Assembly (NCBI GenBank): GCA_964016885.1
Contig: OZ024757.1
Coordinates: forward strand, 744,001 to 808,000
Length of the DNA: 64,000 bases
From: Eledone cirrhosa
Lineage: Eukaryota
Direction of reading: 5' to 3'
Shown: in pieces, positions 1 to 64,000 of the stretch
Numbering within the stretch: position 1 is the first letter of the stretch
Layout: the number at the start of each line of letters is the position of its first letter
Made by a program: the position numbers and the translations under genes
The notes under the pieces: generated by a model
Told to the model about the DNA's origin: nothing
Seen by the model: the letters and a program-made list of their open reading frames with translations, nothing else
The model's database searches: none

Positions 1-268
1 AAACATAATTATTAGCCACTGAATTATGATTGGACCAAATAGTAATGGTGGCGTGGGGGGAGTTAACGAGAAGATTATTTTTATAAAGGACCTACAGATT
101 CGACCATCATTATGAAAAGTTAAAGGGACAATATAAATACTGATAGGTAAATTAGACCAAGAAAGATGGAGAGACAAGGAAATGAAGTGAAATACATTAC
201 ATTTCTCAAAACAACAATTCGGCAACAGTAAGATTCGACAAATTCTGATTCATAACTCTCGACAGGTT

Positions 269-306
<38 letters not shown>

Positions 307-507
307 CATTATTCTACAGAGTACTCAATACTTGAGATAATAGAGCATGACAACTGAGCTGACAGCTTGCCATTGGAACAGCTAGTTCCATATATATATG
401 TATATATATACATTATTGAAAGCCTATTGTGAACTACTGATGAGATTTGTGGCTGGAGCAATGCACCAGACTGACAGACATTGACAAATGTATATATGTC
501 TATATAT

Positions 508-1250
508 AGACATTACACAAGGTTGTATAATGTAACATGTGTATATATATGTCTATATATATATAGACATTACACAAGGTTGTATAATGTAACATATGTA
601 TATATATGTCTATATATATATAGACATTACACAAGGTTGTATAATGTAACATATGTATATATATGTCTATATATATAGACATTACACAAGGTTGTACAAT
701 GTAACATATGTATATATATGTCTATATATATATAGACATTACACAAGGTTGTATAATGTAACATATGTATATATATGTCTATATATATATAGACATTACA
801 CAAGGTTGTATAATGTAACATATGTATATATATGTCTATATATAGACATTACACAAGGTTGTATAATGTAACATATGTATATATATGTCTATATATATAT
901 AGACATTACACAAGGTTGTATAATGTAACATATGTATATATATGTCTATATATATATAGACATTACACAAGGTTGTATAATGTAACATATGTATATATAT
1001 GTCTATATATATAGACATTACACAAGGTTGTACAATGTAACATATGTATATATATATATGTCTGTATATATAGACATTACACAAGGTTGTATAATGTAAT
1101 ATTGACATATGTAGATATATTTCTGTATATATAGACATTACACAAGGTTGTATAATGTAATATTGACATATGTAGATATATTTCTGTATATATAGACATT
1201 AGACAAGGTTGTATAATGTAATATTGACATATGTATATATATATATATAT
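508..1250. repeat. ~57-bp TA-rich minisatellite (GACATTACACAAGGTTGTATAATGTAACATATGTATATATATGTCTATATATATATA), first segment
   Basis: Visible tandem units with variable TA-run length. The array resumes at ~2975-3150 and ~5389-5755 after LINE insertions. Confidence 0.95.
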
Positions 1251-2953
1251 GTCATGAAAGTAACAGAAAGAGTTATAGCACAGCTGATTAGGGACCGGAG
1301 GAAAATAGACGAGATGCAATTTGGGTTTGTACCAGGAAGAGGCACCACTGATGCCCCCTTCCTTGTGAGGCAATTACAGGAAAAGTACCTAGCTAAAAGT
1401 AAGCCTCTCTACTTGGCATTTGTCGACCTTGAGAAAGCCTTTGACAGAGTTCCACGTGCTGTAATCTAGTGGGCTCTTAGAAAACTAGGAGTAGATGAAT
1501 GGCTTGTGAAAGCGGTACAAGCCATGTATAAGGGAGCAGTCAGCAAAGTTAGGATTAGCAATGAGTATAGCGAGGAATTTAGCGTACAGGTTGGGGGCCA
1601 CCAGGGCTCTGTTCTTAGCCCTCTCCTGTTCATCATAGTCCTGCAGGCAATAATGGAGGAGTTTAAGACCGGATGCCCATGGGAACTCCTGTATGCTGAT
1701 GACCTCGCACTCATAGCTGAATCTATGGTAGAACTAGAGAATAAATTCCAAACTTGGAAGCAGGGACTAGAAAGAAAGGGTCTCAAAGTCAACATGACAA
1801 AGACTAAGGTCCTTGTAAGTAGACGAGAAAACAGAACCCAGATCCCCTCAGGGAAATGGCCTTGCTCAGTATGTAGGAAAGGTGTAGGTAGCAACTCCAT
1901 TCTCTGCCCCAAATGCAAACAATGGGTACACAAGAGATGTAGCGGGATCTCAGGAAGCTTAATTAAGAATGTAGGATTCACATGCAGCAGCTGTGCTGAG
2001 ACAGCAAGCAGCAAACAGCCACAGGAAACAAGTACCACCAATCTCTGGGAGGGCCCTATAGAAACAGTAGACAGCTTCTGCTACCTAGGTGACCGAATTA
2101 GCAACGGAGGTGGGTGTTCAGAAAGTACAATAACTAGGGTAAGAACGGGATGGAAGAAGTTTTAGAAGTTTTGCTAGCTGCAAAAGGCTTCTCCCTCAGA
2201 ATGAAAGGCAGACTGTATGATGCGTGTATCCGAACAGCGATGCTGCATGGTAGTGAGACCTGGGCGCTGAAGGTGGAAGACTTACGTAGATTAGAGAGAA
2301 ACGAAGCCTGCATGCTCCGATGGATGTGTAACAGTAATATACGTGAACGACAAATCATAAATGAATTGAGAGAGAGACTGAGCATAAGAGGAATCAAATG
2401 CTGTATGCAGGAGAGGCGGTTGCGCTGGTATGGACATGTGATGTGTATGAAGGATGACAGCTGCATAAAAAGGTGCAGAGCACTAGAAGTTGATGGAAAC
2501 CGCGGAGTGGGGAGACCCAAGATGACCTGGAATGAGGTGATAAAAGCTGACCTTACCCAATTACACCTCTCAAAGACAATGACATACGACCGTGACTTCT
2601 GGCGTCACGCAGTAATACAGAGTACCCAACCTCCCATGGGTACAAGCTGAAGCATATAGACAATATGCCCCCACACCCCCCACCGCAAGGTGGTCGTGGA
2701 GGTGCCACGGCAAAAAAAGCACCCAACCCACACTGTAAAGTGGACGTGTAGGCGCCACGAAAAAGCACCCAGCACTCACTGTAAATGAGGTTGGTGTTAG
2801 GAAGGGCATCCAGCTGTAGAAATCAAGCCAGATCAGTTCCTGTATGAGCAAGGCATGGTCAGCCGACCAGACACTGCCCACAACAGGACAACCCGTCTAA
2901 CCCATGCTAGCGTGGAAGAACGGACGTAAAACGGTGATGATGATGATGATGAT
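1251..2953 (+). mobile_element. 5'-truncated RTE-clade LINE (family A), RT region plus 3' UTR, disrupted
   Basis: RT motifs QFGFVPGRGTTDA, FVDLEKAFDRV, HQGSVLSPLLF, LLYADD, FCYLGD and RLRWYGHV. In-frame TAG at 1467, frameshift near 2161, (GAT)n tail at ~2936-2953, flanked by TA runs. Confidence 0.93.
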
Positions 2954-3150
2954 ATATATATATATATATATATTGACATTACACAAGGTTGTATAATGTA
3001 ATATATATATGTCTGTATATATATATAGACATTACACAAGGTTGTATAATGTAATATATATATGTCTGTATATATATATAGACATTACACAAGGTTGTAT
3101 AATGTAATATTGACATATGTATATATATGTCTGTATATATAGACATCACA

Positions 3151-5388
3151 CATCATCATCATTTTACGTCTGCTTTTCCCTGCTTGCAAGGGTGGGACGG
3201 GTCTTATTCAGCACAGCATCTCTCCACTCGTCACGGTCCCTCGTCATCTCCACCGTGAGCTTCAATGATCTGAGGTCTGTTCTCACCACCTCCGCCCATG
3301 TTTTTCGTGGTCTACCTCTACCACGTCTTCCTTCAACTGGCATTTCCTGGCACTTCTTCACCCATCGGTCATCCTCCATGCACATCACATGTCCATACCA
3401 CCTCAGTCTCCTCTCCCGTACACTACATTCTATCCCTCTCAGACACAGTTTCTCTCTCAACACATTTATGCTGGGTCGTTCACGCACATTTACACTGCAC
3501 ATCCAACGGAGCATGCTTGCCTCATTTCTCTTCAACCGTCGCATATCCTCTGCAGTTGCTGCCCATGTCTCACTACCATGCAGCATCGCGCTCCTCACAC
3601 AGGCATCATACAACCGGCCTTATTCTAGATACTATGGCCTCGGAACACCCTCCTCCCATGCTAATCTGATCTCCTAGGTACCGGAAGCTATCCACCACTA
3701 TAGCGCCCTCTTGCATTTGAAAAATGTGTCTATCAGTGCGACTTCTACTGTCTAATTTCCCTGTACATCTACTGCATACATATGTTAGTTTGCCTGCTAT
3801 CCCGCTACATCTCTTGTACCCAGGATCTGCATTGTGTGCATTTTATAGAATTTATGCCAGTTCCTTTTCTGCATATCGAACATAGCCATTTCCCTGACGG
3901 AATCAGGGTTTTGTCCTCTTTTTTACTCATCAACACTTTTGTCTTAGCTAGATTCACTCTCAGTCCTCTTGCTTCCAACTGCTGTTTCCATAGCCAGAAT
4001 TTATTCTCTAGCTCCTCTACTGATTCTGCTATAAGAACCAGATCGTCAGCATAGAGAAGTTCCCATGGACAGCCAGTCTTAAACTACTCTGTTATGGCTT
4101 GGAGGACTATAATGAACAAGAGTGGGCTGAGGACCGAACCCTGATGTACTCCTACTTGTATCTGGAATTCCTCACTAAACTCCATTCCTACCCTGACTTT
4201 ACTGAGAGTACCTCTGTACAAAGTTTGCACTGTCCTCGCAAGCCATTCCTCAACACCTAGCTTCCTTAGGGACCACCAGATGACAGATCGGGGTACCCTA
4301 TCAAAGGCCTTCTCTAGGTCAACAAAGGCTAAGTATAGTGGCTTATTCTTCTCTAAGAACCTCTCTTGCAATTGTCTCACCAAGAAGAGGGCATCTGTTG
4401 TACTCTTCCCAGGCACAAAACCAAACTGCATCTCATCTAATTTGACCCTTTCTCTAATTAGTTGTGCTAAAATCCTTTCTGCCACTTTCATAACCTGTTC
4501 TATCAGTTTTATACCCCTATAATTGCTCCTCTCCAAAGCATCCCCTTTACCTTTGTAGCAATTTATGAGAATACTGCTGCACCAGTGTTTGGGTATGACA
4601 CCACCATATATAGCCTGATTGATGATGCATGCAACCAGTTTAGTGCCTACGTCCCCTGATGCCTTCCGCATCTCAGCAACTATTCCCGATGGTCCGGCCG
4701 CGTTACCATTTTTCATTTCCCTAATCGCCTCTTGGACCCTATATTCGTCAATCTCAATAGCTGGTCCCTCTGTCGGATCTACCAAGGGTAATTTCTCTCT
4801 CTCCCATTCGTTCTCCACATTCATCAGTCTCTCATAATGACATTCCAGGCCTCCTTTTTCTGATCATTCGTGACACTAAGTACACCGGCATCATTTCGCA
4901 CACATTTATCTCCAACAACATCCTGATTTGCATTGACACACTGCCTTGCAATGTGGAACACTGCACTTCTCTGATCTTCCCGTCGCAGAACATTGGCAAA
5001 CCTCCTACTCTCTGCCTCCCTGCGTGCTAAGTACACCTGACGTCTAGCTTCTCTCTTAGTGGCTGTATATTCTTCCCTACTCCCACCCTTTTTCCAAGCT
5101 TTCATGCTAGTCTTTTGTCTCTAATAGCCTTATCTACTGTGCTGTTCCACCACCAGGTCACTCTCTGTCTGGTTGGAGCTCTGCTCCAGCCACAGGTTTC
5201 ATCAGTAGCCTGCAGCAAGTTGTCACGGAAGAAATTCCAGTTATTATCTATGTCATACGTCTCTAAATCGTCTTCTTTTTCGTCATATACATCTTGAAGG
5301 GCTTTCCTAAATTTGTATTTTAGTGAAAGGTCTTTTAGCTTCCAGACCTTTCTTCTCCACACCTTCCTATATGTCTCATTCCATCTCA
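3151..5388 (-). mobile_element. 5'-truncated RTE-clade LINE (family B), disrupted
   Basis: Minus-strand ORFs with NYRGIKL, QFGFVPGKSTTDA, VHQGSVLSPLLF and RLRWYGHV...RGRGRPRKTW. (CAT)n at 3151 is the (ATG)n tail. There is an internal deletion near 3620. Confidence 0.93.
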
Positions 5389-5755
5389 TACACAAGGTTG
5401 TATAATGTAACATATGTATATTTATGTCTATATATATAGACATTACACAAAGTTATATAATGTAATATATATATATATGTCTGTATATAGAGACATTACA
5501 CAAGGTTGTATAATGTAATATTGACATATGTATATATATGTCTGTATATATAGACATCACACAAGGTTGTATAATGTAACATATATATATTTATGTCTAT
5601 ATATATAGACATTACACAAGGTTATAAAATGTAATATATATATATATGTCTGTATATATAGACATTACAGACGGTTGTACAATGTAATATTGACATATGT
5701 ATATATGTCTGTATATATAGATATCATACAAGGTTGTATGATGTAATATTGATAA
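5389..5755. repeat. Remainder of the ~57-bp minisatellite
   Basis: Same unit, more diverged; matches the end of the array at ~29100-29580. Confidence 0.9.
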
Positions 5756-5885
5756 CAAATTAAAAAACTAAAGTAAGTTGATTTTTCAATTAAAGGTCTA
5801 TATCTAGAGATTATTGATGTAAAAGTCTAAAATTTTCTCTAATAAATCTATCTCTAGTATTTAAGTATTCTCTATTATCTCATAC

Positions 5886-5904
5886 TGTTTCTTTCTTATT
5901 TCAG
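5886..5904 (+). other. Putative 3' splice acceptor of the ZNF copy 1 exon
   Basis: Polypyrimidine tract plus AG (ctgtttctttcttatttcag), conserved in copy 2 at 29706-29724. Confidence 0.6.
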
Positions 5905-6261
5905 AATACCAGATGACATTGGAATAAATTTTTAAACCTTGGATACATCAACATTTATCATCAAAGACTAAAGTGTTTTATACAGAACTGATATAACACT
6001 GTTTATATAAATCTATGACTGACTTAGTGTACAATATTTCATCAGAAGTGAGTTTATTGGCAAATGTTCGTTTCTTCACTATCTCGAATGAAGATTTTGT
6101 ATTTTAATTAAACTTGGATGACAAAGAAGTTTTCATAATCTTCAGATATTAACTGAGATCAAAGTTGATAGAAATATAGAATCAGACAATATTTCTAGAA
6201 ATATAATATAAATAAAACACAAGAAAAACGTCTATATACTTTGGTGAGAAGAAGAAACATT

Positions 6262-8883
6262 ATGGAAAATAAGTTGGGTGAAAAGAAGGTTAAATGTGAA
6301 ACATTGCCTAAAGGTATTAGTATTCCTAATGAGATAACAAAGAATAGAGGAGAGAAGCCATACCATTGTGATATCTGTGGTAAATCATTCTCTCAGAAAG
6401 GACACTTAACAAGACACAATCTCATCCATACAGGAGAGAAACCATACCATTGTAATATCTGTGGTAAATCATTCTCTCGAGATAATGTCTTCACAAATCA
6501 CAAACGTATTCATACAGGAGAGAAACCATACCACTGTGATATCTGTGGTAAATCATTTTCAAAGAAAGGAAACTTATTAACACACAATCTTACTCATACA
6601 GGAGAGAAGCCATACCATTGTAATATCTGTGGTAAGTCATTTTCACAGAAAGGAAGCTTATTAACACACAATCTTACTCATACAGGAGAGAAACCATACC
6701 ACTGTGATATCTGTGGTAAATCATTCTCTCTGAAAAGACACTTAACAACACACAATCTCATCCATACAGGAGAGAAACCATACCATTGTAATATCTGTGG
6801 TAAATCATTCTCTCAAAATAATGCCTTAACAAATCACAAACGTGTTCATACAGGAGAGAAACCATACCAGTGTGATATCTGTGGTAAATCATTCTCTCAG
6901 AAAGTACACTCAGCAACACACAATCTCATCCATACAGGAGTGAAGCCCTATCACTGTGATATCTGTGGTAAATCATTCTCTCTGAAAAGACACTTAACAA
7001 CACACAATCTCATCCATACAGGAGAGAAACCATACCATTGCAATATCTGTGGTAAATCATTCTCTCAAAATAATGTCTTAACAAATCACAAACGTATTCA
7101 TACAGGAGAGAAACCATACCACTGTGATATCTGTGGTAAAGCATTCTCTCTGAAAGGACACTTAACAACACACAATCTCATCCATACAGGAGAGAAACCA
7201 TTCCACTGTGATATCTGTGGTAAATCATTTTCAAAGAAAGGAAACTTATTAACACACAATCTTACTCATACAGGAGAGAAGCCATACCATTGTAATATCT
7301 GTGGTAAGTCATTTTCACAGAAAGGAAGCTTATTAACACACAATCTTACTCATACAGGAGAGAAACCATACCACTGTGATATCTGTGGTAAATCATTCTC
7401 TCTGAAAAGACACTTAACAACACACAATGTCATCCATACAGGAGAGAAACCATACCATTGTAATATCTGTGGTAAATCATTCTCTCAAAATAATGCCTTA
7501 ACAAATCACAAACGTGTTCATACAGGAGAGAAACCATACCAGTGTGATATCTGTGGTAAATCATTCTCTCAGAAAGTACACTCAGCAACACACAATCTCA
7601 TCCATACAGGAGTGAAGCCCTATCACTGTGATATCTGTGGTAAATCATTCTCTCTGAAAAGACACTTAACAACACACAATCTCATCCATACAGGAGAGAA
7701 ACCATACCATTGTAATATCTGTGGTAAATCATTCTCTCAAAATAATGTCTTAACAAATCACAAACGTATTCATACAGGAGAGAAACCATACCACTGTGAT
7801 ATCTGTGGTAAAGCATTCTCTCTGAAAGGACACTTAACAACACACAATCTCATCCATACAGGAGAGAAACCATTCCACTGTGATATCTGTGGTAAATCAT
7901 TCTCTCAAAATAATGTCTTAACAAATCACAAACGTATTCATACAGGAGAGAAACCATACCACTGTGATATCTGTGGTAAATCATTCTCTCAAAATAATGT
8001 CTTAACCAGTCACAAATCTATTCATACAGAAGAGAAGCCATATCACTGTAATATCTGTGGTAAGTCATTTTCACAGAAAGGAAACTTATTAACACACAAT
8101 CTTACTCATACAGGAGAGAAGCCATACCATTGTAATATCTGTGGTAAGTCATTTTCACAGAAAGGAAGCTTATTAACACACAATCTTACTCATACAAGAG
8201 AGAAACCATACCACTGTGATATCTGTGGTAAAGCATTCTCTCTGAAAAGATACTTAACAACACACAATCTCATCCATACAGGAGAGAAGCCCTATCACTG
8301 TGATATCTGTGGTAAATCATTCTCTCAAAATAATGTCTTAACAAATCACAAACGTATTCATACAGGAGAGAAACCATACCACTGTGATATCTGTGGTAAA
8401 TCATTCTCTCAAAATAATGTGTTAACAAATCACAAATCTATTCATACAGAAGAGAAGCCATATCACTGTAATATCTGTGGTAAATCATTTTCACAGAAAG
8501 GACACTTATTAGCACACAATCTTACTCATACAGGAGAGAAGCCATACCATTGTAATATCTGTGGTAAGTCATTTTCACAGAAAGGAAGCTTATTAACACA
8601 CAATCTTACTCATACAGGAGAGAAGCCATACCATTGTAATATCTGTGGTAAATCATTTTCACAGAAAGGACACTTATTAGCACACAATCTTACTCATACA
8701 GGAGAGAAGCCATACCATTGTAATATCTGTGGTAAGTCATTTTCACAGAAAGGAAGCATATTAACACACAATCTTACTCATACAGGAGAGAAACCATACT
8801 ACTGTGATATCTGTGGTAAATTATTCTCTCTGGAAGGACATTTAACAACACACAATCTCATCCATATAGGAGAGAAACCATAG
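6262..8883 (+). CDS. Tandem C2H2 zinc-finger protein with 30 fingers; no effector domain in this exon
   Basis: ATG at 6262. Thirty 84-bp units from 6361 encode YxCxxCGKSFSxxxxLxxHxxxHTGEKP. The ORF ends at TAG 8881, which replaces a linker TAC. Upstream coding exons cannot be excluded. Confidence 0.9.
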
Positions 8884-9900
<1,017 letters not shown>

Positions 9901-10140
9901 ATAAGACAAGATAAAAACCACACCAGTCACCCAGGATTGTGCCACCTATGTTGTAAATGTTCATAATAAAACTGGTTTACTAAAAAATTACCCTCCTCTC
10001 AGTTTATTTGTAGAAGATCTAACCAAGACTTGTGTTGAAACTACTGTATGGTATAGAATTTACTAATTTAGTCAATTTATTATCAAAGTTGAATATGTTC
10101 CCGAATGAATAGAAGGGATCACACACAGTTAACCCTGTAA

Positions 10141-11295
10141 AATGGTAAATAACTGAAAAGAGAGACTACCTCCAACTAACCCCAAAGAGGGACCAGCTAT
10201 TGAAATAGATAGTTATAGGGTCAAAGAAGCAATCAACGGGAATAAAAATGGTAAAGCTGCTGTTCCATTAGAAATAACTGAGATGTTGAAAGATTCTGGG
10301 GAAGTAGATGTCAAACTAGTTACGTACGAAGTCAATCAGATAATATAGAATGGGGCCATACCCAATAACTGACATAGTAGTATACTAATATAATGCTATA
10401 AAGGAAAAGGTGAGGTACTAGAAAGGAGCAACTACTCAGGCATGAAACTAATGGAACAAGTAATGGAAATGTGAGAAAGAGTTTTAATACAACTACTTAG
10501 AGAAATAATCAAATTAGATGAGATGTTAGATTTTATGCCAGGGAGAAGTACTACAGATATACTCTTTTCTTAATGACAAAACTACGAGAGAAGTTACTAG
10601 CTAAGAATAAGCCTCTGTATCTAAATATTGTTCATGTGGAGAAGTCCTTTGACAGAGTATCTATCTGTCATCTGGTGGTCCTTAAGGAAACTAGGTGTAG
10701 GAGAATGCCTTGTAAGAGAAGTGCAAGCTATGTGCAGAGAAACTGTTAGTAAAGTGAGTTTGGTTCTGAGTTTAGTGTGGAAATGTACAGGTAGGAGTCC
10801 ATCAGAGTTCAGTCCTCAGCCCAATCTTGTTTATCATTATCCTTCAGGCCATCATTAAGCAGTTTAACATTGGCAATCCCTGGGACGTCCTATGTGCTGA
10901 TGATGTAGTACTCATAGCTGAATCTGTAGGAAAGTTAGGGACGAAATTTCAAGCATGGAAGAAGAACCAAAAGGTGAAAGGACTAAAAGTAAACTTAGCA
11001 AGCATACAATGTATGTAATGTTAGTGTGCATGAGTGAAATAGCATGAGAGGAATTGGATAGAGTATGCAAGAGAGAAGATTGTGTTGGTATGGCAAATAG
11101 AAGGTGGATAAAGAAATACAGAGAAACCCCAGTAGCTAGGACCCTTGGAAGAGGTAGACCCAGGAAGACATGGTATGAGGTTGTGAAGACTGACCTTATA
11201 AAACTAAACCTCACAACAGAAATGATAAAAGCCCATAACTGCTAGTACTATGTTGTGCAAATGAAGACCTCATTAACAACATTGAATGTGGCCTA
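10141..11295 (+). mobile_element. Old, decayed RTE LINE fragment predating the duplication
   Basis: Remnants of YKGKG, VIWWSLRKLGV, PWDVLCADD and GRGRPRKTW with many stops and frameshifts. The same fragment is at ~35562-36713. Confidence 0.85.
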
Positions 11296-11543
11296 ACTTC
11301 TCATGTCCCCTTCACATCTTCCACTAACACGCCCTAACATCTATGTTCACCATCATTACACACCTAGAATCGTCAGCTGCTGCCCCCTTAAAAGCCCTTA
11401 GATACCCCCATTATCATGCCCTGGTTGTTACTCTCTTCCCTTTATACCCTTCACACTGGCTGCTGCACTCTCTACCCCCCCCCCCCATGGCTCCATATGT
11501 ATTCATTTCCTTTCTACTGACACCCCGTCCTTAGATCCCCTCT

Positions 11544-11944
11544 CTATCTCACCCTAGTAGCTACAGTCTTCACCCTAATGTCACTATCTCACCCTAGTAG
11601 CTACTGTCTTCACCCCAATGTCACTCTCACCCTAGTAGCTACTGTCTCCATCCTAATGTCACTATCTCACACTAGTAGCTATTGTCTCCACCCCAATGTC
11701 ACTATCTCACCCTAGTAACTACTGTCTCCACCCCAATGTCACTATCTCAACCTTGTATCTACTGACGTCACCCCAATGTCACTATCTCACCCTAGTAGCC
11801 TCTGTCTTCACCCCAATGTCACTATCTCACCTTAGTAGCTATTGTCTTCACCCCAATGTCACTATCGCACCCTAGTAGCTACTGTCTTCACACCAATGTC
11901 ACTATCTCACCCTAGTAGCTATTGTCTTCACCCCAATGTCACTA
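11544..11944. repeat. 40-bp minisatellite, ~10 units (CTATCTCACCCTAGTAGCTACTGTCTTCACCCCAATGTCA)
   Basis: Visible tandem units; same unit as the large array at 36957-64000. Confidence 0.95.
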
Positions 11945-12045
11945 GGCATGAAGTATAGGTTAGAAGAGAAGAATTTAATCAAAGTCCATTCTTTAACCCA
12001 TGTTTCAATACAATATCAGTCTACAACTGCTGGTTACATATTATT

Positions 12046-12621
12046 AGTATCGGTAGAGGGTCGGACGCCATGCTTTGACGCATAGAGTTACGGTCCTTGC
12101 CATTCTGAGTTCAAATCCCGCCGAGGTTAACTTTGCCTTTCATCCTTTCGGGGTCGATAAAATAAAGTACCAGTAATGCACTGGGTAATTGCTGGCCTTG
12201 TGCCAAATGTAGAAACAATTATTATGCACAATTGACAGTATCGGTAGAGTGTTGGAAGCCATGCTTTCTAGCATAGTTACATCCCTTTATGGTCTGAGTT
12301 CAAATCCTGCCAAGGTTAAATTTGCCTTTCATCCTTACGGGGGTCGATAAAATAAAGTACCAGTAATGTACTGGTTAATTGCTGGCCTTGTGCCTAAAGT
12401 AGAAATTATTATTATGCACATTCAGCGGTGGATTGGCAGTATCAGTAGAGTCAGGCGCCATGCTTTGCAGCAAAGAGTTACGGCCCTTTATGGTCTGATT
12501 TCAAATCCCGCGAAGGTTAACGTAGCCTTTCATCATTATGGGGTCGATAAAATAAAGTACCAGTAATGTACTGGTTAATTGCTGGCCTTGTGCCAAAAGT
12601 AGAAACAATTATTATGCACAT
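12046..12621 (+). mobile_element. Three head-to-tail copies (~190 bp) of a tRNA-derived SINE with a Meta-domain-like body
   Basis: A-box-like TGGCAGTATCRGTAGAG and B-box GAGTTCAAATCC. The body 'actttgcctttcatcctttcggggtcgataaaataaagtaccagta' recurs at ~12046, ~12235 and ~12425. The family name is from memory. Confidence 0.75.
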
Positions 12622-12793
12622 TCACTAGCTATATATAAAATACTACATTTCATCAGAAAGATTTCAAAGTTCGAGGTGAGGTCGCTGCATCTTACAATAT
12701 ACAAAGACCATGTCAAGAAAAATACTTTGGTAAGCAATCTTACTTATTTTCATTTGTACACTGATCCACACATCAAATTTTATCCATACATAT

Positions 12794-12796
<3 letters not shown>

Positions 12797-12852
<56 letters not shown>
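12797..12852. repeat. (TA)n microsatellite
   Basis: Pure TA run. Confidence 0.95.
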
Positions 12853-12854
<2 letters not shown>

Positions 12855-12914
12855 GAAGGAAGTGTGGTAAGGAACCAGGTGGACCATAACACACCAGAGT
12901 ACTCGATACTTAGG

Positions 12915-12967
12915 GTTCTGGCCGTTTTGACAGCTGGATCTGAACTAGCTGTCAAAACGGCCAGAAC
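12915..12967. repeat. Perfect 21-bp inverted repeat in a ~145-bp GC-richer insert between TA runs
   Basis: gttctggccgttttgacagct (12915-12935) and agctgtcaaaacggccagaac (12947-12967). Confidence 0.9.
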
Positions 12968-14316
12968 TCAGCCGTCGGGGTCCTGACTCTTTTCCCATAT
13001 ATATATAATATGTGTGTGTGTGTGTATGTGTGAATTTACTACATCTAAGATATACGGCATGTTTAATAAATAAACATTTTGAAAGCCTCAGTTATAAATA
13101 GAAGACTGACAGCCAGCGCCATCTGGTGGAATTCAGCAAAGTCAAGGAGTATATTTGTCTCTGCATTTCAAACTAAAATGGTTCTCGTCATCACAGTGCT
13201 TACCTCTGCCTACACCTGGACTTTGAGACAGGTGAAAATATATAGTTTTTTCACCTGTGTAAATGACTAATTAGCCTCATTTACAATCAACATAGCTGAC
13301 ACTAAAGCAACAAACACAAGCTTCAGTATTGAACGTCTCTCTCTCCTACATGAAAGGTGGTACTACTAAAACCAGTAAACAACACCTGTTCAATCAACAT
13401 TAACCAACAACACACACCTGCTTTAATATCAACACCTGCTCTCTCCTCTATTGGCTGCAGCACATTTTGTCATACATACTTTATATCTCTTCTGTGTGTA
13501 TGTCATATCTACTTAATATTTAGCCCTCGAACAAAAACACCTCCATACAGTTTGAGAGTATTGTGTTTGTATTTTAACACACTCTAAGGTAGGTAACTCT
13601 AAGTCATGTTTGTAGTTGGTGGTGGTGGTGGCACTGTTGACATCTTACTGTTACCATGACTACCAATGTTATTTTCCCAAACTCAATGTTTCTAGATATA
13701 AGTTGGAAACCAGAGGCAACAAAGTGGGGTTCCAGCTAGATCCTGTCAACCAAAACTCCATGTGACTTAATTGACCTGGATGTGGCCTGGCCCCTATAAA
13801 GTGTAAGAATTTAAGGACTGAAACACTTGTGTGAGAGGTGTTTCTTCTCTGAATAACTTCTGCTATCCAGCTCTCTTGAGAGTTTCTTACCACTATCTTC
13901 TTCATATCTTTTCCCTGTGTATGTATATATGCCACATTTTCTTCTATAGCTCCATGTATATATATATGTGTGTGTGTGTGTTAGCCTCACATTAAATTTG
14001 GGGTCTTTATTGAATTTATAAAAACACTACTAAAAATAACACATGTGGAACCTGTGATATTTTTTTACATATTCATTTCTGTTAGCTTTTGGTTGTTGTT
14101 TCTGAAATATAACTGAAAGTGAGTTCACAATCAATGAGATTTGACTCCTACAGAACTGGTTCTGGCTTGGTTTTTATGGCCGAATGTCCTTCCTAACACC
14201 AACAATATTTAGTGTGAGCAGTTGGTGATCTTTGTCATGACACCTACACAACCACTTTACAATTTGGGTTGGGCGCTTTTTGTCATGACCACTTTACTGT
14301 GTTTATATATATATAT

Positions 14317-15485
14317 ATCATCATCATCATCATCATCACCGTTTTACGTCCGTTCTTCCACGCTAGCATGGGTTAGACGGGTTGTCCTGTTGTGGGCAGT
14401 GTCTGGTCGGCTGACCATGCCTTGCTCATACAGGAACTGATCTGGCTTGATTTCTACAGCTGGATGCCCTTCCTAACACCAACCTCATTTACAGTGAGTG
14501 CTGGGTGCTTTTTCGTGGCGCCTACACGTCCACTTTACAGTGTGGGCTGGGTGCTTTTTTGCCGTGGCACCTCCACGACCACCTTGCGGTGGGGGGGGGG
14601 GGGGGGCATATTGTTTATATGCTTCAGCATGTACCCATGGGAGGTCGGGTACCCTGTATTACTGCGTGACGCCAGAAGTCACGGTCGTGTGTCATTGACT
14701 TTGAGAGGTGTAGTTGGGTAAGGTCGGCTCTTATCACCTCATCCCAAGTCATCTTGGGTCTCCCCACTCCGCGGTTTCCATCAACTTCTAGTGCTCTGCA
14801 CCTTTTTATGCAGCTGTCATCCTTCATACGCATCACATGTCCATACCAGCGTAACCGCCTCTCCTGCACGCAGCATTTGATTCCTCTTATGCTCAGTCTC
14901 TCTCTCAATTCATTTATGCTTTGTCGTTCACGTATATTACTGTTACACATCCATCGGAGCATGCAGGCTTCGTTTCTCTCTAATCTACGTAAGTCTTCCA
15001 CCTTCAGCGCCCAGGTCTCACTACCATGCAACATCGCTGTTCGGATACACGCATCATACAGTCTGCCTTTCATTCTGAGGGAGAAGCCTTTTGCAGCTAG
15101 CAGTGGTAGTAGTTCCCTAAACTTCTTCCATCCCGTTCTTACCCTAGTTATTGTACTTTCTGAGCACCCACCTCCGTTGCTAATTCGGTCACCTAGGTAG
15201 CAGAAGCTGTCTACTGTTTCTACAGGGCCCTCCCAGAGATTGGTGGTACTTGTTTCCTGTGGCTGTTTGCTTGCTGTTTCAGCACAGCTGCTGCATGTGA
15301 ATCCTACATTCTTAATTAAGCTTCCTGAGATCCCGCTACATCTCTTGTGTACCCATTGTTTGCATTTGGGGCAAAGAATGGAGTTCCTACCTACACCTTT
15401 CCTACATACTGAGCAAGGCCATTTCCCTGAGGGGATCTGGGTTCTGTTTTCTCGTCTACTTATAAGGACCTTAGTCTTATCATGT
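14317..15485 (-). mobile_element. 5'-truncated RTE LINE, family A, near-identical to ~1790-2953
   Basis: Open frame KTKVLISRRENRTQIPSGKWPC...RLRWYGHV, same 3' UTR, (CAT)n tail next to a TA run. Confidence 0.93.
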
Positions 15486-15589
15486 ATATCAAAATATTTC
15501 TTCACTTATAAATATATAAAGTATATAGCAAGAGTGAGAGAAATTCAATCCTATTTCCCGAATGCAGACTCTGGTACACAAGAGATGTA

Positions 15590-16567
15590 CAAGTAAGTTA
15601 ACTAAAAATGTAGGTTTTATATGTGGTCATTGTATTGGAACAGTAAACAGCAATCACTCTCAGGGGACAAGCTCTATGAAATTCTTTGAGGGTTCTATAG
15701 AACAGTTGACAGATTCTGTTACCTGGGTGACCTAATCAACAGTGAAGGTAGGTGTTCTGAAAGTACAGTAACCAGAGTAAGAAGGGGATGGCAAAGTTCA
15801 GGGTGCTACTACAGCAAATAGCTACATTTAGTGGTCTAAAGTATGCATCCCCCCCTCCCCACACACACACACACCATAACCCTACCATTCCTTAACACCC
15901 CACCACCTTCCAGCTCAGTACCCCACACTGACCTACCTCTCCAATCCACACCCTACATACACACCCCAACACCATTTTCCACCTCTAATGCACCTCTCTT
16001 GACCAACCAATGTAGTCAAGTATAGAAAGCTTAACATGCTCTCCCACAATGCTGCTGAAATGGCTAAAAGCCCTCAGTCCACCCTCAGTAAGGTTGTCAT
16101 ACAGGTGTTATGACAAGACAGTAGCTAACCTTCCCTGCAAGGTAGATGTGCTGGTGACATGACAAATAAGTAATCAGTCCACCCTGTGAGGTGGCCATGT
16201 TGGGGACATGACAGAAGGTACCCAGCTCATTTTGTAAAGTGGTCATGTTAGTGGCAAGACAGATGGCACTTGAACTGCCCTGATGAGCACACAAGTTGGT
16301 GACATGACAAAGTGCACCTACTCTGCCTTCTAAGGTGGTGGTGGTTGTTGTGATGGTGACACAACAATAGTACCCAGTCCACCCTATAGAGTGGTCATGT
16401 TAGTGACATGAGACAACAATAACTGCACAGTCCACCTTGTAAATGTGGTTGGTGTTAGGAAGACCATCCAGCAATAGAAACCAAGGCAGAAATGGTTTGT
16501 GAGCAAGAAATAGTCGTCTGATCTGACTTGTTTCACAACAGGATGACTAGTCTGACCCATGCTATCG
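15590..16567 (+). mobile_element. Old RTE remnant with a 3' UTR containing degenerate ~50-bp repeats
   Basis: DRFCYLGD/SEST-like remnant at ~15705-15810. The motif 'ggttggtgttaggaagaccatccagc' at ~16447 matches the family A UTR. Confidence 0.65.
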
Positions 16568-16720
16568 TATATATATGTATATATATTTATATATACATAT
16601 TCATACATTCATATCTAAATATATGTATGACAGAGTGAGGTCTGTCATACATTCATGACAGTGTGAGGTCTTCAATGTATATATATATATATATGTATGT
16701 ATGTATATATGTATATATGT

Positions 16721-17327
16721 CAGGTCACCACTTGGTGCTACTGGTAACATGTATCCCAGTACAACCTGTCCCATGGTCGGGTCATTGGCGACTAAACTGG
16801 CAACCCCACCAAGGTTTCTTGGTGAGGAGGGTGACTTTGGACATCCTGCAGGACTAAAAACAAAACCTGTCAAAGGGCAAAGGAGCTCTTAAGAGTCAAT
16901 GGCCATCCAAAATCACCGGGAGAGATGACCCCTTAGCCTTTGTCAAGGCAGAATTCTAGGAGAAGGAAAACTCTGATATAACACCTGCAACCCTGATGGT
17001 TTCCAATGATGTTGACTTGTTCTTCTTTTTGGTAAATATCATCTTGGTTAAGAGAGTGGGACTGGCTTTGTGCAGTGCCTTTGCTCACTATAAAAGCTTC
17101 ACAGCACAGGCATTGCTTTATATCTGGAGATCTCTCTGCACTTGTCGTCACATGGTACCATGGGCCCAGCACTATGTGTCAATAATTGTCACAGGTGTGG
17201 TGTTTGTGCCAGAGTTTTCAAGTTGCTGGCTGGACTAAGGGGTCACACTCGTTCGGCGCATTGGTAGGGGTTCTCCTACATGGATATAAAGTAGTGGCCG
17301 TACTCGAAAACGAGTTGGCAGCCACCA
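16721..17327 (+). mobile_element. Unclassified GC-richer insert between TA-rich runs, possibly derived from an RTE 5' UTR
   Basis: Bounded by microsatellites. Contains 'ctaggagaaggaaaactctg', which I recall from RTE 5' UTRs (unverified). Confidence 0.35.
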
Positions 17328-17371
17328 TGTATGTATATATATATGTATGTTTATATATATATATATATATA

Positions 17372-18263
17372 TAGTAGAATAATCGAGTATCGGAAAATCG
17401 GCTCACGAGTTTACGATAAACAAATTCGACATGAGTGGCAGAGGGCTCAATAATTCAGATAAATCAGAGCTATAACTATCGTTAAAATACCAACACACAA
17501 AGATTATGTCTAAAATCACCCATGCGACCGAAAAATTACGACCAGGAAGATTCGGGTCACTCAGATAAAATATCAATAAATCAATAAATCATATGAATGT
17601 AAAAAGCTTACCCGGACCCACTATAAAGATGGTAAATCTAGCTTCTTGGGTTTCTGTAATTCCTTAACCCGCCCCCTATCAGCCCACATAAAAATATATA
17701 AGACTTCTAGAGAGCGGGCGGACCGGAACACTTTATCAACGGGTCTTGTCCAAATGAATAAAAAAGCTAACCCTAGCTGAGACGCATATGGTGTCCAGCA
17801 AGGGAGATAACCTCTATATCCGCGAAAGATATTCGGTAATGTGGGAAATCACATATCGAATAAGAGTGCTCAATAGACATGTTAAAATAAACAGGAGCTA
17901 TTCATCATTTAATAGAATCGACAAAAAATGAACAATAAAATTAACTGGTCAATAGCTAAGTCTAGAGCTAAATATAGTAGAATAATCGAGTATCTGAAAA
18001 TCGGCTCACGAGTTTACAATAAACAAATTCGACATGAGTGGCAGAGGGCTCAATAATTCAGATAAATCAGAGCTATAACTATCGTTAAAATACCAACACA
18101 CAAAGATTATGTCTAAAATCACCGATGTGGCCAAAAAATTACGACCAGGAAGATTCGGGTCACTCAGATAAAATATCAATAAATCAATAAATCATATGAA
18201 TGTAAAAAGCTTACCCGGACCCACTAGAAAGATGGCAAATCTAGCTTCTTGGGTTTCTGTAAT
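17372..18263. repeat. 289-bp direct repeats (17372-17660 and 17975-18263) around a 314-bp spacer, bounded by TA runs
   Basis: Both copies start tagtagaataatcgagtatc and end gggtttctgtaat; offset 603 bp. Confidence 0.9.
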
Positions 18264-18366
18264 ATATATATATATAAGCAAAGGGATATTTAATTTCTTG
18301 GTAATTCAACAAATATATTTATAACAGATTCAGAGCACTCAACAAGTTTTCTGGAGTATAATATCA

Positions 18367-18550
18367 ATCATCATCATTTTCATCATCATCATCATCATTT
18401 TGCGTCCGCTTTTCCCTGCTTGCAAGGGTGGGACGGGAACTGATTCTGGCTTGATTTCTACAGCTGGATGCCCTTCCTAACACCAACCTCATTTACAGTG
18501 AGTGCTGGGTGCTTTTTTGCCGTGGCACCTCCACGGCCACTTTGCAATGG
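18367..18550 (-). mobile_element. Short RTE 3'-end fragment
   Basis: (CAT)n tail and terminal ~45 bp like 3151-3200; the rest resembles the family A UTR at 14434-14590. Confidence 0.8.
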
Positions 18551-18579
18551 AATGATATGAACCCCTGTCCCTATCATCT

Positions 18580-18717
18580 CATTTCTACAGCTGAGTAAAC
18601 TGGAGCAATGTGAAATAAAGTGTCTTGCTCAAGGATACAACACATCACACGGTCTGAGAATTGAACTCACAACCTTTCGATTGCAAGACCAATGCTCTAA
18701 CCACTAAGCCATGTGCC
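18580..18717 (-). mobile_element. tRNA-derived SINE, second family
   Basis: Minus strand reads GGCACATGGCTTAGTGGTTAGAGC (A box), GAGTTCAATTC (B box), then gtgttgtatccttgagcaagacactt. A related fragment is at ~19989-20024. Confidence 0.8.
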
Positions 18718-18974
18718 AATGATATTAATAAATGGAAACTATTTATAAAACCATATTTATTCTATTATATATATTTCAAGGGTACCAAAACTTTGGTACG
18801 CCCTCATCAGATAAAATACAAAGTTTGTTTTATAAATAGTGACATATCCACGAATGAAACTTCAACGGTTCAAGTTCCGTCTGGAACTTGAACCGTTAAG
18901 GTCTGATTCTTGAAATATATATAATAGAATAAATATGGCTATATAAATATAGCTTCCATCTATTAATATCATTG
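18717..18974. mobile_element. Palindromic element with ~64-bp inverted arms, probably a Penelope-like remnant
   Basis: 18717-18780 is the reverse complement of 18909-18974, with about 30 inner bp perfect. It contains a hammerhead motif and a 15-bp hairpin. Confidence 0.6.
18758..18818 (-). ncRNA. Minimal type I hammerhead ribozyme motif
   Basis: Minus strand: UAUUUUAU-CUGAUGA-GGGCGUACCAAA GU UUUGGUACCCUU-GAAA-UAUAUA-UA^AUAGAAUA. Both core boxes are intact, stems I and II pair, and stem III is palindromic. Confidence 0.75.
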
Positions 18975-19519
18975 ATATATATATATGAAGAATCTCACTT
19001 TATTAACAAATACGGACCCCGTCTAAACACTTCTTCCTAAGACGAACACACAACATACACACGTTGACATACATATCTACATCAGCATACATCCTACATA
19101 CATTTCTATCCACATATAAACACAATGACATACGTAAACACACATGTTCTATGGTGCAACACAAATATACACAAATGTGCATACCTTTTGATGTTTATAG
19201 ATATACACGTTCTGACACGCACACATACGCATACACACACATGTATTGCACAATGATGGGTGCATACATATTTGTACACAAGTATCCCATACGGCAGGGC
19301 CTAATCGATTCCCCTTGCAGTACATACAATCTGGACTCACACACACGCCTTGTTGTTATGACAATACTATACATCATTTCACCTCTTTTATTATTGATGT
19401 TATTGATGTTCTTTAGTGCTACACACACACACACATATATTTGTCTTAATAGACACCTGAACTGTTGACCTCTCAAAATGACTGCAACTCAATCAAGCGG
19501 AAAAGATCACTCTTCGACA

Positions 19520-19700
19520 AACCTACATTTAACGCGAAACCAGCTCGCGCTAAAATCAATTTAAATATTCACGTGACCTCTACCGACCAATTAATATTGT
19601 TTTGACTACAAGAATTTTTGCAACACGAATTGGCGCGAATTTTATAGTGCTTATTCACGTGACATTCAACAACCAACCAAATTTTAATGCCTGCCAAGCC
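19520..19700. promoter_or_regulatory. Putative promoter motif cluster
   Basis: TCACGTGAC at 19569 and 19655, CCAAT at 19587, E2F-like TTGGCGCGAA at 19630, and local CpG enrichment. Confidence 0.45.
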
Positions 19701-20061
19701 ACTTTTTTTCACATAAAACAGGAAGAATTTCCAAAACTGATCAGATCAGAGCAAAAATCATGACCACTTTATCTCAAAATTAATTTTAAAAAGCATAAGA
19801 AATGCGCAACCGGTAAAAACTTAAAACTAAATACTAATTAATACTTATTCCGAATTAAACTATTTTTCACTGGGAAAAATTTGTCAGCATTTTCTTGTCC
19901 TTTTTACTAATATATCACAACTCGTGTGTCACACCTCTAATTTATATATATATCAAAGACCCCCCCCCCTTTGGCCGATACAGCTTGGCAATAAAGTGTC
20001 TTGCTCAAGGACACAACACATCACCTTTCGATCTAACCCCTAACGCATGTTTCTCAACATG

Positions 20062-20101
<40 letters not shown>

Positions 20102-21080
20102 CACACCCGTGCATCTTCTGACGGTCTCCCACCGTATTCCGAAGTCTAAACAAAAAACAAAGCTGTAAAAGATAATTTAGCTGCTATTTCTAGCAGTGTG
20201 AGATACTACGTAGAGGTTTCTTCATCGATGTTTAACTGAGTGATACTTTTCGATTTATCATCAATTAGATACGATTGGAAATGTGTTTAAATTATAAAAG
20301 GGACTTTTAACGTACGACACCGGTAAGAAAGTTGAAACTTTCTCAACTCCACCTCGTACCTGCTGTCTTCATTACAACTTTAATTAGTCTAATTATATCT
20401 TGTGTAACAATTATATATTTCTATACACACACATAATTTCCTTTCCCTGACATCAGTCTTACACTGTCATATCTATTCTTACTTTACAATTGTGTCTACT
20501 AAGAGTTCCTTTATAATCTGTAGTAGAAAAGCGACTATTTCACCAGAATATCTGCTATCAGTCATTTGTGGACAATATATATATTTAAACCACATATCAA
20601 CCTAATATATACATATTTCCTATCAAATCTCTGGCTAAAGACATAAAGTCGGCCTCACTACTTTATTCTGACAAGATATCAATTCATGACTAAATATGAA
20701 GAAGTTACACCAACGTTGATGTCCTGAAATAAAGCTGATAACATCTTTGAAATTTCTAATTTAACAACAAAGAGATTATTTCTTTTGTTGTTTAGGAAAA
20801 AAACTAACAATACAACACATTGATTATATATGAAGGAGGTAAGCTGACAAAGATTCATTTGAAGTCTATATTAATGTATGAAAAAATAGAATTATGTGAA
20901 CCTTTCAACGATACAGTAATTATATAAAAGTGAAATTATATAACAACATTGAGAGAAGATATTTCAACCTCGTCACTTTATATATAGAGAAAAATACTTC
21001 CAAACTGAAATGGGTTATTTTTCAATAGACAGATTCCACTGTAACATGTAATATAAAATATATTGTTATCATGACCGTCT

Positions 21081-22470
21081 TTATTATTTCAATTACCTCC
21101 GTCTATTTATTATGTTATTTACTACCTTATATTATAAAATATATTTTATATTTAGCTGTACCTCGTTGTTAGAAGTAAATTAAAGATATCTTTATTATTT
21201 CAATTACCTCCGTCTATTTATATTATGTTATTTACTACCTTATTTACGAGGTCGATAAAATAAAGTAGCAGTAATGCACTGAGTAATTGCTGGCCTTGTG
21301 CTAAAAGTAGAAACAGTTATTTACTACCTTATATTATAAAATATATATTATATTTAGCTGTACCTCGCTGTTTGAAGTAAATTAAAGATATCTTTATTAT
21401 TTTAATTATGTTATTTACTACCTTATATTATAAAATATATTTTATATTTAGCTGTACCTCGTTGTTAGAAGTAAATTAAAGATATCTTTATTATTTCAAT
21501 TACCTCCGTCTATTTATTATGTTATTTACTACCTTATATTATAAAATATATTTTATATTTAGCTGTACCTCGTTGTTTGACGTAAATTAAAGATATCTTT
21601 ATTATTTTAATTATGTTATTTACTACCTTGTGGATTGGCAGTATCGGTAGAGGGTCGGACGCCATGCTTTCCAGCATAGTTACGTCCCTTTATGATCTGA
21701 GTTCAAATCCCGCCGAAGTTGACTTTGCCTTTCATCCTTACGGTCGATAAAATAAAGTACCAGTAATGCACTGGATAATTTGCTGGCCTTGTGCCAAATG
21801 TAGAAACAATTATAAAATATATATTATATTTAGCTGTACCTCGTTGTTTGACGTAAATTAAAGATATCTTTATTATTTTAATTATGTTATTTACTACCTT
21901 GTGGATTGGCAGTATCGGTAGAGGGTCGGACGCCATGCTTTCCAGCATAGTTACGTCCCTTTATGATCTGAGTTCAAATCCATATATAAAATATATATTA
22001 TATTTAGCTGTACCTCGTTGTTAGAAGTAAATTAAAGATATCTTTATTATTTCAATAACCTCTGTCTATTTATATTATGTTATTTACTACCTTATTTACG
22101 AGGTCGATAAAATAAAGTAGCAGTAATGCACTGTGTAATTGCTGGCCTTGTGCCAAAAGTAGAAACACTTATTTACTACCTTATATTATAAAATATATTT
22201 TATATTTAACTGTACCTCGTTGTTTGAAGTAATTTAAAGATATCTTTATTATTTCAATTACCTCTGTCTATTTAATTATGTTATTTACTACCTTATATTA
22301 TAAAATATATTTTATATTTAACTGTACCTCGCTGTTTGACGTAAATTAAAGTTATCTTTATTATTTCAATTACCTCTGTCTATTTAATTATGTTATTTAC
22401 TACCTTATATTATAAAATATATTTTATATTTAACTGTACCTCGCTGTTTGACGTAAATTAAAGTTATCGT
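21081..22470. repeat. ~110-bp AT-rich tandem repeat interleaved with SINE fragments
   Basis: Recurrent 'tattatgttatttactaccttatattataaaatatattttatatttagctgtacctcgttgtt'. SINE pieces lie at ~21247, 21629, 21900 and 22097. Confidence 0.9.
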
Positions 22471-23085
22471 GGTTCTAGTCTAAATCTCTTTCAAATTAAT
22501 TCTCTTCATCTACTTATGGTTGAAACTTATTTAAACGTGGGTTTCGTTTCATTGACTTAAGTACCAGTAATATACTGTGATAATTGCTGGCCTTGTGCCA
22601 AAAGTAGAAACAATTATGACTATGTCGGGATTAGCCAGCCAAGTAGGGATTGTGTATCTATATCAGGGGGCTACTTTGATGGTGAAGGGACATTTGTTGG
22701 TGGCTGTACATAATAGGGTTCTAATAGAGTTAGCTGAAACACCGTCTGATACATGTCTTGTGGACACGATCATATATATCTAAGTCCTGGGGTACTCTAT
22801 GTAATATATGTGTAGTACCTAGTAGTGTTACTTTCTGTTGTATATATATATATGTGTGTGTGTATGTAAGTTGTGAGGTTTCTGTTATGTGTCTTTCTGT
22901 TTTGTTTTTATTCCCAGAGCAACTATTATTACAGGTATTGTTTCTGTTTTCACCATCCACGTTTGAATTATTTCTACCTCAAGATCTTTATATTTAGATA
23001 ATTTCTCCATTTCCTTAAGAGAGATATTATCGTCTAAGAAGATTGTTACATTAATTAGAAGACATAATTATTTGTCTTTTTATCA

Positions 23086-23815
23086 CATATCATTCCTTGT
23101 TATATCACTACCAGTAGTCAATAACCTGTCATATCATTCCTTGTTATATCACTACCAGTAGTCAATAGCCTGTCATATCATTCCTTGTTATATCACTACC
23201 AGTAGTCAATAGCCTGTCATATGATTCCTTGTTATATCACTACCAGTAGTCAATAACCTGTCATATCATTCCTTGTTATTTCACTACCAGTAGTCAATAA
23301 CCTGTCATATCATTCCTTGTTATATCACTACCAGTAGTCAATAACCTGTCATATCATTCCTTGTTATAGCACTACCAGTAGTCAATAACCTCTCATATCA
23401 TTCCTTGTTATATCACTACCAGTAGTCAATAGCCTGTCATATCATTCCTTGTTATATCACTACCAGTAGTCAATAACCTGTCATATCATTCCTTGTTATA
23501 GCACTACCAGTAGTCAATAACCTCTCATATCATTCCTTGTTATATCACTACCAGTAGTCAATAGCCTGTCATATCATTCCTTGTTATATCACTACCAGTA
23601 GTCAATAGCCTGTCATATCATTCCTTGTTATATCACTACCAATAGTCAATAGCCTGTCATATCATTCCTTGTTATATCACTACCAGTAGTCAATAGCCTG
23701 TCATATCATTCCTTGTTATATCACTACCAATAGTCAATAGCCTGTCATATCATTCCTTGTTATATCACTACCAGTAGTCAATAACCTGTCATATCATTCC
23801 TTGTTATTTCACTAC
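23086..23815. repeat. 44-bp minisatellite, ~16.5 units (CATATCATTCCTTGTTATATCACTACCAGTAGTCAATARCCTGT)
   Basis: Highly homogeneous tandem units. Confidence 0.95.
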
Positions 23816-24160
23816 TACTACTATTCATGATACATATGCCAGCTGACATTACTACAGGATAGTTATACATGCCCACTGACATATCCCAATCGTTACATAA
23901 CTGTAACTATGATTGTGTAAGAATCTGATAATGTCACATGAATAACCATGTCACAGAAATATATATCATGCAATAAACAATTATGGTGAATTAATCCCAT
24001 CTTAACTACTCTTATTTGATAAATCATTACTCCGTCTCTCCTAATTACCAACACCTACCTGGGATAAACTACTGATGTGAAGTGCTTTTGGATCACTAGG
24101 ACCAGCTTATTCTCAAGAGGTTACGGTATATCAACTGCTTATAAGAAACCTATCATCTCA

Positions 24161-27100
24161 ATCATCATCATTGTTTAACATCTATCTTCCACGCTAGCAT
24201 GGGTTTAGATGGGAATTGTCCCACTTGAGGCAAGATTGGTCAGCTCAACGTGTCACGGTCCAATAGGAAGGTCTGGCAGGTTTTCTACAGCTGGATGCCC
24301 TTCCTAACACCAACAACGTTTACTGTGTGGACTGGGAGGTTCTGCTGTGTTACCTACACAGCCACATTACAGTGTGGACTGTGTTTTTGTAGTGACACTT
24401 ACATGATCTCGATCTCATTATCTCATTTATTTGGACTGTATGTTGTGGTACCAACATAACTTTATAGAGAAAGGGGGGTAGTGGAATGGGGGTGTATATT
24501 TGGTTAAGAGGTGCCTACTGACTGTAGGTTTTGCTTTGTACATAGGCAAGGCGGGTCTTCTGTATTACTATATAGCGCCAAAGATCTCGGTTCAGTGACA
24601 TTGTCTTAGAGAGGTGTAAATGTGTAAGGTCGGAATTTATCAAATCGTCCCAGGTTTTACTGGGTCGACCTACTCCGTAACTTCCATCAATTCTGATCGC
24701 CCTGCACTTTTTTATACAGCTGTCGTTTTTCATGCACATCACATGACGATACCAACATAGTCTTCTCTCGAGTAAACAGCATCTGATCCCTCTTATTCCT
24801 AATTTCTCACTTAGTTCATTTATCCTTTGTCGTTCACGTATATTACTATTACACATCCAACGGGGCATACATGCTTCATTCCTCTCCAGTCTGTGCAGGT
24901 CCTCTGCACACAGTGCCCATGTCTCACTGCCATGTAACATTGCTGTTCGTATGCAGGCATCATAAAATCTGCTTTTCATTTTTAGAGAGAAACCTTTAGT
25001 GGCCAATAGTGGTATAAGCTCTCTGAACTTTTTCCATCCCGTTTTGACTCTGGCTACTGTACTTTCAGAGCACCCTCCACCACTGCTGATTTTGTCACCC
25101 AGGTAACGGAAGGTGACCACTATTTCTATAGAACCATCTGGGCAATAGAAGGAGCTAGTGTCCTGTAGGGACTTGCTACTTATTGCACCTGAGCATCAGC
25201 CACATATAAAATCTACATTCTTAGATAGCTTACCTGTGATCCCACTACATCTTTTATGTACTCATAGTTTGCATTTGGGACATAAAATGGAATTTCTGTC
25301 TACTCCTTTCCTACACACTGAGCATGGCCATTTCCCAGAGGGAACCTGTGCCCTATTTTCCTTTCTACATACTAGAAATTTAGTCTTAGACAAGTTAACT
25401 TTAAGGCCTTTTGATTCTAGGCCATGCTTCCATGTTTGGAATTTCTTCTCTAGTTCACCCATCGATTCTGCTATGAGAGTTAGATCATCTGCATATAGAA
25501 GTTCCCATTGGCAGCAAGTCTTGAACTCATCTGTTATAGCCTGAACGGCAATAATAAATAGGAGGGGGCTAAAGACAGAGCCTTAATGAACACCAACTTT
25601 TACGCTAAATTCTTCACTATATTCATTAATTCTAACCTTGCTGACTGTTTCTTTATACATGGCATGTATAGCTCTCACAAGCCATTCATCAACACCTAGT
25701 TTTCTAAGAGCCCACCAGATAATGGAGTGGGGGACTCTGTTAAAGGCTTTCTCCAAGTCAACAAAAGCTAAGTATAGGGGTTTACTTTTAGCTAGGTAAC
25801 TTTTGTAGTTGTTGTACAAGGAAAAGAGCATCTGTGGTACTTTTACCTGACACAAACCCAAACTGCATTTCATCTAGATCAATTCGCTCTCTGATTAGTT
25901 GTGCTATAACTCTTTCTGTGACCTTCATGACCTGGTCAACTAATTTAATGCCTCTATAGTTTCCCCTATCTAGGGCATCTCCTTTACCCTTGTAGCAGTT
26001 AATGATGATGCTGCTACGCCAGTCATTTGGTATGATCTCATTCTGTATGACTTGGTTTACTATCCGGGTGACCATAGTGTGTTCCACCATTCCAGATGCT
26101 TTGAGCATTTCAGCAACTATCTCCGAAGGCCCAGCTGCCTTGCCTGTCTTCATATCTTTGATTGCCTTACTTATTATACTACCTTTAACTTGCACTGCTG
26201 GTCCCTCTATTGGATCAATTTGGGGCAGACTATCTTTTTCCCATTTATTCTCCTCATTTAGTAGTCTTTCGTAGTGACACTTCCAAGCTACCTTCTTATC
26301 AGCATCAGTGATGGCAAGTACACCATCATCATTACGCTCACACTTCTCCCCGACAATATCACGGTTTTCCTTGACACATTGCCTAGCAATCCTGAACACC
26401 TCACGTTTTTGGTCCTCGCGTTGTAGAACATGCTCGAACTTTCTGTCCTCTGCTTCCCTTCTTGCAAAGTACATGTGTCTCCTAGCTTCTCTCCTGGCCA
26501 CTTGATAGTGTTCTCTACTTCCCCCATCCCGCTATACTTTCCAAGCCTGCTTTTTGGCCTTGATTGACTCCTCTACCTTACTGTTCCACCACCACGTTAC
26601 TCTCTTCCTGCCTATAGGTCTGCTCTAGCCACTGATCTCATCTTTTGCCTTCAGCAGGTTAACTTTCAGGAATTCCCCCTATTCCTCTATATTGTATATC
26701 TCTAATTGCTCTTCCTTACTGTCAAAAGCATCAAGTAATATGCTTTTAAATTTGTTACTGGCTGAGGGGTCCTTCAACTTCCATATTCTTCTCCTCAAGG
26801 TATTCTTTTATTGTTGAGTATGTCTAGTCCTGACTATGAGGTCACTAACTATGAGGCTATGTTGGGAGGTGCATTCTTCACGGGGGAGGGATTTAGTTTT
26901 TACAATAGACACTCTGTCACGTCTTCTGGTAAGGATATAATCTATCTGACTGGCATGTTCCCCTGATCTATAGGTGATCAAGTGATTGTCTCATTTTTTT
27001 AAGTTTGTGTTACAGAATTCCACGATTCTGAAGCCTTCCTCATTTCTAGTACCAAACCCATAGCCACCACGGATTCTGTCATAGCCGTCACAATGTTGTC

Positions 27101-27490
27101 CAACATGACTATTTAAGTTGCCAGCAATAATTATGTAGTCACTGTCGTTTATTTGGGAGGTAGTGAGCATTAGCGACTCATTGAATCTTTTATAATGCCA
27201 GGTAGTTCTATTTAGGACAAGTCTTATTTTAATTATTCTGTCATTCACTCTATTTACGTCAATTACCTTATCTACCCATTTTTCAGCTAACATAATTACT
27301 ACTCCACCCAGCCCATTGTCATTTCCCACCCAGAAAAGTTTATAGCATTGTATTTTACCCACAATAAATGTAGCAGTCCCACCCCTCCACCTGGTCTCTT
27401 GGACACAACACACATCAACTTCCTCATGTTGAAGCATCTCTACAACCTCGTTAGAGAGCTTTTTAAATGGCTACATTCATAGTACCAACT
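24161..27490 (-). mobile_element. Near full-length decayed RTE LINE (APE endonuclease plus RT)
   Basis: APE motifs VDVCCVQETRW and IIAGNLNSHVG; RT motifs NYRGIKL, FVDLEKAFNRV and FRYLGD. (CAT)n tail at 24161; several frameshifts. Confidence 0.92.
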
Positions 27491-28032
27491 CTGGATTTCC
27501 TTGGGTGGGTGGAAGGGACGGGTTGGTGGTGCAAGGAGGGGTGAGGGAGATGAGGTTATGTTCAGCCATCCGTGTCTGAAATAGAGAGGAGTCCTTGCAT
27601 TCTCGTCTGGCAACATTTATCTTTATCTTTGACATTGTCATTGAGTGTCCAGATTCTACAAACACTCCAAATTCTATAGTCCATCTAGCATATCAAAAGC
27701 AACCAAGTCTAAACTTAAGGAGTGATAGCCGAGGCAGTGGTTTTGTGGAAGAGATTGGTAAGAGAAACATAATTATAAGCCACTGAATTATGATTGGACC
27801 AAATAGTAATGGTGGCGTGGGGGGAGTTAACGAGAAGATTATTTTTATAAAGGACCTACAAATTTGACCATCATTATGAAAAGTTAAAGGGACAATATAA
27901 ATACTGATAGGTAAATTAGACCAAGAAAGATGGAGAGACAAGGAAATGAAGTGAAATACATTACATTTCTCAAAACAACAATTCGGCAACAGTAAGATTC
28001 GACACATTCTGATTCATAACTCTCGACAGGTT

Positions 28033-28078
<46 letters not shown>

Positions 28079-28280
28079 CATTATTCTACAGAGTACTCAA
28101 TACTTGAGATAGTAGAGCATGACAACTGAGCTGACAGCTTGCCATTGGAACAGCTAGTTCCATATATATATGTATATATATATATTATTGAAAGCCTATT
28201 GTGAACTACTGATGAGATTTGTGGCTGGAGCAATGCACCAGACTGACAGACATTGACAAATGTATATATGTCTATATATA

Positions 28281-29580
28281 GACATTACACAAGGTTGTAT
28301 AATGTAACATATGTATATATATGTCTATATATATATAGACATTACACAAGGTTGTATAATGTAACATATGTATATATATGTCTATATATATATAGACATT
28401 ACACAAGGTTGTATAATGTAACATATGTATATATATGTCTATATATAGACATTACACAAGGTTGTATAATGTAACATATGTATATATATGTCTATATATA
28501 GACATTACACAAGGTTGAATAATGTAACATGTGTATATATATGTCTATATATATATAGACATTACACAAGGTTGTATAATGTAACATATGTATATATATG
28601 TCTATATATAGACATTACACAAGGTTGTATAATGTAACATATGTATATATATGTCTATATATATATATAGACATTACACAAGGTTGTATAATATAACGTG
28701 TATATATATGTCTATATATATAGACATTACACAAGGTTGTATAATGTAATATTGACATATGTATATATATGTCTATATATATAGACATTACACAAGGTTG
28801 TATAATGTAATAGACATATGTATATATATGTCTATATATATAGACATTACACAAGGTTGTATAATGTAACATATGTATATATATGTCTGTATATATAGAC
28901 ATTACACAAGGTTGTATAATGTAACATATGTATATATATGTCTATATATATAGACATTACACAAGGTTGTATAATGTAATAGACATATGTATATATGTCT
29001 GTATATATAGACATTACACAAGGTTGTATAATGTAATGTTGATATATCTATATATATGTATGTATATATAGACATCACACAAGGTTGTATAATGTAATAT
29101 TAAGATATGTATATACATGTCTGTATATATAGACATCACACAAGGTTGTATAATGTAATATTGACATATGTATATGTATGTCTGTATATATAGACATTAC
29201 ACAAGGTTGTATAATGTAATATTGACATAAGTATATATATGTCTGTATATATAGACATCACACTAGGTTGTATAATGTAACATATATATATATATATATG
29301 TCTGTATATATAGACATCACACAAGGTTGTATAATGTAACATATATATATTTATGTCTATATATATATAGACATTACACAAGGTTATAAAATGTAATATA
29401 TATATGTCTGTATATATAGACATTACACACGGTTGTACAATGTAATAATGACATATGTATATATATATATATGTCTATATATATAGATATCATACAAGGT
29501 TGTACAATGTAATATTGACATATGTATATATGTCTGTATATATAGATATCATCCAAGGTTGTATGATTTAATATTGATAA
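28281..29580. repeat. ~57-bp minisatellite, uninterrupted paralog
   Basis: Same unit as 508-1250, with no LINE insertions. Confidence 0.95.
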
Positions 29581-30184
29581 CAAATTAAAAACTAAAGTTG
29601 ATTTTTCAATTAAATGTCTATATCTAGAGATTATTGATATAAAAGTCTAAAATTTTCTCTAATAAATCTATCTCTAGTATTTAAGTATTCTCTATTATCT
29701 CATACTGTTTCTTTCTTATTTCAGAATACCAGATGACATTGGGATAAATTTTTAAACCTTGGATACATCATCAACATTTATCATCAAAGACTAAAGTGTT
29801 TTATACACCACTGATATAACACTGATTATATAAATCTATGACTGACTTACTGTAAAATATTTCATCAGAAGTGAGTTTATTGGCAAATGTTCGTTTCTTC
29901 ACTATCTCGAATGAAGATTTTGTATTTTAATTAAACTTGGATGACAAAAGAAGATTTCATAATCTTCAGATATTAACTGAGATCAAAGTTGATAGAAATA
30001 TAGAATCAGACAATATTTCTAGAAATATAATATAAATATAACACAAGAAAAACGTCAATATACTTTGGTGAGAAGAAGAAACATTATGGAAAATAAGTTG
30101 GGTGAGAAGAAGGTTAAATGTGGAACACTGCCTAAAGGTATTAGTATTCCTAATGAGATAACAAAGAATAGAGGAAAGAAGCCA

Positions 30185-35320
<5,136 letters not shown>

Positions 35321-35561
35321 AATAAGACAAGATAAAAACCACACCAGTCACCCAGGATTGTGTCACCTATGTTGTAAATGTTCATAATAAAACTGGTTTA
35401 CTAAAAAATTACTCTCGTCACAGTTTATTTGTAGAAGATCTAACCAAGACTTGTGTTGAAACTACTGTATGGTTTAGAATTTACTAATTTAGTCAATTTA
35501 TTATCAAAGTTGAATATGTTCCCGAATGAATAGAAGGGATCACACACAGTTAACCCTGTAA

Positions 35562-36713
35562 AATGGTAAATAACTGAAAAGAGAGACTACCTCCAACTAA
35601 CCCCAAAGAGGGACCAGCTTTTGAAATAGATAGTTATAGGGTCAAAGAAGCAATCAACGGGAATAAAAATGGTAAAGCTGCTGTTCCATTAGAAATAACT
35701 GAGATGTTGAAAGATTCTGGGGAAATAGATGTCAAACTAGTCACGTACATAGTCAATCAGATAATATAGGATGGGGCCATACCGAATTACTGACATCGTC
35801 GTATACTAATATAATGCTATAAAGGAAAAGGTGAGGTACTAGAAAGGAGCAACTACTCAGGCATGAAACTAATGGAACAAGTAATAGAAATGTGAGAAAG
35901 AGTTTTAATACAACTACTTAGAGAAATAATCAAATTAGATGAGATGTTAGATTTTATGCCAGGGAGAAGTACTACAGATATACTCTTTTCTTAATGACAA
36001 AACTACAAGAGAAGTTACTAGCTAAGAATAAGCCTCTGTATCTAAATATTGTTCATGTGGAGAAGTCCTTTGACAGAGTATCTATCTGTCATCTGGTGGT
36101 CCTTAAGGAAACTAGGTGTAGGAGAATGCCTTGTAAGAGAAGTGCAAGCTATGTACAGAGAAACTGTTAGTAAAGTGTGTTTGGTTCTGAGTTTAGTGTG
36201 GAAATGTACAGGTAGGAGTCCAGAGTTCAGTCCTCAGCCCAATCCTGTTTATCATTATCCTTCAGGCCATCATAAAACAGTTTAACATTGGCAATCCCTG
36301 GGACGTCCTATGTGCTGATGATGTAGTACTCATAGCTGAATCTGTAGGAAAGTTAGGACGAAATTTCAAGCATGCAAGAAAAACCAAGAGGTGAAAGGAC
36401 TAAAAGTAAACTAAGCAAGCATATGATGTATGTAATGTTAGTGTGCATGAGTGAAATAGCATGAGAGGAATTGGATAGAGTGTGCAAGAGAGAAGACTGT
36501 GTTGGTATGGCAAATAGAAGGTGGATAAAGAAATACAGAGAAACCCCAGTAGCTAGGACCCTTGGAAGAGGTAGACCCAGGAAGACATGGTATGAGGCTG
36601 TGAAGACTGACCTTATAAAACTAAAGCTCACAACAGAAATGATAAAAGCCCATAGCTGCTGGTACTATGTTGTGCAAATGAAGACCTCATTAACAACATT
36701 GAATGTGGCCTAA
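35562..36713 (+). mobile_element. Old RTE fragment, paralog of 10141-11295
   Basis: Shares the same lesions and internal deletion. Confidence 0.85.
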
Positions 36714-36956
36714 CTTCTCATGTCCCCTTCACATCTTCCACTAACACGCCCTAACATCTATCTTCATCATCATTACACACCTAGAATCCTCAGCTGCTGC
36801 CCCCTTAAAAGCTCTGAGATACCCCCATTATCATGCCCTGGTTGTTACTCTCTTCCCTTTATACCCTTCACACTGGCTGCTGCACTCTCTACACCCCCCA
36901 TGGCTCCATATGTATTCATTTCCTTTCTACTGACACCCCGTCCTTAGATCCCCTCT

Positions 36957-39900
36957 CTATCTTACCCTAGTAGCTACAGTCTTCACTCCAATGTCACTAT
37001 CTCACCCTAGTAGCTACTGTCTTCACCCCAATGTCACTCTCACCCTAGTAGCTACTGTCTCCATCCTAATGTCACTATCTCACACTAGTAGCTATTATCT
37101 CCACCCCAATGTCACTATCTCACCCTAGTAACTACTGTCTCCACCCCAATGTCACTATCTCAACCTTGTATCTACTGACGTCACCCCAATGTCACTATCT
37201 CACCCTAGTAGCCTCTGTCTTCACCCCAATGTCACTATCTCACCCTAGTAGCTCTGTCTTCACCCCAATGTCACTATCTCACCCTAATAGCTACTGTCTC
37301 CACCCCAATGTCATTATCTCACCCTAGTAGCTGTTGTCTTCACCCCAATGTCACTATCTCACCCTAGTAGCTACTGTCTTCACACCAATGTCACTATCTC
37401 ACCCTAGTAGCTATTGTCTTCACCCCAATGTCACTATCTCACCCTAGTAGCTACTGTCTTCACCCTAATGTCACTATCTCACCCTGCAAGCTACTGTCTT
37501 TACCCCAATATCAGTATCTCACTCTAGTAGCTACTGTCTTCACCCCAATGTCACTATCTCACCGTAGTAGCTACTGTCTTCACCCTAATGTCACTATCTC
37601 ACCCTAGTAGCTACTGTCTTCACCCCAATGTCACTATCTCACCCTAGTAGCTACTGTCTTTACCCCAATGTCACTATCTCACCATAGTAGCTACTGTCTT
37701 CACCCTAATGTCACTATCTCAACCTAGTAGCTACTGTCTTCACCCCAACGTCACTGTCTCACCCTAGTAGCTACTGTCTCCACTCCAATGTCACTATCTC
37801 ACCCTAATAGCTATTGTCTCCACCCAAATGTCACTATCTCACCCTAGTAGCTACTCTCTTCACCCCAATGTCACTATCTCACCCTGCCAGCTACTCTCTT
37901 TACCCCAATATCAGTATCTCACTCTAGTAGCTTCTGTCTTCACCCCAATGTCACTATCTCACCCTAGTAGCTACTGTCTCCACCCTAATGTCACTATCTC
38001 ACACTAGTAGCTATTGACTCCACCCCAATGTCACTATCACCCTAGTAACTACTGTCTCCACCCCAATGTCACTATCTCAACCTTGTATCTACTGACGTCA
38101 CCCCAATGTCACTATCTCACCCAGTAGCCTCTGTCTTCACCCCAATGTCACTATCTCACCCAGTAGCCTCTGTCTTCACCCCAATGTCACTATCTCACCC
38201 TACTAGTTACTGTCTTCACCCTAATGTCCATCTCACACTTGTATCTACTGTCTTCACCCCAATGTCACTATCTCACTCTAGTAGACTCAGTCTTCACCCC
38301 AATGTCACTATCTCACCCTACTAGCTACTGTCTTCACCCTAATAGCTACTGTCTCCACCCCAATGTCATTATCTCCACCTCAATGTCACTATCTCACCCT
38401 AGTAGCTACTGTCTTCACCCCAATGTCACTATCTCACCCTACTGGTTACTGTCTTCACCCTAATGTCCATCTCACACTTGTATCTACTGTCTTCACCCCA
38501 GTGTCACTATCTCACTCTAGTAGCCTCAGTCTTCACCCCAATGTCACTATCTCACCCTAGTAGCTACTGTATTCACCTTAATGTCAGTATCTCACCGTAG
38601 TATCTACTCTCTTCACCCCAATGTCACTATCTCACCCTAGTAGCTACTGTCGTCACCCCAATGTCACTATCTCACCCTAGTAGCTACTGTCTTTACCCCA
38701 ATGTCACTATCTCACCATAGTAGCTACTGTTCTCACCCTAATGTCACTATCTCACCCTAGTAGCTACTGTCTCCACTCCAATGTCACTATCTGACCCTAG
38801 TAGCTACTGTCTCCACCCTAATGTCACTATCTCACCCTAGTAGCCACTGTCTTCACCCTAATGTCACTATCTCACCCTAGTATCTACTGTCTTCACCCCA
38901 ATGTCACTATCTCACCCTAGTAGCTACTGTCTCCACTCCAATGTCCCTAGCTGACCCTAGTAGCTACTGTCTTTACCCCAATGTCACTATCTCACCATAC
39001 TAGCTACTGTCTTCACCCTAATGTCACTATCTCACCCTAGTAGCTACTGTCTTCACCCCAATGTCACTATCTCACCCTAGTAGCTACTGTCTCCACTCCA
39101 ATGTCACTAGCTGACCCTAGTAGCTACTGTCTCCACTCCAATGTCACTATCTGACACTAGTAGCTACTGTCTTTACCCCAATGTCACTATCTCACCATAG
39201 TAGCTACTGTCTTCACCCTAATGTCACTATCTCAACCTAGTAGCTACTGTCTTCACCCCAATGTCACTGTCTCACCCTAGTAGCTACTGTCTCCACTCCA
39301 ATGTCACTATCTCACCCCAATAGCTATTTTCTCCACCCAAACGTCACTATCTCACCCTGCCAGCTACTGTCTTTACCCCAATATCAGTATCTCACTCTAG
39401 TAGCTACTGTCTTCACCCCAATGTCACTATCTCACCCTAGTAGCTACTGTCTTCACCCTAATGTCACTATCTCACCCTGCCAGCTACTGTCTTTACCCCA
39501 ATGTCACTATCTCACTATAGTAGCTACTGTCTTCACCCCAATGTTACTATCTCACCCTAGTAGCTACTGTCTCCACCCTAATGTCACTATCTCACACTAG
39601 TAGCTATTGTCTCCACCCCAATGTCACTATCTCACCCTACTAGTTACTGTCTTCACCCTAATGTCCATCTCACACTTGTATCTACTGTCTTCACCCCAAT
39701 GTCAATATCTCACTCTAGTAGCCTCAGTCTTCACCCCAATGTCACTATCTCACCCTACTAGCTACTGTCTTCACCCTAATAGCTACTGTCTCTACCCCAA
39801 TGTCATTATCTCACCCTAGTAGCTATTGTCTCCACCTCAATGTCACTATCTCACCCTAGTAGCTACTGTTTCCACCCTAATGTCACTATCTCACCCGAGT

Positions 39901-42900
39901 AGCTACTGTTTCCACCCTAACGTCACTATCACACCCCAGTAGCTATTGTCTCCACCCCAATGTCACTATCTCACCCTAGTAGCTACTGTATTCACCTTAA
40001 TGTCAGTATCTCACCGTAGTATCTACACTCTTCACCCCAATGTCACTATCTCACCCTAGTAGCTCTGTCTTCAACGCAATGTCACTATCTCACCCTAGTA
40101 GCTACTGACTTCACCCTAATTTCGCTATCTCACCCTAGTATCTACTGTCTTCACCCTAGTATCTACTGTCTTTACCCCAATGTCACTATCTCACCCTAGT
40201 AGCTACTGTCTTCACCCCAATATCACTATCTCACCCTAGTAGCTACTGTCGTCACCCCAATGTCACTATCTCACCCTAGTAGTTACTGTCTCCACTCCAA
40301 TGTCACTATCTCACCCTAGTAGCTACTGTCTTTACCCCAATGTTACTATCTCACCATAGTAGCTACTGTTCTCACCCTAATGTCACTATCTCACCCTAGT
40401 AGCTACTGTCTCCACTCCAATGTCACTATCTGACCCTAGTAGCTACTGTCTCCACCCCAATGTCACTATCTCACCCTAGTAGCTACTGTCTTCACCCTAA
40501 TGTCACTATCTCACCCTAGTAGCTACTGTCTTCACCCCAATGTCACTATCTCACCCTAGTAGCTACTGTCTCCACTCCAATGTCCCTAGCTGACCCTAGT
40601 AGCTACTGTCTCCACTCCAATGTCACTATCTCACCCTTGTAGCTACTGTCTTTACCCCAATGTCACTATCTCACCATACTAGATACTGTCTTCACCCTAA
40701 TGTCACTATCTCACCCTAGTAGCTACTGTCTTCACCCCAATGTCACTATCTCACCCTAGTAGCTACTGTCTCCGCTCCAATGTCACTAGCTGACCCTAGT
40801 AGCTACTGTCTCCACTCCAATGTCACTATCTGACCCTAGTAGCTACTGTCTTTACCCCAATGTCACTATCTCACCATAGTAGCTACTGTCTTCACCCTAA
40901 TGTCACTATCTCAACCTAGTAGCTACTGTCTTCACCCCAATGTCACTGTCTCACCCTAGTAGCTACTGTCTCCACTCCAATGTCACTATCTCACCCTAAT
41001 AGCTATTGTCTCCACCCAAATGTCACTATCTCACCCTAGTAGCTACTGTCTTCACCCCAATGTCACTATCTCACCCTGCCAGCTACTGTCTTTACCCCAA
41101 TATCAGTATCTCACTCTAGTAGCTACTGTCTTCACCCCAATGCCACTATCTCACCCTAGTAGCTACTGTCTCCACCCTAATGTCACTATCTCACCCTAGT
41201 AACTACTGTCTCCACCCCAATGTCACTATCTCAACCTTGTATCTACTGACATCACCCCAATGTCACTATCTCACCCAGTAGCCCCTGTCTTCACCCCAAT
41301 GTCACTATCTCACCCTACTAGTTACTGTCTTCACCCTAATGTCCATCTCACACTTGTATCTACTGTCTTCACCCCAATGTCACTATCTCACTCTAGTAGC
41401 CTCAGTCTTCACCCTAATGTCACTATCTCACCCTACTAGCTACTGTCTCCACCCCAATGTCATTATCTCACCCTAGTAGCTATTGTCTCCACCTCAATGT
41501 CACTATCTCACCCTAGTAGCTACTGTTTCCACCCTAATGTCACTATCACACCCCAGTAGCTATTGTCTCCACCCCAATGTCACTATCTCACCCTAGTAGC
41601 TACTGTATTCACCTTAATGTCAGTATCTCACCGTAGTATCTACACTCTTCCCCCCAATGTCACTATCTCACCCTAGTAGCTACTGTCTCCACCCTAATGT
41701 TACTATCTCACCCTAGTAGATACAGTCTTCACCCCAATGTCACTATCTCACCCTAGTATCTACTCTCTTCACCCCAATGTCACTATCTCAACCTACTAGC
41801 TACTGTCTTCACTCTAATAGCTACTGTCTCCACCCCAATGTCATTATCTCACCCTAGTAGCTATTGTCTCCACCTCAATGTCAATATCTCACCCTAGTAG
41901 CTACTGTCTTCACCCCAATGTCACTATCTCGCCCTAGTAGCTCTGTCTTCACTGCAATGTCACTATCTCACCCTAGTAGCTACTGACTTTACCCCAATGT
42001 CACTATCTCATCCTAGTAGCTACTGTCTTCACCCTAATGTCACTATCTCACCCTAGTAGCTACTGTCTCCACCCTAATGTTACTATCTCACCCTAGTAGC
42101 TACTATCTTTACCCCAATGTCACTATCTCACCCTGCCAGCTAGTGTCTTTACCCCAATGTCAGTATCTCACTCTAGTAGCTACTGTCTTCACCCTAGTAG
42201 CTATTGTCTCCACCCCAATGTCACTATCTCACCCTAGTAGCTAGTGTCTTCATCCTAATGTCACTATCTCACCCTAGTAGCCACTGTCTTCACCCTAATG
42301 TCACTATCTCACTCTAGTATCTACTGTCTTCACCCCAATGTCACTATCTCACCCTAATATCTATTGTCTCCACCCAAATGTCACTATCTCACCCTAGTAG
42401 CTACTGTCTTCACCCCAATGTCACTATCTCACCCTAGTAGCTACTGTCTCCACTCCAATGTCACTAGCTGACCCTAGTAGCTACTGTCTCCACTCCAATG
42501 TCACTATCTGACCCTAGTAGCTACTGTCTTTACCCCAATGTCACTATCTCACCATAGTAGCTACTGTCTTCACCCTAATGTCACTATCTCAACCTAGTAG
42601 CTACTGTCTTCACCCCAATGTCACTATCTCACCCTAGTACCTACTGTCTCCACCCTAATGTCACTATCTCACACTAGTAGCTATTGTCTCCACCCCAATG
42701 TCACTATCTCACCCTAGTAACTACTGTCTCCACCCCAATGTCACTATCTCAACCTTGTATCTACTGACGACACCCCAATGTCACTATCTCGCCCAGTAGC
42801 CTCTGTCTTCACCCCAATGTCACTATCACACCCCAGTAGCTATTGTCTTCACCCCAATGTCACTATCTCACCCTAGTAGCTACTGACTTCACCCTAATTT

Positions 42901-45900
42901 CACTAACTCACCCTAGTATCTACTCTCTTCACCCTAGTATCTACTGTCTTTACCCCAATGTCACTATCTCACCCTAGTAGCTACTGTCTTCACCCTAATG
43001 TCACTATCTCACCCTAGTAGCTACTGTTTCCACCCTAATGTCACTATCACACCCCAGTAGCTATTGTCTCCACACTAATGTCACTATCTCACCCTAGTAG
43101 CTACTGTATTGAACCTAATGTCAGTATCTCACCGTAGTATCTACTCTCTTCAACCCAATGTCACTATCTAACCCTAGTAGCTACTGTCTCAACCCTAATG
43201 TTACTATCTCACCCTAGTAGATACAGTCTTCACTCCAATGTCACTATCTCACCCTAGTAGCTACTGTATTGAACCTAATGTCAGTATCTCACCGTAGTAT
43301 CTACTCTCTTCAACCCAATGTCACTATCTCTCCCTAGTAGCTACTGTTTCCACCCTAATGTCACTATCACACCCCAGTAGCTATTGTCTCCACACTAATG
43401 TCAATATCTCACCCTAGTAGCTACTGTCTTCACCCCAATGTCACTATCTCAGCCTAGTAGCTCTGTCTTCAACGCAATGTCACTATCTCACCCTAGTAGC
43501 TACTGACTTCACCCTAATTTCGCTATCTCACCCTAGTATCTACTGTCTTCACCCTAGTATCTACTGTCTTTACCCCAATGTCACTATCTCACCCTAGTAG
43601 CTACTGTCTTCACCATAATGTCACTATCTCACCCTAGTAGCTACTGTCGTCACCCCAATGTCACTATCTCACCCTAGTAGCTACTGTCTTTACCCCAATG
43701 TCACTATCTAACCCTAGTAGCTACTGTCTTCACCCTAATGTCACTATCTCACCCTAGTAGCTACTGTCGTCACCCCAATGTCACTATCTCACCCTACTAG
43801 TTACTGTCTTCACCCTAATGTCCATCTCACACTTGTATCTACTGTCTTCACCCCAATGTCACTATCTCACTCTAGTAGCCTCAGTCTTCACCCCAACGTC
43901 ACTATCTCACCCTACTAGCTACTGTCTTCACCCTAATAGCTACTGTCTCCACCCCAATGTCATTATCTCACCCTAGTAGCTATTGTCTCCACCTCAATGT
44001 CACTATCTCACCCTAGTAGCTACTGTTTCCACCCTAATGTCACTATCACACCCCAGTAGCTATTGTCTCCACCCCAATGTCACTATCTGACCCTAGTAGC
44101 TACTGTATTCACCTTAATGTCCGTATCTCACCGTAGTATCTACACTCTTCACCCCAATGTCACTATCTCACCCTAGTAGCTACTGTCTCGACCCTAATGT
44201 TACTATCTCACCCTAGTAGCTACTGTCTTCACCCTAATGTCACTATCTCACCCTATTAGCTACTGTCTTCACCCAATGTAACTATCTCACCCTAGTAGCT
44301 ACTGTCTTCACCCCAATGTCTCTATCTTACCCTAGTAGCTACTGTCTTTACCCCAATGTCAATATCTCACCCTGCCAGCAACTGTCTTTACCTCAATATC
44401 AGTATCTCACTCTAGTAGCTACTGTCTTCACCCCAAGTCACTATCTCACCCTAGTAGCTACTGTCTTCACCCTAATGTCACCATCTCACCCTAGTAGCTA
44501 CTGTCTTCACCCCAATGTCACTATCTCACCCTAGTAGCTACTGTCTCCACTCCAACGTCACTAGCTGACCCTAGTAGCTACTGTCTCCACTCCAATGTCA
44601 CTATCTGACCCTAGTAGCTACTGTCTCCACCCTAATGTCACTATCTCACCCTAGTAGCCACTGTCTTCACCCTAATGTCACTATCTCAGCCTATAATCTA
44701 CTGTCTTCACCCCAATGTCACTATCTCACCCTAATAGCTATTGTCTCCACCCAAATGTCACTATCTCACCCTAGTAGCTACTGTCTTCACCCCAATGTCA
44801 CTATCTCACCCTGCCAGCTACTGTCTTTACCCCAATATCAGTATCTCACTCTAGTACCTACTGTCTTCACCCCAATGTCACTATCTCACCCTAGTAGCTA
44901 CTGTCTCCACTACAATGTCACTAGCTGACACTAGTAGCTACTGTCTCCACTCCAATGTCACTATCTCACCCTAGTAGCTACTGTCTTTACCCCAATGTCA
45001 CTATCTCACCCTAGTAGCTACTGTCTTCACCCTAATGTCACTATCTCACCCTAGTAGCTACTGTTTCCACCCTAATGTCACTATCACACCCCAGTAGCTA
45101 TTGTCTCCACACTAATGTCACTATCTCACCCTAGTAGCTACTGTATTGAACCTAATGTCAGTATCTCACCGTAGTATCTACTCTCTTCAACCCAATGTCA
45201 CTATCTCACCCTAGTAGCTACTGTCTCAACCCTAATGTTACTATCTCACCCTAGTAGATACAGTCTTCACTCCAATGTCACTATCTCACCCTAGTAGCTA
45301 CTGTATTGAACCTAATGTCAGTATCTCACCGTAGTATCTACTCTCTTCAACCCAATGTCACTATCTCTCCCTAGTAGCTACTGTTTCCACCCTAATGTCA
45401 CTATCACACCCCAGTAGCTATTGTCTCCACACTAATGTCAATATCTCACCCTAGTAGCTACTGTCTTCACCCCAATGTCACTATCTCAGCCTAGTAGCTC
45501 TGTCTTCAACGCAATGTCACTATCTCACCCTAGTAGCTACTGACTTCACCCTAATTTCGCTATCTCACCCTAGTATCTACTGTCTTCACCCTAGTATCTA
45601 CTGTCTTTACCCCAATGTCACTATCTCACCCTAGTAGCTACTGTCTTCACCATAATGTCACTATCTCACCCTAGTAGCTACTGTCGTCACCCCAATGTCA
45701 CTATCTCACCCTAGTAGCTACTGTCTTTACCCCAATGTCACTATCTAACCCTAGTAGCTACTGTCTTCACCCTAATGTCACTATCTCACCCTAGTAGCTA
45801 CTGTCGTCACCCCAATGTCACTATCTCACCCTACTAGTTACTGTCTTCACCCTAATGTCCATCTCACACTTGTATCTACTGTCTTCACCCCAATGTCACT

Positions 45901-48900
45901 ATCTCACTCTAGTAGCCTCAGTCTTCACCCCAACGTCACTATCTCACCCTACTAGCTACTGTCTTCACCCTAATAGCTACTGTCTCCACCCCAATGTCAT
46001 TATCTCACCCTAGTAGCTATTGTCTCCACCTCAATGTCACTATCTCACCCTAGTAGCTACTGTTTCCACCCTAATATCACTATCACACCCCAGTAGCTAT
46101 TGTCTCCACCCCAATGTCACTATCTGACCCTAGTAGCTACTGTATTCACCTTAATGTCCGTATCTCACCGTAGTATCTACACTCTTCACCCCAATGTCAC
46201 TATCTCACCCTAGTAGCTACTGTCTCCACCCTAATGTTACTATCTCACCCTACTAGCTACTGTCTTCACCCTAATAGCTACTGTCTCCACCCCAATGTCA
46301 TTATCTCACCCTAGTAGCTATTGTCTCCACCTCAATGTCACTATCTCACCCTATTAGCTACTGTCTTCACCCAATGTAACTATCTCACCCTAGTAGCTAC
46401 TGTCTTCACCCCAATGTCTCTATCTTACCCTAGTAGCTACTGTCTTTACCCCAATGTCAATATCTCACCCTGCCAGCAACTGTCTTTACCTCAATATCAG
46501 TATCTCACTCTAGTAGCTACTGTCTTCACCCCAAGTCACTATCTCACCCTAGTAGCTACTGTCTTCACCCTAATGTCACCATCTCACCCTAGTAGCTACT
46601 GTCTTCACCCCAATGTCACTATCTCACCCTAGTAGCTACTGTCTCCACTCCAACGTCACTAGCTGACCCTAGTAGCTACTGTCTCCACTCCAATGTCACT
46701 ATCTGACCCTAGTAGCTACTGTCTCCACCCTAATGTCACTATCTCACCCTAGTAGCCACTGTCTTCACCCTAATGTCACTATCTCAGCCTATAATCTACT
46801 GTCTTCACCCCAATGTCACTATCTCACCCTAATAGCTATTGTCTCCACCCAAATGTCACTATCTCACCCTAGTAGCTACTGTCTTCACCCCAATGTCACT
46901 ATCTCACCCTGCCAGCTACTGTCTTTACCCCAATATCAGTATCTCACTCTAGTACCTACTGTCTTCACCCCAATGTCACTATCTCACCCTAGTAGCTACT
47001 GTCTCCACTCCAATGTCACTAGCTGACACTAGTAGCTACTGTCTCCACTCCAATGTCACTATCTCACCCTACTAGCTACTGTCTTTACCCCAATGTCACT
47101 ATCTCACCCTAGTAGCTACTGTCTTCACCCTAATGTCACTATCTCACCCTAGTAGCTACTGTCTTCACCCTAACGTCACTATCTCACCCTAGTAGTTACT
47201 CTTTCCACCCTAATGTCACTATCACACCCCAGTAGCTATTGTCTCCACCCCAATGTCACTATGTCACCCTACAAGCTACTGTCTTCACCCTAACAGCTAC
47301 TGTCTCCACCCCAATGTCATTATCTTACCCTAGTAGCTATTGTCTCCACCTCAATGTCAATATCGCACCCTAGTAGCTCTGTCTTCAACGCAATGTCACT
47401 ATCTCACCCTAGTAGCTACTGACTTCACCCTAATTTCGCTATCTCACCCTAGTATCTACTGTCTTCACCCTAGTATCTACTCTCTTTACCCCAATGTCAC
47501 TATCTCACCCTAGTAGCTACTGTCTTTACCCCAATGTCACTATCTCATCCTGCCAGCTACTGTCTTTACCCCAATGTAACTATCTCACCCTAGTAGCTAC
47601 AGTCTTCACCCCAATGTCACTATCTCATCCTAGTAGCTACTGTCTCCACTCCAATGTCACTAGCTGACCCTAGTAGCTACTGTCTTCACTCCAATGTCAC
47701 TATCTCACCCTAGTAGCTACTGTCTTTACCCCAATGTCACTATCTCACCCTAGTAGCTACTGTCTTCACCCTACTGTCACTATCTCATCCTAGTAGCTAC
47801 TGTCTTCACCCCAATGTCACTATCTCACCCTAGTAGCTACTGTCTTCACCCCAATGTAACTATCTCACCCTAGTAGCTACTGTCTTCACCCTAATGTCAT
47901 TATCTCACCCTAGTAGCTACTGTCTTCACCCTAATGTCACTATCTAACCCTAGTAGCTACTGTCTTTACCCCAATGTCACTATCTCACCCTAGTAGCTAC
48001 TGTCTTCACCCTAATGTCACTATCTGACCCTAGTAGCTACTGTCTTCACCCCAATGTCACTATCTCACCCTAGTAGCTACTGTCTCCACTCCAATGTCAC
48101 TATCTGACCCTAGTAGCTACTGTCTCCACCCTAATGTCACTATCTCACCCTAGTAGCTACTGTCTTCACCCTAATGTCACTATCTCACCCTAGTATCTAC
48201 TGTCTTCACCCCAATGTCACTATCTCACCCTAATAGCTATTGTCTCCACCCAAATGTCACTATCTCACCCTAGTAGCTACTGTCTTCACCCCAATGTCAC
48301 TATCTCACCCTAGTAGCTACTGTCTTCAACCTAATGTCACTATCTCACCCTATTAGCTACTGTCTTCACCCAACGTAACCATCTCACCCTAGTAGCTACT
48401 GTCTTCACCCTAATGTCACTATCTTACCCTAGTAGCTTCTGTCTTTACCCCAATGTCACTATCTCACCCTGCCAGCTACTGTCTTTACCCCAATATCAGT
48501 ATATCACTCTAGTAGCTACTGTCTTCACCCCAATGTCACTATCTCACCCTAGTAGCTACTGTCTTCACCCTAACGTCACTATCTCACCCTAGTAGCTACT
48601 GTCTTCACCCCAATGTCACTATCTCACCCTAGTAGCTATTATTTGCACCTCAATGTCAATATCTCACCCTAGTAGCTACTGTCTTCACCCCAATGTCACT
48701 ATCTCACCCTAGTAGCTCTGTCTTCAACGCAATGTCACTATCTCACCCTAGTAGCTACTGACTTCACCCTAATTTCGCTATCTCACCCTAGTATCTACTG
48801 TCTTCACCCTAGTATCTACTGTCTTTTACCCCAATGTCACTATCTCACCCTAGTAGCTACTGTCTTTACCTCAATGTCACTATCACACCCTGCCAGCTAC

Positions 48901-51900
48901 TGTCTTTACCCCAATGTCAGTATCTCACTCTAGTAGCTACTGTCTTCACCCTAGTAGCTATTGTTTCCACCCCAATGTCACTATCTCACCCTAGTAGCTA
49001 CTGTCTTCACCCTAATGTCACTATCTCACCCTATTAGCTACTGTCTTCACCCCAATGTAACTATCTCACCCTAGTAGCTACTGTCTTTACCCTAATGTCA
49101 CTATCTTACCCTAGTAGCTACTGTCTTTACCCCAATGTCAGTATCTCACCCTGCCAGCAACTGTCTTTACCTCAATATCAGTATCTCACTCTAGTAGCTA
49201 CTGTTTTCACCCCAACGTCACTATCTCACCCTAGTAGCTACTGTCTTCACCCTAATGTCACTATCTCACCCTAGTAGCTACTGTCCTCACCCCAATGTCA
49301 CTATCTCACCCTAGTAGCTATTGTTTGCACCTCAATGTCAATATCTCACCCTAGTAGCTACTGTCTTCACCCTAATGTCACTATCTCACCCTAGTAGCTC
49401 TGTCTTCAACGCAATGTCACTATCTCACCCTAGTAGCTACTGACTTCACCCTAATTTCGCTATCTCACCCTAGTATCTACTGTCTTCACCCTAGTATCTA
49501 CTGTCTTTACCCCAATGTCACTATCTCACCCTAGTAGCTACTGTCTTTACCCCAATGTCACTATCTCAACCTGCCAGCTACTGTCTTTACCCCAATGTCA
49601 GTATCTCACTCTAGTAGCTACTGTCTTCACCCTAGTAGCTATTGTTTCCACCCCAATGTCACTATCTCACCCTAGTAGCTACTGTCTTCACCCTAATGTC
49701 ACTATCTCACCCTATTAGCTACTATCTTCACCCCAATGTAACTATCTCACCCTAGTAGCTACTGTCTTCACCCTAATGTCACTATCTTACCCTAGTAGCT
49801 ACTGTCTTTACCCCAATGTCAATATCTCACCCTGCCAGCAACTGTCTTTACCTCAATATCAGTATCTCACCCTAGTAGCTACTGTCTCCACTCCAATGTC
49901 ACTAGCTGAACCTAGTAGCTACTGTCTCCACTCCAATGTCACTATCTCACCCTAGTAGCTACTGTCTTTAGCCCAATGTCACTATCTCACCCTAGTAGCT
50001 ACTGTCTTCACCCTAATGTCACTATCTCACCCTAGTAGCTACTGTCTTCACCCCAATGTCACTATCTCACCCTAGTAGTTACTGTCTCCACTCCAATGTC
50101 ACTATCTGACCCTAGTAGCTACTGTCTCCACCCTAATGTCCCTATCTCACCCTAGTAGCCACTGTCTTCACCCTAATGTCACTATCTCACCCTAGTATCT
50201 TCTGTCTTCACCACAATGTCACTATCTCACCCTAGTAGCTACTGTCTTCACCCTAATGTCACTATCTCACCCTAGTAGCTACTGTCTTCACCCCAATGTC
50301 ACTATCTCACCCTAGTAGCTACTGTCTCCACTCCAATGTCACTATCTGACCCTAGTAGCTACTGTCTCCACCCTAATGTCACTATCTCACCCTAGTAGCT
50401 ACTGTCTTCACCCTAATGTCACTATCTCACCCTAGTATCTACTGTCTTCACCCCAATGTCACTATCTCACCCTAATAGCTATTGTCTTCACCCCAATGTC
50501 ACTATCTCACCCTAGTAGCTACTGTCTTCACCCTAATTGCACTATCTCACCCTATTAGCTACTGTCTTCACCCAACGTAACTATCTCACCCTAGTAGCTA
50601 CTGTCTTCACCCTAATGTCACTATCTTACCCTAGTAGCTTCTGTCTTTACCCCAATGTCACTATCTCACCCTGCCAGCTACTGTCTTTACCCCAATATCA
50701 GTATATCACTCTAGTAGCTACTGTCTTCACCCCAATGTCACTATCTCACCCTAGTAGCTACTGTCTTCACCCTAACGTCACTATCTCACCCTAGTAGCTA
50801 CTGTCTTCACCCCAATGTCACTATCTCACCCTAGTAGCTATTGTTTGCACCTCAATGCCAATATCTCACCCTAGTAGCTACTGTCTTCATCCCAATGTCA
50901 CTATCTCACCCTAGTAGCTCTGTCTTCAACGCAACGTCACTATCTCACCCTAGTAGCTACTGACCTCACCCTAATTTCGCTATCTCACCCTAGTATCTAC
51001 TGTCTTTACCCCAATGTCACTATCTCACCCTAGTAGCTACTGTCTTTACCCCAATGTCACTATCTCACCCTGCCAGCTACTGTCTTTACCCCAATGTCAG
51101 TATCTCACTCTAGTAGCTACTGTCTTCACCCTAGTAGCTATTGTTTCCACCCCAATGTCACTATCTCACCCTAGTAGCTACTGTCTTCACCCTAATGTCA
51201 CTATCTCACCCTATTAGCTACTATCTTCACCCCAATGTAACTATCTCACCCTAGTAGCTACTGTCTTCACCCTAATGTCACTATCTTACCCTAGTAGCTA
51301 CTGTCTTTACCCCAATGTCAATATCTCACCCTGCCAGCAACTGTCTTTACCTCAATATCAGTATCTCACCCTAGTAGCTACTGTCTCCACTCCAATGTCA
51401 CTAGCTGAACCTAGTAGCTACTGTCTCCACTCCAATGTCACTATCTCACCCTAGTAGCTACTGTCTTTAGCCCAATGTCACTATCTCACCCTAGTAGCTA
51501 CTGTCTTCACCCTAATGTCACTATCTCACCCTAGTAGCTACTGTCTTCACCCCAATGTCACTATCTCACCCTAGTAGTTACTGTCTCCACTCCAATGTCA
51601 CTATCTGACCCTAGTAGCTACTGTCTCCACCCTAATGTCCCTATCTCACCCTAGTAGCCACTGTCTTCACCCTAATGTCACTATCTCACCCTAGTATCTT
51701 CTGTCTTCACCACAATGTCACTATCTCACCCTAGTAGCTACTGTCTTCACCCTAATGTCACTATCTCACCCTAGTAGCTACTGTCTTCACCCCAATGTCA
51801 CTATCTCACCCTAGTAGCTACTGTCTCCACTCCAATGTCACTATCTGACCCTAGTAGCTACTGTCTCCACCCTAATGTCACTATCTCACCCTAGTAGCTA

Positions 51901-54900
51901 CTGTCTTCACCCTAATGTCACTATCTCACCCTAGTATCTACTGTCTTCACCCCAATGTCACTATCTCACCCTAATAGCTATTGTCTTCACCCCAATGTCA
52001 CTATCTCACCCTAGTAGCTACTGTCTTCACCCTAATTGCACTATCTCACCCTATTAGCTACTGTCTTCACCCAACGTAACTATCTCACCCTAGTAGCTAC
52101 TGTCTTCACCCTAATGTCACTATCTTACCCTAGTAGCTTCTGTCTTTACCCCAATGTCACTATCTCACCCTGCCAGCTACTGTCTTTACCCCAATATCAG
52201 TATATCACTCTAGTAGCTACTGTCTTCACCCCAATGTCACTATCTCACCCTAGTAGCTACTGTCTTCACCCTAACGTCACTATCTCACCCTAGTAGCTAC
52301 TGTCTTCACCCCAATGTCACTATCTCACCCTAGTAGCTATTGTTTGCACCTCAATGCCAATATCTCACCCTAGTAGCTACTGTCTTCATCCCAATGTCAC
52401 TATCTCACCCTAGTAGCTCTGTCTTCAACGCAACGTCACTATCTCACCCTAGTAGCTACTGACCTCACCCTAATTTCGCTATCTCACCCTAGTATCTACT
52501 GTCTTTACCCCAATGTCACTATCTCACCCTAGTAGCTACTGTCTTTACCCCAATGTCACTATCTCACCCTGCCAGCTACTGTCTTTACCCCAATGTCAGT
52601 ATCTCACTCTAGTAGCTACTGTCTTCACCCTAGTAGCTATTGTTTCCACCCCAATGTCACTATCTCACCCTAGTAGCTACTGTCTTCACCCTAATGTCAC
52701 TATCTCACCCTATTAGCTACTGTCTTCACCCCAATGTAACTATCTCACCCTAGTAGCTACTGTCTTCACCCTAATGTCACTATCTTACCCTAGTAGCTAC
52801 TGTCTTTACCCCAATGTCAATATCTCACCCTGCCAGCAACTGTCTTTACCTCAATATCAGTATCTCACTCTAGTAGCTACTGTTTTCACCCCAATGTCAC
52901 TATCTCACCCTAGTAGCTACTGTCTTCACCCTAATGTCACTATCTCACCCTAGTAGCTACTGTCTTCACCCCAATGTCACTATCTCACCCTAGTAGTTAC
53001 TGTCTCCACTCCAATGTCACTATCTGACCCTAGTAGCTACTGTCTCCACCCTAAAGTCCCTATCTCACGCTAGTAGCCACTGTCTTCACCCTAATGTCAC
53101 TATCTCACCCTAGTATCTACTGTCTTCACCACAATGTCACTATCTCACCCTAATAGCTATTGTCTCCACCCAAATGTCACTAGCTGACCCTAGTAGCTAC
53201 TGTCTCCACTCCAATGTCACTATCTCACCCTAGTAGCTACTGTCTTTACCCCAATATCAGTATCTCACTCTAGTAACTACTGTCTTCACCCCAATGTCAC
53301 TATCTCACCCTAGTAGCTACTGTCTCCACTCCAATGTCACTAGCTGACCCTAGTAGCTACTGTCTCCACTCCAATGTCACTATCTCACCCTAGTAGCTAC
53401 TGTCTTCACCCTAATGTCATTATCTCACCCTAGTAGCTACTGTTTCCACCCTAATATCACTATCACACCCCAGTAGCTATTGTCTCCACCCCAATGTCAC
53501 TATCTCACCCTACTAGCTACTGTCTTCACCCTAACAGCTACTGTCTCCACCCCAATGTCACTATCTCACCCTAATAGCTATTGTCTCCACCCAAATGTCA
53601 CTATCTCACCCTAGTATCTACTGTCTTCACACCAATGTCACTATCTCACCCCAGTAGCTATTGTCTCCACCTCAATGTCACTATCTCACCCTACTAGCTA
53701 CTGTCTTCACCCTAACAGCTACTGTCTCCACCCCAATGTCATTATCTTACCTTAGTAGCTATTGTCTCCACCTCAATGTCAATATCTCACCCTAGTAGAT
53801 CTGTCTTCAACGCAACTTCACTATCTCACCCTAGTAGCTACTGACTTCACCCTAATTTCGCTATCTCAACCTAGTATCTACTGTCTTCACCCTAGTATCT
53901 ACTGTCTTTACCCCAATGTCACTATCTCACCCTAGTAGCTACTGTCTTTACCCCAATGTCACTATCTCATCCTGCCAGCTACTGTCTTTACCCCAATGTA
54001 ACTATCTCACCCTAGTAGCTACTGTCTTCACCCTAATGTCACTATCTGACCCTAGTAGCTACTGTCTTCACCCCAATGTCACTATCTCACCCTAGTAGCT
54101 ACTGTCTCCACTCCAATGTCACTATCTGACCCTAGTAGCTACTGTCTCCACCCTAATGTCACTATCTCACCCTAGTAGCTACTGTCTTCACCCTAATGTC
54201 ACTATCTCACCCTAGTATCTACTGTCTTCACCCCAATGTCACTATCTCACCCTAATAGCTATTGTCTCCACCCAAATGTCACTATCTCACCCTAGTAGCT
54301 ACTGTCTTCACCCCAATGTCACTATCTCACCCTAGTAGCTACTGTCTTCAACCTAATGTCACTATCTCACCCTATTAGCTACTGTCTTCACCCCAATGTC
54401 ACTATCTCACCCTAGTAGCTACTGTCTCCACTCCAATGTCACTATCTGACCCTAGTAGCTACTGTCTCCACCCTAATGTCACTATCTCACCCTAGTAGCT
54501 ACTGTCTTCACCCTAATGTCACTATCTCTCCCTAGTATCTACTGTCTTCACCCCAATGTCACTATCTCACCCTAATAGCTATTGTCTTCACCCCAATGTC
54601 ACTATCTCACCCTAGTAGCTACTGTCTTCACCCTAATTGCACTATCTCACCCTATTAGCTACTGTCTTCACCCAACGTAACTATCTCACCCTAGTAGCTA
54701 CTGTCTTCGCCCTAATGTCACTATCTTACCCTAGTAGCTTCTGTCTTTACCCCAATGTCACTATCTCACCCTGCCAGCTACTGTCTTTACCCCAATATCA
54801 GTATATCACTCTAGTAGCTACTGTCTTCACCCCAATGTCACTATCTCACCCTAGTAGCTACTGTCTTCACCCTAACGTCACTATCTCACCCTAGTAGCTA

Positions 54901-57900
54901 CTGTCTTCACCCCAATGTCACTATCTCACCCTAGTAGCTATTGTTTGCACCTCAATGCCAATATCTCACCCTAGTAGCTACTGTCTTCATCCCAATGTCA
55001 CTATCTCACCCTAGTAGCTCTGTCTTCAACGCAACGTCACTATCTCACCCTAGTAGCTACTGACCTCACCCTAATTTCGCTATCTCACCCTAGTATCTAC
55101 TGTCTTCACCCTAGTATCTACTGTCTTTACCCCAATGTCACTATCTCACCCTAGTAGCTACTGTCTTTACCCCAATGTCACTATCTCACCCTGCCAGCTA
55201 CTGTCTTTACCCCAATGTCAGTATCTCACTCTAGTAGCTACTGTCTTCACCCTAGTAGCTATTGTTTCCACCCCAATGTCACTATCTCACCCTAGTAGCT
55301 ACTGTCTTCACCCTAATGTCACTATCTTACCCTAGTAGCTACTGTCTTCACCCTAATGTCACTATCTCACCCTATTAGCTACTGTCTTCACCCCAATGTA
55401 ACTATCTCACCCTAGTAGCTACTGTCTTCACCCTAATGTCACTATCTTACCCTAGTAGCTACTGTCTTTACCCCAATGTCAATATCTCACCCTGCCAGCA
55501 ACTGTCTTTACCTCAATATCAGTATCTCACTCTAGTAGCTACTGTTTTCACCCCAATGTCACTATCTCACCCTAGTAGCTACTGTCTTCACCCTAATGTC
55601 ACTATCTCACCCTAGTAGCTACTGTCTTCACCCCAATGTCACTATCTCACCCTAGTAGTTACTGTCTCCACCCTAAAGTCCCTATCTCACGCTAGTAGCC
55701 ACTGTCTTCACCCTAATGTCACTATCTCACCCTAGTATCTACTGTCTTCACCACAATGTCACTATCTCACCCTAATAGCTATTGTCTCCACCCAAATGTC
55801 ACTAGCTGACCCTAGTAGCTACTGTCTCCACTCCAATGTCACTATCTCACCCTAGTAGCTACTGTCTTTACCCCAATATCAGTATCTCACTCTAGTAACT
55901 ACTGTCTTCACCCCAATGTCACTATCTCACCCTAGTAGCTACTGTCTCCACTCCAATGTCACTAGCTGACCCTAGTAGCTACTGTCTCCACTCCAATGTC
56001 ACTATCTCACCCTAGTAGCTACTGTCTTCACCCTAATGTCACTATCTCACCCTAGTAGCTACTGTTTCCACCCTAATATCACTATCACACCCCAGTAGCT
56101 ATTGTCTCCACCCCAATGTCACTATCTCACCCTACTAGCTACTGTCTTCACCCTAACAGCTACTGTCTCCACCCCAATGTCACTATCTCACCCTAATAGC
56201 TATTGTCTCCACCCAAATGTCACTATCTCACCCTAGTATCTACTGTCTTCACACCAATGTCACTATCTCACCCCAGTAGCTATTGTCTCCACCCCAATGT
56301 CACTATCTCACCCTACTAGCTACTGTCTTCACCCTAACAGCTACTGTCTCCACCCCAATGTCATTATCTTACCTTAGTAGCTATTGTCTCCACCTCAATG
56401 TCAATATCTCACCCTAGTAGATCTGTCTTCAACGCAACGTCACTATCTCACCCTAGTAGCTACTGACTTCACCCTAATTTCGCTATCTCAACCTAGTATC
56501 TACTGTCTTCACCCTAGTATCTACTGTCTTTACCCCAATGTCACTATCTCACCCTAGTAGCTACTGTCTTTACCCCAATGTCACTATCTCATCCTGCCAG
56601 CTACTGTCTTTACCCCAATGTAACTATCTCACCCTAGTAGCTACTGTCTTCACCCTAATGTCACTATCTGACCCTAGTAGCTACTGTCTTCACCCCAATG
56701 TCACTATCTCACCCTAGTAGCTACTGTCTCCACTCCAATGTCACTATCTGACCCTAGTAGCTACTGTCTCCACCCTAATGTCACTATCTCACCCTAGTAG
56801 CTACTGTCTTCACCCTAATGTCACTATCTCACCCTAGTATCTACTGTCTTCACCCCAATGTCACTATCTCACCCTAATAGCTATTGTCTCCACCCAAATG
56901 TCACTATCTCACCCTAGTAGCTACTGTCTTCACCCCAATGTCACTATCTCACCCTAGTAGCTACTGTCTTCAACCTAATGTCACTATCTCACCCTATTAG
57001 CTACTGTCTTCACCCAACGTAACCATCTCACCCTAGTAGCTACTGTCTTCACCCTAATGTCACTATCTTACCCTAGTAGCTTCTGTCTTTACCCCAATGT
57101 CACTATCTCACCCTGCCAGCTACTGTCTTTACCCCAATATCAGTATATCACTCTAGTAGCTACTGTCTTCACCCCAATGTCACTATCTCACCCTAGTAGC
57201 TACTGTCTTCACCCTAACGTCACTATCTCACCCTAGTAGCTACTGTCTTCACCCCAATGTCACTATCTCACCCTAGTAGCTATTATTTGCACCTCAATGT
57301 CAATATCTCACCCTAGTAGCTACTGTCTTCACCCCAATGTCACTATCTCACCCTAGTAGCTCTGTCTTCAACGCAATGTCACTATCTCACCCTAGTAGCT
57401 ACTGACTTCACCCTAATTTCGCTATCTCACCCTAGTATCTACTGTCTTCACCCTAGTATCTACTGTCTTTTACCCCAATGTCACTATCTCACCCTATTAG
57501 CTACTGTCTTTACCTCAATGTCACTATCACACCCTGCCAGCTACTGTCTTTACCCCAATGTCAGTATCTCACTCTAGTAGCTACTGTCTTCACCCTAGTA
57601 GCTATTGTTTCCACCCCAATGTCACTATCTCACCCTAGTAGCTACTGTCTTCACCCTAATGTCACTATCTCACCCTATTAGCTACTGTCTTCACCCCAAT
57701 GTAACTATCTCACCCTAGTAGCTACTGTCTTTACCCTAATGTCACTATCTTACCCTAGTAGCTACTGTCTTTACCCCAATGTCAGTATCTCACCCTGCCA
57801 GCAACTGTCTTTACCTCAATATCAGTATCTCACTCTAGTAGCTACTGTTTTCACCCCAACGTCACTATCTCACCCTAGTAGCTACTGTCTTCACCCTAAT

Positions 57901-60900
57901 GTCACTATCTCACCCTAGTAGCTACTGTCCTCACCCCAATGTCACTATCTCACCCTAGTAGCTATTGTTTGCACCTCAATGTTAATATCTCACCCTAGTA
58001 GCTCTGTCTTCAACGCAATGTCACTATCTCACCCTAGTAGCTACTGACTTCACCCTAATTTCGCTATCTCACCCTAGTATCTACTGTCTTCACCCTAGTA
58101 TCTACTGTCTTTACCCCAATGTCACTATCTCACCCTAGTAGCTACTGTCTTTACCCCAATGTCACTATCTCAACCTGCCAGCTACTGTCTTTACCCCAAT
58201 GTCAGTATCTCACTCTAGTAGCTACTGTCTTCACCCTAGTAGCTATTGTTTCCACCCCAATGTCACTATCTCACCCTAGTAGCTACTGTCTTCACCCTAA
58301 TGTCACTATCTCACCCTATTAGCTACTGTCTTCACCCCAATGTAACTATCTCACCCTAGTAGCTACTGTCTTCACCCTAATGTCACTATCTTACCCTAGT
58401 AGCTACTGTCTTTACCCCAATGTCAATATCTCACCCTGCCAGCAACTGTCTTTACCTCAATATCAGTATCTCACCCTAGTAGCTACTGTCTCCACTCCAA
58501 TGTCACTAGCTGAACCTAGTAGCTACTGTCTCCACTCCAATGTCACTATCTCACCCTAGTAGCTACTGTCTTTAGCCCAATGTCACTATCTCACCCTAGT
58601 AGCTACTGTCTTCACCCTAATGTCACTATCTCACCCTAGTAGCTACTGTCTTCACCCCAATGTCACTATCTCATCCTAGTAGTTACTGTCTCCACTCCAA
58701 TGTCACTATCTGACCCTAGTAGCTACTGTCTCCACCCTAATGTCCCTATCTCACCCTAGTAGCCACTGTCTTCACCCTAATGTCACTATCTCACCCTAGT
58801 ATCTTCTGTCTTCACCACAATGTCACTATGTCACCCTAGTAGCTACTGTCTTCACCCTAATGTCACTATCTCACCCTAGTAGCTACTGTCTTCACCCCAA
58901 TGTCACTATCTCACCCTAGTAGCTACTGTCTCCACTCCAATGTCACTATCTGACCCTAGTAGCTACTGTCTCCACCCTAATGTCACTATCTCACCCTAGT
59001 AGCTACTGTCTTCACCCTAATGTCACTATCTCACCCTAGTATCTACTGTCTTCACCCCAATGTCACTATCTCACCCTAATAGCTATTGTCTTCACCCAAA
59101 TGTCACTATCTCACCCTAGTAGCTACTGTCTTCACCCCAATGTCACTATCTCACCCTAGTAGCTACTGTCTTCACCCTAATTGCACTATCTCACCCTATT
59201 AGCTACTGTCTTCACCCAACGTAACTATCTCACCCTAGTAGCTACTGTCTTCACCCTAATGTCACTATCTTACCCTAGTAGCTTCTGTCTTTACCCCAAT
59301 GTCACTATCTCACCCTGCCAGCTACTGTCTTTACCCCAATATCAGTATATCACTCTAGTAGCTACTGTCTTCACCCCAATGTCACTATCTCACCCTAGTA
59401 GCTACTGTCTTCACCCTAACGTCACTATCTCACCCTAGTAGCTACTGTCTTCACCCCAATGTCACTATCTCACCCTAGTAGCTATTGTTTGCACCTCAAT
59501 GCCAATATCTCACCCTAGTAGCTACTGTCTTCATCCCAATGTCACTATCTCACCCTAGTAGCTCTGTCTTCAACGCAACGTCACTATCTCACCCTAGTAG
59601 CTACTGACCTCACCCTAATTTCGCTATCTCACCCTAGTATCTACTGTCTTCACCCTAGTATCTACTGTCTTTACCCCAATGTCACTATCTCACCCTAGTA
59701 GCTACTGTCTTTACCCCAATGTCACTATCTCACCCTGCCAGCTACTGTCTTTACCCCAATGTCAGTATCTCACTCTAGTAGCTACTGTCTTCACCCTAGT
59801 AGCTATTGTTTCCACCCCAATGTCACTATCTCACCCTAGTAGCTACTGTCTTCACCCTAATGTCACTATCTCACCCTATTAGCTACTGTCTTCAACCCAA
59901 TGTAACTATCTCACCCTAGTAGCTACTGTCTTCACCCTAATGTCACTATCTTACCCTAGTAGCTACTGTCTTTACCCCAATGTCAATATCTCACCCTGCC
60001 AGCAACTGTCTTTACCTCAATATCAGTATCTCACTCTAGTAGCTACTGTTTTCACCCCAATGTCACTATCTCACCCTAGTAGCTACTGTCTTCACCCTAA
60101 TGTCACTATCTCACCCTAGTAGCTACTGTCTTCACCCCAATGTCACTATCTCACCCTAGTAGTTACTGTCTCCACTCCAATGTCACTATCTGACCCTAGT
60201 AGCTACTGTCTCCACCCTAAAGTCCCTATCTCACGCTAGTAGCCACTGTCTTCACCCTAATGTCACTATCTCACCCTAGTATCTACTGTCTTCACCACAA
60301 TGTCACTATCTCACCCTAATAGCTATTGTCTCCACCCAAATGTCACTAGCTGACCCTAGTAGCTACTGTCTCCACTCCAATGTCACTATCTCACCCTAGT
60401 AGCTACTGTCTTTACCCCAATATCAGTATCTCACTCTAGTAACTACTGTCTTCACCCCAATGTCACTATCTCACCCTAGTAGCTACTGTCTCCACTCCAA
60501 TGTCACTAGCTGACCCTAGTAGCTACTGTCTCCACTCCAATGTCACTATCTCACCCTAGTAGCTACTGTCTTCACCCTAATGTCACTATCTCACCCTAGT
60601 AGCTACTGTTTCCACCCTAATATCACTATCACACCCCAGTAGCTATTGTCTCCACCCCAATGTCACTATCTCACCCTACTAGCTACTGTCTTCACCCTAA
60701 CAGCTACTGTCTCCACCCCAATGTCACTATCTCACCCTAATAGCTATTGTCTCCACCCAAATGTCACTATCTCACCCTAGTATCTACTGTCTTCACACCA
60801 ATGTCACTATCTCACCCCAGTAGCTATTGTCTCCACCCCAATGTCACTATCTCACCCTACTAGCTACTGTCTTCACCCTAACAGCTACTGTCTCCACCCC

Positions 60901-63900
60901 AATGTCATTATCTTACCTTAGTAGCTATTGTCTCCACCTCAATGTCAATATCTCACCCTAGTAGCTCTGTCTTCAACGCAACGTCACTATCTCACCCTAG
61001 TAGCTACTGACTTCACCCTAATTTCGCTATCTCAACCTAGTATCTACTGTCTTCACCCTAGTATCTACTGTCTTTACCCCAATGTCACTATCTCACCCTA
61101 GTAGCTACTGTCTTTACCCCAATGTCACTATCTCATCCTGCCAGCTACTGTCTTTACCCCAATGTAACTATCTCACCCTAGTAGCTACTGTCTTCACCCT
61201 AATGTCACTATCTCACCCTAGTAGCTACTGTCTTCACCCCAATGTCACTATCTCACGCTAGTAGCTACTGTCTCCACTCCAATGTCACTAGCTGACCCTA
61301 GTAGCTACTGTCTCCACTCCAATGTAACTATCTCACCCTAGTAGCTACTGTCTTCACCCCAATGTCACTATCTCACCCTAGTAGCTACTGTCTCCACTCC
61401 AATGTCACTAGCTGACCCTAGCAGCTACTGTCTCCACTCCAATGTCACTATCTCACCCTAGTAGCTACTGTCTTTACCCCAATGTCACTATCTCACCCTA
61501 GTGGCTACTGTCTTCACCCTAATGTCACTATCTCACCCTAGTAGCTACTGTCTTCACCCCAATGTCACTATCTCAGCCTAGTAGCTCTGTCTTCAACGCA
61601 ATGTCACTATCTCACCCTAGTATCTACTGTCTTCACCCTAGTATCTACTGTCTTTACCCCAATGTCACTATCTCACCCTAGTAGCTACTGTCTTCACCAT
61701 AATGTCACTATCTCACCCTAGTAGCTACTGTCGTCACCCCAATGTCACTATCTCACCCTAGTAGCTACTGTCTTTACCCCAATGTCACTATCTAACCCTA
61801 GTAGCTACTGTCTTCACCCTAATGTCACTATCTCACCCTAGTAGCTACTGTCGTCACCCCAATGTCACTATCTCACCCTACTAGTTACTGTCTTCACCCT
61901 AATGTCCATCTCACACTTGTATCTACTGTCTTCACCCCAATGTCACTATCTCACTCTAGTAGCCTCAGTCTTCACCCCAACGTCACTATCTCACCCTACT
62001 AGCTACTGTCTTCACCCTAATAGCTACTGTCTCCACCCCAATGTCATTATCTCACCCTAGTAGCTATTGTCTCCACCTCAATGTCACTATCTCACCCTAG
62101 TAGCTACTGTTTCCACCCTAATGTCACTATCACACCCCAGTAGCTATTGTCTCCACCCCAATGTCACTATCTGACCCTAGTAGCTACTGTATTCACCTTA
62201 ATGTCCGTATCTCACCGTAGTATCTACACTCTTCACCCCAATGTCACTATCTCACCCTAGTAGCTACTGTCTCCACCCTAATGTTACTATCTCACCCTAC
62301 TAGCTACTGTCTTCACCCTAATAGCTACTGTCTCCACCCTAATAGCTACTGTCTCCACCCCAATGTCATTATCTCACCCTAGTAGCTATTGTCTCCACCT
62401 CAATGTCACTATCTCACCCTAGTAGCTACTGTCTTCACCCCAATGTTACTATCTCACCCTAGTAGCTACTGTCTTCACACTAATGTCACTATCTCACCCT
62501 ATTAGCTACTGTCTTCACCCAATGTAACTATCTCACCCTAGTAGCTACTGTCTTCACCCCAATGTCTCTATCTTACCCTAATAGCTACTGTCTCCACCCC
62601 AATGTCATTATCTCACCCTAGTAGCTATTGTCTCCACCTCAATATCAGTATCTCACTCTAGTAGCTACTGTCTTCACCCCAAGTCACTATCTCACCCTAG
62701 TAGCTACTGTCTTCACCCTAATGTCACCATCTCACCCTAGTAGCTACTGTCTTCACCCCAATGTCACTATCTCACCCTAGTAGCTACTGTCTCCACTCCA
62801 ACGTCACTAGCTGACCCTAGTAGCTACTGTCTCCACTCCAATGTCACTATCTGACCCTAGTAGCTACTGTCTCCACCCTAATTTCACTATCTCACCCTAG
62901 TAGCCACTGTCTTCACCCTAATGTCACTATCTCAGCCTATAATCTACTGTCTTCACCCCAATGTCACTATCTCACCCTAATAGCTATTGTCTCCACCCAA
63001 ATGTCACTATCTCACCCTAGTAGCTACTGTCTTCACCCCAATGTCACTATCTCACCCTGCCAGCTACTGTCTTTACCCCAATATCAGTATCTCACTCTAG
63101 TACCTACTGTCTTCACCCCAATGTCACTATCTCACCCTAGTAGCTACTGTCTCCACTCCAATGTCACTAGCTGACACTAGTAGCTACTGTCTCCACTCCA
63201 ATGTCACTATCTCACCCTAGTAGCTACTGTCTTTACCCCAATGTCACTATCTCACCCTAGTAGCTACTGTCTTCACCCTAATGTCACTATCTCACCCTAG
63301 TAGCTACTGTCTTCACCCTAACGTCACTATCTCACCCTAGTAGTTACTCTTTCCACCCTAATGTCACTATCACACCCCAGTAGCTATTGACTCCACCCCA
63401 ATGTCACTATGTCACCCTACAAGCTACTGTCTTCACCCTAACAGCTACTGTCTCCACCCCAATGTCATTATCTTACCCTAGTAGCTATTGTCTCCACCTC
63501 AATGTCAATATCGCACCCTAGTAGCTCTGTCTTCAACGCAATGTCACTATCTCACCCTAGTAGCTCTGTCTTCAACGCAATGTCACTATCTCACCCTAGT
63601 AGCTACTGACTTCACCCTAATTTCGCTATCTCACCCTAGTATCTACTGTCTTCACCCTAGTATCTACTGTCTTTTACCCCAATGTCACTATCTCACCCTA
63701 GTAGCTACTGTCTTTACCTCAATGTCACTATCACACCCTGCCAGCTACTGTCTTTACCCCAATGTCAGTATCTCACTCTAGTAGCTACTGTCTTCACCCT
63801 AGTAGCTATTGTTTCCACCCCAATGTCACTATCTCACCCTAGTAGCTACTGTCTTCACCCTAATGTCACTATCTCACCCTATTAGCTACTGTCTTCACCC

Positions 63901-64000
63901 CAATGTAACTATCTCACCCTAGTAGCTACTGTCTTCACCCTAATGTCACTATCTTACCCTAGTAGCTACTGTCTTTACCCCAATGTCAATATCTCACCCT
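36957..64000. repeat. 40-bp satellite array, >27 kb (about 680 units), running off the right edge
   Basis: Continuous CTATCTCACCCTAGTAGCTACTGTCTTCACCCYAATGTCA variants; no interrupting elements seen. Confidence 0.98.

What the first reader, a model, noticed from the sequence alone, without database searches (positions are those of the whole stretch)
36957..64000. Satellite expansion at one paralog: ~10 units in copy 1 versus about 680 or more in copy 2
Seen: both arrays start after the same flank (ccccgtccttagatcccctct). Their first ~7 units carry the same variants in the same order: gctacagtc, the 2-bp deletion tcactctcac, ccatcctaat, cacactag, gtaactac, caaccttgtatctactgacgtca, gcctctg. Copy 1 stops after 400 bp and copy 2 runs >27 kb. 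Inference: a roughly 65-fold or greater length change since a recent duplication. Expansion is suggested by the young higher-order repeats, but collapse in copy 1 is not excluded. The large array lies beside the stop-riddled ZNF copy and could silence it.
Basis: partly seen in the sequence, partly recalled or inferred. Interest (0 to 1): 0.75.

Follow-up and report, generated by a model that had tools for sequence, protein, structure and literature searches.

The report
Retrotransposon-born satellite exploding beside zinc-finger genes
A 40-letter repeat that closely resembles a single motif in the tail of a dead retrotransposon sits behind each of 13 near-identical zinc-finger gene copies at lengths from 10 to about 3,600 units, and the six long arrays share no internal order, so each likely grew on its own after the genes were duplicated; this is a clear example of a known route to satellite DNA, with no sign in the gene sequences that long arrays harm their neighbours.

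Summary
Copy 1 has 10 units (402 bp). Copy 2 runs 94.2 kb (about 2,355 units, 234-fold), with no gap, beyond the window. The two are not a lone pair or sisters. They are 2 of 13 zinc-finger/LINE-remnant/satellite cassettes in the first Mb of contig C18, with arrays of 10 to 3,593 units. All 11,222 genome-wide probe matches lie there. The unit matches a motif found 1-3 times in dispersed LINE tails, so the net direction is growth. The six arrays of 22 kb or more share no ordered content beyond a few edge units, while each is built of near-identical 1.5-15 kb internal duplications: each likely amplified independently. Whether copy 1 was also trimmed is unresolved; five separate deletions cut other arrays. 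Silencing is unsupported: array length does not track ORF length (rho 0.02, n=13), and copy 2's stops are two codon types multiplied by finger-block duplication. Expression is untested. This is a new member of a known kind (TE-derived satellite; satellite-spaced ZNF cluster as at human 19p12). The scan had already noted this satellite on neighbouring DNA and similar cases on other contigs.

The parts
6262..8883 (+). C2H2 zinc-finger ORF of copy 1 (cassette K): 873 aa, 30 fingers
   Evidence: Pfam zf-C2H2 families
10157..11543 (+). Decayed LINE 3' part (reverse transcriptase, C-terminal region, C-rich tail) before array 1; the tail holds one diverged copy of the unit motif
   Evidence: tblastn 55% over 202 aa to a window ORF that hits Pfam RVT_1
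11544..11945 (+). Short array, 10 units of 40 bp, with the LINE-side left junction and the right junction shared by 8 of 13 cassettes
11946..27700 (+). Spacer of the duplicated cassette (transposon remains and small repeats), homologous in pieces to the spacers of the other cassettes
30086..35338 (+). Zinc-finger region of copy 2 (cassette L): first stop after 242 aa (6 fingers); 10 in-frame stops within the finger run are two codon types (2 TGA, 8 TAG) repeated by internal duplications such as a 1,596-bp block
35578..36956 (+). Decayed LINE 3' part before array 2, 97.6% identical to that of copy 1
36957..64000 (+). First 27 kb of the 94,218-bp array (G000:C18:780,957-875,174), which ends against a GIY-YIG-coding repeat fragment
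49570..52721 (+). Longest exact internal repeat of the array: 1,653 bp at an offset of 1,499 bp

Best explanation
The array is a 40-bp satellite confined to one cluster of 13 duplicated zinc-finger cassettes; it likely began as a single motif in the tail of a LINE lying behind the ancestral gene, was likely copied as a passenger with the cassette, and then likely grew separately at six copies, this one included, by repeated tandem duplication of 1.5-15 kb blocks. Shown: position at the homologous place in the LINE tail, confinement to the cluster, lengths of 10 to 3,593 units, private order in each long array, near-identical internal blocks, conserved edge units, five different left-edge deletions and chimeric arrays. 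Inferred: the step from motif to first tandem array, the order of duplications, and the molecular route (out-of-register homologous repair: unequal sister exchange or break-induced replication). Copy 1 likely sits near the small end of the ancestral range and may have been trimmed from some tens of units (about even odds); collapse from an array as long as copy 2 is unlikely (about 0.15).
For: All 2,278 + 8,944 genome-wide matches of a 30-base probe at up to 3 mismatches lie in C18:1-1,058,000. Thirty dispersed loci carry the motif 1 (21 loci), 2 (7) or 3 (2) times with no tandem array over it; 19 of 30 have LINE homology just upstream; their majority letters match the unit at 30 of 40 positions and one locus at 35 of 40 (the first 25 columns were fixed by the search pattern). 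The same upstream context precedes the array start. Median best match of 320-bp windows within an array is 0.3% (E, F, H), 1.2% (L), 3.4-4.1% (A, M); between long arrays it is 6.6-11.9%, equal to shuffled-unit controls of 6.9-10.6% for the six pairs tested. Flanks differ by only 1.4-3.9% among 11 cassettes, 4-7% for the A/B pair over about 490 bp. Ordered similarity between arrays is limited to 6-34 edge or near-edge units except for the identical-flank pair A/B, 172 units. Best self-match offsets in copy 2 are 37-384 units. Copy 1's units 4, 6 and 7 recur 38, 24 and 57 times in copy 2.
Against: Complete turnover of an inherited long array would also erase shared order. About 36% of copy 2 has no earlier exact 100-mer copy and its last two tenths match themselves at only 4.1-6.2%, more than the 2.4-2.8% flank distance to copy 1, so part of it could predate the split. 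L, M and D share units after unit 7 that copy 1 lacks. Flank trees are mostly unresolved and disagree between segments, so no ancestral length could be mapped. Eleven of 30 dispersed motif loci showed no LINE hit in the tested interval. One haplotype only.
Confidence: 0.8

Rival explanations
1. The ancestral cassette already carried a long array; copy 1 and the other short copies collapsed by deletion between distant units, and the long arrays lost their shared order by fast concerted turnover.
For: 9 of 13 arrays are 3 kb or longer. Five different deletions run from the LINE into the array, and two short arrays (10 and 28 units) sit behind such deletions and hold units unlike copy 1's. The last 34 units of the 83-unit array are collinear with the end of the 2,957-unit array. 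Older, poorly self-matching parts exist in L, M and A.
Against: F and H differ by 0.6% upstream and 1.4% in the left flank yet share under 0.5% of 120-mers and no window within 2%; turnover that complete is itself re-expansion from small seeds. The ultimate ancestor had one motif. Copy 1 keeps both original junctions.
Confidence: 0.15
2. The long array spreads heterochromatin over the neighbouring zinc-finger gene and has silenced it, allowing it to decay.
For: The cassette with the shortest open frame (242 aa) lies beside a 94-kb array. Satellite-zinc-finger regulation has been proposed for a human cluster (PMC3018141, passage).
Against: Open frames of 627, 739 and 901 aa lie beside arrays of 144, 73 and 48 kb, and frames of 319 and 366 aa beside arrays of 0.4 and 1.1 kb; Spearman rho 0.02, p 0.95, n = 13, not phylogenetically independent. 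The stops are one nonsense codon copied once plus the TAG that also ends the frame in 8 other cassettes, copied inward.
Confidence: 0.12
3. The 0.52 Mb of satellite is a young chromosome-specific centromere or pericentromere of C18, and centromeric chromatin drives the growth.
For: Satellite fills 58% of 892 kb near one end of a 43.9-Mb contig, with layered block duplications like centromeric arrays (PMC8997354 passages). CR1-derived chromosome-specific centromeric satellites of chicken are listed in PMC6947457 (table passage); retrotransposon-derived arrays expand mostly in primary constrictions in Lathyrus (PMC7004042).
Against: The arrays are broken every 0.4-144 kb by genes with open frames. 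The unit is on no other contig. Unchecked scan notes report locus-private satellites across this genome and another candidate array 12 Mb further along this contig.
Confidence: 0.08
4. The length contrast is an assembly artefact (copy 1 collapsed or copy 2 inflated).
For: No read set bridged either array; one sister array ends in a 200-N gap.
Against: No N in copy 2; its longest exact internal repeat is 1,653 bp (3,436 bp in any array), shorter than ordinary long reads (recalled). Copy 1 has a separately diverged 11-unit twin with the same two junctions. The satellite is present at very high summed depth in public runs (not a copy number).
Confidence: 0.06

Closest known systems
Satellites grown from short tandem arrays in the 3' UTR of Ogre LTR retrotransposons, Lathyrus sativus (PMC7004042; abstract and Discussion read)
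   Same: Monomer comes from the 3' non-coding part of a retrotransposon; short and expanded states coexist in one genome.
   Different: Here the donor is a non-LTR element whose dispersed copies hold 1-3 motifs and no array; the arrays spread by segmental duplication of a gene cassette, not by transposition, and stay in one Mb.
Beta-satellite blocks between KRAB zinc-finger genes at human 19p12 (Eichler et al. 1998, PMID 9724325; paper not seen, cited through a passage of PMC3018141)
   Same: Tandemly duplicated C2H2 genes interspersed with blocks of satellite.
   Different: Different monomer and lineage; here the satellite is private to the cluster, traceable to a LINE motif, and spans 10 to 3,593 units among copies a few percent apart.
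LINE-derived satellites (CR1-derived HinfI and Cen satellites of chicken, LINE-1-derived PROsat), as listed in the table of PMC6947457 (passages seen)
   Same: Satellite monomer derived from a non-LTR retrotransposon; chromosome-specific.
   Different: No centromere evidence here; short monomer; donor context and intermediate lengths survive side by side.
Avian 'sequence stuttering' (PMC12954441; abstract seen)
   Same: Massive, recent, locus-private expansion of short local sequences next to or within genes.
   Different: Described for introns on dot chromosomes with variation among individuals; here 3' of the coding exon, and variation among individuals is untested.
Coleoid C2H2 zinc-finger expansions (PMC9068888, passages seen)
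   Same: Clustered, greatly expanded multi-finger C2H2 genes.
   Different: That paper has no occurrence of 'satellite' or 'tandem repeat' in its main text. A 70-90 bp tandem repeat near octopus C2H2 genes in Albertin et al. 2015 is recalled only; the paper is not held.

Membership tests
Satellite DNA with higher-order structure | Head-to-tail monomers in arrays of tens of kb or more | tested here: met
   40-bp period; six arrays of 22-144 kb
Satellite DNA with higher-order structure | Multi-unit blocks more alike than neighbouring monomers | tested here: met
   monomers differ 10-16% within arrays; 8-unit windows match at 0.3-4%. Offsets vary, so there is no single fixed higher-order period
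Transposon-derived satellite | Monomer homologous to part of a dispersed element | tested here: met
Transposon-derived satellite | Array begins at the homologous place inside a copy of the element | tested here: met
   5 of 13 cassettes keep the LINE-tail junction; the other 8 have deletions from the LINE into the array
Ogre 3' UTR-type satellites | Dispersed element copies already carry short tandem arrays of the monomer | tested here: not met
   0 of 30 dispersed loci have a tandem array over the motif; one of 25 other LINE loci has a 6-copy array of a neighbouring 65-bp tail motif
RTE-clade LINE (label recalled) | Placement of the reverse transcriptase in the RTE clade | not tested
   only homology to a Pfam RVT_1 ORF was shown
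19p12-type satellite-spaced ZNF cluster | Tandem C2H2 genes interspersed with satellite blocks | tested here: met
   13 cassettes
19p12-type satellite-spaced ZNF cluster | KRAB domain and beta-satellite sequence | tested here: inconclusive
   no KRAB among the 25 of 35 Pfam families shown for the copy 1 exon; upstream exons not sought; monomer not compared with beta-satellite
Centromeric satellite | CENP-A occupancy or primary constriction | not testable with these tools
   no chromatin or cytogenetic data
Centromeric satellite | Shared by several chromosomes (usual, not universal) | tested here: not met
   11,222 of 11,222 matches in one Mb of C18
Avian sequence stuttering | Length variation among individuals, intronic position | not testable with these tools
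   no long reads of other individuals and no transcript model

The most novel reading that the evidence does not exclude
The cluster is a six-fold replicated, still-running birth of a satellite in which growth is biased upward once an array passes a threshold of tens of units, and the resulting 0.5 Mb has become a new chromatin domain (a nascent chromosome-specific centromere or heterochromatin block) built from a LINE tail in the middle of intact zinc-finger genes.
Probability: 0.1. Interest if true: 0.8.

Novelty: new member of a known kind. Interest (0 to 1): 0.4.

Why it matters
The routes (transposon piece to satellite; satellite between zinc-finger genes) are known. What is useful here is that the stages survive together: a single motif in dispersed LINE tails, then arrays of 10, 10, 11, 28, 83, 148, 190, 561+, 1,201, 1,824, 2,355, 2,957 and 3,593 units, behind flanks a few percent apart that serve as a clock. 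That makes it a natural replicated test of how fast and how often minisatellites become satellites, and of whether 100-kb arrays affect the expression of an adjacent gene, since near-identical genes sit beside short and long arrays.

Tried and rejected
A first right-flank tree grouped the long arrays E, F, H apart from the short ones at 100/100; after removing a variable 200-bp repeat the distances fell to 1-6% and the grouping vanished, so it is treated as misalignment. Apparent mid-array matches between A, L and M were phase artefacts of recurrent 17-bp deletions and were dropped. Rooting the cassettes to map ancestral array length failed: trees from four segments are mostly open and conflict. 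Public runs: no RNA holder listed. Contigs of 2 runs and RAD reads of 2 runs on copy 1, and contigs of 3 runs on the right end of copy 2, gave only short pieces; no listed record bridged either array or the right junction, so they neither confirm nor refute the lengths. No telomere repeat tract was seen at the contig start, which is (AT)n, so 'subtelomeric' is not claimed. Albertin et al. 2015 and Eichler et al. 1998 were not read. Seven literature searches listed no paper on this repeat or on octopus centromeric satellites, judged from titles and abstract starts; subscription papers are mostly not held. Scan look-ups near the finding and by sequence returned nothing.
Full report
Observation. 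Both arrays start after the same flank and have a 40-bp period. Copy 1 is 11544-11945 (10 units). Copy 2 starts at 36957 and fills the rest of the window. Their first seven units differ at 4 of 280 columns; among 13,049 seven-unit windows of the other arrays only the start of copy 2 and the start of one other paralog come within 5 differences. The 1.7-kb left flanks are 97.6% identical (1,694 of 1,736).

Context. The window is G000:C18:744,001-808,000 of a 3.0-Gb animal assembly; 'octopus-like' rests on recalled finger-linker style and unchecked scan notes, not on a homolog search. I fetched C18:1-1,058,000. It holds 13 cassettes of zinc-finger exon, LINE remnant, satellite array and spacer: nine on the minus strand and four on the plus strand. 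Array lengths in 40-bp units: A 1,201; B 190; C 148 (plus a 58-bp piece); D 83; E 2,957; F 3,593; G 28; H 1,824; I 10; J 11; K (copy 1) 10; L (copy 2) 2,355; M at least 561, ending at a 200-N gap. Copy 2 is 94,218 bp, 234 times copy 1. Satellite totals 518,924 bp, 58% of the 892-kb span. An exact 28-base probe has 583 + 1,487 matches in the genome and a 30-base probe at up to 3 mismatches has 2,278 + 8,944; both counts are reproduced exactly within the fetched Mb. The satellite is private to this cluster.

Origin. The left flank is the decayed 3' part of a LINE: 53-55% identity over 202 aa to a window ORF that hits Pfam RVT_1. Of 25 dispersed LINE relatives, several carry a motif aligning with the unit just past the coding region, the best with a score twice the shuffle maximum, and in the same upstream context as the array start. 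A search with that LINE motif gave 531 matches, of which an unknown share at 3 mismatches may be satellite units; the 100 listed places are all outside the cluster. In the 30 loci fetched the motif occurs once (21), twice (7) or three times (2), never as a tandem array; 19 of 30 show LINE homology just upstream; majority letters match the unit at 30 of 40 positions and the best locus at 35 of 40, with the first 25 columns fixed by the pattern. The net direction over the lineage is therefore from one motif to thousands. I reached this before reading scan note e1-9903451, which says the same for neighbouring DNA.

Growth. Monomers within any array, copy 1 included, differ by 10-16%, more than the flanks do, so monomer diversity is older than the duplications or accrues faster. 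Eight-unit windows find near-identical partners in their own array (median 0.3% in E, F, H; 1.2% in L; 3.4% in A; 4.1% in M) but only 6.6-11.9% in other long arrays, the level of shuffled-unit controls. Shared 120-mers between long arrays are at most 1%, against 34-75% repeated within. F and H are the sharpest case: 0.6% apart upstream and 1.4% in the left flank, with no ordered content in common beyond about 4 units. Ordered similarity survives only near edges (7 units K-L, 8 C-E, 18 B-C, about 34 D-E) and in the identical-flank pair A/B (172 units). In copy 2, best self-match offsets are 37-384 units, and 64% of bases are covered by exact 100-mers that occur earlier in the array, against 0.3% by those of array F. 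This pattern fits serial tandem duplication of kilobase blocks by out-of-register homologous repair. Unequal exchange and break-induced replication are the standard models (PMC8997354, passages), and whole-unit kilobase indels with elevated point mutation have been measured in Arabidopsis centromeres (10.1101/2025.06.02.657473, abstract). Which route acts here is inferred, not shown.

Direction for copy 1. For a near-ancestral short state: K and J keep the LINE-side junction (5 of 13 cassettes) and the commonest right junction (8 of 13), and K's units 4, 6 and 7 recur 38, 24 and 57 times in L and 7, 11 and 20 times in M. For trimming: five distinct deletions join the LINE to the array interior; I and G are short yet hold units unlike K's; L, M and D share units after unit 7 that K lacks; 36% of L has no earlier exact 100-mer and its last two tenths self-match at 4.1-6.2%. 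K and L are not sisters: K-J differ at 2 of 784 bases and L-D at 4 of 797, against 22 of 795 for K-L (13 informative sites unite L and D), and D is a mosaic whose array end is collinear with E. Trees are unresolved. I conclude that most of copy 2 postdates its split from copy 1, and that modest trimming of copy 1 is about even odds.

Silencing. Open-frame length from the shared start: A 901 aa, B 929, C 537, D 711, E 393, F 627, G 366, H 739, I 319, J 509, K 873, L 242, M 704. Spearman rho with array length is 0.02 (p 0.95, n = 13). The 10 stops inside L's finger run are one TGA copied once and eight copies of the TAG that also ends the frame in eight other cassettes, spread by internal duplications such as a 1,596-bp block. 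Coding stops would not show epigenetic silencing in any case, and expression was not tested.

Assembly. Copy 2 has no gap; its longest exact internal repeat is 1,653 bp and the longest in any array 3,436 bp. It ends against a high-copy fragment coding a GIY-YIG domain (Penelope-like is a recalled label). Available runs did not bridge the arrays, so exact lengths rest on the assembly.

Comparison and verdict. It works like the retrotransposon-derived satellites of Lathyrus (PMC7004042, abstract and Discussion) and LINE-derived satellites listed in PMC6947457 (passages), and is arranged like the beta-satellite blocks of the human 19p12 zinc-finger cluster (known here only through a passage of PMC3018141). 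It is not an Ogre-type case, since dispersed donors carry no arrays. A centromere role is not excluded but has little support. Unchecked scan notes describe this same satellite in windows 0.56-0.64 Mb away and analogous transposon-born satellites beside zinc-finger genes on other contigs, so the pattern is recurrent in this genome. No supplementary files were read. New member of a known kind; interest 0.4 for the unusually complete, replicated length series.

Noticed in passing
G000:C18:39,000-644,000 versus 684,000-931,000: The cluster is two opposed arms: nine cassettes on the minus strand and four on the plus strand, with an inverted repeat of about 4 kb near C18:650,000-662,700 between them.
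   Followed up: no
array units, positions 6-11 and 28-33: The unit has an internal direct repeat (TCACCC); recurrent 17-bp deletions between the two copies make 23-bp short units in several arrays.
   Followed up: partly
L026:1908-2298 (C27): Another LINE copy has its own 6-copy array of a 65-bp motif from the same C-rich tail, suggesting that this tail seeds tandem repeats more than once.
   Followed up: no
G000:C18:87,500-118,500: Cassettes A and B have identical flanks and share the first 172 array units, yet arrays of 48 kb and 7.6 kb; B's end matches C's.
   Followed up: partly
G000:C18:931,800-943,663 and 877,752-879,686: Other local satellites beside the cluster: a 35-bp unit of about 338 copies right after the gap, and 28- and 31-bp arrays after copy 2.
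   Followed up: no
window 6262-8883 and 30086-35338; all 13 cassettes: Finger number in the open frame varies from 6 to 31 among genes with near-identical N-termini, by internal block duplication.
   Followed up: partly
window 28252-29577, 491-1250, 5389-5752: A 53-61 bp TA-rich minisatellite upstream of the zinc-finger exon also differs in length between copies: about 6 units before copy 1, about 21-23 before copy 2, about 34 before cassette M.
   Followed up: no
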